From a virus (taxonomy: Duplodnaviria; Caudoviricetes): 64,000 bases of DNA. The position numbers were made by a program, and so were the translations under genes. Below the pieces are notes generated by a model. That model did not search any database. It saw only the letters and a program-made list of their open reading frames with translations, and was not told where the DNA came from. Below, in pieces: positions 1-64,000 of the stretch (positions are counted from its first letter, which is position 1; the number at the start of each line of letters is the position of its first letter). The stretch covers positions 96,001 to 160,000 of the IMG/VR virus record IMGVR_UViG_3300013121_000023. One strand, 5' to 3'.

Positions 1-250
1 TGCTCACATGACGGACACATGAGAAGACTTCTCGGGAGCGGCTCATCTGGAATAAATGGTTTTGGATGGGCCGTTCTTTTTAGCTCCCCATGCTTGCATC
101 TGGGACATGAGAACGACGCATAAAATGCGTTCTGTTTTTTTTCTGCTTCCTCCAGAAGGTTCTTTTCACCTTCGGTAGCAAGGATATTCAGAGTAGCATT
201 CATGTATATGGTCGGTCTCATGGGATGGTCCCTGGTAGGAGGATAAAGCC

Positions 251-1930
251 GTGTTTACAGCTGTCATCAAGTTTACGCAAGGACTGAGCATAGGCGCTGA
301 TAATGCGGCTCTGCGAACCAGTAGCAATGCTACTGTTACTGTGGCCAGCGTGGGAGACCACACGGGTGTTTCTCAATGGACCTTCACGGTATTGGATGCA
401 CCAATTGGGAGTGCCTATGCACCTGGGGCTGTTCTTTCTTCTGGTCTGTCTACATCGACTACATTTACACCAGACGTGGTGGGCTCTTATTCTATAGAGC
501 TATCACTTACTGATGGTGACACAACGCTGTCGGTGAACAGAGTATTCACTTATCGTTCCAGCCGCTCTTGGACATATCCGCCGTTCAGAGCCAACTCTGC
601 AAATACAAATTATTCAGGTAATAGCCGTGGGTACATGGAGGCTATTGACCAGCTATTGAGGGATGTAGAGTCAAACGCACTATTCAGAGACACAGCTTAC
701 ACGGCTGCATCTGGTGATGTTCTCAGGTGGAATGGTAGCGCCTGGGCAAAGGACTCAAATGCCTTTTTCTTGGATGAGGCAAATGGCGCTTCATCTGGGC
801 AGGTACTTAACTGGAATGGTAGTGCGTGGGTACCAGTTACACCCGGAGGTGGTGGTAGCGGTACTACACAAGTTCTTATTTACAGACCTGGATCTACTCA
901 GTCTGGTAATAACTACACCAGCTGGACAGATCTAATGACGGCCTTTGCTGCCACTAAAGGTCTGGTATTCATATGCTTTGATAGCCAAGACGCAGCAGTA
1001 CAAATACCAGCTGGCGCATATAACTTTCAGTGGCGCGCAGTCTTTGTAGGTCTGCCATTCACTGATGTCATAGTAGCGATAGATGCTCTGGACGGTGCTG
1101 AGTGCCAGAATGTAATCGGCTTTCAAGACTTGCAGATATCGTGTCAAGCCATAGCCGGTAATTACAACTTCACTTGGGGTGCAAGCCCTGTGATGTTGCG
1201 CCTGGTAAACACCAACATGGCCGGTACAGGTGATGGCGTTGGTTTCGGTTTGCGTTTCAATAACAGTTTGAGTGTTCTGTACTTGCTAAACGGCAGCAGA
1301 CTTTCAGTTGACGCAGATGCTCCCGTAAAGGTCGAGGCTACAAAGACACTCACTGTTTATGTAGATGGTTCTTCTGAAATAGAAGGCGACTCTGTAAAGG
1401 GTGGCGGTACTCTCGTTGTATACGCTCTGGATGTGACAGCTCTGATAAGTAACCAACCCAATGTTGGCACTTTCACAGACTCATCTTTCAGAACCAGAAA
1501 CATACCAAGACTCCCAGATGCGAAGGTTTATTACGGCGTAGCTGGGTTGCAGACACATGATGACACAGCCTATAAAACGATAGGTGTCATAGATATAGAC
1601 CCATCTATACTGCCTCCCGCTGTTGGTGGTCAAATAACGCGAACCCTGACTTTCAGAGCTGTCGTACTCGTAGAAGCAACTGGGTCTACGATAACAGTAC
1701 GACTAAAGGATGAATCAGGCGCCGTTATCACCGGTAGCACCATTACTTCTACAGCTGCGGCAGAGACAGCACCTGAAGCCTTGAGCGCTGCGCTGACAAT
1801 AGGAGCCTCTCCTAATGTCCAGAACGCCAGGCAGATGTATAGAGTGGAAGTCAGAAGAAATGGTGGAGCCGGTACAGACAAAGTGTTCTGTTATTCGGCG
1901 CTCATGGAGCTTTCGTATGCAACAGTATAA
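251..1930 (+). CDS. virion structural protein (N-terminal PKD/Ig-like domain, tail fibre-like)
   Basis: 559 aa; PKD-like FTPDVVGSYSIELSLTDG, two fibre-type G(D/Q)VLxWNGSAW repeats; GGAGG SD before GTG. Confidence 0.6.
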   Translation: MFTAVIKFTQGLSIGADNAALRTSSNATVTVASVGDHTGVSQWTFTVLDAPIGSAYAPGAVLSSGLSTSTTFTPDVVGSYSIELSLTDGDTTLSVNRVFTYRSSRSWTYPPFRANSANTNYSGNSRGYMEAIDQLLRDVESNALFRDTAYTAASGDVLRWNGSAWAKDSNAFFLDEANGASSGQVLNWNGSAWVPVTPGGGGSGTTQVLIYRPGSTQSGNNYTSWTDLMTAFAATKGLVFICFDSQDAAVQIPAGAYNFQWRAVFVGLPFTDVIVAIDALDGAECQNVIGFQDLQISCQAIAGNYNFTWGASPVMLRLVNTNMAGTGDGVGFGLRFNNSLSVLYLLNGSRLSVDADAPVKVEATKTLTVYVDGSSEIEGDSVKGGGTLVVYALDVTALISNQPNVGTFTDSSFRTRNIPRLPDAKVYYGVAGLQTHDDTAYKTIGVIDIDPSILPPAVGGQITRTLTFRAVVLVEATGSTITVRLKDESGAVITGSTITSTAAAETAPEALSAALTIGASPNVQNARQMYRVEVRRNGGAGTDKVFCYSALMELSYATV

Positions 1931-2135
1931 CGTGATTATTAGTGAGCCCAGTGTACGTGCAGACAGGTACGGTAATAGACACTGGCACGCTAACATAGTG
2001 ATAAACGGTAAAACATGTGGGGCTGTGACCAAGCCGATCAAGAGTAGGGACGACTGGTTTGGTTTTCATGATACGTGTACAAGGGCACGAGAAAACCTAC
2101 AGTCTATTCAAGACACCATCTGCAAAGTTGGGTTA
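1917..2135 (+). CDS. hypothetical 72-aa protein ending at TTA
   Basis: GGAG SD, ATG 1917, MQQYNVII...ICKVG then TTA 2133-2135 just before the SD of the 2149 gene; fills an otherwise empty gap. Confidence 0.6.
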
Positions 2136-2148
2136 GACCGGAGAAACC

Positions 2149-3879
2149 ATGTCCAACGTGATCAACGCGAACCTTGTAAGAGACACCAACAACCCGCCAG
2201 ATGCGTGGTGTGTTACTTGGCGACTTCTTCTGTCCCTCATACAAGCAGGCTGGCAAATAAAGTCCTCTAGCAACGGCACTACAAAACTGGGTGTGGGTAC
2301 GGCTAGCCCGACCAACTTCAGCTTGGCTACTTTGCAAAACGTTGGGGCTGGAGGTACTGGGCCATCGATCACAAACAAAGAGTTTGGTGGATTGATGACC
2401 GTAACCGGTGTTTCTGGTCTTGTATCACCAACAGCTACAGACCCTGGCTCAGAGGGTAACTTCATCACCTTTTCTGGCTTTGCGTCGGGCGGTAACAACG
2501 GCACTTTTCAGATAGCCGAGGTACTGAGTGCTACTTCATGCACCATCTGGAATAATTCTGGTGTTTCTGGTGACGCGAATAACGGCAATGTTGGTGTTAC
2601 CTGGCAGGAGAAGAGCTTTAAGACAGCTACCTATACTCCTCCTGGGGCTGTTGTTCAGTGGGCTGTTCTAGAAGGGCCTAGAGTTATCAAGGTTCCTGTG
2701 AACACCACACCATCTTCCAGCTTCATCATCGGTGAGACTGTTTATCAGGGCGCCACCGTAGCTACCCAAAGAAGCGGTACACTAGCCGGCGTTGTTATGA
2801 ACTCTGCTGGTACATCTGGGTGGATGGCCATTGAGCCGCACGATTACGGCACATGGGATACGGTTGACGATATTGTAGGTGTCACTTCTGGCGCTACGCT
2901 GCTGGCAGCAAATATCTCAGCTACACCTGTTGTGTACGCGAATGAAGTGATGTTCGCGAAGTCTTCTTCAAACTATTATCAGGGTAGCTTTTTCTGGTGG
3001 TGCGGTGATAGGTCTGGCGAGAACTCAGACTCACTATCAGGTCGTGCAGGTTCTACAGCCGCTATTCCTCCCGGCTTTACAACCGACACCTTTCCGACAA
3101 ACGCCGCCCTTGGTTATGGCGGCAATGCCGCGCACCAGAATGTCATCAATACTACGGCAGCCAACATGGGCGCGAATGCACAAGTCATGTGTGCAAACGC
3201 TTTGCCCAGGCCGAGGCTCGCAAATGGAAGTGCCAGAACGCCTAGATATGCAGACGGTTCGTTCACCGTTTTGTATCACACGTCGGCCGCTCTTCTTACC
3301 GATGGGTCATACCCAGTGTCTTGGCAGCGCTGTGATGACGTAGAGCCAGGCGACTTGTCGCCGTTCGCCATTCTTACACAGGCGCAAGGAACAACCAGCT
3401 TCGATAAGAAGGCAAACCTGGCGAACACCTACATAGCTGCAACAAGCGGTGTTGTGCATCTAGGTACAAGCGGTTCTGTAAACGCTTGGGTAGCCTTTCC
3501 AGGTAGAGGCTGTGGTGTTGCTGCGAGAGATATTGTGCAGCCGTACGTCGGTCTCGTAGCGCAGACAACATCGGTACACTTCATGGCGCTGAACTCAGGA
3601 GAAGCCTGGAGGCTGGCAGTACACCCAGACACCACACCTCCTATAAGGCCCGAGCGCATTGGTTTGTACAACGATGGCTCAGCTAACCTAACTGGTGGCG
3701 TCACAAGTCAGATAAAGAACAAGAAGGGATCGCCCAGGTGGGTACGGTTGCTGCCTACAGGAAGCCGCATGTCTACGGCAGATAACAAGTTGTGGATATC
3801 AGTGGCTCCTCTTGACTCCACTTACGGCTGCTTGATGTTCGGGCCCTATAACGGTTCTACTACGCCTGTCGCCACATGA
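2149..3879 (+). CDS. virion structural/tail protein
   Basis: 576 aa, G/S/T/A-rich; NNGTFQIAEV motif seen in tail proteins; structural context. Confidence 0.6.
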   Translation: MSNVINANLVRDTNNPPDAWCVTWRLLLSLIQAGWQIKSSSNGTTKLGVGTASPTNFSLATLQNVGAGGTGPSITNKEFGGLMTVTGVSGLVSPTATDPGSEGNFITFSGFASGGNNGTFQIAEVLSATSCTIWNNSGVSGDANNGNVGVTWQEKSFKTATYTPPGAVVQWAVLEGPRVIKVPVNTTPSSSFIIGETVYQGATVATQRSGTLAGVVMNSAGTSGWMAIEPHDYGTWDTVDDIVGVTSGATLLAANISATPVVYANEVMFAKSSSNYYQGSFFWWCGDRSGENSDSLSGRAGSTAAIPPGFTTDTFPTNAALGYGGNAAHQNVINTTAANMGANAQVMCANALPRPRLANGSARTPRYADGSFTVLYHTSAALLTDGSYPVSWQRCDDVEPGDLSPFAILTQAQGTTSFDKKANLANTYIAATSGVVHLGTSGSVNAWVAFPGRGCGVAARDIVQPYVGLVAQTTSVHFMALNSGEAWRLAVHPDTTPPIRPERIGLYNDGSANLTGGVTSQIKNKKGSPRWVRLLPTGSRMSTADNKLWISVAPLDSTYGCLMFGPYNGSTTPVAT

Positions 3880-3887
3880 GGTTAGTC

Positions 3888-4262
3888 ATGGCTGACATAG
3901 GAACCACGGCTGACGTTTTCTATTACGGTACGCAGAATCAGACGATTGATTCGATGTACAGCGGTAGCCTTCCTGGTCTACATCCTAAAAATAACCAAGG
4001 GCTTGGGATAGAGCCTAGTAGTACTGACTACGGGAAGATAGTTCTAGTGGAGGGTGCTGGTATTCCTGCGAGTGGGCCACCACCTCTTCCAGAGCCTGTA
4101 AGGGTATTCAAGATGTCTTGGAGAGACCCTGATGGCACACCTGCGTGGCGTTCTTGGCGAGCTACTGGTGCAGCAGATACCAGTGGCAGTCAGTACAGCG
4201 GTCCAAAGAACGGTGCTACTCCTATATCGGATGCTACTGTTTTGGGTTCGTGGGTTGAATTA
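3888..4262 (+). CDS. hypothetical structural protein ending at TTA
   Basis: GAGG SD, ATG 3888; ...LGSWVE then TTA 4260-4262, followed by SD and ATG of next gene. Confidence 0.6.
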
Positions 4263-4276
4263 GGTGAGAGATCGCT

Positions 4277-7200
4277 ATGACATGTACAGCTGATGGTTAC
4301 GGCGCAGGTCCATGGGGTGAAGAACCTTATGGTGGTCCAGAACCCGTGTCTGGCGATCCCCTGCCATATACATCCGAATTCGACATATTCTGTATAGGGC
4401 CTTGTGCTCAGATGGAGTTCGCTACGCTGTATTTCGGCGTGACTGTACTACCTGGCGGGGACAATAGCTTTGTAGACAGTATATCCAAGGACCAGATACT
4501 AAGAAGCGGTGGTTCTTATCCTGATGTAGAAGCTAAGATGACCATCTTGAGCGAAATACCTTCGGGTAATACGCTTGAGTGGACATGGAAGTTGATATCG
4601 AGACCTATCGATTTTGCAACTCCTGCTGACAAATATCTTGTCGTCACGATGGATGATGAGACTGGTAAGAGCTACTGCTTCTACTTCTCTGACGCCGGTA
4701 TCGCATACAGCGATGTTCTGGGTAGTGCTTCGTCTGTAATACCTGATAGTACGGGTCTGATTACGCTAAATGAGTATTGGACCTTCAGAGTGGTGGTGGA
4801 CGTATCTGTAAATAAGATACTCTTTTTCGCCACCAAGACAGCAGACCTACCGCTAACTGGACATCAGCTACGATTCATTCTTTCTACGTTCTCTTCACCT
4901 CCTTCTGTATCGTTTGACAGCGTTACCATAAGAGCACTAGGTACAGTTACGGAGACCGCATATCTAAAGCTCGACTCCATATGTATGGGCACTGGTTCCA
5001 TATATCCCAATCTCAGACCTATAGCTGACGCTGGTACTGATGTTGGTCTTCGTATGTGTTCCATCGCCAGATTGGATGGCAGCAAGAGTTACGATCCCGA
5101 GGGGGCTCCGCTCATATACAAATGGAGATTGATCGACGCTCCTTACGATAGTGAGTTTTGTATAAGCGGACACGACGGATACACACTTTCGTCTATTTCT
5201 GGTTATGTAGATAAATTCTACTCGGACGAGTTCAACCCGCTTGTGCATACTATAGCTGTTGGTGACGTTCTTCTTTTGAACGGTGTTGCGCACACTATAG
5301 AAGTGATATCAAGCGATATAGACGGGTACTTCGTTCAGGTAGCTACAGTCACAATACCTGAAGAGCTTTCGTCCAGGCCGTTCAAGGTACTGCATCAGAA
5401 CGGCATTGATTCACCTACTTCTATCAAGCCTGTCTTTTACCCTGACGTTGTAGGAATCTTCAAGTTCGACCTGGTTGTGTTCGATGGCTCTCTTTATTCA
5501 GAACCGTCTGTCACCACCTTGTTCGTGCAATCGTCCAGCGTAGCTCGTGGCGTAATCCCAGACTTGAGCCTTCTTTGGGACTATCTGTCTGAGATATGGG
5601 GGATTGTTGAAGATAGGGAGCCTATAGAGACTTACTTCTCGGCCGCCTTTCAAGCTGCGGCTTCTGAGCTACTTACTCTTTGGCAAATCGACTACAATAA
5701 CAGTCTGACGGATATACAACGAACCTTCATACGCAAGTGGCTGTCTTACAGTTTGTTGCTTGAGGAGCTAAATCCATCGACGACAACTATTCGTAAGATG
5801 TACGGCGGTGTTGCAAGCTCGCTGATTCCTGCCACTGGTTCTAACCAGAACGGCCTTACGGTAGTTATCACAAGTACAGTACACGACCCTATAACCGCTA
5901 CCTTCGTTGGTACCAATCCAATCGTACCGAGCGATTTGAGAGACCAACTACTAGAAGCACTACAGGCTATAGATGAGTCGTATGAAGTGACGCTGGTTTA
6001 TAAGCAGAGTACAAATGAATACTCTCTCAGAGTAACTAGCTCTCACGTCTTCTCTGTGGATGCTTCCAGCACATCTACCATATTCAGCGCTTCGTACTCC
6101 ACGCTAATCAGCGGTTCTTCTGGTGCCTATGCTGGGGATAAGACGTACAAGGTAGAAATAGGTCTTCTTGGACTTGACGTTGTTCAAGGAGACTACCTGT
6201 ATATAAACGGTGATGGTTACAAGATAGATAGAATCATTACCGATGCTGCTGATAGCTATGAGTACCAGAGAATAGTTCTGCTCGACGATATAAGCGCCAT
6301 GTCGGGGGCAGACTGGTCAATACTTCCCTACGTAAAATCGAAGACGCTATCGTTCTACTCGGAGATGGTTGTTTTCAATGACAAGGCCAAGTTCGATGTA
6401 ATCGATGCGAGTGGAGATTTGGTTGTCTACACGGCAGATGTACTCGGAGCCACTTCTAAATCTGAAGATGTATTGTTTTTCGATGCGACAGCTATAGATC
6501 AGTTTTTGAGCGATGCTTCCTACACGGTACAGCTAGGAAAGATACAAAGGCAGAGGTATGTACCTATTGATGAGTTGATTACAGACGTACCTTATCTACA
6601 GGAGACCATAAAAGACCCTGGAGATGAGCATGTTCTTCGCAGAAACGTTGACTTCTATATAGAAGATTTCAGGGATTTGAAGTGCATCAGGTTTGAGCAA
6701 GATATCTGGGAAGGCGTTGAGGCTGTGCCTCTTTTGTGGGGCGAGTACAACTACCTGGATAACAGGCCTGTCATAGAAGCCAACTTCGGCGCCGCCGTAA
6801 ACTTCACTTTGGACGATATGCGTTCTCTGGGTATAAGCAACCTGGACTACCTATCGTCTGTGCAGGGTCTATGGTATGCGCACTTCAAAGCACCTACTAT
6901 AAGTAATCTTCGAATAGGTGCTCAGATACTTCTCGGCCTCCCATTTGCGGAGTCAAAGAGCACGATACTTGAGATACGTAATGACTTCTCCCCCAATACA
7001 GGGAGAATACTTCTACAGGATGCTGTTAATAGCGATGTAGTGCGTTCTTACAAGTACCCGAGTCTTTTGGGCCTTGAAACGAACCCGGCTACAGGAGTTG
7101 CTTATGCTGTAGGTGATACAGTTGAGCAGTTCGCTCCGCTTGTAAATGGCGTGGAAGTAGATGATTACGTAAAGAACCCAACATGGTTTTACGCCTATAT

Positions 7201-7810
7201 GGCTGGTGGAAACATGTTCGAGGTTCAAAAGTTCTTCAAGTTCGTGGTCAGGGTGGATTCAGCGGCCTTTAACCTGAACTCCATATTGTTCATCCAGCAG
7301 TTCGCAAAGCGGGTCAAGGCTACCTACACTTACCCCACCTTTGCCGTTCGCAAGGATATAGAAGAAGATCTATTGGAGGTGGACGAAGATACTGCTTTTG
7401 GCGGTACTCTGAGTATAAATACTTCAGTATGTACGTCGCAGGTGTTTAATCAGGCGTACATATTTGACCAGTGGGAACCAGGACCAGACAACAGTGCATA
7501 CAACATCGAAACCGGCATACATACAGTTCCTCAGTTCGATGTTGACGCAGACCCTGGTACGCCTATACCCAGCTTTCCTACAGCTGAAGATACTGCCTGG
7601 GGGTATGACAAAATGTTCATATGCCCAGAAAGTGAAATACTAGGCACAGCCTCTCTGACATCTGGCTCACCTATAACAATCACTTACGACAGTATCTTTG
7701 TGGTAGATGTGCCTGTGTACCAAAACTGTGACCCTGGACTACCAGTCACTTGGAGTTTTGACGACCCACCCCTTTCTGCTGGTACGTGGTGTACTTTCTT
7801 CGTATTGTAA
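4277..7810 (+). CDS. baseplate wedge/tail protein with PKD domain
   Basis: 1177 aa acidic; PIADAG..LDGSKSYDPEGAPLIYKW and FYPDVVGIFKFDLVVFDG PKD motifs; C-terminal baseplate-like region; no in-frame TTA found. Confidence 0.65.
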   Translation: MTCTADGYGAGPWGEEPYGGPEPVSGDPLPYTSEFDIFCIGPCAQMEFATLYFGVTVLPGGDNSFVDSISKDQILRSGGSYPDVEAKMTILSEIPSGNTLEWTWKLISRPIDFATPADKYLVVTMDDETGKSYCFYFSDAGIAYSDVLGSASSVIPDSTGLITLNEYWTFRVVVDVSVNKILFFATKTADLPLTGHQLRFILSTFSSPPSVSFDSVTIRALGTVTETAYLKLDSICMGTGSIYPNLRPIADAGTDVGLRMCSIARLDGSKSYDPEGAPLIYKWRLIDAPYDSEFCISGHDGYTLSSISGYVDKFYSDEFNPLVHTIAVGDVLLLNGVAHTIEVISSDIDGYFVQVATVTIPEELSSRPFKVLHQNGIDSPTSIKPVFYPDVVGIFKFDLVVFDGSLYSEPSVTTLFVQSSSVARGVIPDLSLLWDYLSEIWGIVEDREPIETYFSAAFQAAASELLTLWQIDYNNSLTDIQRTFIRKWLSYSLLLEELNPSTTTIRKMYGGVASSLIPATGSNQNGLTVVITSTVHDPITATFVGTNPIVPSDLRDQLLEALQAIDESYEVTLVYKQSTNEYSLRVTSSHVFSVDASSTSTIFSASYSTLISGSSGAYAGDKTYKVEIGLLGLDVVQGDYLYINGDGYKIDRIITDAADSYEYQRIVLLDDISAMSGADWSILPYVKSKTLSFYSEMVVFNDKAKFDVIDASGDLVVYTADVLGATSKSEDVLFFDATAIDQFLSDASYTVQLGKIQRQRYVPIDELITDVPYLQETIKDPGDEHVLRRNVDFYIEDFRDLKCIRFEQDIWEGVEAVPLLWGEYNYLDNRPVIEANFGAAVNFTLDDMRSLGISNLDYLSSVQGLWYAHFKAPTISNLRIGAQILLGLPFAESKSTILEIRNDFSPNTGRILLQDAVNSDVVRSYKYPSLLGLETNPATGVAYAVGDTVEQFAPLVNGVEVDDYVKNPTWFYAYMAGGNMFEVQKFFKFVVRVDSAAFNLNSILFIQQFAKRVKATYTYPTFAVRKDIEEDLLEVDEDTAFGGTLSINTSVCTSQVFNQAYIFDQWEPGPDNSAYNIETGIHTVPQFDVDADPGTPIPSFPTAEDTAWGYDKMFICPESEILGTASLTSGSPITITYDSIFVVDVPVYQNCDPGLPVTWSFDDPPLSAGTWCTFFVL

Positions 7811-7813
7811 GAG

Positions 7814-8506
7814 GTGAAAATGGCCAACAGGCGAACATCCAGAAGCGATCGTGTTGAGGTCCATTCGAACCTCAAGATGCTCATGCGTGAGAGGGGTAAG
7901 ATAGTAAGAGGCTCTAGGCGAGAAGTTCACAACATATGGCTAAATGCAGGTAGGTTGTGGCTCGCTAATCTAGTCGCCTACTCTTCTTACTCTCCCCTTA
8001 CACCGCAAGAAGATAACCGCATCAGATACATAGGTGTTGGTATCGGCGGCAACAAGCAAGACTCAAGCACGGTAAACAATTACCCCATGGGTCCAACTGG
8101 GGCACCATTGCTTGTCCCAAATGGCTACTACCCAGGCACAAATACACAGGATGATACGACTCCATCAGCGACTGCTCTTGAGCGTCCAGTGATGGTGTCA
8201 TCTACAAATCCTTCTGTGCCTTCAACACCTCCGCTATACAGCGACCCTGGCCAGCTGTGGATGAAAGAAGTAGGAGCACCGGCTTCGCATCCCACCAGCT
8301 ACTCGACCAAGTTTGTCGTTGTTTTCACGGAGACAGAGATTTCATACGGGCCTTTTTTGACCGTCCCTATGTCAGAAATAGGTCTCTTCACAAATGCTGT
8401 GGACCCAGCTGTATACAACAACCAACCGTTGGCTTACGATACATTCACGACCATTACCAAGACATCAGCCTTCTCGTTTGAGGTTGAGTGGACTTTGAGG
8501 TTCTGA
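7814..8506 (+). CDS. baseplate/tail structural protein
   Basis: HNIWLNAGR..YIGVGIGG..SEIGLFT..EVEWTLRF pattern of phage baseplate/fibre-base proteins. Confidence 0.6.
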   Translation: MKMANRRTSRSDRVEVHSNLKMLMRERGKIVRGSRREVHNIWLNAGRLWLANLVAYSSYSPLTPQEDNRIRYIGVGIGGNKQDSSTVNNYPMGPTGAPLLVPNGYYPGTNTQDDTTPSATALERPVMVSSTNPSVPSTPPLYSDPGQLWMKEVGAPASHPTSYSTKFVVVFTETEISYGPFLTVPMSEIGLFTNAVDPAVYNNQPLAYDTFTTITKTSAFSFEVEWTLRF

Positions 8507-8507
8507 A

Positions 8508-10655
8508 ATGGACTACTTTCACAGACTGACAGAGCCAACGTATTTCGTGTTCAGCGACAACGGTATCGCCATGGAAGGCGGCGAATCCGGTGTCACTTAC
8601 GATTACATCAACGATCCTCCTGGTAACGGAGATCCTGGCGCGTCTGCCCCTGTAAATACAGGAAAGCACGCATCTGGTACCAACCAAGGTTCTTACTTCA
8701 TTGGTTATCAGGACCAAGCGACATCTGCAAATGCCAATAGGCCTGCTTATGCTGTTGCACAGGGTCTAGAGCATATAGATAACATACTGCACGTTGCTCT
8801 GGCGATACCCACGAAGAGCGCGATGTACACGGCTGGTGGCTCTGAAACATCCAGAGCTATCAGTGACCGTATCTATAGAGGTACCGGCGCCATAACGGAT
8901 ATCTACAAGATAGTAGATTCATCCGGTAATGAAATTCTGGTCAACTCTTCTGGTATCAAGTGTCAGGTAACGGCTGTTGCCGCTCTGTCTGGTTCTTTGT
9001 CGGCCGATGGGTTTTACGACGGTGGTGTTACGTTCACCATCTCACCGGCAGTACCTAATGGTACGAACTACCACATACTGTACGGAGCTAGAAGTAATCT
9101 AGCCAGAGTATCGCCAGATATGTTCATCAGGTTCCTGGTTGAATCTAGGATGAACATAAGCGAGGTCATAGAGCAGCGCTTCAGGGCTCTCCATGGCGTA
9201 AGCCCGTTTGACGCTTCTCAGTTTGCCTGGGATGATACATGGAAGAGCACCATTGCAGACCTGGCCTTTGGCGGTCTCAATGACAGATACGGCCGCACTA
9301 CTGTATCCAATTCAGGTAAACCGGAAACCTGGATGAACCCGAATTACGATGACAGTAATATAGGGTCTGGCCATTTCATCGAGAGAACCGGCCCTGCTCT
9401 AAGTGTGTATACGTCTATAGGCGATTTGGACGGCGGCACACACTCTTATACAGACCCGTTCAATGCTTTGTTCAGGTCTATATTCTGGACTGGTAAGGGC
9501 GTCGGTACAACATCCGTATTGGGCGATGTTGGCTTCTTGGTCAACGGCGGTCGTAGAAGGTCTAATGACGAAACAGAGGACTACAATGCTCCTGGCCTTG
9601 CCAGCTTCTTGGCCGTTGAATCAAAGTCTGTAGCAAACGGTACATCGGCAGCAGACTTCTATACAAGGCTGAAGGGCGACGCTAACGCTACTATCTCAGA
9701 GGTGTCTGGCGAGCTTGAGGTAACTCTCACGGACGCTGACGCTGAGTTCTACGATACCGGTACCACAAAGACCAGCATCGCTGTAGGTCACGACCTGCTT
9801 GAGATAAGAGGCGTGTGGAATGACATAGCAATGCCGAATATAGATATACCGGCAGTGTTTGTTATTTCAGAGCTGGTCGTTGGAAACAACAAGAAGTGCA
9901 AGGTAAGGCAGCTGTCCGGCAAGCCTGTCACTGACTTCGTATCCAGCGCTGTATCTGTAAAGGTTCGTTGGCACGCCCCCTATTTCTCTGTTGGTGACGG
10001 TGGCCCTGAGTACTATGAAAAGATAAATGGTACTGGCACATCGAAGATAAACCTGAAGGGGTTTTTCTATTCGAGGGGTTCTTTGCTGTCGGCTACGTCT
10101 GGTAACAGAGTAAGCCCAGACCCAGCCAGGTTCTTCGCTCAAGACTCTTCTTCCACGGCTCTTGAGTGGGGTTACCATGTAAATGATGTGACCACAGCCA
10201 CCAGCGCCAAGTACACACCTAAAGGGTATCTGTACGGCGACGGCAGCATACAGACCACAAAGGTCAAGTCGAGCATATACGGTACAAATGCGTACGGCGG
10301 TGCTCTCATATCTCTGAGCGGTAGCCAGACGCTCAACATATCTGATTTGAACACGAATGCTTTTGCCATCGTGTTCGGACAGGCTGGAGCTGCGGTTACC
10401 TTCACCACAATATCTCTGCCTATATCGTCCATGACCCCAGGCGATAGGTTCGATATTTTCTTTGTGGCTGATGGCAGCACACCTATGCAGATAAGCAGCA
10501 CAACTACTACATGGCCTTCTGACTGCATGTTTGAGAACAGCGCAGACAGACTGCTCAGCAATGACACCAGTGTTATAGACCACTACTCTGGTGTTGTGGT
10601 TGTTGACTCTTCTCTAAATAACGTAGCTCTCATGACCGTTCGTAGGTACTACTGA
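8508..10655 (+). CDS. tail fibre-like protein
   Basis: 715 aa, G/S/T-rich, C-terminal TWPS..DHY domain; structural operon. Confidence 0.55.
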   Translation: MDYFHRLTEPTYFVFSDNGIAMEGGESGVTYDYINDPPGNGDPGASAPVNTGKHASGTNQGSYFIGYQDQATSANANRPAYAVAQGLEHIDNILHVALAIPTKSAMYTAGGSETSRAISDRIYRGTGAITDIYKIVDSSGNEILVNSSGIKCQVTAVAALSGSLSADGFYDGGVTFTISPAVPNGTNYHILYGARSNLARVSPDMFIRFLVESRMNISEVIEQRFRALHGVSPFDASQFAWDDTWKSTIADLAFGGLNDRYGRTTVSNSGKPETWMNPNYDDSNIGSGHFIERTGPALSVYTSIGDLDGGTHSYTDPFNALFRSIFWTGKGVGTTSVLGDVGFLVNGGRRRSNDETEDYNAPGLASFLAVESKSVANGTSAADFYTRLKGDANATISEVSGELEVTLTDADAEFYDTGTTKTSIAVGHDLLEIRGVWNDIAMPNIDIPAVFVISELVVGNNKKCKVRQLSGKPVTDFVSSAVSVKVRWHAPYFSVGDGGPEYYEKINGTGTSKINLKGFFYSRGSLLSATSGNRVSPDPARFFAQDSSSTALEWGYHVNDVTTATSAKYTPKGYLYGDGSIQTTKVKSSIYGTNAYGGALISLSGSQTLNISDLNTNAFAIVFGQAGAAVTFTTISLPISSMTPGDRFDIFFVADGSTPMQISSTTTTWPSDCMFENSADRLLSNDTSVIDHYSGVVVVDSSLNNVALMTVRRYY

Positions 10656-10663
10656 GGTAAGCC

Positions 10664-11335
10664 ATGACGATTCAACAGAGACAGAGGCCTGCTTCAAACC
10701 TGGAGCGGACGCTAGCCTACAACAACAACACGACCATAGTTGGTACTGGAAAGACCGTGGCTTTTGAGCCATCTGGTCCTACAGCCTGGCTAGATACGAG
10801 CTTCAGGTGGGTACTGGTTCTAGATGCTCCTGCCATAGCAGCCGGTAACTTCGCTGACTTCTCTGCTGTGTATCCAGGTCATACAGCAGTGGATGGCGGT
10901 GAAAACCTACTTGAGTTGATTCACATAGGCTCACCTGCCTTCCCTACAGCCGGCCCATCATCGAAGCCATTTTCTATAACAAATTATATCGAAGACATCA
11001 TGGTGTTTGCGGGCAGTGATTATGCAAGTACTCCTGCTTATGGCAACACCACACTAGCGTTCAACTTCTACTTGAACAGAAGCAACGCCATAAATAAGAC
11101 AGGTGGTCTCATATATAGCAAGACCGTTCAGGGAGGCATCACATTCCCTAACGGAACTACTGATAACTACGAAATACAGACTACAAAGGATACGACAGCA
11201 GGTAGAAGGTTTGTCATGAGTGGTGGTACTTCATCTACGACCGCAAACAGGCTAACCATGTCTATCGAGAACACTGGTGCAAATAGCATGATTGCTGGTG
11301 ACATCGTGGTAGTTGTAAAGGGCTTCAGGGTGTAA
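10664..11335 (+). CDS. hypothetical structural protein
   Basis: 223 aa, GAGG SD, co-linear with tail genes. Confidence 0.55.
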   Translation: MTIQQRQRPASNLERTLAYNNNTTIVGTGKTVAFEPSGPTAWLDTSFRWVLVLDAPAIAAGNFADFSAVYPGHTAVDGGENLLELIHIGSPAFPTAGPSSKPFSITNYIEDIMVFAGSDYASTPAYGNTTLAFNFYLNRSNAINKTGGLIYSKTVQGGITFPNGTTDNYEIQTTKDTTAGRRFVMSGGTSSTTANRLTMSIENTGANSMIAGDIVVVVKGFRV

Positions 11336-11337
11336 TC

Positions 11338-11712
11338 ATGGATGACGCATTCAAACTGGTAATTGACGTATTTGGGTGGTCTACCATCCTGTATGCCCTG
11401 TTTATACACTTCGTGGTCCTTTGCTTTAGACGGACTGCTGAAGCCATCAAGCCATCCCTGACCAGCAACAAGACGTGGCGCGGCCTTGTGCTGCACTCAG
11501 CTCCCCCTGTATTCGGCGTTCTGGGGGCCATCGTACCGGCCAACTACCCATTCCCAGGTGTCGTGGCCAGCAGCATGTACGCAAGGGTCATGTTCGGCGT
11601 TGTGCTCGGTACCTTGAGCGGCGTTGTGTACAAGCTACTCAAAAGCAAGTTCATGCCGGCAGACGACACGAAGTCAAAGGATGATGTGCCTCCTGTGACA
11701 ATAGATAAGTTA
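11338..11712 (+). CDS. holin-like membrane protein ending at TTA
   Basis: three hydrophobic segments, charged C-terminus; TTA 11710-11712 precedes a terminator hairpin. Confidence 0.5.
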
Positions 11713-11731
11713 CGTATGCGTGTGTAAATAG

Positions 11732-11768
11732 AGAAGCACCTGGAGTACTCCGGGTGCTTTTTCTTTTG
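11732..11768 (+). terminator. intrinsic terminator
   Basis: AAGCACCTGGAG-TA-CTCCGGGTGCTT followed by T-tract. Confidence 0.75.
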
Positions 11769-11778
11769 GAGGATTCAA

Positions 11779-12117
11779 ATGCTGGAAGACAAGAACATGT
11801 ACTGGGTTTTTATCATTGGCGTATTTGTGCTTCTATCCACCGTTTTGGGTATAGGCATAGCCTTCCTCAAGTCTTTCTTGGGTGATGGCCATGGCGTGGA
11901 TAAAGAGCTGGAAGACAAAAAGAAAGAGATAGACACAAAGATAGACGAAGAAATCAATGTGATCGACGAAACACAAGAGGAGAAGATAAAGGAAATCATA
12001 GAATCACATGATGTAGCCGTTCAAGAAGTCATTGATGAGCAGCAAAAGAAAGAGGAGATGCCCCCAGATGAACTTACTGCCAAGCTATTGGACATAGGTA
12101 GCAAGGTAAGGCAGTTA
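11779..12117 (+). CDS. membrane-anchored coiled-coil protein (i-spanin-like) ending at TTA
   Basis: N-terminal TM helix plus E/K-rich coil; TTA 12115-12117 lies just before hairpin TTGGCGCAC..GTGCGCCAA. Confidence 0.5.
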
Positions 12118-12156
12118 CAGCATATTGGCGCACTGCTTTAGCGGTGCGCCAAAACT

Positions 12157-12165
12157 GTCATAAGA
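12157..12165 (+). promoter_or_regulatory. CATAAGA candidate phage promoter element (first of ~13 copies)
   Basis: intergenic, strand-matched copies ahead of non-structural transcription units. Confidence 0.55.
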
Positions 12166-12197
12166 AAAAAGATAGTACACGTTTGAGGTGAGCAATC

Positions 12198-12668
12198 ATG
12201 TCGGTTTTCAAAAGAGATCTAAAACGTAAGCTTAAATGGAAGTATATAAAACGTCTTGTGCATCGAGAGTACAATCCCGAAATGCTAAACGCACTATATG
12301 ACATGCTCATATTCGAAATGGTTAATACGTATGAATCACATAACTCTCATTCTATTATGGTGAGTTTTTATGCGCTATGGTTGAGAGCAATTTTGACCCA
12401 CCCAGCCTTTGGTGTGTGGTACCAAGAATTTGGTATTAGAGTTGTTTGCTCAACTTGGTCAAGCAAAGTACGAATACACGTATCAAAGAACGAGATATAT
12501 CTGTACCTCGCGTATCGAGGTACTATGAAGGCATTGCGCAAATACGCACCAGAATACGTGCTTGGTGACATAAGAAAACTGATAAATGCTGGGCCGCCGG
12601 CTATATTTTATGACACAATAAAAGCAAAAAACTTTCGTAGGTATCTTTTGTTCGCCAAAGAAAAATAA
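12198..12668 (+). CDS. hypothetical protein (APEY paralogue family)
   Basis: LKWK, LWLRAILTHPAF..W and YAPEYV shared with next gene. Confidence 0.7.
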   Translation: MSVFKRDLKRKLKWKYIKRLVHREYNPEMLNALYDMLIFEMVNTYESHNSHSIMVSFYALWLRAILTHPAFGVWYQEFGIRVVCSTWSSKVRIHVSKNEIYLYLAYRGTMKALRKYAPEYVLGDIRKLINAGPPAIFYDTIKAKNFRRYLLFAKEK

Positions 12669-12704
12669 TGTGATGAGATTTTACAAGAAAGCCGATGTAT
12701 ATAC

Positions 12705-13253
12705 ATGTCTCTAAAAATATGTGTTACCGCCACCTTTCGCAATTACCCGCAGCGCCTAGTGCGCCAATCTTACCTAAGACTAAAATGGAAGTGCGTGAAG
12801 AGGTACGTTCACAGTATAGAAGAGTTGTCAGACTTGGTATATATTTACGGTGTATTGAGGGGTAACCTAATAACCGAACATAGGTATCTACGTATAGTTA
12901 AAAGGAAGAATGATGTATATGACTTGAGAGGCTCGTTGATAGCTTTCGACATTCTATGGATGAGAGCTGTGCTAACTCATCCGTACTTTCGTATCTGGTA
13001 CGCACAAAGAGGAATATATGTGATGGGTAGTGATACACACAGAAACAAAAATACAGACTTTTTGGTACGCATAGCGGTTATGCCTAATCTAGAAAAGACG
13101 ATAAAGAGGTATGCTCCAGAATATGTAAATGATGATCTTCTAACAGGAGATTTTTACGGGCAGTATAAAAAGATAACGAGAAGAGTACCATGGTACTTTC
13201 ATACATGCGTGATTATGAAGGATGGCACATTCACTTTTCTCACAAATGAATAA
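12705..13253 (+). CDS. hypothetical protein (APEY paralogue family)
   Basis: LKWK, LWMRAVLTHPYF..W, YAPEYV. Confidence 0.7.
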   Translation: MSLKICVTATFRNYPQRLVRQSYLRLKWKCVKRYVHSIEELSDLVYIYGVLRGNLITEHRYLRIVKRKNDVYDLRGSLIAFDILWMRAVLTHPYFRIWYAQRGIYVMGSDTHRNKNTDFLVRIAVMPNLEKTIKRYAPEYVNDDLLTGDFYGQYKKITRRVPWYFHTCVIMKDGTFTFLTNE

Positions 13254-13818
13254 TAAAAAGCAAGCACTAAGAGAACTATGCAGAATAGCCAATTCAGTAG
13301 AAACTAGACAGGACGTAATGGATCTGTTTTTTACTTTCGAAAACTTGTTTTGGGACGAGTACAACGTAGACGAAGCTAGAGAGCCCATACCGCCCATACA
13401 TAAGTGGAGTCAGGCCAGCCTACAAAGTACGTGTATGCTTATTGATGCTGAAGTTGAGCTTATGCGTGCCCTATTTTCGAATCCAATGTTCCCTTTTATT
13501 TATATGAACGACCCAGATCCATGTTACCTCCTTTTGCATATGGACAAAAGGCGTGACTTTGTTTTTATGAACTTCGGTCAGAGGTCTTCTATCCTTTTTG
13601 GTGCGCTAGTTTCTAATTCCATGCACGCTAATATACGGCATATGACTACCACCGGTTTGAAATATAGATTGAAACACGAACTTGAGATAACTCAGATTAT
13701 AGCGTTTTTGGAGGTCAGTAACGCACCACCATACGTACTCGATGTGGTTTACGAAAACGCAGCTTTTATGAAAAGTCTATACGATCTACAGGAAGCACAG
13801 ATTAGCTGGTGCGAGTAG
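13246..13818 (+). CDS. hypothetical protein (APEY paralogue family)
   Basis: CMLIDAEV.LMR..FSNP.FPFIY and AFLEVSNAP.Y shared with next gene. Confidence 0.7.
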   Translation: MNNKKQALRELCRIANSVETRQDVMDLFFTFENLFWDEYNVDEAREPIPPIHKWSQASLQSTCMLIDAEVELMRALFSNPMFPFIYMNDPDPCYLLLHMDKRRDFVFMNFGQRSSILFGALVSNSMHANIRHMTTTGLKYRLKHELEITQIIAFLEVSNAPPYVLDVVYENAAFMKSLYDLQEAQISWCE

Positions 13819-13820
13819 GC

Positions 13821-14366
13821 ATGATTAATCTGAATGATACTATAAAGACAAAGCTGGTAGGAATATTCATAAAGGCCGGTTTGGCAGAAAGTAGAGCTGA
13901 CATACAACAGGTGTTCGAAGATTTCGAAGAGGTACTCATCGATTACTATAGTTCTGTTTTTCGCTTCAATGGAGAGTCTGCAAAAGTGGTAACCACGGCC
14001 AGAGATATGTGTATGCTTATTGACGCAGAAGTTGATTTGATGAGAACTATATTCTCTAATCCTGCATTTCCTTTTATTTATATAAACTATCCAGACCCAT
14101 GGTTCCAATTTATCTATATGGACAAACTACGAGATTTCGTAAGCATAAGTAGGCATTCTCCTAGAATATGTATTCTGTCGGAGAGTTCTCCGATTCATAC
14201 TTATCATGACTATAAGGACGCTTACGATGAGGTTGTTCGTACAGTAGCATTTCTTGAGGTTAGTAACGCGCCTGACTACATAATGGAGGTAGCTTACAGA
14301 AATACACACCTATTTCTAGAGTCCGATAAGGGCGTAAAAACTGGTAAGAAAGGTAAAATATTGTGA
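13821..14366 (+). CDS. hypothetical protein (APEY paralogue family)
   Basis: close paralogue of the 13246 gene, with matching DNA stretches. Confidence 0.7.
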   Translation: MINLNDTIKTKLVGIFIKAGLAESRADIQQVFEDFEEVLIDYYSSVFRFNGESAKVVTTARDMCMLIDAEVDLMRTIFSNPAFPFIYINYPDPWFQFIYMDKLRDFVSISRHSPRICILSESSPIHTYHDYKDAYDEVVRTVAFLEVSNAPDYIMEVAYRNTHLFLESDKGVKTGKKGKIL

Positions 14367-14794
14367 ACATAGTAGCGTTTATTGTGGGCGACACACTAGT
14401 AATAGTTTCAGAAGGTGGGGATCTTTTCAGGGTTGACATGTGTAGCGCTCCTATTAGACAACGTATAGACCAGGTTGATAGCTTGGACGAGTTCGCATCG
14501 ATTATTTATGCAAACTCATTTGAGGCTGCGCCGAGTGCAAACGAGTCAATAGAGCTTATACGGTCTGCCGTGAACAATCCATGTCTACCTATGTGGTTTG
14601 TACAAGATCCTTTTGTGGTGTACGTACTACTGTGCCTGCCTTCGATTACGTGTTTCAATAAGGAGATTATTAAGTCGATAATGATGAATCAGGTAATCAA
14701 CATAACTCCATCTATTATAAGTATACTTCCAGAGTATATACAAATGTACATAATAGATCTAATGCGTACATCTATGCGCCTAAAAGAGGCATAA
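14363..14794 (+). CDS. hypothetical protein (distant APEY family)
   Basis: NNPCLPMWF..LPEYI. Confidence 0.6.
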   Translation: MNIVAFIVGDTLVIVSEGGDLFRVDMCSAPIRQRIDQVDSLDEFASIIYANSFEAAPSANESIELIRSAVNNPCLPMWFVQDPFVVYVLLCLPSITCFNKEIIKSIMMNQVINITPSIISILPEYIQMYIIDLMRTSMRLKEA

Positions 14795-14799
14795 GAACC

Positions 14800-15276
14800 A
14801 TGAATAAAACCGTACTAGAAAGAGCAATGCAGATTCTGGGCAATGCAGATGGTACTGATTTCGTAAGCAGGGTTAATGAAGCGTGTGATTTCATTGCGGA
14901 GAACATTACGGTAGCAACCGACATGTACACTATGGTACATGTATGTACTACGTGTGCATATATCGCTGGCACAATGAAGGTAGGCTACGGTAGCGATACT
15001 TTGGTACGCCTTATACGTAGGGAGTTTCTTAGAGGACTATACAGGATGCCTCAGTTTCCTATATGGTTTCTCGAAGACGAGAAGCTCTGCCTATCTTTCA
15101 TAACTCACATATGTGGGTGTAACTCTGAAGCAGACCACATTGTATCGTTGCTGTGCCTAGATAGAATTGGGGAACGTCCTGTATTTTTGGAAGTGGAGGC
15201 ACCGATTTACGTTAAGGAGTACGTCATAAAAAGAGCATCCATATACGGCTATGATGGGTGCCATATGAACGTTTAG
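14800..15276 (+). CDS. hypothetical protein (distant APEY family)
   Basis: PQFPIWF..EAPIYV. Confidence 0.6.
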   Translation: MNKTVLERAMQILGNADGTDFVSRVNEACDFIAENITVATDMYTMVHVCTTCAYIAGTMKVGYGSDTLVRLIRREFLRGLYRMPQFPIWFLEDEKLCLSFITHICGCNSEADHIVSLLCLDRIGERPVFLEVEAPIYVKEYVIKRASIYGYDGCHMNV

Positions 15277-15285
15277 GAGAACGCT

Positions 15286-15789
15286 ATGGATGTCACGTTT
15301 CATGCATACAAGTTCGGTAGAGAGATACGACAGCTGAAAGAACTCAGCGAAGAAGAAGAGCTTGCCTTTCTACAATCCTCGTTGAAAAACATCAAAGACA
15401 AAATTATAGAAGAGATAGAAAAAGCAACAGATGGTGATAATGCAGTGTTTATTGTAAAATATATGCTTAATGTTTCTCGAATGGCCGTTAATGAGATACG
15501 CCTAAAGTACTTTGATGTCAATCATCCATATAAAAACGCTGTTGCACGTATGGTGCATGAATACACATACGACATAGTAACAAAAGTAGTCACTGATCCA
15601 ACAATTGTTGTTTTGTGCCAAATCCATAACAATGACAGACGAGATATTGTATGGGAAATTACGCTTACTATAGTAAATGCTGGATCTAGCGTAAATGACG
15701 AGTATAGACGTGTTCGTATAGCAGACGTACCCACAAGAACATTGAGGACATACGAACGGGCCTTGTTTAACATACCGGATTGGTTTTTA
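15286..15789 (+). CDS. hypothetical protein, probably ending at TTA
   Basis: AGGAG SD; only in-frame TTA seen is at 15787, 12 codons before TAA. Confidence 0.55.
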
Positions 15790-15888
15790 GTCGTATTGGA
15801 AAAAATATTGCGTATTGGCGCATAAGAGGTTTGGCAGTTACTTTGGGCGTCCAAATGGCCGCCCATGTTTCATCAAAAGGAGTTAGTT

Positions 15889-16326
15889 ATGGGTTTTTAT
15901 GGACGTGGAGATGAAGGTCAGATGGTGGTTAGCGTAACAAAGGATTTTCTTATACAGAAGCTCACTGATAACAAAGAAAACCATATTAAAGAGTACAAAA
16001 AAGCAATAGCTAGTTACCAAGCTAGGGTAGCTAAGGAACTGGCTGCCGTGCTTGCCAAATTGCAGGCCGGTAAACCCATACCGGAAAGCTGGACGTATAA
16101 GCGCCCAGTATCACACGAGCGCGAGTACGCGCTTGCAATAGACATGTTGAGAGCATCGGTAGATACGACGCTCAAAATAACCGGTTCGATGTACGATATG
16201 TACGTCAATGACCGGTGGGACTGGAAATCCACGTTCGACGTAGTAAATGCTACGTATAATGATGGAGACGCCAACTCCGACGCAGGCGCCAACTCCGACG
16301 CAGGCGAGACCATGGTGCGTTCGTGA
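15889..16326 (+). CDS. hypothetical phage protein
   Basis: AAGGAG SD, ATG 15889; N..HI.EY..A..P.SH..EY..AI.ML..YV.D.W.W pattern; 18-nt tandem repeat near 3' end. Confidence 0.7.
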   Translation: MGFYGRGDEGQMVVSVTKDFLIQKLTDNKENHIKEYKKAIASYQARVAKELAAVLAKLQAGKPIPESWTYKRPVSHEREYALAIDMLRASVDTTLKITGSMYDMYVNDRWDWKSTFDVVNATYNDGDANSDAGANSDAGETMVRS

Positions 16327-16332
16327 TTTGTG

Positions 16333-16537
16333 AGACGCCAAGTCTCCATGTCGGAAAACGAGGGATGTGGGCCACAGTTGACCCACAAATCCCAAAGGTG
16401 TCTGTGATGGCTTCGGCCAGAGTGATGGTCGCCGATTGACATCCGTCCATCGGCGATAGATACTGAGGGCCATGTACCACTAGCTGCACCTTGGTCGTGG
16501 CCCTCCTTGTTTCCGGTTCCATCAACCGTTTTTTTTT
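16333..16537 (+). ncRNA. multi-hairpin intergenic RNA / candidate leader
   Basis: several nested inverted repeats (GGGATGTGGG/CCCACAAATCCC, TGGC-TTCG-GCCA, TCGCCGAT/ATCGGCGA, GAGGGCCATG/CGTGGCCCTC) then T-tract. Confidence 0.45.
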
Positions 16538-16554
16538 CGTTCAAGGAGGATGTG

Positions 16555-17073
16555 ATGACGACACGAAAGTTTGGGTTTGGTTCTATCCGTGTGGCTCGTA
16601 ACTTGATTGATATCGCAAGAGTAGATATCAGAAAATACGAGATGAGGATAGCCGCCACGCAAGCGTTGTACGACGTTTGTAAGGAGCTGATCAAGAGCGG
16701 AACTCTTATGGGTATCAACGCCCGTACAGTTTTGCTGCTTATGGCTTATCTCAAAGGTAGGTATTATGACGATGTTGAGAGAAAGCAAAGCGCTACATCA
16801 CGAAAATTTTTGAACGCCATAACCTTCAAGATACTGCATGACATAAAGTCAATCTTCCCAAATAAAGACAGTTTGAAGAACGTAGCCTTCGAACACATCA
16901 AGTTGGACGGCGCTGGTGGTTTTGCTGACTGGGTAGCATCCTGCGGAAACAACGTGGTTTCGGTGCCGCCTGGAACCAAGAAGGCCAGAAAGAAAGCTTA
17001 CGCCGAAAGAAGGGCTGCGCGAGTTAAGAAGGACATGGAAATGACTCATACAGCGAGTGACTTCAAAGCTTAG
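16555..17073 (+). CDS. basic hypothetical protein, in frame with downstream Pth2 across a TAG
   Basis: AAGGAGG SD; LLMAYLKGRYYDDVE motif; ends TAG 17071-17073. Confidence 0.7.
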   Translation: MTTRKFGFGSIRVARNLIDIARVDIRKYEMRIAATQALYDVCKELIKSGTLMGINARTVLLLMAYLKGRYYDDVERKQSATSRKFLNAITFKILHDIKSIFPNKDSLKNVAFEHIKLDGAGGFADWVASCGNNVVSVPPGTKKARKKAYAERRAARVKKDMEMTHTASDFKA

Positions 17074-17382
17074 AGGGTATATGTGGTGGTGTGTGACGAT
17101 CTCCCCAGCAGCTCACAAAAAGCTGTTCAGGGAGCACACGCACTCACCCAGTACATTCTACGTAACTTGCAAGAAGCCCAACAATGGGAAAAGGACTCAA
17201 ACGTCCTTGTGTTTCTGCGGGTGCCCGACGAGCAAGCCCTTATTTCTACAGCTGACAAGCTGAAGATTAATGGCGTTCCGGTGGAGGTGTTTACTGAGCC
17301 CGATTTGGGTAATAGGGCTACAGCACTGGCTGCGTCACCGTCAGCAGCCAAGCACCTCAAAAGATACCCACTGATGAAGTTA
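17074..17382 (+). CDS. pth2: Pth2-like peptidyl-tRNA hydrolase domain ending at TTA
   Basis: RVYVVVCDDL..QKAVQGAHA..W..LVFLRV..E..L..FTEPDLGN..TALA..YPLMK then TTA 17380-17382 right before a terminator. Confidence 0.75.
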
Positions 17383-17384
17383 CG

Positions 17385-17418
17385 AAAGCGGGCCTCGGCC
17401 CGCTTTCTTTTTAACTAC
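17385..17418 (+). terminator. intrinsic terminator
   Basis: GAAAGCGGGCC-TC-GGCCCGCTTTC plus TTTTTAACTA. Confidence 0.8.
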
Positions 17419-17487
17419 CAAACATTATTCATTTACAGACATAAGATGTGTGAGAAAAAGACGTATTCTCAAATATAGGAGAAATCT

Positions 17488-18222
17488 ATGCGCGCTCTTC
17501 CGATGATTGAAGCTGCTCCACATAAAGGCCAACTCTACTGTTCAGTGCGGTATGCAAAAAATTACGTAGCTGATAAAAAGGATTTCTTTATGCGTCTATT
17601 TAGCAAGCTCGGTACGCATACATGCGCGCCAGCAGCACACTGCTACACAGGAGATCCAGTAACCATATCTTCCATGTATTACGCATGCCCATTTTTGACG
17701 CATATCAAACCCACTTACCACAGATTGTCTTATCGGTGCGACCTGTTTGAAGATAAACTATCCACAGTTATCCCCAACAATACGGGAATACCGTTTCACA
17801 TATACGACTTTGAAATGCTTATGAATAGTCTGCAACGTGAAAATCAGATTGCTGTAGGTACTGCCATACAACTTCAAATTGGTCGTTTGTGGCAATGTCG
17901 TCAGCTACAAGAAGATTTGACTATGCATGGACGTTATCTCGGAGAAAGCAGAGATGGTCGCTCATCAGATGGGAATCATACGTCTGGTCTAAATATGATT
18001 CCATTTATAATACGTACCGATGGCGGTCAGTCGTCTGACAAGATTTCACTCAATGCGAAAAAGGAGGTGTTCTTGAAAACGCTACTTAATCCATCACCAC
18101 CAGTGACACAGATATACCCAATGTCGGCAGCACTTGATGAACTGCATACAGCCGACGAGATGAAAACAGCGAGGAGTCGTTATGAAGAGATATTGAAAGA
18201 GTTGCCGAAAGTGGATGAATTA
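17488..18222 (+). CDS. cysteine-cluster protein (YkgJ-like spacing) ending at TTA
   Basis: CPFL..YRC.LF..CRQLQEDL..HG; TTA 18220-18222 removes a 56-nt overlap with the next gene. Confidence 0.55.
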
Positions 18223-18286
18223 TCGTTGAAGACAACTTTTACTCTGTGCTTCTGTAACGTAAGCGCTGTCTCGTTTTTAGAAAGGT

Positions 18287-19426
18287 GTGAACATGTCGTA
18301 TTTCTTCACAAAAGACGATCTCTCGGTATCATACGGAACTAATCTGTATAACTGTTTGTACGATAATGACTTTTGGTCCAGCCTGTTGTCCAGAGTCTCG
18401 CTCAGACTAGGAATGTCTGCTTACGTAGGAAATGTTGGCGACGCTAGATCTAAAATATCGAAAGATAACTTCGATAAGCTAGTGTCTATTCTTAAAGAGA
18501 GTTGTTTTACTAAAGTCTACTCAAGAGGTGATTATCCGTCTTGTGAAGAGGTATATCTATCCGTAGCTGGATACGTGATTGTAGACGTATTCCAGGATAA
18601 CCATACATTCATATATGTAGGAATGTTCGATAGGGAGTCTGTTAGTAAGCTTAAATCCAAAATAGAGCATCTTGTAGAAAAAGTACCTGAAAATAAAGTT
18701 GATAACATACCGCGGGTACACGTCGTAGTTCAAACATCTAGCGGCCTAGACACTAGGGAATTTAATAGTGTCTATTGCAAGCTAGTTCGGGATAACTATG
18801 ACGCGCGCGTTCTTTCGCAGTGGGACAACGTTATTTCTGAGTTCAAGAAATCCGAGCCTGTGGCTAGAATGGCCATACTGAATGGCCCGCCAGGCACCGG
18901 TAAAACACATCTTATAAAGTCCATGCTGTTTGAAGATGGATTGTTTTGCCTTCTTCTGCCAAATGATTTGTTTGTAAACGTGGCCTCACCGGCCTTCCTC
19001 AACTTCTTGATAAATACAGCAGGGAGAATTTCACAGAAGTTGGTTCTTATACTTGAGGACGCCGATAGTCTATTGGAGGAGAGGTCCAACAAAGACGACG
19101 TTAATCCATTGGCGACGCTGCTCAATATGGCAGACGGAATATTGGGTAGAATATTGGATGTTCGTATGATTTTGACTACGAATAGAAAAGATCAAACGTA
19201 TGACGCCGCTACCCTGAGAGCTGGTAGGCTTCTTCACAACATAAACGTAGATAAGTTGGAAAAGAATGGTGTACTCAAAGCCTTTAGAAACATACTGGCT
19301 GACAATGGGATGTCTGAGAATGACATTCATTGCGAACTAGAAAAATTCGCGGCGGATCGCATGTCCATTGCCGATGTATATGCGATGGCGTTTGATGTGC
19401 TCAACAAGAGAAGAGAAGCAAAATGA
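18287..19426 (+). CDS. AAA+ ATPase
   Basis: GPPGTGKT, ILEDAD, TTN, LRAGRL. Confidence 0.9.
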   Translation: MNMSYFFTKDDLSVSYGTNLYNCLYDNDFWSSLLSRVSLRLGMSAYVGNVGDARSKISKDNFDKLVSILKESCFTKVYSRGDYPSCEEVYLSVAGYVIVDVFQDNHTFIYVGMFDRESVSKLKSKIEHLVEKVPENKVDNIPRVHVVVQTSSGLDTREFNSVYCKLVRDNYDARVLSQWDNVISEFKKSEPVARMAILNGPPGTGKTHLIKSMLFEDGLFCLLLPNDLFVNVASPAFLNFLINTAGRISQKLVLILEDADSLLEERSNKDDVNPLATLLNMADGILGRILDVRMILTTNRKDQTYDAATLRAGRLLHNINVDKLEKNGVLKAFRNILADNGMSENDIHCELEKFAADRMSIADVYAMAFDVLNKRREAK

Positions 19427-20505
19427 TAGATCTAGGACCGATCAAAAACTACCTGTCTTTGGTTTGTACGGCAGACGATGCCGGTATCACATACGACAAA
19501 CTATTGAATGCGCTAACAATATCGCAAATGTTGTCGTATAAAGAGAGCTACGTAAGAGTACTGCGCTTGTCAAAGGACATGCTTTCACCTGACGGTAACA
19601 GGGTAATAAGTAAAAGAAACCTAGTAAAGTTGGAGAAGCAACTGTCTGCAAAGTTCTATCTAATGCAGCATGCAGGTAATAGAAAGTATTACGTATCCAA
19701 GGATGGGTGCGGTTTTCTGATGGTAGATGCTGGCGAGTACTTGTCTATAGTGGGGGCCGAACTGTGGTTCAGTAATCTACCAGGTGGGTCAGGTACTGAT
19801 GCAATTAAAAGCGCGCTAAGCCTCAGTAGATTGGAGGCAAGACCTACTGCGTGCGTCCACATGCTAGTAGCGCAGGGCGGTATTTTGACAGCCCGCCCAG
19901 TGTTCATAAAGGAAAGCAAGTTTGTAGTCTCTAACTACTCTTCAACGGTTAGGAACAAATGGGCGCACGCCGTATCAGCTATGTGTAGCGCTGAGCCACC
20001 AGCTAGACTGACTATACTGAATGGTCCGCCAGGAACTGGCAAGACACACTTGATAAAATCACTTCTGAGTAATAAGGATGTCAGTTGTTTGTTCATACCT
20101 AATGGTTTGTTTCCTAAGTTGGCCGATCCATCATTCATAGGTGCAGTCACGGACTTCTGCCGATCTACCGATCTACCTGTGCTTATTATGGAAGATGCCG
20201 ATGATGTATTGAGTTCCAGAGAAGAGGCAGGGACAGTGAACCCGTTGGCTACACTGCTTAATATGACAGATGGAATACTTGGTGTGATGCTGAACATTCG
20301 TGTGATTTTGACCACGAACAGAAAGGACCAATCTCTGGACAAAGCTTTGATCAGAGAGGGTCGTCTTCTAGAGCACATAGAGGTGGGGTATCTTTCTCCG
20401 AGCGAGGCTGTAGAGTGCGCCAAAGGGCTTGGCGCTTCTATAAAGAAGCCTTCAAACAGTATGCCTTTGTGTGATGTGTATGCTGCGATTAAGCAAAAGA
20501 TTTAG
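19423..20505 (+). CDS. AAA+ ATPase (tandem paralogue)
   Basis: GPPGTGKT, IMEDAD, TTN, IREGRL. Confidence 0.9.
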   Translation: MIDLGPIKNYLSLVCTADDAGITYDKLLNALTISQMLSYKESYVRVLRLSKDMLSPDGNRVISKRNLVKLEKQLSAKFYLMQHAGNRKYYVSKDGCGFLMVDAGEYLSIVGAELWFSNLPGGSGTDAIKSALSLSRLEARPTACVHMLVAQGGILTARPVFIKESKFVVSNYSSTVRNKWAHAVSAMCSAEPPARLTILNGPPGTGKTHLIKSLLSNKDVSCLFIPNGLFPKLADPSFIGAVTDFCRSTDLPVLIMEDADDVLSSREEAGTVNPLATLLNMTDGILGVMLNIRVILTTNRKDQSLDKALIREGRLLEHIEVGYLSPSEAVECAKGLGASIKKPSNSMPLCDVYAAIKQKI

Positions 20506-20524
20506 GGTTTAAGTCATAAGAATT

Positions 20525-21033
20525 ATGAGATGTTTAATTAGAGACCCCTCCAAAGAGGGTCTGCCTACAAACCCGGGCAGATGAAAACATAAAAGTGGGT
20601 TCTCAGTTAATGCGACATTAACTGAGTGTCTTGAAACCAAGTCCATAGTATGGACTCTGGGATGTGCCCAGCACATATACCCAGCACATATCGCGGCTAG
20701 CGCCCCGCGATTGGCTTGCGGCAAGGCAAGGTGTCAGTCACTCAAGGTAAGGTGTCGTTGCTACACGCCACCGAGTGACGACGTATAGGGTTTCAGTGTG
20801 AATCCCAGTGGGGGATAGCACGAAGTAGCATTTACAGCCCTATATTTCAAGCCTCCGCAATGTCATAGAAAGCAAGCATACAGCTAGAACGTTCATTCGC
20901 GAAGCTCGCTTTTCTTGTTCGGCGAGTTAGCACAGAACGATGCTGTGTGTTTGAGCCGTAGCGCAGCGGCGTAGGATATATTTTATCTGTGTGTGTGTGT
21001 GTGGGCTGCCGGAATAACCGGCAGCCTTTTTTT
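20525..21033 (+). ncRNA. candidate large structured ncRNA (~500 nt)
   Basis: no credible ORF; more than ten stems; starts after a CATAAGA motif, ends in a strong terminator. Confidence 0.6.
21003..21033 (+). terminator. intrinsic terminator
   Basis: GGGCTGCCGG-AATAA-CCGGCAGCCT plus T-tract. Confidence 0.85.
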
Positions 21034-21051
21034 AGTACCGATGGAGAAGCC

Positions 21052-22050
21052 ATGAAGATGAATATTTTGGGCCAGGAACGTTGTCTGTATAACGTACCCT
21101 ATCACATAGGGTTCAACACTATAAAATTTGTAAGGTCTTTGTACGCATGGCTCAGTGATTACGATCGTAAGCTAACGTGGATGACCGTAAGTTCACCGCG
21201 TCAATCAGCAGAATATTATCACTCCGTAGCTTTGGACAATGGTTATAAAGAAATATGGATGGCAGAGACGGGACTTACACGTTACGAACTAACTGCTCTT
21301 TTGCAATGGATGAGCATACTTCAGCGCGTAGTATTTGAAAAAATATCTCATTTTCCAGCTAGGGCGCTTTTCAGAAGGAATGAAGGTAAATTGGAGGTTC
21401 ACCCAGCAGCTATAGTAGGCGACTTCAATAAGGTATCTAAGTTTTCTCCAACCTATCGTAATTACGTTTCTATTGGAGTTGATACCCCATATGAAATTAT
21501 TGATATCTACGGCATACATGCACTTGTCGATAATTCTGATGAAGATAAACCATTTCACATGTTCCCTGTGGGAGCTAATGAATCCATTGCAAGTATATTC
21601 AGGTCTAACGATCAGTTTAAATTGACTGTCACTAGTAAGACTGAACTCATTAGCGGTATATACGAATCTGAAGCGGCTGCTAATCGTAATAAGATACACG
21701 CTGAAGGAAATAGAATTGCCAAGGCTTGCGTAGAAGATAAAGTGGCGATCAAAACAGATATTCTCATTGCTAGCCTAGAAACCTGTTTCATGTCTTTTTC
21801 GTGTATGGAGAGAGCAATAGCCGCCGTACTGTCTGACCCGGGGTATGAACAGCACAAGTCATCAGTTATAAACGTCATCCAAACAATCATATCTTGCTAC
21901 ATGGGACATATGTATTGGAGAGAGCAGTTTGATTTCTACATGGCCAGTAAATACGCTGTGCCGCAGATGTACTCTATAGATATGTCTTATGGTGATTTTG
22001 ACTTGGGTAAGCTTATAGATTATTGGAGGCCCTACATCGGTACGAAGTAG
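21052..22050 (+). CDS. hypothetical protein
   Basis: GGAG SD, ATG 21052; ends TAG TAA. Confidence 0.7.
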   Translation: MKMNILGQERCLYNVPYHIGFNTIKFVRSLYAWLSDYDRKLTWMTVSSPRQSAEYYHSVALDNGYKEIWMAETGLTRYELTALLQWMSILQRVVFEKISHFPARALFRRNEGKLEVHPAAIVGDFNKVSKFSPTYRNYVSIGVDTPYEIIDIYGIHALVDNSDEDKPFHMFPVGANESIASIFRSNDQFKLTVTSKTELISGIYESEAAANRNKIHAEGNRIAKACVEDKVAIKTDILIASLETCFMSFSCMERAIAAVLSDPGYEQHKSSVINVIQTIISCYMGHMYWREQFDFYMASKYAVPQMYSIDMSYGDFDLGKLIDYWRPYIGTK

Positions 22051-22058
22051 TAATCTTG

Positions 22059-22091
22059 AGAAGGTCCGCTTGGCGGACCTTCTTTTAGCTA
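22059..22091 (+). terminator. intrinsic terminator
   Basis: GAAGGTCCGC-TTG-GCGGACCTTC plus TTTTAGCTA. Confidence 0.8.
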
Positions 22092-22141
22092 TTAAAAAAA
22101 ATGTCTATTACAGCAATAAGAGGATTGAAAGGAACGTGGCT

Positions 22142-22498
22142 ATGAGTAGTGAGCTAAGGGACTTGCAGAAGTACAGTAACGACATAGGTGATGTGTTTCT
22201 TACGATAGGAACGATCAATGAGGAAACAAGAGCATACATAAGAACACTGTGTGTTAAAAGCCACGAATCCAGTATTGTCAATACTACGGTCGGGTCTGTG
22301 TTCTTTGTCGGAGCTTGTTGTGTTTTGTTTATAGGTAGGGTCACAGTTGAACTGTCGGCGGCAGTACCTATATTTGTACTATCATTTTACTTTTTTGTCC
22401 GTTCATACACAGAACGTAAGTTGGTTTGTAGGTATGAACTTATATTGTTTATGTCGTATCAACAAAAAGAGTTGGTTCGGAGGTTTAAGAATGTCTAA
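22142..22498 (+). CDS. hypothetical membrane protein
   Basis: two hydrophobic segments. Confidence 0.55.
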   Translation: MSSELRDLQKYSNDIGDVFLTIGTINEETRAYIRTLCVKSHESSIVNTTVGSVFFVGACCVLFIGRVTVELSAAVPIFVLSFYFFVRSYTERKLVCRYELILFMSYQQKELVRRFKNV

Positions 22499-22949
22499 GC
22501 GTGACTTGGAGCACAGAATTGCTGAAGAAACAAATATGTATCTTAAGGAGTTGTTGTATGATGATGCTAGAGGACTAAAATGTCTAGTAAAGAATGTTGT
22601 GGAGTGCATTATACAAAGGATTATCGATGAGAGTGTTTGCGCACAGCACTCAGCCAACACTGGTGTAATGATAACGGATATAAGTCATACGACCGCTAGA
22701 AAAATACTTGTCGATAAAGCCAACGTGCTGGCTGCTCATTTTGTGGACGCTGTTATAGATGCAAACTATAAGAAACTAACAGATAAAAAATACGTGGATG
22801 AAGCAAAAGAAATAGTATTTAGAGAATACAGTGATGCGCTTAATTATGAGTTGAAACACGCAGCCAGGGAACTGGCTAGGAAGCACGCAAGAGAAAAAGG
22901 GGAAAAGATCGTAAATAGTGTCATTAAAGGGTATAAAGATGGAGAATAG
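22491..22949 (+). CDS. hypothetical protein
   Basis: GGAGG SD before ATG 22491. Confidence 0.65.
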   Translation: MSKRDLEHRIAEETNMYLKELLYDDARGLKCLVKNVVECIIQRIIDESVCAQHSANTGVMITDISHTTARKILVDKANVLAAHFVDAVIDANYKKLTDKKYVDEAKEIVFREYSDALNYELKHAARELARKHAREKGEKIVNSVIKGYKDGE

Positions 22950-23223
22950 TATATCTGAGTGGGTAAGTTTCTTGATGGACAACGATATATACGTACGTGA
23001 GCACGATGATAAATATAGCATACTTATTCCATTCTATATAAGTAGCTACGGCCTCAGAACTCCGTTGGAAGCATCCATAAGCATCATAGATAGATTGGAG
23101 GAGAGTATCAGAAGTGCCCATCTTGGACACGAGGAAATTATAGATATACGCAGCAAAATAGTGCTTATACAAAAAGCTGCTATTTTGTTTTTGGGAACAG
23201 CTCCAGTAGGGGTGATTACATGA
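22939..23223 (+). CDS. hypothetical protein
   Basis: operonic ORF with short overlaps. Confidence 0.55.
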   Translation: MENSISEWVSFLMDNDIYVREHDDKYSILIPFYISSYGLRTPLEASISIIDRLEESIRSAHLGHEEIIDIRSKIVLIQKAAILFLGTAPVGVIT

Positions 23224-23942
23224 GATTGTTGAAAATAGTAGACTATGAGCCATATTTTTATTTGCGTACGGCAGAGGATTTCAATATCCAGATATACCTG
23301 CATAGAGGTACAAAACTGTTTACAAATCTCTTTGAAGTCCTACCTACATATACTTGCCACACAGCGAATCGTGAGATGCCCGCTAAATGGTACAGAAATT
23401 ATGTGGCAGACCCCAACATTAAGTGCTGCCCGTTTTTGCACTATAATCGTGGTTACAAAACTCCGTATACCGCTTATAGGTGCAAACTATTTAGTAAGCA
23501 CCTGCACGTATATGTTACATATGGCGGTATAGAAGTATGGCCAGGAGATTCAGCAGTATACGAGGTGGCTAGTACGGCTTCTTCCTCTATTACTGCTTGG
23601 TTCGGTCACGTAGCTAGATTGCCTGAATGTAGGCAGCTTCAGGAAGATTTGCTACTTCATGGAGAAGCGGTAGAAAGCTTCCAAAAGACGTACGCACATG
23701 TAAATACTAATATAGTTAACAAAGCTAAAATCGCTGGTCTGGTAAAGGAAAAACAACTATTTGAGAGAGATGCAGTTGATGCTGACAACAAGAGTACTGA
23801 CGAAGTAGAACCAGATACCGATGAAGATTTTGTTAAGTGGCAATGTGCGTTCTGCAACGCATGGAATGTCACCGAAGTTCAAGACGACAAACGTTGTTAC
23901 TTTTGCAAGTCTGAATTTTTGGTTGTTAACAAGGAGAAGTGA
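23220..23942 (+). CDS. cysteine-cluster protein with C-terminal zinc ribbon
   Basis: CCPFL..YRCKLF..CRQLQEDL; WQCAFC..CYFC. Confidence 0.6.
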   Translation: MRLLKIVDYEPYFYLRTAEDFNIQIYLHRGTKLFTNLFEVLPTYTCHTANREMPAKWYRNYVADPNIKCCPFLHYNRGYKTPYTAYRCKLFSKHLHVYVTYGGIEVWPGDSAVYEVASTASSSITAWFGHVARLPECRQLQEDLLLHGEAVESFQKTYAHVNTNIVNKAKIAGLVKEKQLFERDAVDADNKSTDEVEPDTDEDFVKWQCAFCNAWNVTEVQDDKRCYFCKSEFLVVNKEK

Positions 23943-23943
23943 C

Positions 23944-24558
23944 ATGCCCCACCTCAACCTTAAGGTTATAGAAGCAGATCTGTACGCTGCACCTAATAGT
24001 TATGCATCGGTGACGACAACAACATCGTTTCTCGATCTTGTGCTTGTGCGCTGCGAGCGACAAGACGTGCAATTTTATTTGCAGGTCTATACAACTCAAG
24101 GATGTGGGCTCGTTTGGTGCGGGCACCATAAATTGATACCGCAAGGCCAGGGCAAGTCCGCAGTGAGGGATGGAATTGAAGTGACATTGATTCCGTTGGT
24201 ACTCGCCGGGGCAGAGCTTTCTCTTTTTGTTGACGCTGCCGTATTGATCCCAAAGTACGTACGTTTTGGCGTCACCGAACATATGTTGATGCTGCGGCAT
24301 GAGTCACCGATTGTTCCATACAGCGTAGCTAATGAACTAGTTGCAAAGTTTCTCGGCGGCTATAAACCGGAAGCGCTCATTTGCTGGCCCAATGATGACG
24401 TTGACAAGCTAGTTGGTGCTCTCGACATAGATGTCAAGATACACGATATAGAGTCCACACAGCCAACGCCTGAAGAGTTGGCTGAGACCGAGAGGAAGCG
24501 AGCTGCCTTTAGGTCTAGACTTGAGACTGTTATTGCCAAACGCGGTGGGCCCCGGTGA
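23944..24558 (+). CDS. hypothetical protein
   Basis: AAGGAG SD before ATG 23944. Confidence 0.65.
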   Translation: MPHLNLKVIEADLYAAPNSYASVTTTTSFLDLVLVRCERQDVQFYLQVYTTQGCGLVWCGHHKLIPQGQGKSAVRDGIEVTLIPLVLAGAELSLFVDAAVLIPKYVRFGVTEHMLMLRHESPIVPYSVANELVAKFLGGYKPEALICWPNDDVDKLVGALDIDVKIHDIESTQPTPEELAETERKRAAFRSRLETVIAKRGGPR

Positions 24559-24645
24559 CATATTTGTAATAGATAGTATTTGCGAAGAGAGGTTTATTCT
24601 CTCTTCTTTAGATATTCTGTAATAAGAGATTTGGAGGTAGGTACC

Positions 24646-25776
24646 ATGGGTTCTTTTGATTTCACCTGTGCTATTTCACGTATGCCGATTAGCTATGAGC
24701 AGCGAGCTATCTTGCTACTATTGGCAGGTAATGAGAGTGTCAGTAACAAAGGTTGTTCACCTAATGACTGGTGGTTCCCTTGGTCATTTCCAGTGTGTGC
24801 TACGTATAAAGATTATGGCAGGTTTGTACCTGTGTCGTGCCATGACGTATGGGAGAAAGTTCTACAGAAATATGTTGTGGTGAAGGAAGTAGGAGAAAAC
24901 GAGTATCACGATGTACCCACACACAGGAATATGAAATTCGAAGATATAATAGAAGCATGTCTAGAAGATAGACTGGAAATAACAGATAATGCAGGCGTAG
25001 TTTACCAAAACGCGCTTGAACTAAACGATGAAGCCAGTACGTATATACCAACAGTAAATAAAATACGTCGCATCATAAGTGGTATAATGAAAAAAGACGC
25101 AAATGATTTCTTGATAAGAAGGATAGGTAGAGGCGTTATTAACGTAAGCACCCGCATAGGCTCAACCATAAAAGCTAATAAGTTCTTTTCCGCTATGTGT
25201 AAATTCATAAACAGTAGAGCGACCTTCACATCTATAGTGACACCTGGTAAATACGAAGTCACTCTAACTATTTACGCAAAGCCTGGTAACTTTCATATGA
25301 ATCCCGACGAGTCTATGGCTGGTGAACCACCGACCAAAATGCCAATGGCTTTCATGGCTATAAGAGGCGATGTTTGGGATTATCTGAGTTCTACTAACTA
25401 TACTGGTTTGACGAAAAAGAAAATACAGGCAGACATAACACGACTGAGAAAGTTCGTGGATTCGTATAAGAACGAGCCGGAAAGTATGAGATACCACCTG
25501 TGTAAACTTGATATGTCAATTGAGTCACGCATATTTATAGATGGTGTTCTTGGACCTATGAGGTGTGATAGGTCACCGCATCTGTTGGTGGGCAGTAGCG
25601 AGAAAGAAGAGTTCTGGCGACTGGTACGTGCTTTCGCTACGGCTATGCCGGCTATACACAGACTCAGACACATGCTCGTGCCGTCCACGTCAGTTGGGTG
25701 GCAGGTGGATTATGGGGAGGCGCACGTTCGCGCCTATAAAGCGTTTGCTCAGATGGCTGGAAAAGGGAACAAATTA
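24646..25776 (+). CDS. hypothetical phage protein ending at TTA
   Basis: GGAGG SD; MGSFDFTCAISRMPI..YKDYGRF; TTA overlaps next ATG (TTATGA). Confidence 0.7.
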
Positions 25777-26345
25777 TGACCATGAGCGAAGATAATCTTT
25801 CGTGGATGTATGATGCTTGTAAAGAATATCTTTCAGTATTGAGGGACGAAGAGATAAATACACTCATATACATTACAGCTCCAAATAGGATGGTGACTGT
25901 AACAAAGGAAGCCATCAGTGAAAACAGGTTTCCGTCCATCGCGTCTATGCATAAACTGGGGCTACTGTATTTTAACGATTACGATAAGACCAGATATGAG
26001 GTGTGCACCACTCACGCTGGCTATCTACTGACTACGTTTTTGGGAAAAACAGTTCCTTACATAGTTGAGACAGCGCGTGTAGGGCCCGATAAGATTCACA
26101 TAGATGATGAGGTTAATCGAGGTTATATGCGCATAATTTATAAAGCAGACATGTCAGATATGCTGTGCAAGTTCTTTGTGCTTTGGAAGGATATGTACGA
26201 TAGAGACGTGTTTATCTCCATGATCAAGAACAATAATGGTAATGAAGAAAAACCGTGTTCCATATTCGTATATTCCGCAGACGAGACAAAACTGAATGAG
26301 TACGTAATCGCCAAAATAAATGCATTTACTAGAGAGGTTAAATAA
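25776..26345 (+). CDS. hypothetical protein
   Basis: 189 aa operonic ORF. Confidence 0.6.
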   Translation: MTMSEDNLSWMYDACKEYLSVLRDEEINTLIYITAPNRMVTVTKEAISENRFPSIASMHKLGLLYFNDYDKTRYEVCTTHAGYLLTTFLGKTVPYIVETARVGPDKIHIDDEVNRGYMRIIYKADMSDMLCKFFVLWKDMYDRDVFISMIKNNNGNEEKPCSIFVYSADETKLNEYVIAKINAFTREVK

Positions 26346-26836
26346 TGAATCGTAGGTATATATACGTTACCGGTAGTCACGGTAACAAAGATGTGGATAG
26401 CGTAGTAATGGCACTACGCAAGGCAAACCATCGTGTGTACAGTCCGTGTGCGCGTAACAAGTCTATGGGCTTGAGGAACAAGGTTGCTACAGCACCTGGC
26501 AACGTATACGTGGACTGTTTGCAGTTGGAAGCCGACTTCGGCTTTAAGCGTGACGTTGGGGCGCTGCTAGCGGCTACGCTATTTGTACTAGTACTACCAT
26601 CATGCCCTAATAGTGATGTAGACCTAGGTATGGCCGTTGGACTCAGAAAGCCGGCGTGCGTATACGTTCCACCAGAAGCTAAAAAGCTACGTATGGTGGA
26701 GTCGTATCTATCTGTTAACAAGTTCTCGTCTAATATAGACGAGGTAGTTACGTGGTCCACTAACATATCGTTGTTGTTCCCCGATAGTGTTTTGAGCCCC
26801 AATGCGCTCATGGACTCGTTGAGCTGCTACGAATAA
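26345..26836 (+). CDS. nucleoside 2-deoxyribosyltransferase-like protein (possibly degenerate)
   Basis: YIYVTGS..H.VYSP..D..L..FVLVLP..DLGMAVGLRKP pattern; the usual catalytic Glu appears as Asp. Confidence 0.55.
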   Translation: MNRRYIYVTGSHGNKDVDSVVMALRKANHRVYSPCARNKSMGLRNKVATAPGNVYVDCLQLEADFGFKRDVGALLAATLFVLVLPSCPNSDVDLGMAVGLRKPACVYVPPEAKKLRMVESYLSVNKFSSNIDEVVTWSTNISLLFPDSVLSPNALMDSLSCYE

Positions 26837-26847
26837 GGAGAGCACGT

Positions 26848-27393
26848 ATGGAAGCCTACAGAATGATAAGCGAGGAAGACTTGAAATTCTTTCAATACGT
26901 ATCTCACGAGGTTAGTGATGACAGTATATCACTTCTTGTGTGGATTCATGGCATGTCACCAACATATAGAACAAACTCAGATGCCTTCTCTGCTACAATA
27001 CTAATAGACCTTCTACAGTACGGACTTGCAAGAAAGAATGAGGGAAGAATAGAGACAACGCATCTAGGCCTTATAGTTGTGGGAGTACTCGTAACAGCCA
27101 TATTCCCAGCATTTCCAGCTGACTACGTTGCTAATCTAAAAGGCAAGGAAGAGTCGGTAGAGGAGGCACTGCTTTCTGGCAGACTCGTAACTCCTAGTAC
27201 ACGATCTTGGCTTTTTGCCGATTTTATACGCACGGTCATGCAAGCACACAAAATAGGTATGCGTCCAGTTTGGGAAGACGACAAAATGAAACTCGTTCCT
27301 ATTAGTCATATTGATGGTCGTAATAGGAGTGAAACAATTATCAAGGAATACCTTTCAGACATTGTTGAAGAAATCTTGTTGGCGAATAAATAA
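26848..27393 (+). CDS. hypothetical protein
   Basis: AAGGAG SD. Confidence 0.6.
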   Translation: MEAYRMISEEDLKFFQYVSHEVSDDSISLLVWIHGMSPTYRTNSDAFSATILIDLLQYGLARKNEGRIETTHLGLIVVGVLVTAIFPAFPADYVANLKGKEESVEEALLSGRLVTPSTRSWLFADFIRTVMQAHKIGMRPVWEDDKMKLVPISHIDGRNRSETIIKEYLSDIVEEILLANK

Positions 27394-27406
27394 GAAAGAT
27401 TGTTTG

Positions 27407-27479
27407 TAGGACGCCCGGGACTTGAACCCGGAACCTGCGGATTAAAAGTCCGCTGCTCTACCTATTGAGCTAGCGACCC
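27407..27479 (-). tRNA. tRNA-Lys(UUU)
   Basis: cloverleaf; GCGGA-CTTTTAA-TCCGC; GGTTCAAGTCC T loop. Confidence 0.9.
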
Positions 27480-27490
27480 GAAGGAGAACC

Positions 27491-27787
27491 ATGACAACAG
27501 CAGCGCGCATGAGGGATTTGGTGGGCGAATATACCAAAAAAGTCATTAGTGAAAATGAGGAACATATAAATGAAAACTTGCTACCGATATTCCTTAAAGA
27601 CTTGTATTCTTGCATAGAATCAGCTGCATCTAAGGGACAGCGCACATACCAACATGCTATAAATCTTACAACCTTGAAGGTGCTGCATTTGGTTGTTCCA
27701 CAATTGAGAGATCGAGGTTATTTGGTAGAGTATATTACTAGTAGTACTACACAGCATCTTATGTACATGAACGTATCTTGGTCATTA
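27491..27787 (+). CDS. hypothetical protein ending at TTA
   Basis: AAGGAG SD; ...NVSWS then TTA 27785-27787 before the shared terminator. Confidence 0.6.
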
Positions 27788-27791
27788 CTTG

Positions 27792-27827
27792 GTAGCTAAA
27801 AAAGAAGAGAGCGAAAGCTCTCTTCTT
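27792..27827. terminator. bidirectional terminator
   Basis: AAAGAAGAGAGC-GAAA-GCTCTCTTCTTT between convergent genes. Confidence 0.8.
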
Positions 27828-28205
27828 TAAATACTTGAATCTATGCGCCTCAATGTATGAGGCCATTACCTCTGCAATGTAGTCGGGGGCAATTCCCCGA
27901 AGTGCATTGCGACTGAGCACTTTTGCGGTACCCTTCCCCCACGGTACCTTCACTGCCTCAATATATGGTTTGCCCTCCCCTTCTGGATGGCGCATTGTTA
28001 GCAAGTGTCTCGCTGCCTGCATCAGCAGGGAGCTTACCTCCTTCGGCTCCTCCAGCCAAAGGATGTGGATTACTGGGTGGTTCAGCACCACCCTCAATTG
28101 CTTTATGGTTTCTTCATTTGCAATATCAGTGTACCTAGTGCCCTCATGTACGAATGTCCTAATGTCCAACAGGGCCTTCCGAAGGCCCTCTATGTTTTCG
28201 TACAT
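27828..28205 (-). CDS. hypothetical protein (APEY family) ending at TTA
   Basis: AGGAGG SD; LNHPVIHILW..IAPDYI; TTA 27830-27828 abuts the terminator. Confidence 0.65.
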
Positions 28206-28318
28206 AGTACCTCCTTTCATATATCTTATGCCATTTTTACGAATAAATTAAGGTACACATAAGTAATAATCGAGGGGCTAAAGAAATGGAAGGATAGCTC
28301 CATCTCTAATAAGTGTTG

Positions 28319-28390
28319 TGCCCCAGAGAGGAATCGAACCTCCTTTAGCCTCCTTGTAAGGGAGGTGCCGGACCAGCTGGCTCCTGGGGC
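28319..28390 (-). tRNA. tRNA-Val(UAC), non-canonical D arm
   Basis: GCCCCAG/CTGGGGC acceptor; CCTCC-CTTACAA-GGAGG; GGTTCGATTCC. Confidence 0.8.
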
Positions 28391-28395
28391 AACTG

Positions 28396-28686
28396 TAACT
28401 TAGATATATCCAAAGAAAGGGAAATCAGCATACCAATGAATTGGTCTCTTCCTTTTTCTACTTCTGTTATGAATTCCGAAACCAATTTGGTTTCGGTCGT
28501 GCCATTTGACTCTATTGTCATGTTCATGTTATGAAAACATGACGATGCTGAATCTGGCCATATTGTGTGTGATACTTTATTAAACCGTTTGTGGAATAGA
28601 TGCCACGCATCTCTAAAGCAGTCTGTTACATAGACCATAACCACCAGTTCTTTTCTTTCTGTGTCCTTTATGAAGTAAACGTTCAT
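28396..28686 (-). CDS. hypothetical protein ending at TTA
   Basis: TTA 28398-28396 ends the ORF 5 nt before tRNA-Val instead of running through it. Confidence 0.6.
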
Positions 28687-28722
28687 TCTTCATTCCTTTC
28701 ATTTTTACTCATATAGTAACAG

Positions 28723-28796
28723 TGGGACCACTCGGATTCGAACCGAGAACATCCCGGTTATGAGCCGGGGGCTCTGACCGATTGAGCTATAGTCCC
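28723..28796 (-). tRNA. tRNA-CAU (Ile2-like or elongator Met)
   Basis: CCCGG-CTCATAA-CCGGG; paired G1-C72 so not initiator. Confidence 0.85.
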
Positions 28797-28875
28797 AAAC
28801 AAGCCGTTTTTAAATAAACGGCAAGGATTTATTGCATGACGTGGCCTCAGCCCGCCTTATCTATGCAATACATCG

Positions 28876-28947
28876 AGCCCACTATGGGATTTGAACCCAT
28901 GACCTACGGTTTACAAAACCGTTGCTCTACCACTGAGCTATGTGGGC
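28876..28947 (-). tRNA. tRNA-Thr(UGU)
   Basis: ACGGT-TTTGTAA-ACCGT. Confidence 0.9.
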
Positions 28948-28950
28948 AGG

Positions 28951-29060
28951 AGCGACAGGCCCGAGTCGAACGGGCGACCAACGGAAAACCGCTGCTCTAC
29001 GGGGCCATCACCAGACAGAACGTTACTTGTCTGGCTTGTGACCTACTGAGCTACTGTCGC
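28951..29060 (-). ncRNA. tRNA-like RNA with D-loop insertion and no anticodon loop
   Basis: GCGACAG/CTGTCGC acceptor, intact T arm, ~45-nt hairpin in D loop, anticodon arm reduced to GCGG-TTTT-CCGT. Confidence 0.7.
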
Positions 29061-29083
29061 AAAAAAGGCTTATATAGCCTTTG

Positions 29084-29155
29084 TGGATCGTCTAGGAATT
29101 GAACCTAGGCACAGCGCTTATAAGACGCCGCAGGGCAACCAGCCCGTCACGATCC
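29084..29155 (-). tRNA. tRNA-Ile(UAU), non-canonical D arm
   Basis: GGATCGT/ACGATCC; GGCGT-CTTATAA-GCGCT; GGTTCAATTCC. Confidence 0.8.
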
Positions 29156-29234
29156 ATAAGAGGTACACCGGAGACCCGATGAAGCCTTCCGCCAGCATGG
29201 TAGGAAGAAGGAGTGTCACCACGATGTACCTCGG

Positions 29235-29306
29235 CATCCCTGACAGGATTTGAACCTGTGACCCGGAGATTAGAAATCTCCTGCTCTTCCGCTGAGCTAC
29301 AGGGAC
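29235..29306 (-). tRNA. tRNA-Arg(UCU)
   Basis: GGAGA-TTTCTAA-TCTCC. Confidence 0.9.
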
Positions 29307-29544
29307 ATCTACGCCTTCACTCATATTTCTTATTGCGCTATTTATTTGATTTTTTCTTACGGTAGCTAAAAATAGATAGGGTTTGCTGATATAGGAGTAA
29401 GTTGGCCCGCCGTCATGATCGCCGTTATACCGGATGGAGTCTGGAGTACAGCTACTATCAACCGGGCCGAGAAGATAGATTTACAACGAACTGGTGTGGT
29501 TCGTATGACTAACGGTCTTTCGGGGCGCCTCATCAAGACCGCTG

Positions 29545-29623
29545 TGCTCTTGGCAGGAGTCGAACCTGCAAATAATAAAGCCGCTTTTGAAACGGCCGCG
29601 TCTGCCTATTTCGCCACAAGAGC
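29545..29623 (-). tRNA. tRNA-Leu(CAA), short variable region
   Basis: GCCGT-TTCAAAA-GCGGC; Leu-type GGCGAAATAGGCAGACGC D arm. Confidence 0.85.
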
Positions 29624-29682
29624 TTTGGCCGTCACCCCCCACACCAACTACTAGAGCTGTGTGGGGGGGGGGTTTCGTAGGT

Positions 29683-29781
29683 AGACCCCGAGTTAGAAAG
29701 CCGTTCTGCATCTTCAGTATTCGGCGAAGAAAAAGAGAGTTGCACTCTTTTCGGGCGTGTATGGCTTTCTTGGTGGGGTCT
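29683..29781 (-). ncRNA. Y RNA-like element 2 (T-arm containing)
   Basis: terminal stem AGACCCC/GGGGTCT and AGAAAGCC/GGCTTTCT; internal AAGAG-TGCAACT-CTCTT; shares motifs with 29871-30016. Confidence 0.5.
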
Positions 29782-29865
29782 TGGAAAGCGAAGAGGAATT
29801 GAACCTCTTATCTCCATTTCGGTAGTTGGCCTAGATGGATGGTTTTTGCCTTTAACCTACGCTTC
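29782..29865 (-). ncRNA. tRNA-like RNA with 17-nt anticodon loop
   Basis: D stem GGTT/AACC; TCCAT-(17 nt)-ATGGA; AGAGG-TTCAATT-CCTCT; ends CCA. Confidence 0.6.
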
Positions 29866-29870
29866 ATAAT

Positions 29871-30016
29871 GAGACCCGAGTTACTGCACCATTGTCCTTG
29901 TTAGGACTGGTTTTGGTTACCAGTTGCCGACCACCGGCACCTACCCCTTATACGGGGTAGCTAGGATTCGAACCTAGTTTTTGGGGTTGCGTGTAGGATG
30001 CAGTTGTTTGGGTCTC
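29871..30016 (-). ncRNA. circularly permuted tRNA-like RNA inside a long closing stem (Y RNA-like)
   Basis: order T arm, closed acceptor hairpin, D arm, anticodon arm; ends paired GAGACCC/GGGTCTC and ACTGCA/TGCAGT. Confidence 0.7.
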
Positions 30017-30018
30017 GG

Positions 30019-30100
30019 TGCTGAGAGAGGGACTCGAACCCTCACGGTTTTACCCGCCGGTACCTAAAACCGGGGCGTCTACCTATTCCGCCACCTCAGC
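30019..30100 (-). tRNA. tRNA-Leu(UAG)
   Basis: CCGGT-TTTAGGT-ACCGG; long variable arm. Confidence 0.9.
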
Positions 30101-30174
30101 AAGAAAGGGTGTAAGTAACGTGTGTAGGGACGAACGGCGAAGAACATCCAAGTACTCACGTTAAGCACACCCTG

Positions 30175-30253
30175 TGGGGTAGATAGGGATCGCACCTATC
30201 AGCTCTGGGCAGCGGTTTTACAGACCGCCTGAAGCACTAGCTTCGTCTACCCC
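30175..30253 (-). tRNA. tRNA-Tyr(GUA), atypical D and T loops
   Basis: GGGGTAG/CTACCCC; GCGGT-CTGTAAA-ACCGC; T loop TGCGATC. Confidence 0.75.
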
Positions 30254-30350
30254 TGGCGCGCTGGCTTTCATAGAACGTTGCTGTACAGCAGCTACAGCTA
30301 ACTACGAGCAGAGTCGTAACACTCTGACTCAAGCCGCGCAATCATTTTTA

Positions 30351-30842
30351 TAAAGCTCTTCTTTTTTCTTTTGTAAAGAAGTCCAAGAGGTCTTGTGGAG
30401 AAGTAGCGCTTGGAACCAAGTCCGCCGAGCCTGGGTATTTGGCGGCCTTTAGGACGAACACAACGGATTCAGAGCAAAACATTGCGTGAGTGGTGTCAAA
30501 TGGGTTTCTCCATTTCATTTTTAGCCACTTACCTATTTGTACAAAGAATGCGCCTATTAGACCTGTGTAGTCATATCCACCACCTAGCCAATCTGTAGCC
30601 ACACGCACACCCTCATCTAGCGGTTCTTGCGGAGTTATTATTTCTACTATGTCGTGTGTTTCTGCAAACCTAGAAAAGGAGGTCAACTTGAATCCTCCCT
30701 TTGTAGCTTCCATAACCATGGATTTACCTAGAAATGCATTTTCTATGATAAGCCATACGTGACTTACACGGCTCTTTGTGACCGCGCGTATGATTCTAGA
30801 TATGACGTTGTTTTTGCTAGTAGAGAATCCTATTCTGACCAC
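30351..30842 (-). CDS. permuted papain-like NlpC/P60 (YiiX/YaeF-like) enzyme
   Basis: SHV..YDY..FCSE..P.DL; ends TTA TAA. Confidence 0.8.
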
Positions 30843-30846
30843 AGTA

Positions 30847-31146
30847 TCACCTCCAGTTGTCTAGCGCGTGCCATATAAACAACAACCCCACTACACACGT
30901 AAGAGGATCTGATATCCACGAATTCCAAAAACTCTCTGGTGTCAGCCATAGATTAGGCCATTTCTTCTCAGCGAACTTTTCAAATATTTCCCAAACAAAG
31001 GCCAAACCTAGGCATACACCCATAGCAATGTTTCTGTCTGCTCTTATTGCCCAAGTGTTAGACCCTATAAACACCCAGAAACAGAAGTGCACTATCGACC
31101 ATACGTCAAATAGTGCATACCCAGCGCGGCCTATGAACCAGCTCAT
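30847..31146 (-). CDS. small membrane protein
   Basis: WSIVHF..WE..E..ES..NS..D with three TM segments. Confidence 0.65.
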   Translation of the reverse strand: MSWFIGRAGYALFDVWSIVHFCFWVFIGSNTWAIRADRNIAMGVCLGLAFVWEIFEKFAEKKWPNLWLTPESFWNSWISDPLTCVVGLLFIWHALDNWR

Positions 31147-31940
31147 GTCTTTGCTCTCCCTAGATCTAGCCAGAAGGCTACTTTGAGTCCTTCATGCGCT
31201 GTGTGGTTATGTACCCATACTCGGAACTTCCAGTGAGGTAGAAGCAGCTTCGTCTCTATGGCTGCTAGCGTAAGAGTCTGCTGGCTGCTCGTCCCATGCA
31301 TAGGAATAGAACGCGCGTGAGTAACAAGCGTTACCTCGGTAGCGAGTAGGTTAAATCTCCCCTTTTTCTCGTAATTGGGGGATATCGCACCTCTGCCTAT
31401 CAGCGGAGGATCTGTACCGCCATCTGTCCAATTCCAGAAGCAGTATCCCTCTGTTTGATCTACCCAGTCGTCGCCGTAAGGAATGGGCACCGCTGTATCT
31501 AGGTCTACGTTGTGCGTGCCTGCTCCTGGGGCGCCTGCTGTCCAAGGCACTATCAAAAGACCATTTTGATCTGGGAGTCCGGTTAGGTGGTTAACCCTCA
31601 TACAGTTACCATCTAGCCCTGGCGCCTCTACAACAGTAGACGCTGGGGCGATCAGCTGTAGAGAGCAGGTATCACCGAACTCTGCGCCTCTAGGCACAAG
31701 AGACCCACCAGCAATCCAAACCGGGTCTACAAAGCCAAATTCGAACGGGGCGGTATTGTTGCTCCCGTTCAAATTGTTAGGCGAAGCGTCTACCTCAAAC
31801 ATAGGGCCCGTACCACGGGCAGCATCCAAGTTTGGGTTAGCTAGGTCGTCGGCCTGACCGGTAAGATACCTGTAGTTCTTGTCCGGGTAGATATTAGGTG
31901 CATGAAAAGGCTTACCGTCAAATGCGCGCGGAACACCCAT
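31143..31940 (-). CDS. hypothetical structural protein
   Basis: 265 aa in structural operon. Confidence 0.6.
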   Translation of the reverse strand: MGVPRAFDGKPFHAPNIYPDKNYRYLTGQADDLANPNLDAARGTGPMFEVDASPNNLNGSNNTAPFEFGFVDPVWIAGGSLVPRGAEFGDTCSLQLIAPASTVVEAPGLDGNCMRVNHLTGLPDQNGLLIVPWTAGAPGAGTHNVDLDTAVPIPYGDDWVDQTEGYCFWNWTDGGTDPPLIGRGAISPNYEKKGRFNLLATEVTLVTHARSIPMHGTSSQQTLTLAAIETKLLLPHWKFRVWVHNHTAHEGLKVAFWLDLGRAKT

Positions 31941-31942
31941 GG

Positions 31943-32587
31943 TTACACCTGCGTAAAGACGAAGATGACATCAAACGCTCCCTGAGTCGTATTTGTCACG
32001 AACTTCAGGTGGATACCCTGACCGGCCCTTATGGTAATCGGCTTCTGTACAGGGTCTCTCTTAGCTCTAGCTGGCAAGAAGTTGGCGATGGCCTGCTGCG
32101 CACCTTCTTGGTCTAGTGTACCAGGGCCCCACTCATCAGTAGATATCCTGATGATATCTAGAGGCTGGGCTTCTTCTGTGCCGCCCAATGTAGCACCGGT
32201 ATGCATCACAATACCTGCGCCAAGAGAATCATCCGTATCATGTGCTCTAGGCGTAACAGCCGTACCACCAGTAGGGGCGACTGTATGTGACCACCGTACC
32301 AAGTTGAACTGTCCCGCAACGCCTGTAACCGCCGTAGTTTGGGAATTTCTCAGGTAGTACTCTCGTAGCTTCACTACCTTTGTAGAACCTACGGGATTAT
32401 ACAGAGACAGCATTGACTTGTTGAGAGTCAGAGCTGCGCCAACGGCGATACTGGTAAACGTAGCTTCTTCCGTAGGGGCCTGTGTAACAGCAAACCTGTA
32501 CACACCATTATCTAGGATGATGTTTACAGGGTTGCCGCTGGGATCGCGTACTACGACATCTCCCTCTATTACTGAGAAGGCGCCCAT
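31943..32587 (-). CDS. hypothetical structural protein
   Basis: 214 aa; ATG overlaps upstream TTA. Confidence 0.6.
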   Translation of the reverse strand: MGAFSVIEGDVVVRDPSGNPVNIILDNGVYRFAVTQAPTEEATFTSIAVGAALTLNKSMLSLYNPVGSTKVVKLREYYLRNSQTTAVTGVAGQFNLVRWSHTVAPTGGTAVTPRAHDTDDSLGAGIVMHTGATLGGTEEAQPLDIIRISTDEWGPGTLDQEGAQQAIANFLPARAKRDPVQKPITIRAGQGIHLKFVTNTTQGAFDVIFVFTQV

Positions 32588-33132
32588 AACGTCTCCGTGG
32601 TGGTGATGCTGGTAACGCTTCCACCTGCTCGTGTAAACACATGTGTGAGCGTCTGCACCAAAACGCCAGACCCATCGTACTGATTTTCTACTACTTGGCT
32701 CACAAGGCCGCCAGTTCTTGTAAGAATAGCCTCTCGTACTTTTATGAGTTTAGCTGGGCTAGTCCACACAGTAACAGCCGCAACCCTACCGGATGTTCTA
32801 CTTATTTCCGTGTAACAAGTTTCGGCTAGATCGTGGACCAGACTATCTATTACTTCATGAGAACCTGGAGTGAGACCACCACCACCTGTAACCATGTCTG
32901 TTAGAGACACTGGTGTTGGGTTGGTGCCGTCTTTGAATTTAAGATCGTTTCCATCCCTGAATATTAGAACGCCGTAGTCTCTATTTGAAGCATCCTGCAC
33001 ATAAAGACCAGCCGACTCCAGAGCGTCCTGTTGAGGATTTATTCCAGCAGGGTAGGGAAAGTTCTGTGCATCTTGCCCACCATCTGCCGTACTTTCGGTT
33101 TTGTATACCTGAACGCGCTCTGGAGTCGGCAT
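32587..33132 (-). CDS. hypothetical structural protein ending at TTA
   Basis: GAGG SD, ATG 33132; ...TTTET then TTA overlapping next ATG. Confidence 0.6.
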
Positions 33133-33140
33133 GGCTAACC

Positions 33141-34337
33141 TCAAGGCTTCTTGCCGAAGTCGTGAATCTTGACCATCAGGTCTGTTGTGTTCTTGGCCAC
33201 TCCTACCAAGACGACGCGATTGCCGCCGCCGGGTGGAGTTGCTTGTATACCGCCTGTGGGGGCCAAGTAATAATTAGACCCAGCTGTTAGGCCACCAATT
33301 GCGATCAAACCGCTGCTGGTGTAGTTTACGGCCGCAGGGGATGTAACCGCAGCTCTAGCCAGGCCCATGACAAAGGACTTGGCGTCTGTGTCTGCTCTGG
33401 CTTTGCCAGCCGTGTTCGCGGTTGTTGTGTAGTAGATAGGATCGCCTATGGACAGGTTGTCCGCTGTCGCAGAAACAGTATCAGCCACTCTCTTATGATC
33501 GTGAATGTCACCAACATAAGATGGTGTTGTGGAAGTACCGTCTACTAGCAGATTAACGTTTGCAGCAGTAACAGCAGCGCTGGTAGCTACACCGTTTATC
33601 TCAAACAGGGAAGGCAGACCCTTGACCGATATACCAGAAGCGCCGATCTGTAGTGTCGTACCATTTAGCTTGATGGCGACACCAGCAGCAGTTACCTGAA
33701 TGGCGCCAGTAGTGCCATCCGGTTTTACGGCCAGTTTACCGTTGGGAGATACGCCAACAAACTGTAGACCTGGCGTTGTGTCTAGCTCTACAGAAAATTC
33801 GTTACCCGACAGTATAATGCCGTCACCACCTGTGTAACCGGTGGCACTGGAGAACTGGATAAACGCCAGGTTATTTGTATCTATTACAGCTGGCGCGTCT
33901 GTGGTGCAGACCCAAGCTGTGTCTGCGTACAGTGTTCCCTGTGTAGCCCACACAGCTGTATTTTCTGCGTCGCCGCCAGTAGGGAAGTCGGCCGGTCTAG
34001 ACCACGCACCGGCCGCAACAACCCAAATACCGTTTTGAGACGCTGTTGACTGGGCGGTCAAAAGAACGCGGTCACCAGCAGTGGTAGCAATGCTGTCGAT
34101 GTTTGGAGTACCAGACAGCGACGCGATGTTAGCTGTAGCTACGAGCTTTACCGGATTTTTCCAAGAAAGACCGTAAACAACGCTGTCTACGTATGCTTTC
34201 GTAGCGGCATCTCCAGCGCTTGACGGTGTTCCAAGGTTGACTACACGACCACCCTGCATATCAAGGTGATCGCCAGACGCGAAGTCAGAGAAATAGTTGT
34301 ATGTGGCGTCACGGAATACGGGTTTGTTCGTAGCCAT
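33141..34337 (-). CDS. tail fibre/head decoration-like protein
   Basis: DAATKAYVD..WK.PV..GDRVLL..Q....QNGIW fibre domain; C-terminal GLTAGSNYYL..VGVA cement-like domain. Confidence 0.7.
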   Translation of the reverse strand: MATNKPVFRDATYNYFSDFASGDHLDMQGGRVVNLGTPSSAGDAATKAYVDSVVYGLSWKNPVKLVATANIASLSGTPNIDSIATTAGDRVLLTAQSTASQNGIWVVAAGAWSRPADFPTGGDAENTAVWATQGTLYADTAWVCTTDAPAVIDTNNLAFIQFSSATGYTGGDGIILSGNEFSVELDTTPGLQFVGVSPNGKLAVKPDGTTGAIQVTAAGVAIKLNGTTLQIGASGISVKGLPSLFEINGVATSAAVTAANVNLLVDGTSTTPSYVGDIHDHKRVADTVSATADNLSIGDPIYYTTTANTAGKARADTDAKSFVMGLARAAVTSPAAVNYTSSGLIAIGGLTAGSNYYLAPTGGIQATPPGGGNRVVLVGVAKNTTDLMVKIHDFGKKP

Positions 34338-34347
34338 TTGATACCTC

Positions 34348-34758
34348 TTATGGGTGCATGTTTATGCGCCCGGTATCAACATCATACGCTACGTTGTCCC
34401 AGTTCCCTATATCGTACTTCTCACCCAAATCTTTCTTTAGCTTTTCTATTTCGGCGGTTTTGTCTTTTGATTTTTCGTTTAGAAAAGCCACTCGTTCATT
34501 TATGCCGCGCATAGTGTGCCCTACTTGAAGCTCTGTGATACGAGCTTTTAGCTTGGCCACTTCTATGCTCATAGATGCTATTGCAGCATCTTTCTCAAGC
34601 ATTGACTTGTTCAGCTCTAGGTTGTCCCTTTCAGTCTCAAGAAGATTTATCTGTAGCAGGTCTTCTTTGCTGAGATATTTAGCTGCTGGTGCATCTACCT
34701 CTGGCATTCTTGTGTTGGCGCCTTTCGATGGTTCCTCTGCAAGCATCACGTCTTCCAT
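34348..34758 (-). CDS. coiled-coil protein (possible fibre chaperone)
   Basis: heptad-rich; C-terminal L.EKY..DTG.I. Confidence 0.6.
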   Translation of the reverse strand: MEDVMLAEEPSKGANTRMPEVDAPAAKYLSKEDLLQINLLETERDNLELNKSMLEKDAAIASMSIEVAKLKARITELQVGHTMRGINERVAFLNEKSKDKTAEIEKLKKDLGEKYDIGNWDNVAYDVDTGRINMHP

Positions 34759-35234
34759 AACAGTCTCCTGTAAAGCTCTAGTGAAGGTTTCACTATGAGC
34801 GTATTTTCGTCCAAAGCCTGACCAAACGTTTGATGATAACCAGATGCAGGCGGTGTCGTAGATAGTGTGCCTGTTGCAGATACCCAGTATCTTGCATTTG
34901 GCGTAAAACCAGGTTTTTGATAAATGCCGTATATAAGTACGGCTACCTGTATCGGGTTTATGACAGCCGTAACAATACCTATAGCTGGCATTTTATTTAT
35001 GTCTGACACATCAGCTACGTCCACTGTAGGTAGGCCACCAGAAGACATGCCAGACACATACACTACGTAGCCAACGCCTGCTGTGGAGTTGTTAGCTACG
35101 ATGGTTTGGTTCAGGGGCCATAGATTAGCAAGAATAGCCTTTCTGGTTTCACCAGACTGAACGATTGGAACAAGCTCGGCACCGGTAACAGCCGATGCTG
35201 GGTTTAGTTGGCTTATCTTCCTGCTAACCGCCAT
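34758..35234 (-). CDS. structural protein ending at TTA
   Basis: KISQLNPA..GAELVPIVQSG.T.K N-terminus; PAIGIV..YWVSATG.L..TPP; TTA overlaps next ATG. Confidence 0.65.
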
Positions 35235-35238
35235 GAGT

Positions 35239-35376
35239 TAACTCTTGCAGCAGATAGCCGCCGTCTTCTTGAACTAGGTCGTCTGTATTTTCACACAGAA
35301 TATGTCCGCCCTCATCATCTTCATCTCGTACTTGGTACGGGCGGGCATGTAGGTGGGAATTCGTATGTATCGGCAT
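35239..35376 (-). CDS. 45-aa peptide starting and ending at TTA junctions
   Basis: MPIHTN...ILCENTDDLVQEDGGYLLQE then TTA 35241-35239, 4 nt before next ATG. Confidence 0.55.
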
Positions 35377-37952
35377 AACCAGTCATCCTTCTTTTGGGGC
35401 GCGCTCCAACCATCGCCTTCTACAGACTCTTCTAGCTTAGATACCTGTTTGCGCAATCTACGCAACTTAGATATATCGGAGTCTTCTTTCCATTTCTTAG
35501 CTGCATCCAACTGAGACAGGGCCATCCTGCTTATGTCTCTATCCCATACTGCGTTCGATACTGATTTGCCCAACAAACCAGCTATCTGTGTACCTGCCAA
35601 TAGAGTTGCTAGTCCCCTAGTTTTTGGATTTTCAAATCCTCTTACGTAGGCTGGTACGGTCATCAGGGCTGATAGGCCGGCTTTTGGAGCGTTCTCTCTC
35701 AGATCTTCCACTGTTTGCCCTAGAAGGGATCTTCTAGCTACCTCTTCAAGAGCGTTTGCTTTAGCCGGGCTTTTATTAGCCTCAACCGCCAGATTTTTTA
35801 TTAGACTAGGTGCGTAGCTCTCCGCCATAAGACCACCTAGAGCACCAGCACCAGCACCAGCTAGTAGGCTAGTAGCGGTTGGTACAAATAGAGACGATCT
35901 TACGGTTCGTTCATCGACGTTTCTGTTGAGAAGATTGGGTAGCAGCGCACCGCTAAACATCCCCACTACTGGGTTTATAGCGCTAAAACCAACACGACCG
36001 GCACTGGCTAGTTGTAGGCGCAGTTTATTTGCCGCCAATTCGTTCTTACCCTCATCTGTCATCTTAAAGTTGGCGCTACCGGCTGTCTTTAGGAAACCTA
36101 TAGACTTTTTGAAATCGTCCATAGGAACTGAATCTATACGGCCTATTATGGTGTCTTTGTAGGCAGGACTACTGTGAGCTAGAAACATCTTCCTGGCTTC
36201 TCCCTCAGAGTTAAATCCTAGCATTACTTTGTTTTCGTCGAACTTGCCGTTCAACATTTGCTTTATGATGAATGCTTTATCAGCATTTTTGTTCGGGCCT
36301 AGATATACGTCTGTCTCCTCTCCGTCTTTGTCTTTCGTGCCAGGTATAAAGCCGTAGTCTGTCTTGTACTTTCTGGTCCAGGCAGGCAGACCGTTCTTAC
36401 CGTCAAACTTCTGTAGGAATCCCTTTGGTCTATCTACATGGACAGGAATTCCTTGAAATTCAGTTTTCTTGTGTACCTTGTCTGACGCTGTTTTCTCGTG
36501 CTGCGGAAGAAGATCTCTGAATTGCTTTATCAGGTCTTCTTTCTTTTGCGACATATCTGACAAGTACTCGTCAACTGCCTTATCAGGAGTTCTCTTTAGC
36601 CACTTTTCATTGAACCTGGTTATCAAACCTTTTGGCCGAACACCTAGGTAGTGCTCGATCAACACTTTTCTTTCTTCTGGGGGAAGATCTGCGTGGCTGC
36701 CGTATCTGGCCGCTCTACCTTCTAGTTGCTTCAGCTTTTCTCTGTTCCAGTGTGGGTCTAGTATCTGTACCAACCTGGTACCTTTCAGGTCCAACCCCTC
36801 ACCGCCAGCAGATGACACCAACAGTGCTCGCAGCTTACCCTCGTTGTAATCACGCACCATTTGGTCTCGTTTACTGTGCGCTATATCACCCGTAAACTCA
36901 CCGAAAGGTACACCAGCTTCTTGTAGCTTTGCTTTGTACGGGTTTATGCCCGATTCCAGCCAGTTCGAGTAAACCAGAGCCTTCGCCCTAGGGTTTTCAT
37001 CGATCATTTTCTTTAGTGTTTCGAAGGCTTTGTCTATCTTAGGCTGGTGTATGACAGCATCTTCCTTGGAAAGCCCCGCTGTGGTGTTCACAGCTTGTCT
37101 GGCCGAACCAAGAAAGTTGTTCATCATGGCAGACTCCTGCTTGCTGGGAGGCAGGCCTCTTTTGACCTTTGCGGCCACCCATGGGGGCGCTTGACCCATG
37201 AGGGTGTCATATAGCTTCAGCTGGTCAGGAGTAAGTTCTACCTGTACCTGCTTGGTCTCCACATCGGGAAAGTTGTCTTTTGTCCCCGGATGGTAGTCAA
37301 CCCATTTACTGAACTTCTGTTTCAGTTCTGGTGCTTTTCTGTCGTAAAGAACCTGAATCGTTCCAGGCGTAGCTTGGTTTATATGCTTGTCCCAAAAAGA
37401 CGGCTTCACTACCTTTTCAGTTATGTACGCAGATTCGAAGTCTTTTCTGTCGTGCGGCAGTATCTTTGCATTAGCGGCAAGGTTTATGAGTGGAGCTATA
37501 TCAGCTGGATGATTGTAGAAAGGGCTACCAGTAAGCAGAAGTCTCTTATCCGCCTGTGCCCCCAAGTTTTTTATTGCTCGAAAGGTAGCGCTACCTATGT
37601 CCCTAGCTCTGTGCGCTTCGTCCACAATCATAAGTGGGTTTTCTTCTGTGGTTCCTTTCGCAGCTAGATTCTGAATGCTCTCTATATGAGCCGGCTGCTT
37701 ATGCCCCTTCAGATGCTTGGCCCTCTCTTTAGCGTAGTTGTCCCTAAGCGCGGCTGGAACAACAACGGTGCTAGGTACCCCCAGAGCATCTTGTGCAGCT
37801 ATGCTTGAAAGAGTCTTACCGCTACCCAGACCATGAACAACCAACAACCCAGGTTGGTCTTCTTTCTGAATGCGATCTACTACACGTTGTTGATGAGGCA
37901 ACAACGGTGTTTTTACCTCAGCTATCTTTAGCAAATCGTCGAGTAGTCCCAT
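35376..37952 (-). CDS. SNF2-family helicase fused to pyrophosphatase-like and membrane domains, ending at TTA
   Basis: HGLGSGKT, DEAH, LTGSP, GGEGLDL, QLEGRAAR; YGFIPGTKDKDGEETDVYLG..DENKVMLGF; hydrophobic C-terminus. Confidence 0.85.
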
Positions 37953-37974
37953 AAAGGCATCATACCCGATTTGA

Positions 37975-38016
37975 GTAGCTAAAAAACACAAAGTTATGTT
38001 TCAAACTTTGTGTCAA
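37975..38016 (-). terminator. intrinsic terminator
   Basis: ACACAAAGTT..AACTTTGTGT plus TTTTTTAGCTA on minus strand. Confidence 0.7.
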
Positions 38017-38022
38017 AGATGG

Positions 38023-38520
38023 CTACATGAACCAAAGACCTTCGTCTTCTAGCGAAGCTACTTTTAGGTCTGTTACGTTAGTTGCTGTTACTGCTTTTAT
38101 CACTGTCGTCTTTGTTATTCGCGCTTTCGTTGGTTTTCTTTTACGTACAAGAACATACTCTAGAAATGGTCTTGGATTATCTCTAAGGTAGTTATACACA
38201 GAATCCCATTCTTCTTTCGTCAAGCCGTATCTTGACGTTTTATAACTCGCATTAGCTGTCATTGCGTTCTTGAGTTGTAGCTCAAGGTCGAGCACGGCCC
38301 CCAATAGCTTATTGCGACAGTAACCACTTCGCCTTTCTGCTTCTCCCACTGTTATTATATTCGGCTTTGGTATCTTTATTCCCATAGACCTGGCTTTTAC
38401 TATTATAGACCTTTCTGTTTTTGGGTACCCCATTGCTCTAAGTGCTTGTTTAGCTGCGTTTACATTTGGCATCTTTGTTATTAGAACTCCTACCATAATA
38501 GGATTCCATCTGGTTTTCAT
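38023..38520 (-). CDS. basic hypothetical protein (possible DNA-binding)
   Basis: KTERSIIVKARSMGI helix-turn-helix-like segment. Confidence 0.55.
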   Translation of the reverse strand: MKTRWNPIMVGVLITKMPNVNAAKQALRAMGYPKTERSIIVKARSMGIKIPKPNIITVGEAERRSGYCRNKLLGAVLDLELQLKNAMTANASYKTSRYGLTKEEWDSVYNYLRDNPRPFLEYVLVRKRKPTKARITKTTVIKAVTATNVTDLKVASLEDEGLWFM

Positions 38521-39056
38521 ACAGACCTCTTTTTGTTTGGGGCAAACGAAAATCTTGTTATCTGTGATTTAGCTATAGCGTATATTTCTTCTTGTGATTT
38601 GCCTTCAACTACAACATAATCGGTTATTAGGTAGTTTTTGTCACGCCTTCCTATGGCGCGTTTACCGCTAATTACAAAACTGTAGTTGTAAGTGTTTGCT
38701 ATTACAGCGAGTTTGTTTTTATTCGCGACGTGCTCTAGTATGTATTCTGGTGCGAACACTTCTGTTAGGAATTCTGTGTCTATTATTCTACCTGCACTAA
38801 TTGGTACTCCTGCGCCTACGTATACCGCAATATATTTGCTTTCTGGTATACACAACTCGATAGACCTAGATACAGAATCGCTGTTTTCTTCGAAGAAAAA
38901 CCAAAGCATCGCATGATTAAAAATTCTGTACAATATCTCCATGCGTCTATTTGTGGATTCTTTAGCTGTTATGCTGATTGCTTTATGTACGTAGGCACTC
39001 AACTCTAGTACGCTATTTGCATCTTCTATAAGATCTATAGTACTTCTGTTAGCCAA
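38517..39056 (-). CDS. hypothetical protein (APEY family)
   Basis: IFNHAMLWFF..FAPEYI. Confidence 0.55.
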   Translation of the reverse strand: MANRSTIDLIEDANSVLELSAYVHKAISITAKESTNRRMEILYRIFNHAMLWFFFEENSDSVSRSIELCIPESKYIAVYVGAGVPISAGRIIDTEFLTEVFAPEYILEHVANKNKLAVIANTYNYSFVISGKRAIGRRDKNYLITDYVVVEGKSQEEIYAIAKSQITRFSFAPNKKRSV

Positions 39057-39394
39057 TCAGGTGCGCTCCATTTTGGCGGGTACACATCCACGTAATAGCC
39101 ACGTATCTCTGCTAGTACTTCATTTGTTACTTCTATTATTTCCATTGTGTGATCGTTCAAGTCCATTTCATCGCAGTGTACGTATAGATATCCTTCTTTT
39201 CTATAAAACGTTCCGCTGTAACCTATATGTCCACAAAACCGATAGCTTTCTACCGGGTACTCTATCCTTGTAAAAGCATCTACAAAGTAACCTATGTTCA
39301 GGTCGTCTGTAGCTGCGCCAGCATACTGTTCCAGCACTAGGTGTACATCTTTGTATATGGGTACCAGTGGTTCGTAATAGGTGAACTTGTGCAT
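39035..39394 (-). CDS. hypothetical phage protein
   Basis: YRFCGHIGYSGTFY motif. Confidence 0.65.
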   Translation of the reverse strand: MHKFTYYEPLVPIYKDVHLVLEQYAGAATDDLNIGYFVDAFTRIEYPVESYRFCGHIGYSGTFYRKEGYLYVHCDEMDLNDHTMEIIEVTNEVLAEIRGYYVDVYPPKWSAPDWLTEVL

Positions 39395-39413
39395 CTTTTT
39401 AGCGTTTCGTTAG

Positions 39414-39485
39414 CGCGGGTAACGGGACTTGAACCCGTACATAAGGATTTAGAATCCTATGCTCTACCAGTTGAGCTATACCCAC
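39414..39485 (-). tRNA. amber suppressor tRNA (anticodon CUA)
   Basis: GTGGGTA/TACCCGC; TAGCTCAACTGGTAGAGCA; TAGGA-TTCTAAA-TCCTT; GGTTCAAGTCC. Confidence 0.85.
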
Positions 39486-39520
39486 ATGCCCAATGTCTTA
39501 TAACAACATTGGGCTTATTT

Positions 39521-40186
39521 CTACATTTTTGGCACCGAGAAGCCTTTATCTCCTTGATACTTTCCGCCCTTGGCTGCATACGAAATTAGGGGCGCGACAG
39601 CAGTTCTGAAGAATAGAACCTGGCACACTCCTTCACCTATATACAGTTTGGCAGGTACGGGGTTGGCGTTCTGAATTTCCAACGTCAGTCTACCGTGCCA
39701 TCCTGGTTCTATTGGGGTGATAAGCTGATTCACGCCGCACCTAGCGTACGTAGACTTGCCTATGCACAGCCCCATTATATTTTCTGGCATTCGGAAGTAT
39801 TCCAGTGTTTCACCGAATACAGTGGAGTTGCCAGGTATCCATACGTAAGAACCAGTAGGCCCTTCTTTTGGTAGTAGCTGCTGAAGTGGTGCGCCACCGT
39901 TTTTAGGGTCTACGTGCGTAGAGTCTGGCGTCCTAACGAACCACTTGTCCCCAGCAGTTATATCGTAGCCAACCGTAGATATACCACGGCTTATTATCTT
40001 CACATTGGTGAGTACGCCGTTGATATCCATTGGTTCCTGACGTACTGACTTCTTTAGATACGGAAAGACTATGGAGTTTTCTTCTTTGTCTAGAAGCTTT
40101 ATGATTTCTCCATCAGTCAAGAGGCCAGATGGTTCACTACCGGTAAGGTGATTAAGCATGCGCTCAAAATCGTTGTCGTTCGCCAT
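39521..40186 (-). CDS. dcd: dCTP deaminase
   Basis: IIS.G.S..GYD, GKSTYARCG, TPIEPGWHG.LTLEI, GKYQ. Confidence 0.9.
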   Translation of the reverse strand: MANDNDFERMLNHLTGSEPSGLLTDGEIIKLLDKEENSIVFPYLKKSVRQEPMDINGVLTNVKIISRGISTVGYDITAGDKWFVRTPDSTHVDPKNGGAPLQQLLPKEGPTGSYVWIPGNSTVFGETLEYFRMPENIMGLCIGKSTYARCGVNQLITPIEPGWHGRLTLEIQNANPVPAKLYIGEGVCQVLFFRTAVAPLISYAAKGGKYQGDKGFSVPKM

Positions 40187-40610
40187 TTTTCTTGTCTCGT
40201 CCTTTTCATTTGCTCAGGAATATAAACCCGAGCCGCTTAAAGCTGTACCGCCTGGAGACGACAAAATAGTATCTATCAAAGAGGGAGACAAGGCACAGTT
40301 CGCAGGCCAGCTGTTTTCTTCTGATACGGCTCTACGTTGGGCCAATTTCTTGGAGCAGGCCCATGTCAGACTCCGTGTAGACGTAGAACGTGAACGCGCC
40401 ATAGCTGCGGCCAAAGAACGTGCGCTAGAAGAGAAACTACGACTTGAGAAGCAACGTTCTGAGTTGTTGCTATCTGAGTACCAGAAACAAATAGATAGAC
40501 TCACGAAACCTGACCCTTGGTACAAATCTCCAGTTGTTCCATTCATGGGAGGGGTTCTTACCATGACCATTGTGACGGTCACTGTTGTAGTTCTGGTTTC
40601 GAAGAACTAA
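40158..40610 (+). CDS. secreted/membrane coiled-coil protein
   Basis: signal peptide, coiled coil, PWYK.P plus C-terminal TM helix. Confidence 0.6.
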   Translation: MRSKSLSFAIFLVSSFSFAQEYKPEPLKAVPPGDDKIVSIKEGDKAQFAGQLFSSDTALRWANFLEQAHVRLRVDVERERAIAAAKERALEEKLRLEKQRSELLLSEYQKQIDRLTKPDPWYKSPVVPFMGGVLTMTIVTVTVVVLVSKN

Positions 40611-40642
40611 AAACATAAGGCCGGATATCCGGCCTTATGTTT
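40606..40642. terminator. bidirectional terminator
   Basis: AAACATAAGGCCGGA-TA-TCCGGCCTTATGTTT between convergent genes. Confidence 0.8.
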
Positions 40643-40789
40643 ACACTACATACCTGTTAAACCAAGACAAAGCCTCTTGTAGAGGCAGACCATCCGGTAT
40701 GAACAGGTTTGCTTTTTTCGCCAGAGCATACACAGATTGTACAGATGTTGGTTGTTCCACATCCATGTACTCTGTGTTGCTCGGCGCAC

Positions 40790-41974
40790 TAATTTTCCCT
40801 TTACGGACTCCACTACTGTAGAAGTTATAGACTTTGCTGAGTCTATAACTTCCGCTATTTCCATGCCCAGCAGTTGGGCATTGGCCATGGCCTGCATGGC
40901 CACGAGCTTGGACAGCGTTTCTCTTACTTCTATAGTTTCTTGCACTGTCCTGGCTGTATCATCAGCCATCTTGCTTGTTTCCCTTACAGCCACGGCCATG
41001 GAGTTGATAGCTTTGGCGATTTCATTTTGTTGATTGAGCATAGCGATTTGAGTTGCCCCCAAATCCTCTAGCTTCTTAGCCATCTCAGATACGATGGCCA
41101 ATATTTGTTGTGCAGCCCCACTCGCTGGAGCTGGAGCCGGTGTTGTGGCCTGTGGAACAGGCGGGGCTTCTGCGGCGGCTGGTGCTTCTACAGCCATCTT
41201 GGGCTTTCTAAGGCTCTTTTGCGCCGCCGTAGGCGCCGATGCAACAGACGCCGCTGTGGGCGCGGCTGGTGCGGCTGGTGCGGCTGGGGCCTGAGCGGGT
41301 GCTGTGGGTACGGAGGGGGTACTGTCTGCTACTTCAGGAAGCACCCTCCCCTCCTTGGATGCATCCACTATGGCCGTTCTGACACTATCTGTAAAAAACT
41401 CTTTTCCTTTTGCCCTAAACAACTTTAGGGCCTGACTGGCGTAACTAACTTTCTTCGGGACTTCTAGCAGTATGAATTGAGGTGTGTAGGCGCCTATAGC
41501 GCTCATCATGCCCCTCAAATGTATCGGCGGTATTGCCGCCAATACCTTTTCATCCAGCGGGGTTTCCCCAGCCATCTTGATGTATTCTTCCGGTGTCTTT
41601 GCTTCAGCTCTAACTGTCATGGTCATGGGCAATCTCCTTTTTTGTACGGCTTTTGTGGCCAGAATCTTGTCTTTGTGCTCAGCATTCATAGCCAAGCAAA
41701 CCAAAACTTGTGCGTCAACGCATTCGTAACAGGAGTAGGGGTCTCCGCTTGCTGCTGGGCATGTCAGCTGCGGTGATACCTGCCTCCATCTTTCCAGTAG
41801 AAAAGACATCAATTTATCTCTGATGCTATCTACTGGGTTTCTTTCCCATTCTTCTAGATGTTCGTCGTTTTCTAGAAGAGAGATCAATCTTTCTTTAGCT
41901 AGTTCTTCATGGGCATCGTGTCCTAGTGACCTAGCGACCGTCACTAGCTCTTTTTTGTTAGCTTCTTCAAACAT
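40790..41974 (-). CDS. hypothetical protein with Ala/Pro linker; ends GK-TTA with a -1 frameshift extension to 40641
   Basis: G GGA AAA TTA; -1 frame open for 50 codons to TAA at the terminator. Confidence 0.65.
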
Positions 41975-42468
41975 CAAATCATGGTTGGTTGCAGTTCTGT
42001 TAGATCCATAGTTCTTATGTCGCATCTCCACAAGATAATTGTTGTTCTTTCTTGTGGCCCGAAACTTTTTGTGGCGATCACAATAAAGTTGTGCTCGTCA
42101 TCTAGGTCTAGCACTTCTGCCATGGCGTCTTCAACGAATTTCACTCGGTTGCTTACGTCAACGTGCTTGTACCTGTTAGCTGCTTTCTTTGGCCACCCTT
42201 TGTTAATTATGTCCGGCATAAACAGCTGTATGACGATACCGTAAGGGTGGTTCTTTTCTGGTGATTTAGTCTTGCTTAGCTGTTTGCTTATATCGTACTT
42301 AGCGTTGGTTTTAAAGTCTTTTAGAGCTTTTGATGGAAAGCGTTTGTTACCTGAGCTTGGGTAGGCTTCGTTAATAGAAGGCGGCAGGTATCCAAGCTCT
42401 ACTATCCACAGTCCTTCATCTGTCGAACTGACGGTAGCCAAGGTTATTCTCTCTATTTGTTCCGCCAC
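41974..42468 (-). CDS. rusA: RusA-like Holliday junction resolvase
   Basis: PPSIN..DVSNRVKFVEDA..DD. Confidence 0.75.
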   Translation of the reverse strand: MAEQIERITLATVSSTDEGLWIVELGYLPPSINEAYPSSGNKRFPSKALKDFKTNAKYDISKQLSKTKSPEKNHPYGIVIQLFMPDIINKGWPKKAANRYKHVDVSNRVKFVEDAMAEVLDLDDEHNFIVIATKSFGPQERTTIILWRCDIRTMDLTELQPTMI

Positions 42469-43090
42469 TCTTTAGCTTTATCAACTCGATGTTTCTTGAG
42501 ATTATTTTCATGGCAGATCCTAGTTCTTCACATATAGATTCTAGCAGAATTTTGCTTTGAGTAAAATACTGTTCTTGTTCCAGCAGATCTTGGTAATCCG
42601 GGTTCAATAGTATGGCGTCTTGTACTTCTTCTGCGCTCATACCAGACCTTTTGCCTGCTACCTTATCGCCTCTCAATTCTTTTCTCAGCTTGGCCTCCAA
42701 TATCTTCATAGCGTTTTGTACTTCTATGAGACGGGCCTTTGTTTCAGCTAGATGCGGGCTTACATAAGATAGCCAAGCGTTAAACTTCACGAAACGTTCC
42801 GTATAGTCAGCCGTATTTGACCTTGATAGATCATCGGGCATGAGCTTCGGCATTTCGTATTGTGGCGGCAAGTTATTCCTCGGGCTTGGTATACTCAGCT
42901 TCTCTAGATTTGCTATGACTTTTTCAGTTGTAGCCCATCTATTGAGTATCTCTTTCTTGAGGGACTCTCCACCGGCCGCCATCTCTTTTGATAGCTTGCC
43001 TAGTCCACCACCAGAGTTTGTTAGTGGCGTCCTGGTTACACCAGTAGCAACCGTATTTATGATAGGTATATCATCGTACTGACCGCTCAT
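42416..43090 (-). CDS. hypothetical coiled-coil protein (possible recombination mediator)
   Basis: AGGAAG before ATG 43090; helical; recombination operon context. Confidence 0.55.
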   Translation of the reverse strand: MSGQYDDIPIINTVATGVTRTPLTNSGGGLGKLSKEMAAGGESLKKEILNRWATTEKVIANLEKLSIPSPRNNLPPQYEMPKLMPDDLSRSNTADYTERFVKFNAWLSYVSPHLAETKARLIEVQNAMKILEAKLRKELRGDKVAGKRSGMSAEEVQDAILLNPDYQDLLEQEQYFTQSKILLESICEELGSAMKIISRNIELIKLKSGGTNRENNLGYRQFDR

Positions 43091-43848
43091 GTTCTTCCTT
43101 TCGTTAGCTTCACGATAAGATCGTTGTCCATCTCCCTTTTCAGCAAATAAGGAGGCTCGCATACCCACGAGTATTTACAGAACTCGCAGTGCGATCCATC
43201 CATTTTGATAGGTAGTGTTTTCTTTCTTTTATGTTCATGAAATGAGAGTATTCTTTTGTATATCCTATCCCACAGCTTTTCATCGAAATCTACGAGATAG
43301 GCACCTTTGGAATTTGTTATTACCTGGCTGTTCTTGTTGTAATAAAGAAACCACATATGGCTAAGGCCGAGACACGCCATGTATACGTGTCCCTGTTCTA
43401 TGTGGTCTGGCTGAGGACCAGACAGAATCTTGAATCCGTCGTTTGATATGGTCTTTATCTCTAGACCTACTCTTATGGGCTTACCTTCAGTGTGGAAAGT
43501 AAACACACCATCGCAGCTGGATACTATATCCAGCTCCTTAGCTATGGCACTAGTACTTGAGTCTATTCGCACTTCGGCTTCAAAAGACATGTATATATCT
43601 GGCGATTCGTTAGCCATGTCTTTAAACTGTCGCTGAAGCATATCGTGTACAGCGTGTCCTAGATCGAACCTACGCTTCCACATAACAGGCGTATGCCCGC
43701 GCTTCTCTTCACCTATCATTGTGTACACAGCTTGTCTGTGACACTTAGATATTTCCGAGGCATGTACGCCAGCATCTCTTTTGTCTTGGTCTTTCCTTTT
43801 AAGGAAATCATCGTATCTGTCACTTAGGCTTTCTATTAGACTTCTCAT
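43087..43848 (-). CDS. Cas4-like PD-(D/E)xK exonuclease
   Basis: HASEISKC..G.AVH..DG..EIKT..Q...YM; C-terminal C..C.Y...C. Confidence 0.85.
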   Translation of the reverse strand: MRSLIESLSDRYDDFLKRKDQDKRDAGVHASEISKCHRQAVYTMIGEEKRGHTPVMWKRRFDLGHAVHDMLQRQFKDMANESPDIYMSFEAEVRIDSSTSAIAKELDIVSSCDGVFTFHTEGKPIRVGLEIKTISNDGFKILSGPQPDHIEQGHVYMACLGLSHMWFLYYNKNSQVITNSKGAYLVDFDEKLWDRIYKRILSFHEHKRKKTLPIKMDGSHCEFCKYSWVCEPPYLLKREMDNDLIVKLTKGRT

Positions 43849-44386
43849 CCGTATCTCCTATAGCTTTCAACCAGTCAGACTTTGACATGATTACGTAGGA
43901 CTCGTCAGCGTCTCCGGTAGCTCTGTTAACGAATTCAACTACTAGAGCTGACTTTTCATTACCTTTTGTAGCTGATTGAGCTTTGTGTAGAAGCCCTTTT
44001 GATACGCGGAAACTGTCAGCGGTCTGTACGCTTTTAAGCTCTACATTCCACTTACCTTTTTTGCGTACGTCTCCTTTGGCCCTAGGCGTAGCCCCTGATG
44101 CTGGTTGAAGCTTACCGCCAATTTCCTCGGCGAGTATCTTCTCTCGCTTCGTAGCTACCTTCCTTGTCCTGTGATCTGGGGCTATTCTACCCTTCTTCTT
44201 TTCTACGTTTATGTCAGAGAACTCCATACCTATAGGTCTTGATACAATGCAGCCGCGACAGCAAACAAGCTCAGCTATGTCTGCTACCGTTTGTGCAGTT
44301 AGAAGATACGAATCAGCACGTTCTCTACCGCAAATAGGACAAGTACCGCTTTCAGGGAATACTTGTATGGTAAACGAAAACGACAT
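43820..44386 (-). CDS. Hjc-like resolvase with N-terminal zinc finger
   Basis: CPIC..CRGC; RE..QPASGA..KGDV..VELK. Confidence 0.7.
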   Translation of the reverse strand: MSFSFTIQVFPESGTCPICGRERADSYLLTAQTVADIAELVCCRGCIVSRPIGMEFSDINVEKKKGRIAPDHRTRKVATKREKILAEEIGGKLQPASGATPRAKGDVRKKGKWNVELKSVQTADSFRVSKGLLHKAQSATKGNEKSALVVEFVNRATGDADESYVIMSKSDWLKAIGDTDEKSNRKPK

Positions 44387-45597
44387 TCCACGTTCTTCCT
44401 GGTAAGAGTGAGGTCCATGAGCATGATTCGTATTTCGGGCTCTTCCAACAAGTCTTCTATGTCTGACAGACTCTTGTAGGGGCCAAGCGGTGCATTGTTT
44501 CCATAGTTAACAACATCGTTTTTCATATTGACGACATAGTATTTATCTTTGTCTTCTACGATAGCGCCTACACGCAAGGCTTCCGTAACCAGCAGCATGT
44601 CCTCTCTAGCGAAGTAGTCGTAACTGTAGTCGAATTCACCTGTAGCACCATCGTGTATACCTGCTTTACCTTTTGCTATAGTGAATTTTATTTCTTTACC
44701 TGTTTGTACCTTCTTCTTTTCTTTGGTGTTTTTGTCACGCTCTTCTTCTTTTTCTTTAGCGCCTACTTGAAGAGTTATGTGTACCAGTAGCGCATGCATC
44801 AAAGCACTTGGGCCTATGAATTTCCTTTCTGGAATAAACTTTTGCATTGGTCCAGGTGCATTGGCCCTATCCTTGTTGGCACGTACCTGACCTATGAACA
44901 GCAGAGAGGTTTCGTGACGGCTAGAGCTGAGTATTCTGTTGTAGTAGTGCTGAAAGAACCTAGTAGTGACAGTCGCAAGGGCACCTTGTCTAGGGTCTTT
45001 TTCAAAACCCTTATCTTCGGTATCCATTTCAGCCGAGGGTGACAGCGCGTTGTAGCTGTCTATAGCTACTATTCCGTAGGCTCCAGAGTCTAGTATCGAC
45101 AGTATGTTGTCGTAATACGCCTCGGCGTTATGACCCTTGATTATGTCGAATCTTCCTATTTGTCTGTTGAATGCTTCTTTTTCTTCTTTAGTAAAAGGTG
45201 GAAGTCCGTTTTTAACTCTATGTGTTTCTCTTTCTTCAACCATTATCTTGGGTATAGCTATCTCAATACCCATACGACGCATCAGAAAGTAATCCCTAGG
45301 ATGTTCTGTGCAGGCTAGAGCTATGTACGATTCATCACCGTATACTTTTTGATGCATTTTGAAAGTCATATCCAGAAGAAATGACTTACATGAATGCTCT
45401 ACACCAGATATGAGTGACGGGCCTCCAGCTGGAAACCCGCCCCCAAGGGCTTCGTCTACGGTGATTATTCCTGTTGGTCTTCTTAGAAAGAACGCATTTG
45501 GTGCTTGGCTGCTAGGTACAACCAGACTCTCTTTGTCGTTGATCTTCTTGATGGCCGCTATGGCTGCTTTCGCTTTATCTTTCGACATGTTCGACAT
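44371..45597 (-). CDS. recA: RecA/UvsX-like recombinase ending at TTA
   Basis: PTGIITVD.ALGGGFP.G, IVAIDS, FIGQVR; AGGAG SD before ATG 45597. Confidence 0.85.
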
Positions 45598-45665
45598 GTT
45601 GGCTCCTAAAAGAAACAACCCCTCTCCCATAAAAACTTATGACAGAGGGGTTGATTTGTTTTCGT

Positions 45666-45860
45666 TAAACGATTTATTGTCTCGAACGGCTCTGTACCAC
45701 AGTTGTTGCACACCAGTACCCTGCCATGAACTTCCGGCCTGCTACCGCACTTAGGGCACTTATAAACGTCGGATGCAGTCTTAACACCTCTGTCGGTAGT
45801 TCCCATGGCCGTTTCATCGACCCCGTACTTAGACATTTCCTCTTCCGATTTAGGTAGCAT
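45666..45860 (-). CDS. small zinc-ribbon protein ending at TTA
   Basis: KYGVDE..KTAS..CPKCG..C.NCGTEPFE. Confidence 0.6.
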
Positions 45861-46093
45861 TCTTTCTTATCCTCCTTTGAGAGCCTGGTATAGAGGCTAC
45901 CATAGCATTTTTTACCAGACCTTACCAGGTGCGCGACTCTTGGTATATTCACGAATTTACGTTTTCGTATTTCGTGATTAATGATGGCCGCTATAGCATC
46001 ATATACCAATGTCACGGTATCTATATCTGTCGCAGATCTCTCAGATACCCGCTTCAGAAACTCTTTTTCGTTCTTTTGTATCTTACCTATCAT
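45782..46093 (-). CDS. HU/IHF-like DNA-binding protein, probably ending at TTA
   Basis: EFLKRVSER..V..VYDAI..I..V.IP.V..L HU-like pattern. Confidence 0.5.
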
Positions 46094-48042
46094 TTAGCTT
46101 CCGCCCAGCTCTTACCTTTAGCGGCAGATGTAGTTAGCGGTACAGCTAGATCTGTAGGAAACGGATGTTCCATGGTTTCCTTTATGATTGGTAGACATAT
46201 ATCTACATATTCATCAGGGCACTCGAACACAAGTTCGTCATGTACCTGAACTAGCATTTTGCAGCCGTATTTTTTCTTCAGTCCTAGAGCTTCTACCTTA
46301 AGCATTGCGCACATAGCTACGTCAGCGGCAGACCCTTGTATAGGAGCATTGCTAGCCTGTCTTTGCGCTCTGCTTATGTCAGACCTTTTGAGTGACCGAA
46401 GCTCTTTAAGGTACCTTCTACGTCCAAGAACAGTAAAGGCGTATCCGTAGGTAACTGCTTCTTCAACAGCGGATTGAAAGAAGTGCTTAACAGCCGGATA
46501 TCTACCCAGGTATAGCTCGATAAGGCCTTCGGCCTTATCCACCGTGCAGCCTATTCTGGACGCCAGAGAATTGGCTCCCATCCCGTAATTTAGACCAAAC
46601 CCTATTGCCTTAGCTGCTTGCCTAGCCCACATGATTCTTTCTATTTCATGCAATTGCTGAGGTGTTATTGTTTTCGCAAGGTCACCAGTTTTGTCCTGCT
46701 TTAGCGCACCTTCTGTTTTCTTAGCCCAAATGAAGTCTTTATAAGTTATCTCTCTCTTCAACTCATCGCTTAGTATTGGGCCGAATACCAGTTCGGCGTT
46801 ACCCATATGTATGTCTTTGCCCTCCAAAAAGATGGCAATCATATCTGGCTCCATGGCGGCTGCCGCCAGTAGCCTCATCTCAAGCTGTTCGTAGTCTATA
46901 ACTATGAGACTACAGTTTTCACTGGATATGAAAGCTTTGCGCATACCAAATTTATCTGAGTCTGGTCTTGGTATGTTTTGTACGTTTATGTTGCTTGAGC
47001 TAAGTCTTCCAGTTCTGGCTATGTCTTGGTTAAATCTGTAGCCTACTCTACCGTTAATCAGCATCTTATCTATGCCGTAAACGTAGGTTTTTAGTATCTT
47101 GCTGAGTTTCCTGTGCCTCACCACTATCGGTACTATGGGATCTTTATCTGCTATTTCATCAAGTGTCTTTTTGTCTACGGATTTATTACCTGATTTAGTC
47201 TTTATACCTCTTTCTTCAAAAAGATATTTCGCTAGCTGTTGGTTGGAAGAAATATTGATTGGCTTACCAGCTATTTTCCAAGCTTCCTTTTCTATGGAAG
47301 CTATTTCATCCAGCATTGGTTTTTCTAGGTCTTTTAGTTTCTTTGTGTCTACTTTAAATCTGTTTCTTTCGCATTCGTACAGCACCTTTGTAAAAGGTGC
47401 GCACAACATGAAGAAGTATTCCAGAAGAGTAGGGTACTTATCAGGGTATAGCGAGTAAGTATTGGCCTCTTCTAGTTCTTGCAACAACGCATAGTATAGC
47501 TTCAAAGTTCCGTAGGCGTCGTTTGCTGTGTACTCAACAAGTGCGCTTTTATTCTTGCGCTCCATTTCCATAAGTAGGTCTAGAGGTCTGCTTCCTTCCT
47601 CTTTGCCGATCTTGCCAAATGTGGATTCAAAACTACGCCATGTCCACCCCAGTATTTGGTGAGTCATTTCTTTAAGGCCGTGTGGTTTTTCCTCATATAG
47701 CAAGGCGTGCATGACTGATACGTCTGCTATCGTACCCTCCAGCCAAACCCCACAATTCTGTAGCATGTGCATATCGAATTTGGCGTTGCACATGATCCAT
47801 ATTTTGTTTGGGTCTGTGAACGCCTCTTTGAAGAATGGAAAAGTACTTGCCGGCATACTTATTCGACGGTCTGCGAAAGCTATGGACCAGTAGTAAGCCC
47901 TATCACGAGCCGTATCTAGACCGGATGTCTCTGTGTCTATTGCTATCTCTACGGCCGAATTCACATCCACTACAAGTTTGTCTATATCGTGCGATGTCAA
48001 ATCAAACCATTCGGCATCTGGTAGTTCTACATTCCATGCCAT
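46090..48042 (-). CDS. polA: family A DNA polymerase with 3'-5' exonuclease
   Basis: DTETSG, NAKFD, TGRLSS..N.QNIP, DYEQLEMR, AK..FG..YG, QGSAAD, VHDE; no in-frame TTA found. Confidence 0.95.
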   Translation of the reverse strand: MAWNVELPDAEWFDLTSHDIDKLVVDVNSAVEIAIDTETSGLDTARDRAYYWSIAFADRRISMPASTFPFFKEAFTDPNKIWIMCNAKFDMHMLQNCGVWLEGTIADVSVMHALLYEEKPHGLKEMTHQILGWTWRSFESTFGKIGKEEGSRPLDLLMEMERKNKSALVEYTANDAYGTLKLYYALLQELEEANTYSLYPDKYPTLLEYFFMLCAPFTKVLYECERNRFKVDTKKLKDLEKPMLDEIASIEKEAWKIAGKPINISSNQQLAKYLFEERGIKTKSGNKSVDKKTLDEIADKDPIVPIVVRHRKLSKILKTYVYGIDKMLINGRVGYRFNQDIARTGRLSSSNINVQNIPRPDSDKFGMRKAFISSENCSLIVIDYEQLEMRLLAAAAMEPDMIAIFLEGKDIHMGNAELVFGPILSDELKREITYKDFIWAKKTEGALKQDKTGDLAKTITPQQLHEIERIMWARQAAKAIGFGLNYGMGANSLASRIGCTVDKAEGLIELYLGRYPAVKHFFQSAVEEAVTYGYAFTVLGRRRYLKELRSLKRSDISRAQRQASNAPIQGSAADVAMCAMLKVEALGLKKKYGCKMLVQVHDELVFECPDEYVDICLPIIKETMEHPFPTDLAVPLTTSAAKGKSWAEAK

Positions 48043-48065
48043 AGAAACCTCGTAGGTAAAAAAGA

Positions 48066-48092
48066 AAAGGGCCCGCTTAGCAGGCCCTCTTC
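48066..48092 (-). terminator. intrinsic terminator
   Basis: GAGGGCCTGC-TAA-GCGGGCCCTT plus T-rich tract on minus strand. Confidence 0.7.
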
Positions 48093-48110
48093 TCGTCTCT
48101 GTTCGTTTAA

Positions 48111-49325
48111 TAACTCAACAGATTCTTCGTCGTCGTCCTCTACAGTTCGATCTTCAAAATGTACCGGTGTGCCTTCTTCTGGTGATGGCTCTCCGTACAC
48201 ATTGATCTGGTCGCTCCAGCTATCTGGCACGTATACCCTTGGAAAATCAAAGGGTACAGCCATCTTGCTGTATTTTGGATCTATAACAGAAGGCGCCGAT
48301 ATACGAACCATGTCTAGCTGGGTCTTCTTGGTTTGTGGCTGCCCAGGATTCCCTGGATCAGTTACTACCGTTCGTATATCTATGTCTACGTCAAACAACG
48401 ATGCTCTTCTGGCATCATTGCATTGAGTACACCAGAACTTCTCTTGCAGTAGACCGATGTTTTTGCACTTAGGGCAATTATAGGGTCTGCTGGTTAGAGC
48501 AGATATCTGCTCGTCTGTTAGCGAGGTGCTGGTCAAGTCTATGATTGGGTTATCACAGTTTGAGCACAGCCACATTGTGGTTTCTATGCTCTGCTGAGAG
48601 CCACACGATGTGCAATCATTCTCAACAGAGCTATTCTTTTCCAGCAAGTACTGATGCTGCAATTTGGACAGCTTGAATGGGCGCATCATCGCGTCCACAA
48701 CCTTCGCTGACATTTGGCAGTGCTGGCAACCTCTACCCACACATGGCTCCCATGTCATGTATGGTTGGTTGGTCCTCGGGTTTACCTTTATCTGCTTCGT
48801 TTTGAAGTCAGTTTGAGGTACCTCGTGATATTTGTGTATGTGTAGAACATTCCATACATACTTGTGGGATTTACTTACATAACCAGCTTCAACATTTGAA
48901 TTTTTGAACTCATAAAATATGTCGCAACCTCTACACGGCTTTCTGTGCTCTCTAGTAAAGTGCAGAGGTCCGCCGCTACATATGGTTGATTTCTTGTTTC
49001 TTGCGTTGTAATGCTGAACAAACTTAAAGAATTCGGATTCTGTTTCATACAGTTCGAATCCCCAAGAACCGTCTTCGCGGTCTACCCTACTCGGTATCTG
49101 CAACTTATAAGAACCCCGTATGAGGCGTATCTTGTCGCTTTTACCGGCCAGTTCAGTCGGTCTGAAGCCGGGATCGTATTTAGATAGGAACGGTCCCTGT
49201 CTGGTACCGCCGCCGCCAGACATAGCGGCTAGCGCTCTTTCTCGCTGTGACAGCGAAAGCGAGCCGGGCTTAATTCCGTACTTATCCAGCTTGTTCAACA
49301 CGTTTGGATCTTTCCCGAATGACAT
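48111..49325 (-). CDS. ssDNA-binding-like protein with zinc ribbons, ending at TTA TTA
   Basis: H..C..C..C, several CxxC pairs, acidic tail EDDDEESVE; between primase and polymerase. Confidence 0.6.
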
Positions 49326-50316
49326 GAAACTCTTTTCCTTTTCTGTTTTCCAAAACCCAATTTATCAGAGGTTTCGGTGTCTCATACGATGACTGTATAT
49401 CAAACTCACTCAAATCATCTGGTTGTTCTACTTGTTTCAGATACGGCAAAAAATAGACAGATGTTGTGAGTGACAATCTTGCTGCTGCGTCTATGGAGCC
49501 TTTTATACCTGCGTCGTTGTTGTCTAGCATCAAGTATATAGGACAACCCATACGGGTTAGCAACCATTCTTGCTCAAACGTTAGCATTGAGCCGAGTAGT
49601 GCTACTGTGTTCCTTATACCAGATTGGTGAAGTTTCATGCACGCCTTGAATCCTTCGACCAACACAACAGGAGGGGATTTGTTAGTAAAAAACACCTCTG
49701 GGTAAACTCTGTGAAAGTTCCAGAGTATGTGGCTTTTGACTATCTCTCTCCTAGCTAGACCCCATTGTAGGTACTCGGTGTCATATAGTTTGTATCTTGG
49801 CGCTTGCCCTGGCATTACTGCTCGGCCAGATATACCCTCCAATCTTCCCCTGAAGTCTCTCAGTGGGAAAGTTATACGCATGTTCTTTTTATCGAATCCT
49901 ACATCAAAGTAGGAAAGCGTTTCTCTGTTGAATCCGCTTTTAACCAGGTCCAGTGGTGTGTAGTCAAATAGACCCAGCACGGACTCAGATAGAGGTTCTA
50001 GTGTGACCACATTGGGTCTCACACTGCTTTTGTCAGGTGGTGTTGCCTCTTCCAGTTCTTCCAGAAGAAACCTGTATTGCCTGTTTACTACATCCCTGGA
50101 ACCACCCAGCTTGCACAGTAGGTTTCTAAACGTCCCTTTCTCGTGACACGAGAAGCAGAAGAATAGGCCGTTTACTAGGGATATAGCCAACGTGTGCGTT
50201 ACTACGCTACCCATTGTATGAAATGGGCATGTCACCTGTACGTTGTTTGGACCAGATCTCTTTACATAGCCGAACCTGTTTTCTATTATTTGGTAAACTT
50301 CTTCTCTCGCAGACAT
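49282..50316 (-). CDS. dnaG: DnaG-type primase
   Basis: CPFH..CFSC zinc finger, FP..G..GR, VEG..DND.AG TOPRIM. Confidence 0.9.
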   Translation of the reverse strand: MSAREEVYQIIENRFGYVKRSGPNNVQVTCPFHTMGSVVTHTLAISLVNGLFFCFSCHEKGTFRNLLCKLGGSRDVVNRQYRFLLEELEEATPPDKSSVRPNVVTLEPLSESVLGLFDYTPLDLVKSGFNRETLSYFDVGFDKKNMRITFPLRDFRGRLEGISGRAVMPGQAPRYKLYDTEYLQWGLARREIVKSHILWNFHRVYPEVFFTNKSPPVVLVEGFKACMKLHQSGIRNTVALLGSMLTFEQEWLLTRMGCPIYLMLDNNDAGIKGSIDAAARLSLTTSVYFLPYLKQVEQPDDLSEFDIQSSYETPKPLINWVLENRKGKEFHVIRERSKRVEQAG

Positions 50317-51755
50317 AATAGACCGTCTATGTTTTCTGGTACGATATCTTTAAGGGCTTGTTCAAGCTCTGTTTCTTTTTTGGACTTGCCTTTCTTCTTA
50401 GCTATTTTGTTAGCCACCTCTTCTGTCAGTTCTTCTTTAAGAGCTTCTTGATCGTCTCTTGTTTTCTCTGTTTCAATAGCGTACTTATTCAAAACCTCTA
50501 TAAACTCAAAGTTAGTACATGGTTTTGCATGAATCTTAAAACCATCCAGGCTGTACTCACGGGCACCGCCTACACTCAGAGTGATAGTTCTATCTATGTA
50601 GTTAGGTATGGACCTAGCGAATAGGGTTGCGTCTTGAGCGATAGCATCGCTGTATCCAATATCAGAGCTAGACGCTTCCTCTTTTTTGTCTGCCGTTCTA
50701 TTTGCCTGTGTTGTTCCGATGATAGGTACGCCAAAGTCGAGCGGTATGCCGCGCAAGCTTCTGGAGATGCCCATAACTCTTTGCCACTCTTGTGCTCTGG
50801 ATGAGCCTTCATCGGAAGACATCAGGTAGAAACCGTCGATACCTACTACAGAAGGCTTGTAGTGGTTTATCTTGCTCCTTATCCACATCGGTGTGTCCTT
50901 GCCCACACCAACGTCTCTACCAGACAGAACTATGATGTCATTGTATCCATTAGATGCGGCTTTCTTTTCGTTCAGAACGTCTTTGAATTGGTAGAACGTA
51001 TCTCTCATATCGCTGTTCAAGCGACCGAATTTTACGTCTCCGTAAGCCGCTCTGATATAGAAAGCAGCTATGCGCATCAGTATATTCTTGGGTGTCATTT
51101 CTTTGGTATATATGACCACCCTATGTCCTATCGCGTACGCGAAGGCCAACAAATAGCAGAGAACAAACGTTTTCATGCTTTTTGGTCTTCCGTATATGAC
51201 GTTAAAATCGGCTCCTTCTATGCCGCCGGTTATGTTCGTCACATCGCTCCACGGCCAAGGTAGAACACAATTGGTTTCTCCACTTGCCAGTTTGTCGTAG
51301 TCGAACAGTATCTCATCGAACATGTCTGAGAATGTATGGTCTGTTCTTCTAGACGAGTTCTCTTGAACTATCTCTTGCGAAATAGTCAGGAGTAGCTGAG
51401 CTGCGTATACTGGATCGTCATCTTTTGCAGCGGCTACTTTTAGCAGCAAGTCTTGAACTGATATTCTGGCTTTTGCTTTTTTGACTTCGTGTATTATTGC
51501 ATCGATAGTCATGCTTTCGTCATCAACAAGATCGTACGAGGGGAAGTACTCGTTCATCATGTTGGGGCCGAAAACGGCTAGTTTGGTGGTTGGGTTTTTA
51601 GCGTAGTCGCACAGGGTGAAGAATATGGCCTTATCACTTGCCGTACCCATGTGCTCAGCAGTGATACCTTCTTCGAGCACATGGGTCAGTAGGTCGAAAG
51701 CTTTGCCACCGCTACCGATTATCTTAGACAAAAGTATAGTAGACGGACTAGCCAT
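50316..51755 (-). CDS. dnaB: DnaB-like replicative helicase ending at TTA
   Basis: GRPKSMKT, EM, IDG.YL, QANR, SDAIAQDA; TTA overlaps primase ATG. Confidence 0.9.
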
Positions 51756-52110
51756 GAGGCTCCTTTCTAGACCAGAAAGCCCCCTTTCGGGGGCTTTTTA
51801 AACCTGGCTCGGGTTCTTTGCTGGCCCAAGCGGCAACGATGCCAGACTCGCTGCTTGATGCGCTGGTGGGCCCATCGAACAAGACACGTAGTACATCTTG
51901 TTCGTAGCTGGCGAGAAACTTTTGGAAAAGTTCTTTGGTCTCATCGCTCATGACAGCGCTGGTGCCGTGGGAGAACGCCATAGTACCACCCGTTTTTGTA
52001 TTTACAAGGGCCGTTCTGACAGACACGGAGAAGCCCCCGTGTTCGTGCTTGAACTCACCGTCATAAACCACCACAGCATCAAATTTTGGTATCCCAGATA
52101 TAGGTGTCAC
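51748..52110 (-). CDS. hypothetical protein
   Basis: operonic ORF. Confidence 0.6.
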   Translation of the reverse strand: MTPISGIPKFDAVVVYDGEFKHEHGGFSVSVRTALVNTKTGGTMAFSHGTSAVMSDETKELFQKFLASYEQDVLRVLFDGPTSASSSESGIVAAWASKEPEPGLKSPRKGAFWSRKEPHG

Positions 52111-52391
52111 TGCTTCACCGTTGCTGAGGCCACATCAAACGCATCCATGGCTAGTTCATGTGCTTCTCTCATAGTTCTAGTTTTTGCTTCTTCGAGCATG
52201 TGTTCGTTCTGGTCGCACTCTAGTTCTACTTCTGCGTACACTTTAATTTGGCCGAAGTCAGATGAAAATCCCATTCCTATTCTGATCCTAGCTTTTCCTT
52301 TTGATGGGTCTCTTACGTATTCGTCCACAACAGTTGAGCCTTGTTTCATTTCTTCTTTATCTCCAATCTTCGTATGAACGTAATACTTCAT
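52107..52391 (-). CDS. hypothetical protein
   Basis: operonic ORF with ATGA overlaps. Confidence 0.65.
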   Translation of the reverse strand: MKYYVHTKIGDKEEMKQGSTVVDEYVRDPSKGKARIRIGMGFSSDFGQIKVYAEVELECDQNEHMLEEAKTRTMREAHELAMDAFDVASATVKQ

Positions 52392-52798
52392 TTCTTGTAT
52401 CTAAGTTCTTGTATTTCAAAGTTTGCATCTGGGGGAATAACACCGTCAGATTTCATTCTTTCGTAGTCGTCTTCATTTATTTTAAATGTGTTTGTAGTCT
52501 CTATTACGCCTCCGTACTGCAAGAACACGGATTGACCGACAAAATCAGCCAGGTCTTTGCCGCGTATCTTATTTACTACGGCGTGTACTTTGAACGGGCC
52601 GCAGTTGACTCTCATTTCTCGTACAACTCTATCTGCATCGTCTTTAGCGGCGTTGCAGTCGTCTAGCAGCTTTTGATACTCCATGAACGTTACCGAATTC
52701 GCGGTTATGAACCTATCTAGACGTTCTTTAGCCTCCACATAAGCAGTAACTTGAGGTATCTCGGCTACGTCTACTTCTTGAATGGATATCTTTTTCAT
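52388..52798 (-). CDS. hypothetical protein
   Basis: operonic ORF with ATGA overlaps. Confidence 0.65.
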   Translation of the reverse strand: MKKISIQEVDVAEIPQVTAYVEAKERLDRFITANSVTFMEYQKLLDDCNAAKDDADRVVREMRVNCGPFKVHAVVNKIRGKDLADFVGQSVFLQYGGVIETTNTFKINEDDYERMKSDGVIPPDANFEIQELRYKK

Positions 52799-53559
52799 GC
52801 CGGGGTCTCCTTGTTGTGTAGCTCAACGTAGTAGCGCCACGCTCTAGTAACGTATCGTATGTCATCTATAAATTCGTTTTTGTCGCTCCTGCCCTTCATG
52901 TCACCTATATTCTTCAGAATGGTTGCTGGGTGCCATGTAGGCATAACTAGGTACGGTACTTGTTGTACGTAGTTAGACACTACGTAGGAATCGTCACTCT
53001 TTCTGAAGAATCTGTTGCTCTTACCTGGTGTTTTTATACGTAGTATTTTACCGTCATGATATGCGTGGAAAGGTTTTCCTCTACAGCTATTTATGTTCAC
53101 ATGTTTTCCTAGGACAGCAGATGTAGCAGTGGTCCCGAAAGTTATCACCGCAAATGGTTCTAGTGCATATAGCTCTTTGTACAGCCTTACATGGCAAGCG
53201 TCTTGGCTGTCTTTGGGTGGGTCTTTATCTTTGTACATTATATGACCGTGACGCATCATTGGCTGACCACTGTCGTCCATAACCATGTCACAGGCCCTGC
53301 ACATGATTGAATGCGTCAGGTAGTAGTCTTTGAGTCCTATTTTATCTAGGACGCCTCTGACGAACTCACCTGTAGTGCCAGCAAATGCAGATCCCGAAGA
53401 CTCGCCAGACCATATAGGAGCCTCATCTACAAAAACTATCTTACCCAGACCGCTTAGCTCACCGAAGCATATCTGACCGTTTACTAGCTTCCTGTGCTCG
53501 GACAGTGAGCACCTCTCACAGTTTGTATACTCTTCTTTTATAATCTGTAGCTGTCTCAT
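52795..53559 (-). CDS. family 4 uracil-DNA glycosylase-like protein
   Basis: C..C.L, EAP..E..G..F.G..G, C, G..A, PTWHPA. Confidence 0.8.
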   Translation of the reverse strand: MRQLQIIKEEYTNCERCSLSEHRKLVNGQICFGELSGLGKIVFVDEAPIWSGESSGSAFAGTTGEFVRGVLDKIGLKDYYLTHSIMCRACDMVMDDSGQPMMRHGHIMYKDKDPPKDSQDACHVRLYKELYALEPFAVITFGTTATSAVLGKHVNINSCRGKPFHAYHDGKILRIKTPGKSNRFFRKSDDSYVVSNYVQQVPYLVMPTWHPATILKNIGDMKGRSDKNEFIDDIRYVTRAWRYYVELHNKETPA

Positions 53560-53906
53560 GTGATTAGAGATGTTCTGGTTTCCTTTGATTTACAGTTTTC
53601 TATGTAGTCCTTGTACATCTTAAACAGTTGAGACTTTACGTCTAGAATTACTACGCTCGATGGCTTTACGTACACACTACCAAAATCAGTTCCGCATAGG
53701 CCCTTAACCAACGGTATGACGGTAGGAGCAACACCTCCCAAACTTGTTCTTTGCTGAACTATGATTTCTTCAAGCTCGATGGCGTTTTGCATCGCCAAGT
53801 AGTTACCTGGCGTATCTATCTCTTTCTTAAAGTCTTCCATTCTTATAGAGCCTACATACTTGATGCCGGATGTAGACGCGATACACACAATAACTTCTTC
53901 AGGCAT
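53556..53906 (-). CDS. hypothetical protein
   Basis: operonic ORF. Confidence 0.6.
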   Translation of the reverse strand: MPEEVIVCIASTSGIKYVGSIRMEDFKKEIDTPGNYLAMQNAIELEEIIVQQRTSLGGVAPTVIPLVKGLCGTDFGSVYVKPSSVVILDVKSQLFKMYKDYIENCKSKETRTSLIT

Positions 53907-53907
53907 G

Positions 53908-55530
53908 TCAAACCTCTACGATCTCGAACGGACCACCTTGGTCCTCTGGCCAGTTCTTCAGAGCCCTTTTCATTTTGGCGAAAAGACCGCTTATTAGCGG
54001 AGCTTGGTCTTTTATGGCTATGACCCTCGGAGCTGGCTTCGTTGGGTGGGCCCTTAGAACCCTACCTATTACCTGAGCCAAAGAACCTTCACCAGCAGTT
54101 TCTTCTACCACAGGCTCACACATGATAACCGTAGACAAACTATCTTTATCAAAGGCCTCTTTTCCATATTTTGCTACGGCCAATATCACTCTTTTAGATA
54201 TGGCTGCCTTTCTTCCAGCGGCTTTTACTTCTTCTATTACAAACCCTATATCGTTTCTTCCGGCTACGGTTAGTGCCTTAGCTATAAATTGTCTACGTAG
54301 CTGCTTCTTTCTTTTTATGACGGCTATGTGCGCTTCGTGTCCTCTTAGTATGGCGTATAGGCCAGGTTCTCTTCTAGTATCATATATCTGCTTAAGCTCC
54401 TCGTAATTATCTATCTCTTCTGTATGTGCAACATCTTCAAAGCCAACATCTTTTGGGCGTACGTTAGTCTCATCTTTGTACATAGCTTGATTACAAAGTA
54501 TGGAGTATATGTTGAACAATTCTTCTGTTGAATAAGAAAGTACAAGTATGTCTCTTTGTTGAGCTGCTTCTACTCTGATTACATCCACTATTTTGCGTAT
54601 TCTTGGTATGTTTCTACCTAGATGTATGGCTAGTTTTACGTAGTGAAAGTTGTTTGACTTGTCGCATATTTCTTGTGCCACTTTTTCATCGTTAGGGTCT
54701 AGCACACAACCACTGTTCAAAAGAATGACTTGTGGAGACATTCTTTGTTTTAGGTTTTTGTGTATGACTGGACCTATGTGGTTTCTATAGATTAGGTCTC
54801 TACCGTCATTTCTCACAGGTGTGGCGCTAAGTATCAATCGCCTACCGTAAAATGAGTAAGCGGTTTTGCTGAATGTTTCTGCTCCCACATGGTGACCTTC
54901 GTCCCATATGACCGTCCTGAAGTGCCTTCTCATCTGCTCAGGCATACTGTCGGACATAGCTGCAACGGTATGATAGGTACCTAGTACCAATGGTCTGTCC
55001 CACACCCTAGTAGCACTCTTTAGTTCTCCTATGTCTTTTGGTTCTAGACACAGGTTTTTTAGAGCCTGTGCTTTCCACTGTTCCAGTAGTTGTGTGTCCG
55101 GTACTAGAACAAGTGCCGGTGCGCCTATTGTGGCTATATAGTGCAGAGCTATTATTGTTTTACCTTTGCCGCACGCTAGGCACAATATCCCGTCTCTAGT
55201 CAATGATTCAAAAGCATCTCTTTGTGTAGTATCGTTGCGATTCAAATAATCTAGTTCTATCTTACTGGTAATACGTATTTGAGGACTCAGCTCAGGGGTA
55301 GCGTCAATGATATCGAAGCTGTACGCCTCCGATTCGTCGTACATTCCCCTGGCGACAAGTAGATGATTATCTGTCTCCCTGAACAGGTAGACATAGTTTT
55401 CTTCATTCTTCCCTTCTTTGACCTTTATAGTCAGACCATTTTTCATTATTGGTACGTTTATCTCTTTTTTAGGTATCCAAAACCAGTTGTCTAGGTAGCC
55501 TTTATTTGGGTCTCTTACTAGTATGCGCAT
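53908..55530 (-). CDS. superfamily 2 helicase
   Basis: CGKGKT, DEGHH, SATP.R.DG, QVIGRVLR; no in-frame TTA found. Confidence 0.9.
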   Translation of the reverse strand: MRILVRDPNKGYLDNWFWIPKKEINVPIMKNGLTIKVKEGKNEENYVYLFRETDNHLLVARGMYDESEAYSFDIIDATPELSPQIRITSKIELDYLNRNDTTQRDAFESLTRDGILCLACGKGKTIIALHYIATIGAPALVLVPDTQLLEQWKAQALKNLCLEPKDIGELKSATRVWDRPLVLGTYHTVAAMSDSMPEQMRRHFRTVIWDEGHHVGAETFSKTAYSFYGRRLILSATPVRNDGRDLIYRNHIGPVIHKNLKQRMSPQVILLNSGCVLDPNDEKVAQEICDKSNNFHYVKLAIHLGRNIPRIRKIVDVIRVEAAQQRDILVLSYSTEELFNIYSILCNQAMYKDETNVRPKDVGFEDVAHTEEIDNYEELKQIYDTRREPGLYAILRGHEAHIAVIKRKKQLRRQFIAKALTVAGRNDIGFVIEEVKAAGRKAAISKRVILAVAKYGKEAFDKDSLSTVIMCEPVVEETAGEGSLAQVIGRVLRAHPTKPAPRVIAIKDQAPLISGLFAKMKRALKNWPEDQGGPFEIVEV

Positions 55531-55543
55531 ATGACACCTTTGA

Positions 55544-55571
55544 GTAGCTAAAGAGCATTCTTTCGAATGCT
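55544..55571 (-). terminator. intrinsic terminator
   Basis: GAGCATTC-GAAA-GAATGCTC plus TTTAGCTA on minus strand. Confidence 0.75.
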
Positions 55572-55579
55572 CAATCTTT

Positions 55580-56215
55580 TTACTTAATCCAGGGCTTGCT
55601 GCTTATTGATTTCGCAGTCTGTACCCCTACTGCGGTAAGTGCTGCCCTTATACCGTCTACTAGTACCCTTTTTATTATTGGTACTTTGGTACCGTCCTCC
55701 AGTGCATCTGGTTCCACAGCCTCTAGTATAGACGGTACATGCAGGTGGTCCTGCACTACTGTCATGGCTGGTTGTCTGACTGCCATGTTGTTGCTGTGAT
55801 GTGTTTGTATATATGGTGAGCCACTCGCTGATGGTGGCGTAACCGTAGTCCTTCCGGCCGTGGCTGCCTGCGCGATAGGAACAGCCGGTGTAGCTGGCCT
55901 GTACTGAGGCAAATATTGCCGTCTCTTTGCCTCCTCTATTTGCGCACTCTGTACTGTTATTTTGTGTCGGCACGCATCATATACCGCGCATCTAGGTCTT
56001 ATACGGTCTATCGCATCCGTGTACCCTGGATCGTACCCCCCGGTACATTCGATATCATTTGAATCGAACATCCTTTTTCTTTCATTGCCTGAATTGCAGT
56101 GCGAACAGTTCGACGGTGCAAGACATGGAGATAGCTTTTCTTCATATGCTTTTATACTCGGTGTCCATGTTTGGACAACATGAACTAGTCCGAAGCATGG
56201 AGGCTCTTCTGACAT
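55580..56215 (-). CDS. hypothetical Cys-rich protein
   Basis: AAGGAG SD; PPCFG..EC..C..C. Confidence 0.6.
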   Translation of the reverse strand: MSEEPPCFGLVHVVQTWTPSIKAYEEKLSPCLAPSNCSHCNSGNERKRMFDSNDIECTGGYDPGYTDAIDRIRPRCAVYDACRHKITVQSAQIEEAKRRQYLPQYRPATPAVPIAQAATAGRTTVTPPSASGSPYIQTHHSNNMAVRQPAMTVVQDHLHVPSILEAVEPDALEDGTKVPIIKRVLVDGIRAALTAVGVQTAKSISSKPWIK

Positions 56216-56303
56216 GCATTTCTCCTTGACAGATGTTTATCTATCAGTTTCCTTATGACAGATATCCAATTACCTTTGATGTGTAGGAGAGTGAGGTTTT
56301 CCT

Positions 56304-57668
56304 ATGAATACGAGCGGTCTCATTTTGGATGTGTATGACGATCATGACGGCACACTGCTAAAGAAGTTCTTTAGTAGCGTTCAAGATATGCCGTCTTTTG
56401 TAAAAACAGCTCAGCAGGTAACGGCTGAGTACCGAGACAAGCTACCTGATGATGTTTTTGCTTTGGTAGTTCAAGATGGCGAGCACAAAATCAAGAAGTA
56501 CGCTTGTGTAGACGAAGGCAACACTGCCCTGTCTGTTCTTTATTTTATGGAGAATGGCGGGAAGTTGCCAGAGCACATGCAGAAGATTGCTGCGGCTAAT
56601 CTCTCAATCGCGTGTGGATGGTACGGACTTCAAGTACCTGCCGACTTGGAAAAAATCGCTATGGGCCTTGGCACTATTGTCGGTATTCCTGGCAGGATCG
56701 CCACTGTACAGGGCGCCATAAAGGATGCCGAGGAAGCAGACAAAGCACTGAAGGGCGTGCCAAAGGGTGCGCTTTATGTGAAGCACGCAGAAGTTAGCGG
56801 TACGGCTACTGCGCCTATGTCTAGGGACACAAGAAAAGATAAAACACCGGTTAAGGTGTCGTCGGATCTAAATCCGACCACAAAAGATAACACTGGTGAG
56901 AAGAACACACCGCCACCACAGATGAAGCCCATGAACATGAGTCCTAAAACGGATGCCTGTGGTGAGAGACCCAAAGAAGTTCAGGTAAAGAAAGCCAATC
57001 ACTACGCATTGGGTGATAAATATCCTATAGATACGGCTGAGCAGGTTAAGAAAGCTGCTGCTTATTTCGTTAAGCATAAGGTGGCGTTTGAACCATCCGA
57101 ACGTAGAAAGTATGCTCAGGCCGTAGCCGAAAGGGCTGCCGATCTATACGTTTCTATACCAGACGAAATAAAAGGATATGGTGGCACTAAGTATGCTTCG
57201 GCTGAAAGCATAGCCATGCATTTGAATTCTAGGGATTTGCTGCTCAAAGAGCGTGGTAATTTCACTGGCTCTGAGGTACTGCACAAGATAGCGGAGCAAG
57301 CGGGGTCTCTGCCACCTGAACTGTGGGCTACCGTTCTAGGTGAGTTCGATAAGACAGCTGGTATAGTCGAATATTACGATACTAGGCTGTACGACCCTTA
57401 CTTCGTGACATTCGCTGATATGTGTAAGACCGCCAGCGAGTCGGGAGAAAAGGAGAACTTTTCTTGGTCAGAGGGTTCGCATTACACAAACTTTGGAGCC
57501 CTTAAGAGGCTGGCTGTTCACGGTACCCGCCATCTAAAAGAAAGATTCGACGAAGATTTTTTTGAGGAGTTCGTAAAAGACCCTGTTGGTATGTTTGAGC
57601 ATCTACCACTGGCAGAGAAGCGAGTAATAGCTACTATGTCTATGGATCAGAGACTCAACCAGGACTGA
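56304..57668 (+). CDS. head-associated protein with many KxA motifs
   Basis: 454 aa; KTA, KIA, KHA, KKA, KYA repeated; YPIDTAEQV..A..YF; upstream of portal. Confidence 0.65.
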   Translation: MNTSGLILDVYDDHDGTLLKKFFSSVQDMPSFVKTAQQVTAEYRDKLPDDVFALVVQDGEHKIKKYACVDEGNTALSVLYFMENGGKLPEHMQKIAAANLSIACGWYGLQVPADLEKIAMGLGTIVGIPGRIATVQGAIKDAEEADKALKGVPKGALYVKHAEVSGTATAPMSRDTRKDKTPVKVSSDLNPTTKDNTGEKNTPPPQMKPMNMSPKTDACGERPKEVQVKKANHYALGDKYPIDTAEQVKKAAAYFVKHKVAFEPSERRKYAQAVAERAADLYVSIPDEIKGYGGTKYASAESIAMHLNSRDLLLKERGNFTGSEVLHKIAEQAGSLPPELWATVLGEFDKTAGIVEYYDTRLYDPYFVTFADMCKTASESGEKENFSWSEGSHYTNFGALKRLAVHGTRHLKERFDEDFFEEFVKDPVGMFEHLPLAEKRVIATMSMDQRLNQD

Positions 57669-57669
57669 C

Positions 57670-58326
57670 ATGGACGATACGAATTCAGTGACTCTAAAAA
57701 ATGCGTTCAAGAACAGTGACTCACACCCACTGTTTTTGGACCTTTTGTTGATCAGAAAGTACGGCGTCGACTATTTGGGTTGGTCGTATGAAACGTTGGA
57801 TACGGTTATTCCAAAGGATTTTGGTATGACCGTATCCAGCTACAACATGCAGAAGATAGCCGCGTGTCAATCACTGCATCTAGTGGACACTTTCTGGTCT
57901 AGATGGGAAACTTTCGGATGGATAACGTCTGGCCTGCACGGAGTGCCGCCAGATCCAAACAACACCCAACTGTTCACAGTGGCTCAGTACATGGTAGCTG
58001 TTGATACAGCCACTAAGATACAGAGCCAAAACGAATTCTCAGATGAAGTAAAAGCGTATGTTAGGTCTGTCTACATGATGGACCACATAGCTGTTCCTAT
58101 AGAACCGTTGGACTTTGTTACTCTGGATGTTTCTGATTATCCAGTGAACGTACAGAAGATAACGGAGCGTTGGCCCGTGGTGCGTTCCAGTAAACAGGCG
58201 CCACACGGGAATACGATAGAAGATGAACAGCTTAGAAAAATGTTGGCCGCCCACATCTTTCTTGAAGATAGTAGGAGTCGGCTGAATGCACAAATGTCTC
58301 TACTAAAGGACGTGGTTCCTCAATGA
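57670..58326 (+). CDS. hypothetical head-module protein
   Basis: 218 aa; HP..L..YG..YL.W..ET; F..EV..Y. Confidence 0.65.
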   Translation: MDDTNSVTLKNAFKNSDSHPLFLDLLLIRKYGVDYLGWSYETLDTVIPKDFGMTVSSYNMQKIAACQSLHLVDTFWSRWETFGWITSGLHGVPPDPNNTQLFTVAQYMVAVDTATKIQSQNEFSDEVKAYVRSVYMMDHIAVPIEPLDFVTLDVSDYPVNVQKITERWPVVRSSKQAPHGNTIEDEQLRKMLAAHIFLEDSRSRLNAQMSLLKDVVPQ

Positions 58327-59246
58327 GCTACTCAAAGCAGCACGCTGTTTTGGCTTTTGTCAATGAGATCGAAAAGACAGCAGTGTCTCACAGCGTTGGG
58401 GCGCCACTAACTGCTGCTGCTTTGGGGGGTCTTTGGTTTGGCAAGAACAAGTGGGACGAGGCCAGGGAACGTGGTGAGGGTGTTGGGGACGCTGCTTTGT
58501 CGGCGCTCAAAGGTGGCTTGAAGGGCGCCGTGGGTGGTGGCCTGGTAGGTGGTGCCATCAGCAAGCTATCGCCCATGGTGGAGAGGAACTTGTCTCAGTT
58601 CGGACAGGCTCAGCTACACGGCTATACTGGGTGGACACCAAAGAATATGACGTACGAACAGGCCATGGCACATATGGACCTTGGTACGCATGGTGTAGCT
58701 GGTGATGTAGCGCGTTATAAAGACGAGTTGGCTAAAGCCATAGAAGAAAAAGCAAAACATGTGGGAGACCCATCAGGCCCGGTATCTGTACTAAAGCGAC
58801 ACCTGCTGGATAGAAAAATAGGTTCTTTGCCAGAACAGATAACCAGTACAACAGAGGAGCTAAATAAAAGACTTAGTAATCCTCATGTTGCTAAAGCTAC
58901 CGACTGGCAGCTTACTAGTTTGCCTGGTTACCTAAAGGCGATGAAAGAGCATGGTGTATTGCCAGTTGCGAAAGCGTCTCTTAACGAAGCCTGGCACAGC
59001 GCACCTGGGTTGTGGAAGGCTCCGCTTATAGCTGGCTCTGTAATGCCTTTGTACTACGGAATCTCTGGACCGGTACCAGAAGACAGCAGCAGAGCTGAGG
59101 AAGTTGCCAAAGGCGTCGGCAGAGCTGTAGCTAACCCATTTGGATTCGGATTGCCCATGCAGGCAGCAAATGCTGTGGGCGATGCTAGTGGGTATATCGC
59201 TGGTTCAGTAGGCAAGGGCGTTGATTATCTGATGAATAGAGGTTTA
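58323..59246 (+). CDS. Gly/Ala-rich hydrophobic protein (possible ejection protein) ending at TTA
   Basis: AFVNEIEKTA N-terminus, glycine-zipper helices; TTA 59244-59246. Confidence 0.6.
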
Positions 59247-59251
59247 GCGTC

Positions 59252-61138
59252 ATGAGTTTCACGTACCCTTCAATGCCCGGTATGAGCAGCGGGCGCTATG
59301 CGGGCGGTACAAGGGGCCGTATACAAAACGCTGCCTCTGGTATAGCGTACCCACACCCGTTTTTCGATCTAGCGCATACCTACCTACCACCATCTGTAAA
59401 GATACTTCTGTTTTGGTGTAGGTATTACTTCCTAACCCAACCGATCATAAACATGATTGTGTTTAGGTTGGCTGAGTATCCGATTACAGAGCTGTTGGTT
59501 GAGCACGAAGATGCTGATGTTAGAAAGCTCTGGACAGATTATATGCAAGAGCACTTGGACATCAGATCGTTTCAAGTTGAAACTGGTCTTGACTACCATG
59601 TGTATGGAATAGTGTTTGTATCTATACACTATCCTCTCGTAAAGACTCTGAAGTGTACTTCGTGTGGCTTTAGCGCTCCTGCTAAGAAATTGAGGGAGCA
59701 CTGGTCATTTGTTAGCTATGAGTTCAAGTTGCGCTGCCCGCACTGTGGCGTAACTGCGGCAGCTCAACCAAACGACATATACCCAAGGAACCCACACAAC
59801 ATAAGACTGATAAGATGGAACCCTGAAAACATAGAATCTCAGCACAACGAGATTTCTGGTGAAGTCTCTTATTTCTATAACATACCTAATCAAATAAGAA
59901 ACGATGTAATGGCCGGTAAGAAGGAAATAGTTGAGACCACCCCTCAGCTATACCTACAGGCCATAAAAGAAAAGCGTGGCGTGAAGATGAGCCCCAAAAA
60001 TCTCTTCGTTTTGAAGAGACCTAATCTGTCTGGTTTGGACAGAGGCTGGGGTCTACCTATCATGCTTCCGCTTCTGAAGGATGCCTTTTACCTACAGATA
60101 ATGAAGAAGAGCCAGGAGACTAATCTTCTGGAGCATCTTGTGCCTTTGCGCGTTCTGTACCCGCAGCCGGCTACTGGTTCTAGCGATCCATTTACACTGG
60201 TAAATCTGACACAGTGGCGTGAATTCATAGGAAACGAGATAGCTCGTTGGAGAATGGACCCTGGATACATACCTATCGCGCCTATACCTATAGGTCAGCA
60301 ATCTATAGGTGGTGACGGCAAGGCTCTGCTTCTACAGGGTGAGATAAACAGCCAGATAGAACAGTTGATATATGGCACGGGTGTACCTAAAGAATTTGTG
60401 TATGGCGGCATGTCTTGGTCGGGTACTAACGTATCGCTAAGAATGCTTGAGAACATGTTTCTGGGGTACATACAGAGACAGCACCAGCTGGTTAAATGGA
60501 TAGTGGAGTCAGTGTCTGCTTTTACTGGTTGGCCTAAAGTTGGTCACAGATTTAAGCCGTTTAAGATGGCCGATGACATCCAACGTAGAGCATTTGACTT
60601 GCAACTAAATGCCGCTGGTAAGCTATCTGACGAGTCTTTGTTGGCGAATGCCGATTATGACGCTTCCAAAGAAACTGAGATAGCTCTGGAAGAAGCTGAT
60701 AGAAGACTTCAAGTCATGAAGAAACAACAGCTAGCCAACGCCAAGATACAAGGTGAAGCTCAGCTAATCATGACCCAGTACCAAGTGAAGGCGCAACAAG
60801 CCATGGCTATTGCTCAACAAGCTCCAGCAGCTCAAGGCGAGGCCAATGAAGGCATGCAGTCTCCTATTGGGCAGGGCAACAGGATGGAGCCCGGTACAGG
60901 TGGCTTGGACTTGAGATACGCTGCTCAGCAGCAAGCCATGTCCATAGCTGCACAACCACAGCAGGCACAGCAAATAGCCTTGCAAAATCTGGCTCAGATG
61001 AATGGTCCTGAGTTTGCTAGCATGGTTCAGCAAATGCTGGCCCAGATGAATGGTGCCAACGCAAGTGCTAATCCTTTGATGAATACACAGCCACTACCTG
61101 AGCAAAGAGCACCTAGAAGAGAAGCTTCAGCTGTTTGA
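59252..61138 (+). CDS. portal protein with zinc-ribbon insertion
   Basis: AEYPIT, G.DY..YG..F, GWG.P, G.GVP.EF..GG, FK..DD; CTSC..CPHC insert; Q/A-rich tail; no in-frame TTA found. Confidence 0.75.
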   Translation: MSFTYPSMPGMSSGRYAGGTRGRIQNAASGIAYPHPFFDLAHTYLPPSVKILLFWCRYYFLTQPIINMIVFRLAEYPITELLVEHEDADVRKLWTDYMQEHLDIRSFQVETGLDYHVYGIVFVSIHYPLVKTLKCTSCGFSAPAKKLREHWSFVSYEFKLRCPHCGVTAAAQPNDIYPRNPHNIRLIRWNPENIESQHNEISGEVSYFYNIPNQIRNDVMAGKKEIVETTPQLYLQAIKEKRGVKMSPKNLFVLKRPNLSGLDRGWGLPIMLPLLKDAFYLQIMKKSQETNLLEHLVPLRVLYPQPATGSSDPFTLVNLTQWREFIGNEIARWRMDPGYIPIAPIPIGQQSIGGDGKALLLQGEINSQIEQLIYGTGVPKEFVYGGMSWSGTNVSLRMLENMFLGYIQRQHQLVKWIVESVSAFTGWPKVGHRFKPFKMADDIQRRAFDLQLNAAGKLSDESLLANADYDASKETEIALEEADRRLQVMKKQQLANAKIQGEAQLIMTQYQVKAQQAMAIAQQAPAAQGEANEGMQSPIGQGNRMEPGTGGLDLRYAAQQQAMSIAAQPQQAQQIALQNLAQMNGPEFASMVQQMLAQMNGANASANPLMNTQPLPEQRAPRREASAV

Positions 61139-61139
61139 G

Positions 61140-61169
61140 TAGCTAAAGAAGGGGGAGAAATCCCCCTTC
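61140..61169. terminator. terminator between convergent genes
   Basis: GAAGGGGGA-GAAA-TCCCCCTTC preceded by TAGCTAAA. Confidence 0.8.
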
Positions 61170-61176
61170 AAGTTTT

Positions 61177-61518
61177 CTACTTCCTGTTTATTATCCTTCT
61201 TACTCTCACCTCTCTTATCTTGCGGACTATTTCACAGCCCGCGTCCATAAATGTTTTTACGCAGCCGTCGTCTCCAACGACTGCGAACCCGTCTTTGTCT
61301 CCCACCGTGATTGGGTAGAAGACTCCACTGTTCAATATGTAATAGTCCATTGTGTCAAATGCCATCTTGATTTGTTTCATTATTATTTTTCGGGCAAGCG
61401 TGCCAGATATTCCGAACCTTTGGTTAAGTCGCTCACATGCGTGGCGACTCATACCCTTTGGCCTTCTAGGGCTAGGGCCATTTGTCGTCGTCGTCGTCGT
61501 CGTCGTCAACATCGTCAT
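61177..61518 (-). CDS. small protein with HAxER motif (RNase toxin-like fold possible)
   Basis: SRHACERLNQRF..VKTF; start uncertain. Confidence 0.5.
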   Translation of the reverse strand: MTMLTTTTTTTTNGPSPRRPKGMSRHACERLNQRFGISGTLARKIIMKQIKMAFDTMDYYILNSGVFYPITVGDKDGFAVVGDDGCVKTFMDAGCEIVRKIREVRVRRIINRK

Positions 61519-62002
61519 TGTCGTCTTCTCCAGTGAAAATGTCCCACAACTCTTCGTTTGAGTTCATAGCTACTGCGCAATCGAAACAAACGAAGGTCGC
61601 ATTGTTCTCATCGATTTTTATGACCGGTGAGATTGGGGCCGCATTTTCTTTGTATATAGGGCTCTTTTTTGGGGCCGTTATTTTTGCTTCTGCCGCTCTT
61701 ATGCATTGCACTTGATAAGCAATAAATCTACAGCAGCGTGAACATACGCACGCTGGATCTGACGTTTCTCCCTCTTCTACTGCTACAGGTACGTCAGATA
61801 CACTGTTGAACAACTCCCCCCAACAGTGCTCATGCATTATTAGAGGATCTTCCTCCTCTATTATGAAATTTGGTAGATTGTGCATCCTTTCGAAAAATCC
61901 AATATTCAGCACTACTACCAACTCTTTGCATTTGAAGGAATCGCCGCATGTGCAAGCGAATTCTTCTTCTAGTATTGCATTAATAATTTCGTCAACGTCC
62001 AT
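61472..62002 (-). CDS. acidic Cys/His-rich hypothetical protein
   Basis: C.CG, HEHC, CSRC, CFDC; poly-Asp tail from GTC repeat. Confidence 0.6.
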   Translation of the reverse strand: MDVDEIINAILEEEFACTCGDSFKCKELVVVLNIGFFERMHNLPNFIIEEEDPLIMHEHCWGELFNSVSDVPVAVEEGETSDPACVCSRCCRFIAYQVQCIRAAEAKITAPKKSPIYKENAAPISPVIKIDENNATFVCFDCAVAMNSNEELWDIFTGEDDNDDVDDDDDDDDKWP

Positions 62003-62514
62003 TTAACCTTTACAGTTTCTACTGATATCCATCTTCTCATTATCCTTTCATACTCTGTACTGTGTTCAAACAAGAACAATCTTTCCAAATAATCTCCACC
62101 ATCAAAATGTATACGTCTTTCTATTTCCGTGTATAGTGCAATATCAAATCCAATGTCTTCGATCTCTCTGACATAGAGATCGTCTTGAAGGTCAATCTGG
62201 TCCATGGTGAACCCAACGTACTGCCTACTATCAACGTTTACGTAAGGCTCGTCTAGCCACGGACATTCATCACCACTATCATACATACCTATTAGATGTT
62301 CAAAATCCCTTTGATTTATAAATGTGGAGAACCCACGGTTATCCACAAGTCTTACTCTCAGACCGTATCTATTGGTGGGGTAAAAGAATCCACTAACTGA
62401 CCAGTGTCTGTTTTTTACTACGGGATCTTTGACTTGATACCCGATCAAGCCAAAAGTGTCTGGTAGCATCAGTGATACTACCGGTCTTGGTATTGTCCAT
62501 GGGTTAGTAATCAT
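61984..62514 (-). CDS. hypothetical protein ending at TTA TTA
   Basis: start MITNPW 62514 (TAATG overlap); an in-frame TTA just upstream excludes the longer start. Confidence 0.6.
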
Positions 62515-62599
62515 TAGTAACCAAGATTTATCCTTCTTACTATGTGGGCATTTGCTGCCCAAACGATTCCAAGTGCAAATGACTTTATAAATAGCCAAA

Positions 62600-62737
62600 T
62601 CATTCGTCCTCCTTATCATCATCCTCGGTCTTTCTTTCTGGGTTGTATATTTCTTCTATTAGTTGTTCAAACATTGCACATGTGTTTGCACATGTGTTTG
62701 ACTCGTTCGACTCGTCTGTTTCTTCTGGTTCTCTCAT
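62600..62737 (-). CDS. 45-aa acidic peptide
   Basis: MREPEETDESNES...KEDE; directly after a GGCATAAGA motif; contains 12-nt tandem repeat. Confidence 0.4.
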   Translation of the reverse strand: MREPEETDESNESNTCANTCAMFEQLIEEIYNPERKTEDDDKEDE

Positions 62738-62796
62738 CTTGTTTCTTATGCCAGTTAGAGCTATGCTTTTACGGCCTATATACTGGAATCGAGAAC

Positions 62797-64000
62797 ATGG
62801 CTCATCTAAACCCGCAAGAGGCTCACGAGTATTTTCAGGGTAGGGTTATCGAAGCGCTTAAATCCGGCTTTCCAATAACCGGTAAGTACTACGACCTCCA
62901 CCTTGAGAATGTCCAAGCCAAGGACAACTTGGGCGTAGATGACATCCACGAACAACACCGCGCAAGAGTGGCCGGTGAAACGTGGTCTGTACCAGTGCAC
63001 GGTACAGTCGTCATCAAGGACAAAAACGGTAAAACGCTGTCGTCGTCCAACATGAAGTTGGTAGATGTACCTAAGATGACAGCTCGCCACTCCTATATAG
63101 TCGGGGGTCAGGAGTACCAGCTAGACAACCAATGGCAACTAAAGCCCGGTGTTTATGTTCGTCGCGATAGAAAAGACAACATAGAGGCTCAAATAAATGC
63201 CATAGGTAGGGGCGGCGGATTTGGTATAAATTTCGATACTACGTCCAAGGTATTCAACCTTGAGTATAACAAGGCAAACATACCTATTTACCCCATCATG
63301 AAAGCTCTGGGAGCTAATGATGCGTATCTAGAGAGTATTTGGGGTAAAGACGTTTTTGAAGCCAATGCGAAAGCTAAAAACGTCAGTAACTCTCTTGCTA
63401 GGTTTTACAAGACCACGACCAACAAAGAGCCGGCATCTGTAGAGGAAGCCGCTCAACACGTTCGTACATTCTTGGGAAATCTGAAAGTACGACCAGAAGT
63501 TACGAAAATAACTCTAGGAAAAGAGTTCAGCGGAATAAACGGTGATTTGCTACAAAGCGCCACCGAGAAGATGCTGAAGGTACAAGCGGGACACCCCGAA
63601 GATGATCGAGACTCTTTGGTCTTCAAAGATCTTAGATCTGGTGGTGACTACGCGCACGACCAACTGGTGTCTGCCCTTAGAACTATAAAGACAAAAGTTC
63701 AGCGTAAGTTGAACTCCATGCAGCAGCCAGATGTATATGGCTCCTTTCACCACGATTATTTCAATAAGCCTATTAAAGGCATATTTGAATCGTCTGTAGG
63801 TAGGCTGGCGTCACAGATAAACCCAGTAGAAATGCTATCGTCGTCGTTTCAAACGACTATACTTGGTCCTGGTGGCATATCGTCTGTGGAGCGTATAAAT
63901 GATGAGGCTAAACTCATCAACCCATCACACTTTGGTCTACTGGACCCAATTGTTACTCCAGAGGGAGACAAGACAGGTATTACCCTCAGACTACCGATGG
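62797..64000 (+). CDS. rpoB: phage DNA-directed RNA polymerase beta-like subunit (partial, runs off window)
   Basis: PKMT..SYIVGGQEY..Q..PGVY, DDRDSL..K.L, SQINP, LGPGG, NPSHFGLLDPIVTPEGDKTG align by eye with conserved RpoB regions. Confidence 0.9.
   Translation, partial: MAHLNPQEAHEYFQGRVIEALKSGFPITGKYYDLHLENVQAKDNLGVDDIHEQHRARVAGETWSVPVHGTVVIKDKNGKTLSSSNMKLVDVPKMTARHSYIVGGQEYQLDNQWQLKPGVYVRRDRKDNIEAQINAIGRGGGFGINFDTTSKVFNLEYNKANIPIYPIMKALGANDAYLESIWGKDVFEANAKAKNVSNSLARFYKTTTNKEPASVEEAAQHVRTFLGNLKVRPEVTKITLGKEFSGINGDLLQSATEKMLKVQAGHPEDDRDSLVFKDLRSGGDYAHDQLVSALRTIKTKVQRKLNSMQQPDVYGSFHHDYFNKPIKGIFESSVGRLASQINPVEMLSSSFQTTILGPGGISSVERINDEAKLINPSHFGLLDPIVTPEGDKTGITLRLPM

What the first reader, a model, noticed from the sequence alone, without database searches (positions are those of the whole stretch)
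2133..61986. TTA (UUA) behaves as a fourth stop codon: candidate new phage genetic code
Seen: I found no in-frame TTA inside the 1177-aa baseplate, 715-aa fibre, 650-aa polymerase, 628-aa portal, 576-aa tail, 540-aa helicase, 454-aa head protein, the first AAA ATPase or the RNAP fragment, although A-ending codons (CTA, ATA, AGA, GTA) are common. About 24 genes have their first in-frame TTA at the natural end. TTATG overlaps with the next start at 25774, 32587, 34758, 35376, 50316. TTA just before terminator hairpins at 11710, 12115, 17380, 27785, 27828, 48111. TTA just before the next SD/start at 2133, 4260, 35239, 59244; before tRNA-Val at 28396; after a slippery heptamer at 40790; doubled or next to a standard stop at 48111, 61984, 30351, 25774; trimming long overlaps or tails at 15787, 18220, 44371, 45666, 45782. 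Over-extended 5' ends in the ORF track also contain TTA upstream of the SD-supported start (ORFs 3876, 15865, 22347, 22918, 23821, 33144, 37991, 43168, 45630, 62622). Known: TTA as stop is NCBI table 23 (Thraustochytrium mitochondria); phage recoding described so far is stop-to-sense. I know of no sense-to-stop case in a phage or bacterium. Inference: UUA is read by a release factor, or is an unassigned codon resolved by stalling and rescue.
Basis: partly seen in the sequence, partly recalled or inferred. Interest (0 to 1): 0.98.

Follow-up and report, generated by a model that had tools for sequence, protein, structure and literature searches.

The report
Leucine codon TTA ends phage genes
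In this complete 177-kb uncultured phage the leucine codon TTA is never used inside genes and instead sits where related phages have a normal stop codon, so it acts as a fourth stop signal, a code change that I found described only for mitochondria and plastids.

Summary

- **TTA is missing from gene interiors.** TTA is common out of frame. Across 48,460 codons aligned to two related phages it never occurs inside an alignment, while the other five Leu codons occur 424-1,004 times each.
- **In-frame TTA clusters at ORF ends.** 54 of 86 lie in the last 15% of the ORF (P about 8e-24).
- **Sequence after the TTA is non-coding.** It looks non-coding by codon usage and carries terminators or the next gene's start.
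- **Relatives stop where this phage has TTA.** This holds for the large terminase and a RecA-like gene. Sheath and tube are one 1,315-aa ORF under the standard code but separate genes in relatives.
- **With TTA as stop,** 68 of 224 genes end in it.
- **The change is specific to this lineage.** A 55%-GC relative uses TTA as Leu. The nearest terminase relatives are 61-64% GC with almost no TTA, which fits codon capture.
- **The release mechanism is untested.** The phage has no release-factor gene and no tRNA-Leu(UAA).

I found no paper reporting this in a phage or bacterium. Earlier unchecked AI notes from this scan report the same pattern in other phage genomes.

The parts
2133..2135 (+). TTA ending ORF 1815-2135 (106 aa), 13 nt before the ATG at 2149 of the 576-aa tail gene
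   Evidence: TTA at codon 106 of the 151-aa table-11 ORF. Reading it as stop removes a 120-nt overlap with the next gene.
4260..4262 (+). TTA ending gene 3888-4262; the next gene starts at 4277
11710..11712 (+). TTA ending gene 11338-11712, followed by a hairpin
   Evidence: context; one search finds a stem at 11733-11751.
12115..12117 (+). TTA ending gene 11779-12117, followed by a GC-rich hairpin
   Evidence: context (TTGGCGCAC...GTGCGCCAA).
15787..15789 (+). TTA ending gene 15286-15789
17083..17382 (+). PTH2-type peptidyl-tRNA hydrolase gene (99 aa) ending in TTA at 17380-17382; intrinsic terminator at 17384-17407
   Evidence: PF01981, 32-35 bits; its own GAGGG ribosome-binding site and GTG start; terminator; the G001 homologue ends within a few residues of the TTA.
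18220..18222 (+). TTA ending gene 17488-18222; removes a 39-codon tail that overlaps the AAA ATPase gene
25774..25776 (+). TTA ending gene 24580-25776, in a TTATG overlap with the start of gene 25776-26345
27785..27830 (.). Two converging genes (27491-27787 on + and 27828-28220 on -) each end in TTA on either side of one shared hairpin
   Evidence: contexts.
28396..28398 (-). TTA ending gene 28396-28686, 5 nt upstream of tRNA-Val (28318-28390)
30351..30353 (-). TTA immediately followed by TAA, ending gene 30351-30842
32587..32589 (-). TTA ending gene 32587-33132, in a TTATG overlap with the next start
34758..34760 (-). TTA ending gene 34758-35234, in a TTATG overlap with the next start
35239..35378 (-). 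A 45-aa ORF (35239-35376) that starts in a TTATG overlap with the TTA ending the SNF2-helicase/InPase gene (35376-37952) and itself ends in TTA at 35239
40790..40792 (-). TTA ending gene 40790-42031, directly after the slippery heptamer G_GGA_AAA; the -1 frame stays open for 50 codons
   Evidence: codon-usage score per codon is +0.225 for the -1 frame and -0.281 for the 0-frame tail.
44371..44373 (-). TTA ending the RecA-like gene 44371-45597
   Evidence...ECRFR[TTA] aligns to ...ECAYR followed at once by TGA in relative G002. The 23-codon tail is not conserved.
45666..45668 (-). TTA ending a 64-aa zinc-ribbon-like ORF (45666-45860)
45782..45784 (-). TTA ending gene 45782-46093
48111..48116 (-). 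Doubled TTATTA ending gene 48111-49325, followed by a hairpin
   Evidence: the G002 homologue ends about 6 residues before the TTA and the 27-codon tail is not aligned.
50316..50318 (-). TTA ending the DnaB-like helicase gene 50316-51755, in a TTATG overlap with the next start
59244..59246 (+). TTA ending gene 58323-59246, 5 nt before the portal gene's ATG at 59252
61984..61989 (-). Doubled TTATTA ending gene 61984-62514
   Evidence: the G002 homologue ends 2 residues away.
27406..30253 (-). Cluster of nine tRNA genes: Lys-UUU, Val-UAC, Met, Thr-UGU, Ile-UAU, Arg-UCU, Leu-CAA (29544-29623), Leu-UAG (30017-30100) and Tyr. Most read A-ending codons; the UUR box is served only by Leu-CAA, which reads UUG
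   Evidence: The genome has no tRNA with a UAA anticodon.
39413..39485 (-). tRNA with anticodon CUA (amber-suppressor type, discriminator G73); any role in the TTA change is not shown
   Evidence: I found no in-frame TAG in conserved genes.

Best explanation
**Core claim (about 0.9).** In cells infected by this phage, UUA is not read as leucine. It marks the end of coding regions, giving a four-stop code of the same form as NCBI table 23.

**Shown:**
- TTA is absent from all conserved gene interiors.
- TTA sits where relatives have TAA, TAG or TGA.
- What follows it is non-coding, or is the next gene.

**Inferred origin: codon capture.** The phage belongs to a clade of 55-66% GC jumbo phages in which TTA had almost vanished. 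Its own lineage then fell to 46% GC and came to favour NTA codons, for which it carries its own tRNAs. TTA could return only where translation should end, because nothing in the infected cell decodes it.

**Favoured release step (inferred, about 0.55).** A class-I release factor supplied by the host, most likely RF2-type with relaxed reading of the second codon base as in the organelle cases, releases the chain at UUA unopposed by any tRNA-Leu(UAA). The phage keeps UUA unreadable by carrying tRNA-Leu(CAA), which reads only UUG, rather than tRNA-Leu(UAA).
For: **Codon counts**
- in-frame TTA occurs only at ORF ends (54 of 86 in the last 15%, P = 8e-24), although it is common out of frame.
- 0 interior TTA among 48,460 codons aligned to relatives, against CTA 1,004, CTT 898, TTG 874, CTG 850 and CTC 424.
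- the other 60 sense codons are all used at least 68 times.

**Sequence after the TTA is non-coding**
- the codon-usage score (log-likelihood ratio of coding against off-frame usage, per codon) is -0.022 +/- 0.024 after TTA and -0.051 after ordinary stops. It is +0.216 just upstream of TTA and +0.22 at true C-termini.
- TTA density in these tails is 0.012, equal to the off-frame background of 0.0126.

**Homologue ends**
- 15 terminase homologues all end ...QG, and TTA is this phage's next codon.
- the RecA-like gene ends exactly at the TTA. Sheath and tube, and two other same-frame pairs, are separate genes in relatives G001 and G002.

**Gene layout**
- 68 of 224 genes end in TTA, and one-base stop-start overlaps rise from 3 to 18.
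- the distance from TTA to the next standard stop (median 8.5 codons) matches that after TAA (8.0) and TGA (7.5), so there is no sign of selection for back-up stops.
- TTA stops occur in nearly every strand block and in very highly expressed genes (sheath, tube, terminase). Together with the stop-start overlaps this favours efficient release.

**Lineage and precedent**
- relatives of comparable GC use TTA as Leu (G001 has 85 interior TTA, mostly opposite L, I or V). G000 sits on a long branch among 61-64% GC relatives with almost no TTA.
- the tRNA set.
- PMC12574857: organellar UUA-to-stop changes are tied to RF2 Ser204 substitutions.
Against: - No protein-level or ribosome-level data exist.
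- The host is unknown, so neither its RF2 nor its tRNA-Leu(UAA) could be examined.
- The phage has no release-factor homologue of its own.
- From my memory of Kano et al. (1993), not checked here: in Micrococcus luteus extracts unassigned codons stall translation without releasing the peptide. So an unread codon does not terminate automatically.
- A host with a table-23-like code has never been described.
- Only two relatives were compared genome-wide, and both are distant (terminase about 50-53% identical).
Confidence: 0.55

Rival explanations
1. UUA is an unassigned ('hungry') codon and not a true stop. No tRNA and no release factor reads it. Ribosomes stall, and the finished chain is freed by peptidyl-tRNA drop-off followed by hydrolysis (host Pth or the phage PTH2), or by a ribosome-rescue route. 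The coding consequences would be the same as for a stop codon.
For: - The phage has no release factor and no tRNA-Leu(UAA).
- It does encode a PTH2-type peptidyl-tRNA hydrolase.
- A slippery G_GGA_AAA heptamer lies directly before TTA 40790, and the -1 frame beyond it looks coding. An empty A-site is expected to provoke that kind of slip.
- PMC10732093 describes drop-off plus Pth at UUA when its tRNA is lacking, and Streptomyces phages that avoid UUA.
Against: - TTA ends 30% of genes, including the most highly expressed ones (sheath, tube), and takes part in 18 stop-start overlaps. Slow stalling, or tmRNA tagging of the product, would be costly there.
- There is no excess of back-up stops after TTA.
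- PTH2 is also present in relative G001, which reads TTA as Leu, so it is not specific to this code.
- The phage has no SmpB or Pth and no tmRNA.
Confidence: 0.3
2. The host can read UUA, but the phage removes or inactivates host tRNA-Leu(UAA) early in infection, for example with an anticodon nuclease. This would shut off host translation and leave the TTA-free phage genes unaffected. TTA then ends phage ORFs by one of the two routes above.
For: - The phage brings its own tRNAs for both other Leu routes, CAA and UAG.
- From my memory, not checked here: T-even phages cleave a host tRNA-Leu after infection.
- Many phage genes have no known function.
Against: - No nuclease or tRNA-repair gene was recognised. 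RtcB and RNA ligase are absent, and 20 proteins around the tRNA cluster gave only PTH2, AAA ATPase, a weak DUF2671 and a weak deaminase hit.
- TTA stops occur in every gene block. That presumably includes genes translated before any phage factor could act, although temporal classes were not determined.
- The closest relatives are high-GC phages with almost no TTA, which already explains the codon's loss.
Confidence: 0.08
3. TTA is still leucine. It is a very rare codon tolerated only in dispensable C-terminal tails, perhaps as a bldA-like regulatory device, and the standard-code ORFs are the real proteins.
For: Every TTA is followed sooner or later by a standard stop, so table-11 ORFs remain open.
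Against: - The tails have non-coding codon usage and background TTA density.
- They run through terminator hairpins and the next gene's start.
- Homologues stop at the TTA.
- This reading would fuse sheath and tube.
- Tail lengths match the run-on lengths after ordinary stops.
Confidence: 0.04
4. Artefact of assembly or of my gene calling.
For: The genome is a metagenomic assembly. The four-stop gene set contains no internal TTA by construction.
Against: - The key tests used table-11 ORFs and alignments to independent genomes.
- The contig is complete with terminal repeats and contains no N.
Confidence: 0.01

Closest known systems
NCBI translation table 23: Thraustochytrium / labyrinthulean mitochondria (UUA = stop)
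   Same: The same single change, with UUA joining TAA, TAG and TGA as a terminator while UUG stays Leu. No cognate tRNA-Leu(UAA) is encoded.
   Different: That is an organelle with a few dozen genes, and the change is linked to a Ser204 substitution in its own mtRF2a (PMC12574857). Here it is a 177-kb bacterial virus with no release factor of its own. The factor, if there is one, must come from an unknown host.
peDinoflagellate plastids (UUA and UCA = stop, altered pRF2) and Marsupiomonadales / Pseudoscourfieldia mitochondria (UUA and UUG = stop, altered mtRF1a) (PMC12574857)
   Same: A bacterial-type translation system in which a Leu codon has become a stop. It ends a large share of genes (over half in two of the plastids, 30% here), and the evidence is of the same kind (C-terminal alignments, missing tRNA).
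   Different: Here TCA (520 uses) and TTG (862 uses) remain ordinary sense codons. No RNA editing is involved. No release-factor change could be examined.
UUA avoidance in Streptomyces phages, and UUA-headed coding gaps in phage phiHau3 terminase (PMC10732093)
   Same: Phages that lack sense UUA because the host decodes it poorly (bldA tRNA). In both cases UUA is a site of non-standard decoding.
   Different: Those phages and hosts are high-GC, so TTA is rare at the DNA level, and UUA is proposed there to trigger bypassing inside a gene. Here the genome is 46% GC with abundant out-of-frame TTA, the terminase has no internal TTA, and TTA is used positively to end 68 genes.
Stop-codon recoding in phages (TAG to Gln, TGA to Trp; bioRxiv 10.1101/2021.08.26.457843, PMC9523058)
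   Same: A phage whose genetic code differs from the standard one, and which carries its own tRNAs including a suppressor-type tRNA(CUA).
   Different: The direction is the opposite, sense to stop. I found no in-frame TAG or TGA in conserved genes, and the phage has no release-factor gene.
Unassigned codons in high-GC Micrococcus luteus (AGA and AUA per PMC4695839; UUA from my memory of Kano et al. 1991)
   Same: Codons lost under GC pressure together with their tRNAs, which is the first step of codon capture. The phage supplies tRNAs for exactly AUA and AGA but not for UUA.
   Different: In M. luteus the codons are simply unused. Here UUA has been taken up again as a terminator in a genome that is no longer GC-rich.

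Membership tests
Table-23-type code (UUA = stop) | No in-frame TTA at conserved positions inside genes | tested here: met
   0 interior TTA in 48,460 aligned codons. The 18 TTA that were found lie at alignment ends or in antisense frames.
Table-23-type code (UUA = stop) | TTA occupies the position of the stop codon in homologues | tested here: met
   exact for the terminase and the RecA-like gene, and within a few residues for a dozen other genes.
Table-23-type code (UUA = stop) | Reading TTA as Leu produces non-coding tails or fuses separate genes | tested here: met
   tails are non-coding; sheath|tube, 18249-19640|19653-20534 and 72404-74026|sigma factor, in genome coordinates.
Table-23-type code (UUA = stop) | No tRNA with anticodon UAA available | tested here: inconclusive
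   None in the phage genome. The host is unknown, so its tRNA set could not be checked.
Table-23-type code (UUA = stop) | Release factor with an altered codon-reading region (RF2 Ser204 substitution) | not testable with these tools
   The phage has no RF-1 or PCRF domain. The host was not identified.
Table-23-type code (UUA = stop) | Proteins end at UUA (protein-level evidence) | not testable with these tools
   No proteomic data.
Streptomyces-phage-type UUA avoidance / phiHau3 bypassing | UUA-headed short frame-breaking inserts inside an essential gene such as the terminase | tested here: not met
   the terminase aligns without gaps to 15 homologues up to its last residue and contains no internal TTA.
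Streptomyces-phage-type UUA avoidance / phiHau3 bypassing | Absence of TTA explained by high GC content | tested here: not met
   GC is 46% and frame +1 TTA is 16.6 per 1,000 codons. Relatives at 49-54% GC use TTA inside genes at 5-9 per 1,000 codons.
Phage stop-to-sense recoding (codes 4 and 15) | In-frame TAG or TGA inside conserved genes | tested here: not met
   stops inside alignments are either end spill-over or lie in shadow frames.
Phage stop-to-sense recoding (codes 4 and 15) | Suppressor tRNA encoded by the phage | tested here: met
   tRNA(CUA) at 39413-39485.

The most novel reading that the evidence does not exclude
This phage, together with its unidentified host (probably a high-GC soil or sediment bacterium), uses a genuine four-stop genetic code in which a release factor reads UUA. 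That would be the first sense-to-stop reassignment outside organelles. It arose by textbook codon capture and is now visible because the phage drifted to low GC. The recurrence noted by this scan in unrelated jumbo phages would then point to a whole host lineage with an unrecognised code.
Probability: 0.45. Interest if true: 0.95.

Novelty: new variant of a known kind. Interest (0 to 1): 0.88.

Why it matters
**For the genetic code.** All phage and bacterial code changes described so far turn a stop codon into a sense codon, or one sense codon into another. A leucine codon turned into a stop would be a new direction for non-organellar codes. It would also be an unusually clean natural example of codon capture.

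**For annotation.** Table 11 mis-annotates about 30% of this phage's proteins. It adds false C-terminal tails, fuses sheath with tube, and hides small genes such as the ORFs at 35239-35376 and 45666-45860.

**For host prediction and biology.** The finding predicts a host, or a state of the infected cell, without UUA decoding, which could serve as a marker for assigning hosts to such phages. The phage's genes would be mistranslated in any ordinary host, a natural genetic firewall. The question is directly testable with C-terminal proteomics or by expressing the sheath-tube region in E. coli.

Tried and rejected
**Finding relatives and a host**
- blastn of the head-portal region against cultured phages found nothing.
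- tblastn of the terminase found matches of at most 27% identity, so there is no cultured relative.
- A capsid-based search of IMG/VR found nothing.
- A terminase search of GTDB genomes hit only phage contigs binned into MAGs of five different phyla, so no host could be inferred.
'Relatives' are not available for a virus record.
- The closest terminase (P0002, 55% identity) had no retrievable DNA.

**Looking for a hidden tRNA or RNA factor**
- Low-threshold ARAGORN on the tRNA region gave only noise.
- Rfam at E <= 1 found no extra tRNA-like gene with a UAA anticodon, only a weak YrlA-like match.

**Looking for phage translation factors**
- RF-1, PCRF, RtcB, RNA ligase, Pth and SmpB are all absent. 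The PTH2 positive control worked.
- Pfam on 20 proteins around the tRNA cluster and PTH2 gave little: PTH2, two AAA ATPases, a weak DUF2671 hit and a weak deaminase hit.

**Readings I rejected**
- *TAG as a sense codon.* No conserved gene carries an in-frame TAG. The run-on after TAG scores only slightly above the other stops (+0.063 +/- 0.03).
- *Extra back-up stops after TTA.* There are none.

Full report
**What the window is.** The window is bases 96,001-160,000 of a single 177,132-bp IMG/VR virus record with direct terminal repeats, estimated 100% complete. GC content is 46%. It is a contractile-tailed jumbo-type phage. It encodes a large terminase, sheath, tube, portal, a fused RNA polymerase beta-beta' gene of about 2,200 aa, a sigma factor, replication genes and ten tRNAs.

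**Checking the observation without assuming a code.**
- *Window, table 11.* The 78 long ORFs hold 20,660 codons. In-frame TTA occurs 51 times, against 370 and 199 in the other two frames. All 51 lie in the first few codons or near the 3' end.
- *Whole genome.* There are 86 in-frame TTA in ORFs of at least 150 aa. Of these, 54 lie in the last 15% of the ORF (binomial P = 8e-24) and 11 in the first 10%. TTG, CTN, ATA, GTA and others are spread evenly.
- *Not a DNA-level effect.* The TTA trinucleotide is not rare in the DNA: 879 and 815 on the two strands of the window.
- *Contrast with similar codons.* The genome strongly prefers the other NTA codons: ATA 1,623, GTA 1,315 and CTA 978 in long genes. 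All other 60 sense codons are used at least 68 times.

**Is the sequence after a TTA coding?** I trained a codon-usage log-likelihood score on gene interiors.

| Stretch | Score per codon |
|---|---|
| From a 3' TTA to the next standard stop | -0.022 +/- 0.024 |
| In-frame run-on after ordinary stops | -0.051 +/- 0.019 |
| Matched stretches just upstream of TTA | +0.216 |
| Real C-termini before standard stops | +0.22 |

- TTA density in the tails is 0.012, the same as the off-frame background of 0.0126.
- Tail lengths (median 8.5 codons) match the run-on lengths after TAA (8.0) and TGA (7.5).
- So TTA behaves like the other stops, and there is no sign of extra back-up stops behind it.
- Several tails run straight through terminator hairpins, for example 17384-17407 directly after TTA 17380. 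Others run through the next gene's ribosome-binding site and start.

**Homologues.**
- *Terminase.* It has more than 1,600 relatives. Fifteen aligned homologues of 50-55% identity all end ...QG. In this phage the next codon is TTA, followed by a 35-aa tail with no counterpart.
- *Two whole relatives.* I fetched G001 (178.6 kb, 54.7% GC) and G002 (177.4 kb, 62.5% GC).
- *RecA-like gene in the window.* It ends ...ECRFR[TTA], where G002 has ...ECAYR followed at once by TGA.
- *Other TTA-ended genes.* About a dozen end within a few residues of the relatives' stops.
- *Same-frame fusions.* Three table-11 ORFs with 'internal' TTA are two genes each. The sheath (residues 1-1036) and the tube (from about residue 1056) lie in different frames in both relatives. 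The same split applies to genome 18249-19640|19653-20534 and to 72404-74026|sigma factor.
- *The refutation test.* In 146 stop-free alignments of relatives' ORFs to this genome (48,460 codons), Leu codons were CTA 1,004, CTT 898, TTG 874, CTG 850, CTC 424 and TTA 18. All 18 TTA are spill-over of one to a few residues at an alignment end (5' cases lie up to 16 columns in, upstream of the real start), or lie in antisense shadow frames. No TTA sits at a conserved internal position.

**Gene models.** Calling genes with TTA as a fourth stop barely changes coding coverage (175.3 to 171.0 kb).
- Overlaps of at least 10 nt fall from 65 to 44.
- One-base stop-start overlaps rise from 3 to 18.
- Stop usage becomes TGA 76, TTA 68, TAA 54 and TAG 26.
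- TTA stops occur in nearly every strand block, both structural and replicative.
- The new code also uncovers small genes, such as a 45-aa ORF bounded by two TTAs (35239-35376) and a 64-aa zinc-ribbon-like ORF (45666-45860).

**Lineage.**
- The terminase clade is large and entirely uncultured. Most members have genomes of 165-200 kb and 55-66% GC.
- In the high-GC members TTA is almost or entirely absent. Members of lower GC use it inside genes: L032 (49% GC) at 6.8, L082 (51% GC) at 5.1 and L069 (54% GC) at 9.3 per 1,000 codons.
- G001 has 85 interior TTA in alignments, mostly opposite L, I or V of this phage, so TTA is Leu there.
- On a terminase tree this phage sits on a long branch among 61-64% GC relatives with about zero TTA.
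- This fits codon capture: the codon vanished under GC pressure, and returned only as a terminator when this lineage became AT-richer. That scenario is inferred, not shown.

**Mechanism.** The phage has no tRNA with a UAA anticodon. It has no RF-1 or PCRF domain, and no Pth, SmpB, RtcB or RNA ligase. The PTH2 positive control for that search worked.

Its own tRNAs serve A-ending codons: AAA, GUA, ACA, AUA, AGA and CUA. In the UUR box it carries tRNA-Leu(CAA), which reads only UUG. That choice keeps UUA unread.

The release step therefore depends on the host or on an unrecognised phage factor.
- *Release factor, favoured at about 0.55.* TTA ends very highly expressed genes, takes part in 18 stop-start overlaps and shows no excess of back-up stops. 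In every described organellar UUA-to-stop case the change goes with an altered RF2 or RF1 (PMC12574857).
- *Stall and rescue, about 0.3.* It is supported by the PTH2-type peptidyl-tRNA hydrolase gene (17083-17382) and by the slippery heptamer directly before TTA 40790 with a coding-like -1 frame. However, PTH2 is also present in G001, which reads TTA as Leu.
- *Phage-induced loss of host tRNA-Leu(UAA), about 0.08.* No gene supports it.

The host could not be identified, and no reads could be examined.

**Comparison with what is known.**
- The code has the same form as NCBI table 23.
- UUA-to-stop is also reported in peDinoflagellate plastids and, together with UUG, in some green-algal mitochondria (PMC12574857).
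- Streptomyces phages usually lack UUA, and phiHau3 may bypass UUA-headed gaps (PMC10732093). Here the terminase is uninterrupted, and the lack of TTA is not a GC effect.
- Phage recoding described so far is stop-to-sense (10.1101/2021.08.26.457843, PMC9523058).
- Four full-text searches found no report of UUA as a stop in a phage or bacterium. Subscription-only papers are not covered by that library.
- Earlier AI notes of this scan, which I did not check, report the same pattern in other windows of this genome and in other phage genomes, including a 435-kb megaphage and a 143-kb high-GC phage. No look-alike stretch of this locus was found elsewhere in the scan.

**Verdict.** The release mechanism remains open. 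This is a new variant of a known kind of code change, in a new biological setting.

Noticed in passing
window 40790-40800 (- strand) and the -1 frame down to about 40640: The canonical -1 slippery heptamer G_GGA_AAA lies directly 5' of TTA 40790. The -1 frame stays open for 50 codons with coding-like codon usage (+0.225 per codon), while the 0-frame tail scores -0.281. This is either a candidate programmed -1 frameshift helped by the unread or stop codon, or a separate small gene starting at an internal ATG.
   Followed up: partly
window 39413-39485 (- strand): A tRNA with anticodon CUA (amber-suppressor type, discriminator G73, Trp/Gln-like arms) in a genome where TAG still looks like a stop. 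TAG is the least used stop (26 of 224 genes), and the run-on after TAG scores slightly above that after the other stops (+0.063 +/- 0.03).
   Followed up: partly
window 28889-28998 and about 29680-30016 (- strand): Structured RNAs lie between the tRNA genes. One gives a weak Rfam YrlA (Y-RNA-like) match (28.7 bits, below the gathering score). By eye, another stretch has a tRNA-like stem-loop with a CCA anticodon-type loop. Neither has a UAA anticodon.
   Followed up: partly
window 17083-17382 (+ strand): The phage encodes a PTH2-type (archaeal/eukaryotic type) peptidyl-tRNA hydrolase. A homologue is present in relative G001 but none was found in G002.
   Followed up: partly
window 20989-22050 (+ strand): A 353-aa protein gives a weak match (E = 0.001) to the zinc-binding region of cytidine/dCMP deaminases. 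It could act in nucleotide metabolism or on RNA or tRNA.
   Followed up: no
G002 (relative phage) 155475-155845, within L109: The 62.5%-GC relative, which IMG/VR classes as a provirus, encodes its own tmRNA with tag ANDNEVAQRLAA.
   Followed up: no
window 62797-64000, continuing to genome 165207; also L006: This phage clade encodes a single fused RNA polymerase beta-beta' protein of about 2,100-2,500 aa just upstream of the packaging genes. In one relative it is interrupted by a LAGLIDADG domain. The phage also has its own FliA/WhiG-like sigma factor (genome 74027-74827).
   Followed up: no
whole genome: Codon usage is unusual. ATA makes up 61% of Ile codons (1,623 against ATT 501 and ATC 535), and the TA dinucleotide is generally over-used, although all relatives are GC-rich.
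   Followed up: no

What the first reader, a model, noticed from the sequence alone, without database searches (positions are those of the whole stretch)
16555..39485. Possible integrated termination-rewiring system (UUA stop + UAG suppressor + amber-gated Pth2 + tRNA mimics)
Seen together: TTA used as gene end, a CUA suppressor tRNA with its own promoter-like motif, a Pth2 domain behind an in-frame TAG and itself ending at TTA, Leu tRNAs for CUA and UUG but none for UUA in this window, and several anticodon-defective tRNA mimics. Inference: during infection UAG becomes leaky and UUA terminates, which would corrupt host proteins containing UUA or ending in UAG while phage genes are pre-adapted. 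Pth2 would recycle peptidyl-tRNA that drops off at UUA. The link between the parts is a hypothesis.
Basis: inference. Interest (0 to 1): 0.85.

Follow-up and report, generated by a model that had tools for sequence, protein, structure and literature searches.

The report
Phage that ends genes with TTA
In this 177-kb phage, and in at least one related phage, the leucine codon TTA never occurs inside genes and ends about 30% of them; the suppressor tRNA, Pth2 gene and tRNA-like RNAs nearby are real but look like separate accessory genes, not one wired system.

Summary
In-frame TTA is about 8-fold depleted. 93 of 136 in-frame TTAs lie within 40 codons of an ORF end. Where homologues exist, TTA sits where they stop: terminase, sheath, tube, Pth2 and others. 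Sixteen TTA codons overlap the next gene's ATG (TTATG), and nine are followed by a terminator hairpin. Strain-level copies from other samples keep five checked TTA sites, and a second phage about 55% identical in protein has TTA stops at matching positions. Relatives of similar GC read TTA as Leu.

The other parts are real too:
- a CUA suppressor tRNA;
- a Pth2 gene that ends at TTA;
- Leu tRNAs with CAA and UAG anticodons, and none with UAA;
- three tRNA-like RNAs.

The proposed link between the parts is not supported. Pth2 has its own ribosome-binding site and GTG start. It is stand-alone in 16 of 45 relatives, and those I checked read TTA as Leu. One such relative also carries a CUA tRNA. 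In 54 kb of the second TTA-stop phage I found no credible tRNA gene or Pth2.

What reads UUA as a stop is unknown; a host release factor is my best guess. Earlier notes from this scan report TTA stops in other phage genomes; I did not check them.

The parts
16555..17073 (+). Hypothetical gene ending at TAG (17071-17073). It lies in frame with Pth2 downstream, and it has no homologue in relatives.
17083..17382 (+). Pth2-type peptidyl-tRNA hydrolase gene. It has its own AGAGGG Shine-Dalgarno sequence (17072-17077) and a GTG start, and it ends at TTA 17380-17382.
   Evidence: PF01981 at 32 bits. Homologues end ...LPLLK where ours has ...PLMK followed by TTA. The sequence was read.
17386..17412 (+). 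Intrinsic-terminator hairpin and T-run directly after the Pth2 TTA. The next canonical in-frame stop (TAG 17476-17478) lies beyond it.
17488..18222 (+). 244-aa protein found only in the TTA-stop phages. It ends at TTA 18220-18222, and that position is the same in all four homologues.
24580..25776 (+). Gene whose TTA stop shares its A with the ATG of the next gene, 25776-26345 (a TTATG junction).
27406..30253 (-). tRNA array: Tyr-GUA, Leu-UAG, Leu-CAA, Arg-UCU, Ile-UAU, Thr-UGU, Met, Val-UAC and Lys-UUU. There is no Leu-UAA. Ile-UAU and Tyr-GUA are called by ARAGORN only.
28947..29056 (-). tRNA-like element 1: an acceptor stem and a T arm, with aberrant D and anticodon regions.
   Evidence: folding z-score -4.1
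29783..29866 (-). tRNA-like element 2: it carries a T arm (GGTTCAATTCC). ARAGORN calls it only when introns are allowed.
29868..30012 (-). tRNA-like element 3: a long closing stem around T-arm-like, closed acceptor-like, D-like and anticodon-like hairpins. The layout resembles a Y RNA.
   Evidence: folding z-score -4.6. It does not reach the Rfam YrlA cut-off.
27828..28220 (-). Gene with a TGGCATAAGA promoter-like motif upstream. Its TTA stop is followed at once by a terminator, and the next canonical stop lies 66 nt on, beyond that terminator.
32587..37952 (-). Run of genes ending at TTA: 35376-37952 (SNF2 helicase with InPase domain), 35239-35376, 34758-35234 and 32587-33132. TTATG overlaps occur at 35376, 34758 and 32587. 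The TTA stops of two of them, 34758-35234 and 32587-33132, recur at the matching gene ends in the second phage (locus L156).
39413..39485 (-). Amber suppressor-type tRNA (anticodon CUA, discriminator G73). The amino acid it carries is unknown.
39496..39505 (-). Extended -10-like TGTTATAAGA upstream of the CUA tRNA. It belongs to a recurring ATAAGA motif.

Best explanation
The window lies in a complete 177-kb phage genome with direct terminal repeats, from an uncultured family of 170-210 kb tailed phages.

Shown: in this phage and in a second, divergent one, TTA (UUA) is no longer a leucine codon. It ends translation and closes about 30% of genes (66 of 222), in structural and replication modules alike.

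Shown: the phage has no UUA decoder. Its Leu tRNAs have CAA and UAG anticodons. Relatives at my disposal read TTA as Leu.

Inferred history: the family is mostly high-GC (56-69%), where TTA is nearly unused. That would have let the codon lose its meaning, and it then returned as a stop when this lineage fell to 46% GC (codon capture).

Inferred mechanism: a class-I release factor reads UUA, most likely a host factor. Organelles with UUA = stop have an altered RF2 or RF1. I favour this because no release-factor domain is detectable in the phage, TTA stops occur in every 20-kb stretch of the genome, and TTATG junctions look like ordinary termination-reinitiation coupling.

Shown: the CUA suppressor tRNA, Pth2, the tRNA array and the tRNA-like RNAs are genuine. 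They are the kind of translation accessory genes this family carries with or without TTA stops, so they are not a demonstrated circuit.

Shown: Pth2 is an independent gene, not an amber-gated domain.

Inferred: the suppressor probably makes UAG somewhat leaky, and phage genes are buffered by nearby back-up stops.
For: TTA statistics.

Homologue ends:
- All 39 aligned sheath homologues end at the residue just before our TTA at codon 1037.
- Terminase homologues end at 613, TTA at 614. Tube homologues end at 1304/1305, TTA at 1305. Three more structural genes behave the same way, and one 761-aa ORF splits into two genes at its TTA.
- Pth2 homologues end where ours has TTA.

Conserved regions: in 28,800 residues covered by homologues there are only 9 TTA, and each one that lies inside an alignment sits within a few codons of its C-terminal end. 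Other Leu codons number 254-600 each. Against relative G035 this gives p = 9e-71.

Relatives: TTA aligns to Leu in G034, G040, G035 and G010.

Junctions and terminators:
- 16 TTATG overlaps.
- 9 TTA stops are followed by terminators. For three of these the next canonical stop lies beyond the terminator.

Independent assemblies:
- L157 is 99.5% identical and keeps all five checked TTA sites.
- L155 keeps the two it covers, after Pth2 and after the next gene.
- L158 is 99% identical but its TTA sites were not examined.

Second phage: SRR11567520_14838 has TTA stops at matching positions.

No decoder or factor in the phage: no UAA anticodon and no RF-1 domain.

Spread: TTA stops occur in every 20-kb bin.

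Parts occur independently of TTA stops.

Organelle precedent with altered release factors: PMC12574857.
Against: - The host is unknown, so no release factor or host tRNA set could be examined. Host-factor reading of UUA is inference only.
- Only 54 of 168 kb of the second TTA-stop phage was read, so that phage may still hold tRNAs, a suppressor or Pth2 elsewhere.
- In the focal phage all the parts do co-occur, and a functional link cannot be excluded by comparative data alone.
- The search for a release factor would miss a factor of a new fold or an RNA factor.
- No protein or ribosome data exist.
Confidence: 0.6

Rival explanations
1. UUA is an unassigned codon and is not read by a release factor. 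Neither host nor phage has a decoder, so ribosomes stall at UUA. The finished chain is then freed by rescue or drop-off, with host Pth or the phage's Pth2 hydrolysing the peptidyl-tRNA. This would give Pth2 a real role at TTA ends.
For: - There is no UAA anticodon in the phage.
- The family's ancestors are high-GC with almost no TTA.
- Translation-rescue genes recur in the family: Pth2 in 16 of 45 records and a tmRNA in G028.
- No release-factor domain is found in the phage.
Against: - Pth2 is also present in relatives that read TTA as Leu, and it is missing next to the matching gene in the second TTA-stop phage.
- 30% of genes, including major structural ones, would depend on a slow rescue path.
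- The 16 TTATG overlaps look like normal termination-reinitiation coupling.
- The distance from TTA to the next stop is no shorter than for canonical stops.
- From established knowledge, tmRNA rescue would tag the products for degradation.
Confidence: 0.2
2. The phage itself makes UUA terminate and UAG leaky during infection, for example by removing host tRNA-Leu(UAA). This would sabotage host translation, with Pth2 and the tRNA-like RNAs as working parts.
For: - All the parts co-occur in this genome.
- TAG is the rarest stop (27 of 222) and is enriched for immediate back-up stops (p = 0.02).
- The phage's top codons match its own tRNAs, which hints that it relies on its own tRNA pool.
Against: - The parts occur separately in relatives without TTA stops.
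- Pth2 is not amber-gated.
- No tRNA array or Pth2 was seen in 54 kb of the second TTA-stop phage.
- TTA stops occur in all genome modules. One is in a gene behind a sigma-70-like extended -10 motif, and I infer from that motif alone that it is an early gene. Termination would therefore have to work from the start of infection.
- No nuclease or release factor was identified.
Confidence: 0.12
3. Standard code, or an artefact. TTA is simply a very rare Leu codon that is tolerated in C-terminal tails, or the TTA codons are assembly errors.
For: The family is high-GC, and TTA is rare in many relatives.
Against: - Relatives at the same GC use TTA at 10-13 per 1000 codons without any bias toward gene ends.
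- Reading TTA as Leu would fuse sheath to tube, and would fuse other gene pairs that are separate in more than 70 relatives.
- Terminators lie between TTA and the next stop.
- The TTA sites recur in independent assemblies: two strain-level copies and a divergent phage.
Confidence: 0.02

Closest known systems
UUA = stop in organelles: Labyrinthulea/Thraustochytrium mitochondria (NCBI table 23), peDinoflagellate plastids, and UUA/UUG in Marsupiomonadales mitochondria (PMC12574857)
   Same: The same codon changes from Leu to stop. The codon is absent from gene bodies, sits where homologues stop, and no cognate tRNA is present.
   Different: Here it occurs in a tailed phage, and therefore in a bacterial translation system. 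The organelle cases are tied to altered RF2 or RF1 proteins; here no release factor is encoded and the host is unknown. That paper calls the plastid case the first sense-to-stop change outside mitochondria.
Stop-codon-recoded phages with suppressor tRNAs, such as crAss-like and Lak phages (PMC7886860)
   Same: A phage genome with a non-standard code and a phage-encoded suppressor tRNA. That paper also notes suppressor tRNAs in phages with no visible recoding.
   Different: Those phages turn a stop into a sense codon (TAG or TGA), mostly in late genes. Here a sense codon becomes a stop across all modules. TAG stays a stop, and coding density under code 11 is 95%.
Rare TTA codon and the bldA tRNA in Streptomyces (recalled from general knowledge; PMC10732093 seen by title and abstract only)
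   Same: A high-GC setting in which UUA is almost unused and its only decoder is dispensable. This is a plausible starting state for the change.
   Different: In Streptomyces UUA is still Leu and serves regulation. Nothing links this phage to an actinobacterial host.
tRNA-rich large phages that mention a peptidyl-tRNA hydrolase (XacN1, Atu_ph07, CBB, RaK2; listed, texts not read)
   Same: Large phages carrying tRNA arrays together with a peptidyl-tRNA hydrolase as translation accessory genes.
   Different: I know of no code change in them. I did not check the type of hydrolase (Pth or Pth2) they carry.
YrlA / bacterial Y RNAs with a tRNA-like domain (Rfam RF02553; biology recalled from memory)
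   Same: Element 3 has a long closing stem around T-arm, closed acceptor-like and D-like hairpins, which is a similar layout.
   Different: The only YrlA match in the region (28889-28998, overlapping element 1 and tRNA-Thr) scores 28.7 bits against a cut-off of 69, and element 3 gives no match. The phage has no Ro/TROVE protein.

Membership tests
Genetic code with UUA = stop (table-23-like) | TTA is absent from conserved gene interiors | tested here: met
   Only 9 TTA in 28,800 homologue-covered residues, each at the C-terminal end of an alignment. Observed/expected is 0.19.
Genetic code with UUA = stop (table-23-like) | TTA sits at the position where homologues have their stop | tested here: met
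   Met for sheath, tube, terminase, Pth2 and at least four other genes.
Genetic code with UUA = stop (table-23-like) | No tRNA able to read UUA in the translating system | tested here: inconclusive
   The phage has none. The host's tRNAs are unknown.
Genetic code with UUA = stop (table-23-like) | A release factor with an altered codon-reading region | not testable with these tools
   There is no RF-1 domain in the phage and the host is not identified.
Genetic code with UUA = stop (table-23-like) | The trait is shared by related genomes, not a single assembly | tested here: met
   Strain-level copies L157 and L155 keep the TTA sites that were checked, and the divergent phage in L156/L159 has matching TTA stops.
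Stop-to-sense recoded phage (TAG reassigned) | In-frame TAG inside conserved genes, or a collapse of coding density under code 11 | tested here: not met
   Coverage is 95% under code 11. TAG coincides with homologue ends (10 of 10 for genome 37161-38303). In only three cases does a TAG-ended gene run on in frame into a further gene, and in both of those that lie in the window the downstream gene has its own start.
Stop-to-sense recoded phage (TAG reassigned) | A phage-encoded suppressor tRNA | tested here: met
   A CUA tRNA at 67.5 bits.
Pth2 (PF01981) | Domain match above the curated cut-off, covering the whole domain | tested here: met
   32 bits against a cut-off of 23; residues 2-93 match profile positions 6-106 of 115. 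It aligns with the relatives' Pth2. Catalytic residues were not examined.
Programmed amber read-through fusion ('amber-gated' Pth2) | The downstream domain lacks its own start, and the fusion partner is conserved | tested here: not met
   It has its own AGAGGG Shine-Dalgarno sequence and GTG start. Homologues are stand-alone. The upstream gene has no homologue in relatives.
YrlA / Y RNA (RF02553) | Covariance-model score at or above the gathering score, and an accompanying Ro (TROVE) protein | tested here: not met
   28.7 bits against a cut-off of 69; no match at gathering level; no TROVE domain.

The most novel reading that the evidence does not exclude
The code switch is imposed by the phage during infection. 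An unidentified phage factor, protein or RNA, makes ribosomes terminate at UUA while the CUA tRNA makes UAG leaky. Host messages that contain UUA or end in UAG would then be mistranslated, while phage genes, free of internal TTA and buffered after TAG, are read correctly. This would be a genetic-code-based host takeover, with Pth2 clearing the resulting peptidyl-tRNA.
Probability: 0.12. Interest if true: 0.97.

Novelty: new variant of a known kind. Interest (0 to 1): 0.85.

Why it matters
- **No published precedent that I found.** Sense-to-stop changes of the genetic code are described only for mitochondria and, since 2025, plastids (PMC12574857). My four literature searches found no report for a phage or a bacterium.
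- **Implication for the host.** A phage clade that ends 30% of its genes with UUA implies one of two things. Either a bacterial host terminates at, or cannot read, UUA, which would be a new bacterial code. Or there is a phage-borne way to create a stop codon.
- **Practical consequence.** Standard gene callers mis-annotate these genomes. They add false C-terminal tails and fuse genes such as sheath and tube, as the database entries for this phage show.
- **Evolutionary value.** The family offers a natural series for testing how a codon changes meaning: high-GC relatives with almost no TTA, low-GC relatives that read TTA as Leu with or without their own tRNA-Leu(UAA), and this lineage.

Tried and rejected
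- **TAG recoding.** Rejected. ORFs are dense under code 11, the few in-frame TAG junctions checked have their own starts, and TAG matches homologue ends.
- **Release factor in the phage.** No RF-1 domain.
- **GGQ motif.** The protein next to Pth2 (17488-18222) has a GGQ motif, but it is not conserved in homologues. Its AlphaFold model was unusable (pLDDT 35), so no fold search was run.
- **Hidden UUA-reading RNA.** No hairpin with a UAA anticodon loop exists in the genome.
- **Y RNA reading of the tRNA-like elements.** Below the Rfam cut-off and no TROVE protein. No YrlA in two relatives' tRNA regions.
- **Origin of the tRNA-like elements and the suppressor tRNA.** No clear parent tRNA; the best match is 73-76% to a relative's tRNA-Asn.
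- **Host identification.** There are no cultured relatives. Related contigs sit in MAG bins of Myxococcales, Anaerolineales and a cyanobacterium, which do not agree with each other. Cluster look-ups gave no names.
- **Other searches that returned nothing.** A RecA-like protein search of viral contigs and a search for the suppressor's anticodon-arm pattern.
- **Locus L042.** An apparent bias of TTA toward ORF ends there was judged, from sequence context, to come from probably spurious wrong-strand ORFs.
- **Walking along the second TTA-stop contig.** One look-up failed because I trimmed the wrong end of the gene. It was redone, but 114 kb remain unread.
- **DNA of the closest sheath relative (P0002, 65% identity).** Not available.
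Full report
**Context.** The window is bases 96001-160000 of a single 177,132-bp virus record with direct terminal repeats, rated complete. GC is 46%. It encodes a large terminase, tail sheath, PolA-type DNA polymerase, DnaB-like and SNF2 helicases, a RecA/UvsX-like protein and a sigma factor. No cultured phage is close; the best match is about 31% protein identity. A search with the sheath found 437 homologues in metagenomic phages of about 170-210 kb and 70 loci in IMG/VR. Most of these relatives have 56-69% GC.

**TTA statistics.** I called genes by a greedy longest-ORF method under code 11, which gave 214-219 ORFs covering 95% of the genome.
- In-frame TTA occurs 136 times in about 56,000 codons, or 2.4 per 1000, with observed/expected 0.19.
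- The other five Leu codons run at 9-20 per 1000.
- TTA is common in the two non-coding frames, at 1027 and 475.
- 67 of 136 lie in the last tenth of their ORF, and 93 of 136 lie within 40 codons of the stop. Control codons give about 15% (p = 3e-42).
- Most of the rest lie in short, doubtful ORFs or upstream of likely true starts.
- Treating TTA as a stop costs 0.7% of coverage and gives 66 TTA, 76 TGA, 53 TAA and 27 TAG stops.
- The distance from TTA to the next in-frame stop is like that after canonical stops.
- TTA stops occur in every 20-kb bin of the genome.

**TTA junctions.**
- Sixteen TTA codons share their A with the ATG of the next gene (TTATG), often with a Shine-Dalgarno sequence just upstream. 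This compares with 2 TAATG, 2 TGATG and 29 ATGA overlaps.
- Nine TTA codons are followed within 30 nt by a perfect-stem terminator.
- For three of them, including Pth2 and 27828-28220, the next canonical stop lies beyond the terminator. Under the standard code those messages would have no stop codon.

**Homologue ends.**

| Gene (genome coordinates) | Where homologues end | TTA codon |
|---|---|---|
| Tail sheath (in 21850-25797) | 1036; all 39 aligned end ...NYIRLTLVI | 1037 |
| Tail tube (same code-11 ORF) | 1304/1305 | 1305 |
| Large terminase (3781-5730) | 613 | 614 |
| 12709-13239 | 175 | 176 |
| 13273-14427 | 379 | 381 |
| 27258-27971 | 233 | 233 |

- Read by code 11, sheath and tube would be one 1315-aa fusion.
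- The 761-aa ORF at 18249-20534 is two genes in relatives, split at its TTA codon 464.
- Across 28,800 residues covered by homologues there are nine TTA, and each one that lies inside an alignment is at its C-terminal end. Other Leu codons number 254-600 each.
- Genes without TTA end where their homologues end, and this includes two TAG-terminated genes.

**Relatives read TTA as Leu.**
- G035 (GC 44.6%) uses TTA at 12.7 per 1000 codons with no bias toward gene ends.
- In G034, G040, G035 and G010, TTA aligns mainly to Leu.
- In L011 the conserved Leu at residue 5 of the sheath is a TTA codon.
- The change is therefore specific to this lineage.

**Not an artefact, and not a single genome.**
- A 12.7-kb contig from another run (L157, SRR26835457) is 99.5% identical, differs by 53 substitutions, and keeps all five TTA stops checked in its span.
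- L155 (JGI 3300028804, 92-99% identical) keeps the TTA stops after Pth2 and after the next gene.
- L158 (ENA) is 99% identical, but its TTA sites were not examined.
- A second phage, SRR11567520_14838, is 168 kb with GC 52-54% and has 50-97% protein identity in shared genes.
  - It shows the same pattern: TTA at 3 per 1000 codons, mostly at gene ends.
  - Matching TTA stops occur after the homologues of 17488-18222, 32587-33132 and 34758-35234 and of two structural genes, several as TTATG.
- Earlier notes from this scan report TTA stops in other phage genomes, among them a 435-kb soil phage. I did not test those.

**The suppressor tRNA.** The CUA tRNA at 39413-39485 (-) is a well-formed tRNA with discriminator G73. 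An extended -10-like motif lies upstream of it. I could not assign its amino acid or its ancestor.
- TAG is still a stop, but it is the rarest one, at 27 of 222. In G035, at similar GC, it is 23 of 77 (p = 7e-4).
- 13 of 27 TAG stops have another stop within two codons, against 49 of 189 for other stops (p = 0.023).
- This fits some UAG leakiness with buffering. The signal is weak, and G034, which also has a CUA tRNA, uses TAG for 34% of its stops.

**Pth2.** The Pth2 domain is real, and the gene ends at TTA exactly where homologues of one subtype end (...LPLLK). It is not amber-gated.
- The TAG of the upstream gene overlaps an AGAGGG Shine-Dalgarno sequence, followed five bases later by GTG at the first strand of the domain.
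- Homologues in relatives are stand-alone and start at the same place.
- The upstream gene has no homologue in relatives.
- Being in frame is a one-in-three chance. TAG-ended genes are not significantly more often in frame with the next gene (3 of 23 against 11 of 181).

**tRNA set.**
- The nine other tRNAs read AAA, GUA, AUG, ACA, AUA, AGA, UUG, CUA/CUN and UAY.
- For Val, Thr, Ile, Arg and Leu (CUA), the cognate codon is the phage's most used codon for that amino acid. ATA accounts for 60% of Ile codons.
- The UUR box is served by a C34 tRNA (anticodon CAA), which cannot read UUA.
- G009 and G040 carry a tRNA-Leu(UAA). G010 and G034 carry Leu(CAA) and Leu(UAG) without it, yet use TTA as Leu.

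**tRNA-like RNAs.**
- Three elements inside the array have T-arm consensus, and two of them fold better than all 200 shuffled versions of the same sequence.
- Element 3 has a Y-RNA-like layout.
- None reaches an Rfam cut-off, there is no Ro protein, and none has a UAA anticodon loop.
- They may be working tRNA-like RNAs or relics of a once larger array; G009 has 37 tRNAs and G034 has 43. Nothing connects them to termination.

**The proposed link between the parts.**
- Pth2 occurs in 16 of 45 related records. The three I checked, G009, G010 and G034, read TTA as Leu.
- G034 has a CUA tRNA (42.9 bits) about 1 kb from its Pth2-like gene, and that gene contains a TTA for Leu.
- G028 has a tmRNA.
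- In the 54 kb read from the second TTA-stop phage there is no tRNA array and no Pth2, including beside the homologue of 17488-18222 and after the homologue of 30351-30842. The single ARAGORN call there falls inside a peptidase gene and is probably false.
- The parts therefore behave as independent accessory genes of the family. The remaining 114 kb of that contig is unread, so this is not final.

**Mechanism.** Shown: UUA ends genes, and the phage has neither a decoder nor a recognisable release factor.
- I favour a host class-I release factor, or a host that already treats UUA as a stop or as unreadable. Three things point that way: TTA stops occur in all modules, TTATG coupling looks canonical, and in organelles UUA = stop goes with altered RF2 or RF1.
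- The high-GC ancestry gives a simple route. TTA was lost first, and then reappeared as a stop when GC fell.
- Stalling with rescue, which would give Pth2 a role, and a phage-imposed switch remain possible.

**Verdict.** The core observation is real, reproducible across assemblies and shared by a clade. No search I ran turned up a published phage or bacterial case. The 'integrated system' reading is not supported by the comparative evidence.

Noticed in passing
window 28215-28230, 14785-14800, 62738-62750 and 20 other sites in the genome: A conserved promoter-like motif, (T)GGCATAAGA followed by (A/T)AT, lies 4-40 nt upstream of 23 gene starts and is often preceded by an A/T-rich run. It looks like an extended -10 element with no -35.
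   Followed up: partly
window 16027, 24325, 27792, 29362, 37975, 55544, 59127, 61139 (-) and 35092 (+): The motif TTAGCTAC occurs 9 times against 2.6 expected. It typically follows terminator T-runs directly and may be a second promoter or processing signal.
   Followed up: partly
whole genome; tRNA-Ile(UAU) at window 29083-29155 (-): ATA is by far the main Ile codon (35 per 1000, against 12 each for ATT and ATC). The phage's tRNA-Ile(UAU) has an atypical shape (3-bp D stem, 6-bp anticodon stem) and fails the Rfam tRNA model. So does the tRNA-Tyr at 30174-30253.
   Followed up: partly
window 35239-35376 (-): A 45-codon ORF is wedged between two genes. It starts in a TTATG overlap and itself ends at TTA, 4 nt before the next ATG.
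   Followed up: no
window 15688-15750 and 17384-17793: Strain differences. A 63-bp in-frame indel lies inside gene 15286-15789 (L157). A 410-bp deletion starts right after the Pth2 TTA and removes the terminator and the first 102 codons of the next gene (L155).
   Followed up: partly
window 35376-37952 (-): An SNF2-type helicase is fused to an InPase (PF18823) domain. In the relative that carries P0002, an InPase domain is a separate 199-aa gene.
   Followed up: no
L135 411-788 (relative G028); relatives G009 and G034: A related phage encodes its own tmRNA (Rfam 71 bits, tag ANDNASAVLALAS). Two others carry 37 and 43 tRNAs. The family invests heavily in translation genes.
   Followed up: partly
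genome 72404-74827 (L005 404-2827): Under code 11 the sigma factor is the tail of an 807-aa ORF. A TTA at codon 541 suggests two separate genes. I did not check this against homologues.
   Followed up: no
window 39515-39523 (-): The dCTP-deaminase-like gene just upstream of the CUA tRNA ends TAG-AAA-TAA. This is an example of an immediate back-up stop after TAG.
   Followed up: partly

What the first reader, a model, noticed from the sequence alone, without database searches (positions are those of the whole stretch)
16555..17382. Pth2 domain fused in frame behind an amber codon: probable programmed readthrough
...GCT TAG AGG GTA TAT GTG GTG GTG TGT GAC GAT CTC: the first beta strand of the Pth2-like fold (RVYVVV..DL) begins right after the TAG of the upstream ORF, in the same frame. 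Starting at GTG 17083 (a weak GAGG SD exists) would lose the Tyr typical of this strand. The genome supplies a CUA tRNA, so hydrolase output could depend on UAG suppression or RF1 shortage.
Basis: partly seen in the sequence, partly recalled or inferred. Interest (0 to 1): 0.8.

Follow-up and report, generated by a model that had tools for sequence, protein, structure and literature searches.

The report
Amber-gated phage Pth2-like hydrolase operon
A 177-kb sludge phage that otherwise uses TAG as a normal stop places a TAG in front of its peptidyl-tRNA-hydrolase-like domain and another in a tiny stalling leader, so the enzyme is probably made in full only when the phage's own UAG-reading tRNA overrides the stop, a design shared by dozens of unrelated phages and found in no paper I searched.

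Summary
Observation confirmed. TAG 17071-17073 ends a 172-aa ORF and is followed in frame by R-V-Y-V-V-V-C-D-D-L, the start of a Pfam PTH2 domain. There is no start codon between the TAG and RVY. In 40 homologues the N-terminus reads K-L-Y-V-V-V-R-x-D-L, and RVY lies in strand 1 of a confident model.

Of 60 distinct homologous loci, 28 have no start codon between the upstream in-frame stop and KLY. The stop is TAG in 26 of these, and 24 carry a tRNA(CUA) within 2.5 kb. In over half, the next start codon lies deep inside the domain or is absent.

The fusion reading is partly right. Three other loci show the same "N-domain ORF, TAG, Pth2" layout, and single-ORF fusions exist. Most relatives instead have a 2-4-codon leader before the TAG. 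GTG 17083, with an AGAGGG Shine-Dalgarno, remains a possible second start.

I also found a leader upstream (16472-16555): M-Y-H-TAG-...-R-G-P-P. Its Pro-Pro codons pair with the next ORF's ribosome-binding site.

The genome is not TAG-recoded. The ORF probably ends at TTA 17380, because TTA is nearly absent inside this genome's genes.

This scan has already noted the same module on other DNA. Nothing here is experimental.

The parts
16436..16464 (+). Promoter-like site TTGACA-17-GATACT. It ends 7 nt before ATG 16472, so the transcript may be leaderless or nearly so.
   Evidence: 10 of 12 matches. Such sites are not enriched over shuffles, so this is a consensus match only. The same '-10 box, 6 nt, ATG' layout occurs in L010, L019 and Cane17.
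16472..16555 (+). Leader ORF M-Y-H-TAG(16481-83)-L-H-L-G-R-G-P-P(16496-16507)-...-TGA. The TGA overlaps ATG 16555 (TGATG). The RGPP arrest-type motif is reached only if the UAG is read through.
   Evidence: Read. The pattern M-x(0-6)-TAG-x-R[AG]PP occurs on the module strand in 14 of 61 loci, against 1, 1 and 1 in the TAA, TGA and opposite-strand controls. RGPP is an experimentally robust arrest motif (PMC12992588).
16502..16549 (+). Predicted helix in which CCUCCUUG (the Pro-Pro codons, 16502-09) pairs with CAAGGAGG (the Shine-Dalgarno of the 172-aa ORF, 16542-49). It encloses a small hairpin (16514-28) followed by a T9 run (16529-37).
   Evidence: MFE -27.8 kcal/mol, z -2.2. The same PP-codon/Shine-Dalgarno pairing is predicted in L008 and L075 with different letters. 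The hairpin plus T-run is listed as terminator-like.
16555..17070 (+). 172-aa ORF (N-domain) with no Pfam family. It is homologous to the protein upstream of Pth2-like genes in relatives and, more weakly, to the N-terminal domain of single-ORF N-domain/Pth2-like fusions.
   Evidence: BLASTP against the L008 gene, E 7e-11. hhalign of window+L008+L021 against the fusion alignment A2: probability 88%, E 3.4e-6 over 37 columns. Codon score +0.25. No in-frame TTA.
17071..17073 (+). Gate codon TAG, followed by A. It is both the stop of the N-domain ORF and the in-frame entry into the Pth2-like domain.
   Evidence: It is invariant in six near-identical strains and four further runs. Gate TAGs in relatives are followed by a purine in 24 of 26 cases, while ordinary TAG ends in this genome show no preference.
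17074..17379 (+). Pth2-like domain (102 aa). Strand 1 is V-Y-V-V-V-C, residues 2-7 after the TAG.
   Evidence: PF01981. AlphaFold2 model pLDDT 88, with 96-99 over the domain. Foldseek best match is M. jannaschii Pth2 2zv3, E 2.9e-7, TM 0.78. The family profile hits 2zv3 at E 6.5e-12.
17083..17085 (+). GTG, the start chosen by gene callers (99 aa to TTA, 131 aa to TAG 17476). AGAGGG lies at 17072-77. Starting here removes R-V-Y.
17380..17382 (+). TTA, the probable functional end of the ORF, 1 nt before the terminator stem.
   Evidence: TTA nearly absent inside genes. Homologues end at this alignment column. The tail tolerates a frameshift in L007, and a deletion in L003 starts right after TTA-C.
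17384..17412 (+). Intrinsic terminator: 10-bp stem (7 G-C pairs), tetraloop and T-run.
   Evidence: The loop changes from CTCG to TTCG in L007 while the stem is kept.
39413..39485 (-). tRNA(CUA): elongator type, short variable arm, G1-C72. It lies 22 kb away on the other strand, behind a dCTP-deaminase-like gene.
   Evidence: Its closest relative is the tRNA(CUA) that directly follows the Pth2-like gene in L008 (71% identity).

Best explanation
Positions 16436-17412 form one operon gated twice by UAG, and the phage's own tRNA(CUA) opens both gates.

Step 1, inferred. Translation of the leader ends at UAG codon 4 unless that codon is suppressed. When it is suppressed, the ribosome reaches R-G-P-P and stalls on the CCU-CCU codons. 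This frees the Shine-Dalgarno of the 172-aa ORF, which those codons otherwise pair with, and may also prevent the small hairpin plus U9 from forming.

Step 2, shown by comparison and not by experiment. The 172-aa N-domain ORF ends at UAG 17071. Suppression carries the ribosome into R-V-Y-V-V-V..., giving a 275-aa N-domain/Pth2-like protein that ends at TTA 17380. This is the architecture that other phages encode as one uninterrupted ORF. Without suppression only the N-domain is made, perhaps with a little clipped domain from GTG 17083.

Step 3, inferred. The Pth2-like enzyme acts on tRNA esters, probably peptidyl-tRNA released when termination is disturbed. Its supply is thereby tied to how strongly UAG is being read through.
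For: Pth2 domain and fold.
RVY matches the family's K-L-Y and lies in strand 1.
Comparative pattern in 60 distinct loci: 28 have no start codon before KLY, and 26 of these stops are TAG.
In at least 16 gated loci the first ATG/GTG/TTG lies 9 or more codons inside the domain or is absent altogether, so read-through is the only route to a whole domain.
tRNA(CUA) lies within 2.5 kb on the same strand in 24 of 28 gated loci against 10 of 32 others. This includes cultured Mycobacterium phage Cane17.
The same 'N-ORF, TAG, Pth2 in one frame' layout occurs in L021/L075 and L027.
Natural single-ORF fusions exist. The N-domain homology has 88% probability.
Leader with UAG and R[AG]PP: 14 of 61 loci against controls of 1. 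PP-codon/Shine-Dalgarno pairing is predicted in three diverged loci.
Gate TAGs are followed by a purine in 24 of 26 cases.
TAG is invariant across all strains, and an RNA-library contig bridges it.
No other amber-gated gene was found in the genome, so the tRNA has one visible target.
Against: There are no proteomic, reporter or toeprint data. Whether the tRNA is expressed and charged, and with which amino acid, is unknown.
The window has GTG 17083 with an AGAGGG Shine-Dalgarno at good spacing. It is one of only three loci where the first start after the gate has such a motif.
TAG ends 58 of 232 confident ORFs in this genome, with no nearer back-up stops than TAA or TGA ends (median 13 against 9-10 codons). 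A strong constitutive suppressor should therefore be costly.
Here the tRNA is 22 kb away on the other strand, not adjacent.
The N-domain homology to the fused forms rests on 37 columns. The single sequence alone gave only 3% probability.
The Pth2 family's G-K motif is absent, so the substrate is uncertain.
The loci are not phylogenetically independent, so the p-values overstate significance.
Confidence: 0.63

Rival explanations
1. These are two ordinary adjacent genes. TAG 17071 is only the stop of the 172-aa ORF. The Pth2-like protein starts at GTG 17083 from the AGAGGG Shine-Dalgarno (99 aa to TTA), and the shared frame and the RVY codons are leftovers of an ancestral N-terminus.
For: Gene callers choose GTG 17083. 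The Shine-Dalgarno spacing is good. Six consecutive genes at 14674-18342 share this frame, so a shared frame is not rare here. 'TAG plus Shine-Dalgarno plus start' is the usual junction in this genome. TAG is a common, unprotected stop. A few homologues start with M at or next to the Tyr position (P0022, P0051, P0064).
Against: RVY fits a motif conserved across the family and belongs to strand 1. The same start-less, TAG-preceded N-terminus occurs in 26 further distinct loci that share as little as 35-50% identity, which relic codons would not survive. In most of those loci no nearby start exists. All three loci with the long in-frame upstream ORF use TAG and the same frame.
Confidence: 0.2
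2. Read-through occurs, but without a fusion. The Pth2-like gene has its own start inside the end of the upstream ORF: ATG 17041, with AAGGA 7 nt upstream. This gives M-T-H-T-A-S-D-F-K-A-X-R-V-Y..., a long version of the 2-4-codon leaders of relatives.
For: Most relatives have ATG plus 1-3 codons before the TAG, often M-T or M-[PT]-H (L008, L010, L019, L086). ATG 17041 is kept in all strains, whereas ATG 17035 is ACG in some. In L008 the N-domain gene and the Pth2-like gene are separate.
Against: Ribosomes translating the 172-aa ORF pass the same UAG in the same frame, so a fusion forms anyway whenever suppression occurs. Natural fusions and two other in-frame loci argue that the fusion is functional. 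Internal initiation is untested.
Confidence: 0.12
3. The phage reads TAG as a sense codon throughout (code 15), and this is just one of many in-frame TAGs.
For: The phage has a tRNA(CUA). Same-frame long-ORF pairs separated by a single stop are somewhat more often TAG (19) than TAA (11) or TGA (8).
Against: Coding is dense under table 11. The other TAG junctions have a Shine-Dalgarno and an ATG right after them. TAG ends 58 of 232 confident ORFs. Long ORFs have no interior TAG by construction and remain contiguous. A scan found no other gene with an early TAG and no start.
Confidence: 0.02
4. It is a decaying gene: a nonsense mutation split an ancestral fusion, and the hydrolase half is no longer made.
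For: Single-ORF fusions exist. By table 11 the ORF has no standard stop before its terminator.
Against: The domain is intact, with a positive codon score and a confident fold. Differences among strains inside the domain are mostly synonymous. TAG recurs at this position across many lineages. The missing stop is explained by TTA.
Confidence: 0.03

Closest known systems
Stop-codon-recoded phages with their own suppressor tRNAs (TAG read as Gln, 'code 15'; crAss-like, Lak and others; bioRxiv 10.1101/2021.08.26.457843, PMC9523058)
   Same: A phage-encoded tRNA(CUA) makes expression of phage genes that contain in-frame TAG depend on suppression, and a timing or regulatory role has been proposed.
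   Different: In those phages, dozens of late and lysis genes carry TAG, and TAG is given up as a stop. Here TAG still ends about a quarter of genes, and only one operon (two TAGs) is gated. The gated gene is a translation-related enzyme linked to the tRNA. That paper does not mention any hydrolase.
prfB (RF2) autoregulation through an early in-frame UGA
   Same: An early in-frame stop in a gene for a termination-related factor makes its synthesis report how efficiently that stop is being read.
   Different: prfB escapes the stop by a +1 frameshift and senses its own product. Here the frame is unchanged, escape needs a suppressor tRNA, and the product is not a release factor. This is an analogy, not membership.
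RAPP/RGPP regulatory arrest peptides (ApdA, ApdP, ApcA; SecM RAGP; PMC7897499, PMC10951233, PMC12992588)
   Same: A small upstream ORF with R-G-P-P lies before the regulated gene, and the stall site overlaps a helix that hides the next Shine-Dalgarno.
   Different: The known examples monitor protein export and have long N-terminal sensor parts. Here the motif lies 8 residues after a UAG at codon 4, so the input would be stop-codon read-through. Arrest has not been tested.
Programmed read-through fusions in viruses (Q-beta A1 read-through coat protein, MuLV Gag-Pol): from general knowledge
   Same: One ORF ends at a leaky stop, and a minority product carries an extra C-terminal domain.
   Different: Those rely on near-cognate host tRNAs and RNA context. 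Here a dedicated cognate suppressor tRNA is encoded by the same genome.
Archaeal/eukaryotic Pth2 (MJ0051 2zv3, AF2095, PH1539, human Bit1/PTRH2)
   Same: Same fold and Pfam family. The H-A, D and T positions are conserved.
   Different: It is shorter (about 100 aa). The G-K motif is replaced by P-G-x-Q, and the loop before L-T-A is shortened. It is phage-borne and linked to tRNA(CUA). Activity is untested.

Membership tests
PTH2 peptidyl-tRNA hydrolase (PF01981) | Sequence match above Pfam's gathering score | tested here: met
   34.7 bits against a cut-off of 23, E 2.3e-8. The family profile hits PDB Pth2 chains at E 6.5e-12.
PTH2 peptidyl-tRNA hydrolase (PF01981) | Pth2 alpha/beta fold | tested here: met
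   AF2 pLDDT 88. Foldseek: 2zv3, 1q7s, 3erj, 1wn2 and 1xty, E 3e-7 to 2e-5, TM 0.70-0.79.
PTH2 peptidyl-tRNA hydrolase (PF01981) | Catalytic and substrate-binding residues of characterised Pth2 | tested here: inconclusive
   Q19, H22, D77 and T83 are invariant in the subfamily. D and T align with the D and L-T-A of 2zv3, but the G-K motif is missing.
PTH2 peptidyl-tRNA hydrolase (PF01981) | Hydrolysis of peptidyl-tRNA | not testable with these tools
   Needs an enzyme assay.
Suppressor-tRNA-dependent programmed read-through | In-frame stop of one type conserved at the same place in relatives | tested here: met
   TAG in 26 of 28 start-less loci.
Suppressor-tRNA-dependent programmed read-through | Conserved coding sequence directly after the stop, with no start codon | tested here: met
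   RVY/KLY motif. No ATG/GTG/TTG lies between the TAG and the motif. In the window the first start is 3 codons after the motif begins; in 16 or more relatives it is 9 or more codons in, or absent.
Suppressor-tRNA-dependent programmed read-through | Cognate suppressor tRNA in the same genome | tested here: met
   tRNA(CUA) at 39413-39485, Rfam 67.5 bits. Linkage in relatives is shown.
Suppressor-tRNA-dependent programmed read-through | Read-through protein observed | not testable with these tools
   Only contigs of one RNA library bridge the TAG. There are no proteomics.
TAG-recoded (code 15) phage | Many genes with in-frame TAG, TAG abandoned as a stop, low coding density under table 11 | tested here: not met
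RAPP-like arrest-peptide leader | R-[AG]-P-P in a small upstream ORF just before the regulated gene | tested here: met
   RGPP at 16496-16507. Recurs in 14 of 61 loci against controls of 1.
RAPP-like arrest-peptide leader | The stall site controls an RNA structure that hides the downstream Shine-Dalgarno | tested here: inconclusive
   Predicted in the window, L008 and L075, but not in L027. MFE predictions only.
RAPP-like arrest-peptide leader | Ribosome arrest demonstrated | not testable with these tools
   Needs toeprinting or a reporter.

The most novel reading that the evidence does not exclude
The two-domain protein made by UAG read-through is part of how this phage rewires termination as a whole. 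In this genome UAG can be read as sense and UUA (TTA) is almost absent inside genes and sits at gene ends. No release or rescue factor was noted for the genome (an earlier scan note, which I did not check). The N-domain/Pth2-like hydrolase could therefore be the factor that releases peptides from ribosomes waiting at unreadable codons, with its supply set by a two-gate UAG sensor.
Probability: 0.07. Interest if true: 0.95.

Novelty: new variant of a known kind. Interest (0 to 1): 0.8.

Why it matters
Suppressor tRNAs are common in large phages that use the standard code, and their targets have been an open question. The XacN1 authors searched for targets and found none (PMC5852040). This locus and its relatives offer one: the tRNA's own partner gene.

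If it holds, this is a natural gene switch whose input is the decoding state of a stop codon. It is built from an early UAG, an RGPP stalling leader and a tRNA-end hydrolase.

It is directly testable in cultured phages that carry the module, such as Mycobacterium phage Cane17 and its Bixzunavirus relatives.

It also matters for annotation. Gene callers systematically clip these proteins or start them at spurious GTGs.

Tried and rejected
- blastn of 15800-18400 against the phage collection found no match.
- The search for related loci with the single Pth2 or N-domain protein in viral contigs confirmed no hits.
- The same tool with P0132 or P0089 in the GTDB genomes found nothing.
- Alignment A1 was too diverse for pattern searches.
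- The genome search 'relatives' is not available for a virus record.
- The word-based protein search found only the window's own cluster.
- The profile search for N-domain relatives found only 5 proteins.
- A TTCTAAA pattern search was uninformative.
- hhalign of the single upstream ORF against the fusion alignment was weak: 3% probability. BLASTP against the L027 N-ORF found nothing. Only the three-sequence profile gave 88%.
- I looked for back-up stops after TAG-ending genes as a footprint of suppression and found none.
- I looked for further amber-gated genes in the genome and found none convincing.
- UAG as an initiation codon read by an initiator-like tRNA(CUA) is rejected. The tRNA has G1-C72 and no run of three G-C pairs in the anticodon stem, and ATG leaders with a Shine-Dalgarno or a -10 box precede the TAG.
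- Pyrrolysine is only ARAGORN's label for the CUA anticodon.
- Read laying returned contigs only, so it gives no transcript ends, strand or expression level. Gaps in RNA cover carry no meaning.
- The amino-acid identity of the tRNA could not be assigned. The tRNA(CUA) genes of the module fall into several unrelated acceptor types.

Full report
**What is there.** The window is bases 96001-160000 of a complete 177,132-bp phage record with direct terminal repeats. The phage recurs in activated-sludge, digester and soil metagenomes from about ten studies.

At 17071-17073 a TAG ends a 172-aa ORF that starts at ATG 16555 behind an AAGGAGG Shine-Dalgarno. The same frame continues AGG GTA TAT GTG GTG GTG TGT GAC GAT CTC. 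The 102 residues after the TAG are a Pfam PTH2 domain (E 2.3e-8, above the cut-off). The AlphaFold2 model is confident (pLDDT 88, and 96-99 over the domain). Its best structural matches are archaeal Pth2 and human Bit1, and the family profile also finds them by sequence.

Gene callers start the protein at GTG 17083. AGAGGG lies 5 nt upstream of that GTG.

A full HMMER scan found 885 homologues, mostly stand-alone proteins of 95-120 aa. Forty of them align with the N-terminal consensus x-x-K-L-Y-x-V-V-R-x-D-L. The window's R-V-Y fits this motif. In the model, V-Y-V-V-V-C is strand 1. No ATG, GTG or TTG lies between the TAG and RVY.

**Relatives.** Near-identical strains keep the TAG and the junction unchanged (L002-L007; four further runs).

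The closest diverged relative is P0008 (50% identity, on a 168-kb contig). Its call starts at a GTG in the same position, but upstream in frame it reads ATG ACG TAG CCA CAC CGA GAT AAG CTG TAC GTG, that is M-T-stop-P-H-R-D-K-L-Y. A good Shine-Dalgarno precedes the ATG, and a tRNA(CUA) begins 30 nt after the gene.

I then checked every other homologue whose call was clipped at the N-terminus and for which DNA could be fetched; for one, P0062, it could not. L010, L019, L020 and L021-23 all have an in-frame TAG 1-6 codons before [KR]-L-[YF]. tRNA(CUA) genes lie beside the gene in L019 and L021-23.

A pattern search that does not depend on gene calls returned 65 IMG/VR loci. Together with L008, L019, L021 and Cane17 these give 60 distinct sequences.
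- 28 have no canonical start between the nearest upstream in-frame stop and the K of KLY.
- In these 28 the stop is TAG 26 times, TGA once and TAA once. In the 32 loci that do have a start, the upstream stop is TAG 13, TGA 10 and TAA 9 times (Fisher 2.6e-5, binomial 7e-11).
- A tRNA(CUA) lies within 2.5 kb, almost always downstream on the same strand, in 24 of the 28 against 10 of the 32 (Fisher 2.4e-5).
- In at least 16 gated loci the first ATG, GTG or TTG after the TAG lies 9-79 codons inside the domain or does not exist. There, only read-through can give a whole domain.
- Gate TAGs are followed by a purine in 24 of 26 cases. Ordinary TAG ends in this genome show no such bias. From memory of the classical suppression literature, a 3' purine favours amber suppression, but conservation of Ile or Val after the gate confounds this.

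These loci are related, so the p-values overstate independence. Even so, they span 30-50% protein identity, GC-rich actinobacterial-type contigs, jumbo phages and cultured Mycobacterium phage Cane17. In Cane17 the annotated 'peptidyl tRNA hydrolase' gene 148 is preceded by TTGACA-17-TACCGT, 6 nt, then ATG TAG GTG, and the first tRNA downstream has the anticodon CUA.

**Fusion or short leader.** Most gated relatives have ATG plus 1-3 codons before the TAG. The window instead has the long 172-aa ORF in frame.

That layout recurs in L021/L075 (a 122-aa ORF, TAG, G-K-L-Y) and in L027 (a 164-aa ORF, TAG, G-A-S-M-L-D-K-L-Y), each with a tRNA(CUA) about 40 nt after the gene.

Single-ORF proteins of 209-237 aa with an N-terminal helical domain joined to the Pth2-like domain are common. 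XacN1 ORF364 and its RAS14 homologue carry the Pth2-like domain at the C-terminus of 262-280-aa proteins; I did not compare their N-terminal parts with this domain.

The window's 172-aa protein is clearly homologous to the protein encoded upstream in L008 (E 7e-11). A three-sequence profile that excludes L027 matches the N-domain of the fusions at 88% probability, E 3.4e-6, at the same positions. The single sequence alone was not significant.

So read-through in the window would recreate a natural two-domain architecture. In L008, however, the two parts are separate genes with another gene between them, in another frame. The conserved feature is therefore the amber gate, not the fusion.

ATG 17041 (AAGGA, 7 nt, ATG; M-T-H-T...) is a possible internal start that resembles the short leaders. 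ATG 17035 is ACG in some strains.

**A second gate upstream.** A TTGACA-17-GATACT site at 16436-16464 is followed 7 nt later by ATG TAC CAC TAG CTG CAC CTT GGT CGT GGC CCT CCT ..., that is M-Y-H-stop-L-H-L-G-R-G-P-P. This frame ends at a TGA that overlaps ATG 16555.

RGPP is the strongest of the RAPP-like arrest motifs in published assays (PMC12992588; PMC10951233).

The predicted fold pairs CCUCCUUG (the Pro-Pro codons) with CAAGGAGG (the Shine-Dalgarno of the 172-aa ORF). It encloses a 5-bp hairpin followed by U9. L008 and L075 show the same two-helix layout with different letters, whereas L027 does not.

The pattern M-x(0-6)-TAG-x-R[AG]PP occurs on the module strand in 14 of 61 loci, against one hit each for the TAA, TGA and opposite-strand controls.

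The inferred logic is as follows. Only a ribosome that reads through the leader's UAG reaches RGPP. It stalls there and unmasks the next ribosome-binding site.

**Not a recoded genome.** Under table 11 the window is densely coding. Other same-frame TAG junctions have a Shine-Dalgarno and an ATG right behind them. TAG ends 58 of 232 confident ORFs, and these have no closer back-up stops than TAA or TGA ends. No other gene with an early TAG and no start was found. The tRNA(CUA) is the only suppressor tRNA. It sits behind a dCTP-deaminase-like gene, 22 kb away on the other strand.

The lack of protection against read-through argues that suppression is weak, brief or restricted by context. This is the main internal evidence against a strong switch.

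**The 3' end.** By table 11 the frame runs through a strong terminator (17384-17407) to TAG 17476. The stretch 17380-17475 has a negative codon score in every frame, is modelled as disordered, carries a frameshift in L007 and is partly deleted in L003. Homologues end at the column of 17379.

My own count gave 6 in-frame TTA in 27,050 interior codons of long ORFs, against 494 TTG and 572 CTA. The remaining in-frame TTAs cluster at ORF ends. I did not test the TTA claim further.

**Literature.** Full-text searches that combined suppressor tRNA, peptidyl-tRNA hydrolase or PTH2, phage, amber and recoding found no description of this module. The main recoding survey does not mention a hydrolase. 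The XacN1 paper reports failing to find targets for its CUA tRNAs.

This scan has already noted the same module many times on other DNA, and once from the tRNA side in this genome. I had reached the amber/tRNA linkage independently before reading those notes. The RGPP leader and the TTA end were leads taken from them and then checked here.

**Verdict.** I put about 0.63 on the fusion-by-read-through reading and a further 0.12 on read-through from an internal start. About 0.2 goes to independent initiation at GTG 17083 as the only route. What the hydrolase does for the phage remains inference.

Noticed in passing
whole genome G000; window 17380-17382, 18220, 18277: In-frame TTA is almost absent from gene interiors: 6 in 27,050 codons, against 494 TTG and 9-17 per 1000 in the off frames. 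The few in-frame TTAs sit near ORF ends. The phage's Leu tRNAs read UUG and CUN, and none has the UAA anticodon.
   Followed up: partly
window 39521-39530 (- strand): The dCTP-deaminase-like gene just before the tRNA(CUA) ends TAG AAA TAA, a tandem stop two codons apart. A hairpin lies between the gene and the tRNA.
   Followed up: no
L024 (Mycobacterium phage Cane17) 2435-2480, 3101-3173: Cultured Bixzunavirus: TTGACA-17-TACCGT, 6 nt, then ATG TAG GTG in front of the annotated 'peptidyl tRNA hydrolase' gene 148. The first tRNA of the downstream array, annotated 'tRNA-OTHER', has the anticodon CUA. This is a tractable experimental model for the module.
   Followed up: partly
L055, L045, L041, L073, L091: Variants of the module. 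L055 (a 675-kb phage) has M-K-E-T-TAA-I-Y-N-R-L-Y, a TAA gate with no suppressor tRNA found within 2.5 kb. L045 has a TGA before a start-less KLY. L041 and L091 carry a tRNA with anticodon UUA, and L073 carries two with UCA, near the gene.
   Followed up: no
L019 (56-kb ENA contig) 3001-3734; L010: GC-rich loci with M-P-H-[TR]-TAG-...-R-L-[YF], an overlapping 102-103-aa second gene, and in L019 a tRNA(CUA). The neighbours are MerR, aldo-keto reductase and an MDMPI_N gene, so the module may also sit in actinobacterial chromosomes or prophages.
   Followed up: no
L003 and L007 vs window 17380-17790: The strain in L003 carries a deletion that starts right after TTA-C and removes the terminator and the first part of the next gene. 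The strain in L007 has a 1-nt deletion in the tail and a CTCG to TTCG change in the terminator loop.
   Followed up: partly
window 14674-18342 (+): Six consecutive genes lie in one reading frame, separated by single stops (TAG, TAA, TGA, TAG, TAG). A shared frame with a neighbouring gene is therefore weak evidence on its own in this region.
   Followed up: yes
window 27406-30253 (-): A cluster of nine tRNAs, mostly reading A-ending codons (Lys UUU, Val UAC, Thr UGU, Ile UAU, Arg UCU, Leu UAG). ATA is a frequent codon in the phage's long ORFs (32 per 1000).
   Followed up: no
window 18287-20505 (+): Two adjacent paralogous AAA ATPase genes (379 and 360 aa) lie downstream of the operon.
   Followed up: no
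L059 1724-2488: The frame upstream of the gated Pth2-like gene opens with a second K-L-V-V-I-T-R-R-D-L...Q-A-V-Q-A-A segment and runs for 255 codons with no stop. This may be a duplicated or decayed Pth2-like start fused to another domain.
   Followed up: no

Follow-up and report, generated by a model that had tools for sequence, protein, structure and literature searches.

Genomic context of the gap

The window, a stretch of 64,000 nt, comprises bases 96001–160000 of a phage genome that is complete at 177,132 bp and has direct terminal repeats. The phage originates from sewage sludge, and its DNA was also found in metagenomes of activated sludge, digesters and soil, ten studies in all. The standard genetic code suits the genome, and its gene density is very high. 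A gene-free gap at positions 20506–21051 separates an AAA ATPase gene (19423–20505, ending in the stop codon TAG) from an orphan open reading frame (ORF; 21052–22050). Stretches of at least 200 nt without any ORF of at least 70 aa occur four times in the 177-kb genome; this gap is one of them, and the tRNA cluster accounts for two. Comparison with GenBank phages by blastn revealed no match to the gap. Coding by read-through of the TAG codon was ruled out as the content of the gap, because it would extend the ATPase gene by 29 codons only, and a pseudogene remnant was likewise ruled out by tblastn and tblastx, neither of which gave any gene match.

Upstream of the gap, two tandem paralogues encode Bcs1-like AAA+ ATPases on the + strand. 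Paralogue 1 (P0004, called as 337 aa) occupies 18287–19426 and paralogue 2 (P0002, 360 aa) occupies 19423–20505; both match the Pfam family AAA (PF00004, with E-values of 7e-13 and 2e-14, respectively), and the two proteins are 39% identical. In a Foldseek comparison of a structural model of paralogue 2, the N-terminal domain of which was modelled at low confidence, the top PDB matches were Bcs1 and YjoB (E-values from 8e-14 to 1e-12); a PDB profile search of the protein gave matches to Cdc48, p97 and Rpt proteins. The ATPase linked to the gap belongs to the classic-clade AAA+ proteins and is of the Bcs1/YjoB type. Bcs1-like ATPases are widespread in jumbo phages, and the only role proposed for them is in assembly or translocation (PMC7824862). 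No close relative of either gene neighbouring the gap was found in IMG/VR or among GenBank phages, and a profile search of 1.84 billion protein representatives retrieved no ATPase closer than about 190 bits, compared with about 550 bits for the self-match.

Downstream, the orphan ORF on the + strand encodes 332 aa (263 aa if translation starts at 21259, as in the public gene call). Among 5.8 billion proteins it matched only itself, and a weak match to deaminases stayed below threshold. A PTH2 gene is located two genes upstream and the tRNA cluster 7 kb downstream, and distant members of the ATPase family adjoin genes for RNA ligase, RtcB, a CCA-adding enzyme, RlaP or DNA ligase. As far as gene order can tell, these neighbourhoods hint at a setting of translation rescue or RNA repair; searches of the window phage genome for RtcB, the RNA_ligase family PF09414 and reverse transcriptase gave no match.

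Predicted transcription signals, evidence of expression, and folding

The preliminary description had read the gap as a non-coding RNA candidate of about 500 nt with a promoter motif and a terminator of its own, and both signals were recovered in our analysis. A promoter-like motif, GTCATAAGAATTATGA, opens the gap at 20513–20528 on the + strand and is recurrent in the genome: the pattern CATAAGAANNATG has seven copies against about 0.1 expected, most of them preceding genes, and when one-mismatch relatives of the motif (GNCATAAGAA) are included, many genes are preceded by it on their own strand. Judged from its sequence and distribution, this pre-gene motif is a candidate promoter. For at least one gene (motif at 14790, gene start at 14800), the start codon is the motif's own ATG. 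This double use suggests that transcripts begin at the A of the motif, which would place the 5′ end of the RNA near 20525, the start taken in the preliminary description. The gap is ended by a strong one-way intrinsic terminator (21003–21033), present on the + strand only, in which a stem at 21003–21027 of 10 pairs (8 of them G-C; pair probability 0.99) with a 5-nt loop is followed by seven T residues. From motif to terminator, the predicted transcript would span 20525–21033 on the + strand (about 509 nt), its ends being inferred from these two signals. The next start codon, at 21052, follows the terminator after 18 nt and has a GGAG ribosome-binding site ahead of it; no promoter motif was seen between this ATG and the terminator.

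Evidence of expression came from one study, an activated-sludge metatranscriptome, in which a 461-nt contig covers 20538–20973 and continues into the (TG)n tract; the contig could be placed only to 20973 because the low-complexity tract 20974–21013 was skipped in placement. It begins at about 20535 and is not joined to the ATPase gene, whereas a contig from a DNA run does bridge 20396–20546. The depth of the RNA contig was 6.4, compared with 2–2.7 for fragments of the flanking genes, and one DNA run was also deeper over the gap than over its flanks (9.5 versus 5.5–6.1). A second RNA run covered the downstream gene only and not the gap, at a depth (2–3) too low to weigh for or against transcription. 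RNA-seq had been named as a check on the candidate; the contig over 20538–20973 agrees with a separate transcript, but weakly, since assembled contigs give neither the ends nor the strand nor the level of a discrete transcript.

All of the stems listed in the preliminary description were found either in the minimum free energy (MFE) fold of the + strand or as alternatives to it, mostly with pair probabilities of 0.75–1.0. The folding energy of the gap is −214.7 kcal/mol on the + strand (z = −8.8 against 100 dinucleotide shuffles) and −186.4 kcal/mol on the − strand (z = −5.2), a difference of 28 kcal/mol in favour of the + strand, whose MFE fold has 190 pairs, 22 of them G-U. As a control, random 547-nt windows of the same genome (n = 27) gave a mean z of −2.3 (SD 1.7, minimum −5.7); by the control's own procedure the target reached −6.0, i.e., about 2 SD past the genome background. 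When 300-nt sliding windows were regressed on G+C content, the region ranked 23rd to 130th of 1615. The gap is more structured than most of the genome and is no wild outlier, a signal that is real but modest, and because the genome outfolds its shuffles almost everywhere, thermodynamics alone is insufficient for the claim of a structured RNA. The earlier view of a non-coding, structured gap in a gene-dense genome holds, in that the gap contains no ORF of at least 70 aa and has a fold on the + strand.

According to the MFE fold and the pair probabilities, the + strand RNA would begin with a 5′ series of six hairpins (20541–20711), which includes a perfect 10–11-bp stem at 20602–20626 and a tandem 13-nt repeat, CCCAGCACATAT(A/C), at 20667–20692. 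A core domain (20712–20865), described below, is followed by a 3′ domain (20873–20970) composed of a long interrupted hairpin at 20873–20953 and a small hairpin at 20955–20970, with pair probabilities of 0.79–0.99. Adjoining the terminator is a (TG)8 tract (20988–21003), which in the MFE fold pairs with the CACAUAUAC/GCACAU repeat at 20672–20689. Comparison with a strain from a soil metagenome revealed 2 changes in 510 nt of the gap; the flanking genes carry 9 changes over 735 nt and 6 over 1047 nt, so the gap evolves no faster than coding sequence. Both changes keep pairing on the + strand: G20714A turns a G-U into an A-U pair, and C20739U turns a C-G into a U-G pair in arm A of the core, a change that would break the corresponding pairing on the − strand.

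A core shared with a second phage lineage

The closest relative of the upstream ATPase outside its own genome is P0003 (45% identity), which sits on the contigs L006 and L007 of another phage lineage. Other proteins of the L006 lineage are about 48–54% identical to those of the window genome, and the gene order differs; the window phage carries two tandem ATPase paralogues and L006 a single copy. Directly after the P0003 gene lies a 749-nt gene-free gap. The two gaps are unalignable save for one collinear core (window 20712–20865, L006 3141–3304), so that the conserved share is only about 150 of about 500 nt; the 5′ hairpin series is lineage-specific, with no sequence match in the L006 gap, and the 3′ domain is absent from L006 as conserved sequence. 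Within the core, three blocks are invariant and occur in the same order: block 1, GTCGTTGCTACACGCC (16 nt; window 20754–20769 on the + strand, L006 3175–3190), block 2, TATAGGGT (8 nt; window 20784–20791, + strand), and block 3, CGAAGTAGCA (10 nt; window 20821–20830 on the + strand, L006 3242–3251), which is followed by CCCTA in both gaps. Blocks 1 and 3 are separated by the same distance, 51 nt, in the window and in L006, and the 16-mer of block 1, taken alone, has a blastn E-value of 8e-5.

On the + strand, the core is predicted to form a closing helix, P0 (20712–20727 with 20851–20865), that encloses two arms. P0 consists of UUGCGG/CCGCAA plus flanking pairs in the window and of GGUUCCC/GGGAACU in L006. 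Arm A (20733–20782) is built from P1 (window GUCACUC/GAGUGAC, L006 GCGGUU/AGCCGC) and P2 (window GGU..GGUGU/ACGCC.ACC, L006 GC.GCGU/ACGC.GC), the outer part of P2 being GGU/ACC in the window versus GC/GC in L006, and is capped by a 9-nt loop, CGUUGCUAC (20756–20764), that is identical in both. Arm B (20783–20845), which holds the blocks at 20784–20791 and 20821–20830, comprises P3 (window UAUAGGG/CCCUAUA, L006 UAGGGU/ACCCUA), P3b (UUUC/GAAG and CUUC/GAAG) and P4 (AUCCC/GGGAU and CUCC/GGAG). Between the blocks, P1, P2 and P4 have altered sequence and kept pairing in the two sequences compared, and three G-U pairs of one sequence correspond to G-C or A-U pairs in the other. When the arm A loop was kept unpaired, its flanks paired better than shuffled ones, far better in the window (equalled by 0 of 2000 shuffles) and weakly so in L006 (p = 0.037); the same kind of comparison for the P4 inserts was marginal (p of about 0.1, L006).

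The arm A loop (UGCUAC) is complementary to a single-stranded segment of arm B, GUAGCA (20825–20830). The complementarity is 6 bp long in the window (duplex energy −8.8 kcal/mol) and 8 bp long in L006 (−10.6 kcal/mol), and the chance of at least 6 complementary bases between two such blocks is about 0.011. This complementarity suggests that loop and strand may pair as a pseudoknot; it could equally represent a contact between RNA copies, and because the paired bases never vary, the pseudoknot stays a prediction. In L006 the palindromic CCCUAUAGGG can instead pair with an upstream repeat (probability 0.94), so the core model is not unique in that lineage.

Collection of homologues with a covariation test had also been suggested as a check. 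It yielded the core of the second lineage with its re-pairing helices, and the covariation is thin and pairwise only, because all eight L006-type contigs (the P0003 cluster) carry identical gaps and the distinct sequences total two. A covariance model built from a single sequence (R1) retrieved only itself and failed to align L006, with filters off too, and the core was compared by hand rather than through a two-sequence model because MAFFT misaligns the 3′ strand of P2. The L006 gap contains a 14-nt direct repeat, and about 50 nt separate its closing terminator-like hairpin from the gene that follows; no promoter-like motif was found between the P0003 gene and the core. The neighbourhood is otherwise rearranged: the orphan ORF does not stand beside the RNA in L006, and the gene after the L006 gap matches the window genome at 61–66 kb.

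A third lineage was sought by exact-pattern scans for the invariant blocks, and none emerged from IMG/VR, JGI metagenomes or GTDB genomes. Three scans of IMG/VR gave 0, 0 and 120 matches, the 120 by chance; the JGI metagenome scan gave 14 matches, all coding or chance; and the GTDB genome scans gave none and then six chance matches. These scans require exact blocks, and diverged homologues would escape them. Two relatives identified through their DNA polymerase (G001 and G002) are without the ATPase and without the RNA, their only match being to the (TG)n tract, and the more distant ATPase homologues (P0006–P0009, P0019, P0031 and P0032) have no comparable gap in their context. As far as exact-block scans reach, the family appears to be rare.

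Nature and possible role of the proposed RNA

The earlier reading of the gap as a non-coding RNA gains support from the structured + strand, the promoter-like motif, the terminator, the core in a second lineage and the RNA contig. The explanation that we favour, and hold tentatively, is a new stand-alone structured RNA with a functional, conserved junction core that travels with a Bcs1-like ATPase gene. The locus would produce a folded non-coding RNA of about 510 nt from the + strand (about 20525 to 21033) by its own transcription, starting at the phage-specific promoter-like motif and stopping at the strong intrinsic terminator. Its functional centre would be the core of about 150 nt at 20712–20865, in which the closing helix joins the two arms, and the arm A loop CGUUGCUAC together with GUAGCA of arm B may either lock the junction as a pseudoknot or join RNA copies. 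The lineage-specific hairpins flanking the core would probably serve stability or spacing. Because the RNA is co-inherited with the gene for a Bcs1-like AAA+ ATPase, action in trans seems most likely, with the RNA serving the pathway of the ATPase as a stable scaffold, a ligand or a decoy; we infer both this mode of action and any link to the ATPase that goes beyond adjacency in the two lineages.

A cis-acting 5′ leader or attenuator, in which the terminator gates the downstream gene and the core senses a ligand, a protein or tRNA or acts like put, is possible if unlikely. The order of elements (motif, structured RNA, terminator, 18 nt, GGAG, ATG, with no promoter motif in between) is that of a leader, and in L006, too, a terminator-like hairpin closes the gap, about 50 nt ahead of the following gene. 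However, the downstream genes of the two lineages are unrelated, the 332-aa orphan standing against a protein of 1333 aa, the homologue of which is encoded 40 kb away in the window genome, and the conserved neighbour is the upstream ATPase gene. In addition, the terminator follows the core at a distance of 140–250 nt and is separated from it by non-conserved domains, inspection of the sequence revealed no antiterminator partner for the 5′ half of the terminator, and no riboswitch, T-box or leader family in Rfam was matched. The linkage to the upstream gene could alternatively mean that the gap is the 3′ untranslated region of the ATPase mRNA, stabilising or processing this mRNA or binding the ATPase for autoregulation, and it does follow the ATPase stop codon directly, on the same strand, in both lineages, with no promoter-like motif seen between gene and core in L006. 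We nevertheless consider this distinctly improbable, as a recurrent pre-gene motif stands between the stop codon and the first hairpin in the window, the RNA contig starts at about 20535 unjoined to the ATPase gene where a DNA-run contig bridges 20396–20546, and a junction core with invariant blocks of up to 16 nt far exceeds known stabilising 3′ ends in elaboration.

Explanations that do not involve a functional RNA fare worse still. That the gap is fortuitous spacer, made up of chance hairpins or terminator relics and similar to L006 only as a remnant of shared ancestry, is very unlikely: the whole genome outfolds its shuffles, with the target about 2 SD beyond, and in the scans made the family was seen in two lineages only, but 16-, 8- and 10-nt blocks are identical, with their spacing kept, between gaps that are otherwise unalignable and whose flanking proteins have diverged to 45% identity. 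The segments between these blocks still pair, the gap diverges among strains no faster than its coding flanks, and a gap this large is rare in a gene-dense genome. An element acting at the DNA level (a replication origin, or a site of single-strand initiation, packaging or recombination) would account for the many inverted repeats, the tandem 13-nt repeat (14-nt in L006), an AT-rich patch and the (TG)8 tract, and re-pairing helices would equally preserve DNA hairpins. Against such an element, to which we give slight credence, the replication genes lie 15–35 kb off on the other strand, and the cumulative GC skew turns near 28–30 kb, away from the gap; moreover, the helices use G-U pairs, the + strand folds much better than the −, and the promoter-like motif, the one-way terminator and the presence in an RNA library fit transcription.

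A divergent member of a known family (ROOL, GOLLD, tmRNA, RNase P, group I or II intron, pRNA or Y RNA) would suit the ROOL-range size, the phage host and the nearby tRNA and PTH2 genes, and has next to no probability in view of the model searches. In Rfam 15, cmscan at the gathering threshold gave no match in the window, and all 4227 models at E ≤ 10 gave only terminator-driven chance matches in the gap and its surroundings (20300–21250), both cores and the L006 gap. ROOL (RF03087) and GOLLD (RF01998) were unmatched both at the gathering threshold in the window and at E ≤ 10 in the gap and L006, as was the phi29 pRNA model (RF00044) at E ≤ 10, and the Rfam models for RNase P RNA, group I and II introns, 6S RNA, Y RNA and tmRNA gave no match either; ARAGORN found tRNAs only. 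The preliminary description had seen no hallmarks of tmRNA, RNase P or introns and had assigned no class, and these searches are in line with it on each point. On the basis of the negative Rfam and ARAGORN results, the RNA is not ROOL, GOLLD, tmRNA, RNase P, an intron, pRNA, Y RNA or a known riboswitch.

Several known systems nonetheless resemble the RNA in part. ROOL, GOLLD and OLE are self-assembling RNA architectures. Like ROOL and GOLLD, the present RNA is hundreds of nucleotides long, multi-domain and phage-borne, theirs being stand-alone genes in tRNA-rich genomes. Copies of ROOL and GOLLD assemble by RNA-RNA contacts, and the complementary invariant blocks described here could allow the same. 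These two large ornate RNAs of phages and prophages have been visualised as multimers by cryo-EM (bioRxiv 10.1101/2024.12.08.627333). In contrast to them, conservation here is confined to a core of about 150 nt, the linkage is to an AAA+ ATPase, the family spans two lineages, and multimers are hypothetical. The locus resembles riboswitch and T-box leaders and HK022 put in its layout, with a promoter-like motif first, a structured RNA next and an intrinsic terminator last, just ahead of a gene, and its core, like many aptamers, is a predicted junction in which a loop contacts a strand. In phage HK022, the put RNAs modify RNA polymerase, causing antitermination. The locus differs from all of these leaders in that the core is far from the terminator, the conserved neighbour is upstream and the downstream genes are unrelated. 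Similarly, Y RNAs with Ro60/Rsr in RNA-repair operons are structured RNAs among translation-rescue or RNA-repair genes, but no Y RNA or tRNA-like module was detected here, size and fold differ, and the window phage genome gave no RtcB or PF09414 match.

The pRNA of phi29 contains a three-way junction, and its two complementary loops link one copy to the next in a ring that docks an ATPase. Here, likewise, two invariant segments of the predicted junction core are complementary to each other, and the gene lies beside an ATPase gene. Unlike the phi29 case, the neighbouring ATPase is Bcs1/YjoB-like and no packaging ATPase, the RNA is three times longer, the phage is not phi29-like, its genome being 177 kb with direct terminal repeats, and the complementarity may be intramolecular. 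By analogy, we raise as a long shot that the RNA is a dedicated subunit or substrate of the Bcs1-like AAA+ protein, with segments that pair between copies to give a ring or cage fitting the ATPase oligomer. If so, Bcs1-type ATPases would have their first RNA partner, and phages would have invented an RNA-ATPase assembly a second time, independently.

Large structured RNAs of unknown function are rare, and new classes have tended to reveal new biochemistry. The RNA described here is a credible new family, absent from Rfam 15, that rests on two sequences. If it proves to be merely a lineage-restricted leader or 3′ untranslated region, its interest would be local only. The compact core with its invariant, self-complementary segments offers a clear target for mutagenesis, and if the RNA and the ATPase cooperate, the RNA could make the role of the Bcs1-like ATPases of phages testable.

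RNA-repair genes beside distant relatives of the ATPase

Genes for RNA repair directly adjoin distant relatives of the Bcs1-like ATPase encoded immediately upstream of the predicted RNA, a recurring neighbourhood of which, to our knowledge, no description exists. In L012:3331-8754, the ATPase relative lies beside RlaP, a CCA-adding enzyme and RtcB, and an RNA ligase is found directly upstream of the relative both in L015:4384-6077 and in the contig carrying P0031.

Gene-free gaps and tRNA genes

The gap homologous to that of the predicted RNA in the second phage lineage (L006:2788-3536) contains a 9-codon mini-ORF preceded by a strong AAGGAGG site, as well as a tandem 14-nt repeat (two copies of ATAGGCGAAGCCCT). 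Its terminator and another on the same contig, near L006:400-437, have the tail TCTTTAGCCCC in common. Outside the window, the phage genome has a second gene-free gap of ~430 nt (G000:C1:54600-55031), which is rich in hairpins and flanked by two copies of GTAGCTAAAAAGAAAG; it may be a regulatory region or encode a further structured RNA. Nine clustered tRNA genes occupy window positions 27406-30253 (minus strand), where the tRNAs were the sole Rfam matches at the gathering threshold; gene-free spacers were observed at 29103-29414 and 29803-30347. A further tRNA, at 39413-39485 (minus strand), has the anticodon CUA, that of an amber suppressor, and is labelled tRNA-Pyl by ARAGORN. The standard code otherwise reads well in this genome, and TAG is the stop codon of the ATPase gene adjoining the predicted RNA.

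Other proteins in the window

The orphan ORF directly downstream of the RNA gap (21052-22050, plus strand) matched the cytidine-deaminase zinc site at sub-threshold level only, with HAE kept and C-x5-C in place of the usual PCxxC; its public gene call begins at 21259, 69 codons downstream. On the minus strand, 35274-37991 encodes a 905-aa fusion of an SNF2-type helicase and an inorganic pyrophosphatase (InPase, PF18823) domain.

A recurrent motif upstream of genes

Throughout the genome, the motif GNCATAAGAANNATG(A) was found repeatedly upstream of genes, for example at window positions 12157, 14788, 20513, 42021 (minus strand) and 62752 (minus strand), and CATAAGAANNATG occurs in seven exact copies in the whole genome, versus ~0.1 expected. 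As the ATG within the motif is the start codon of at least one gene, the sequence suggests a phage-specific promoter that would yield leaderless transcripts.
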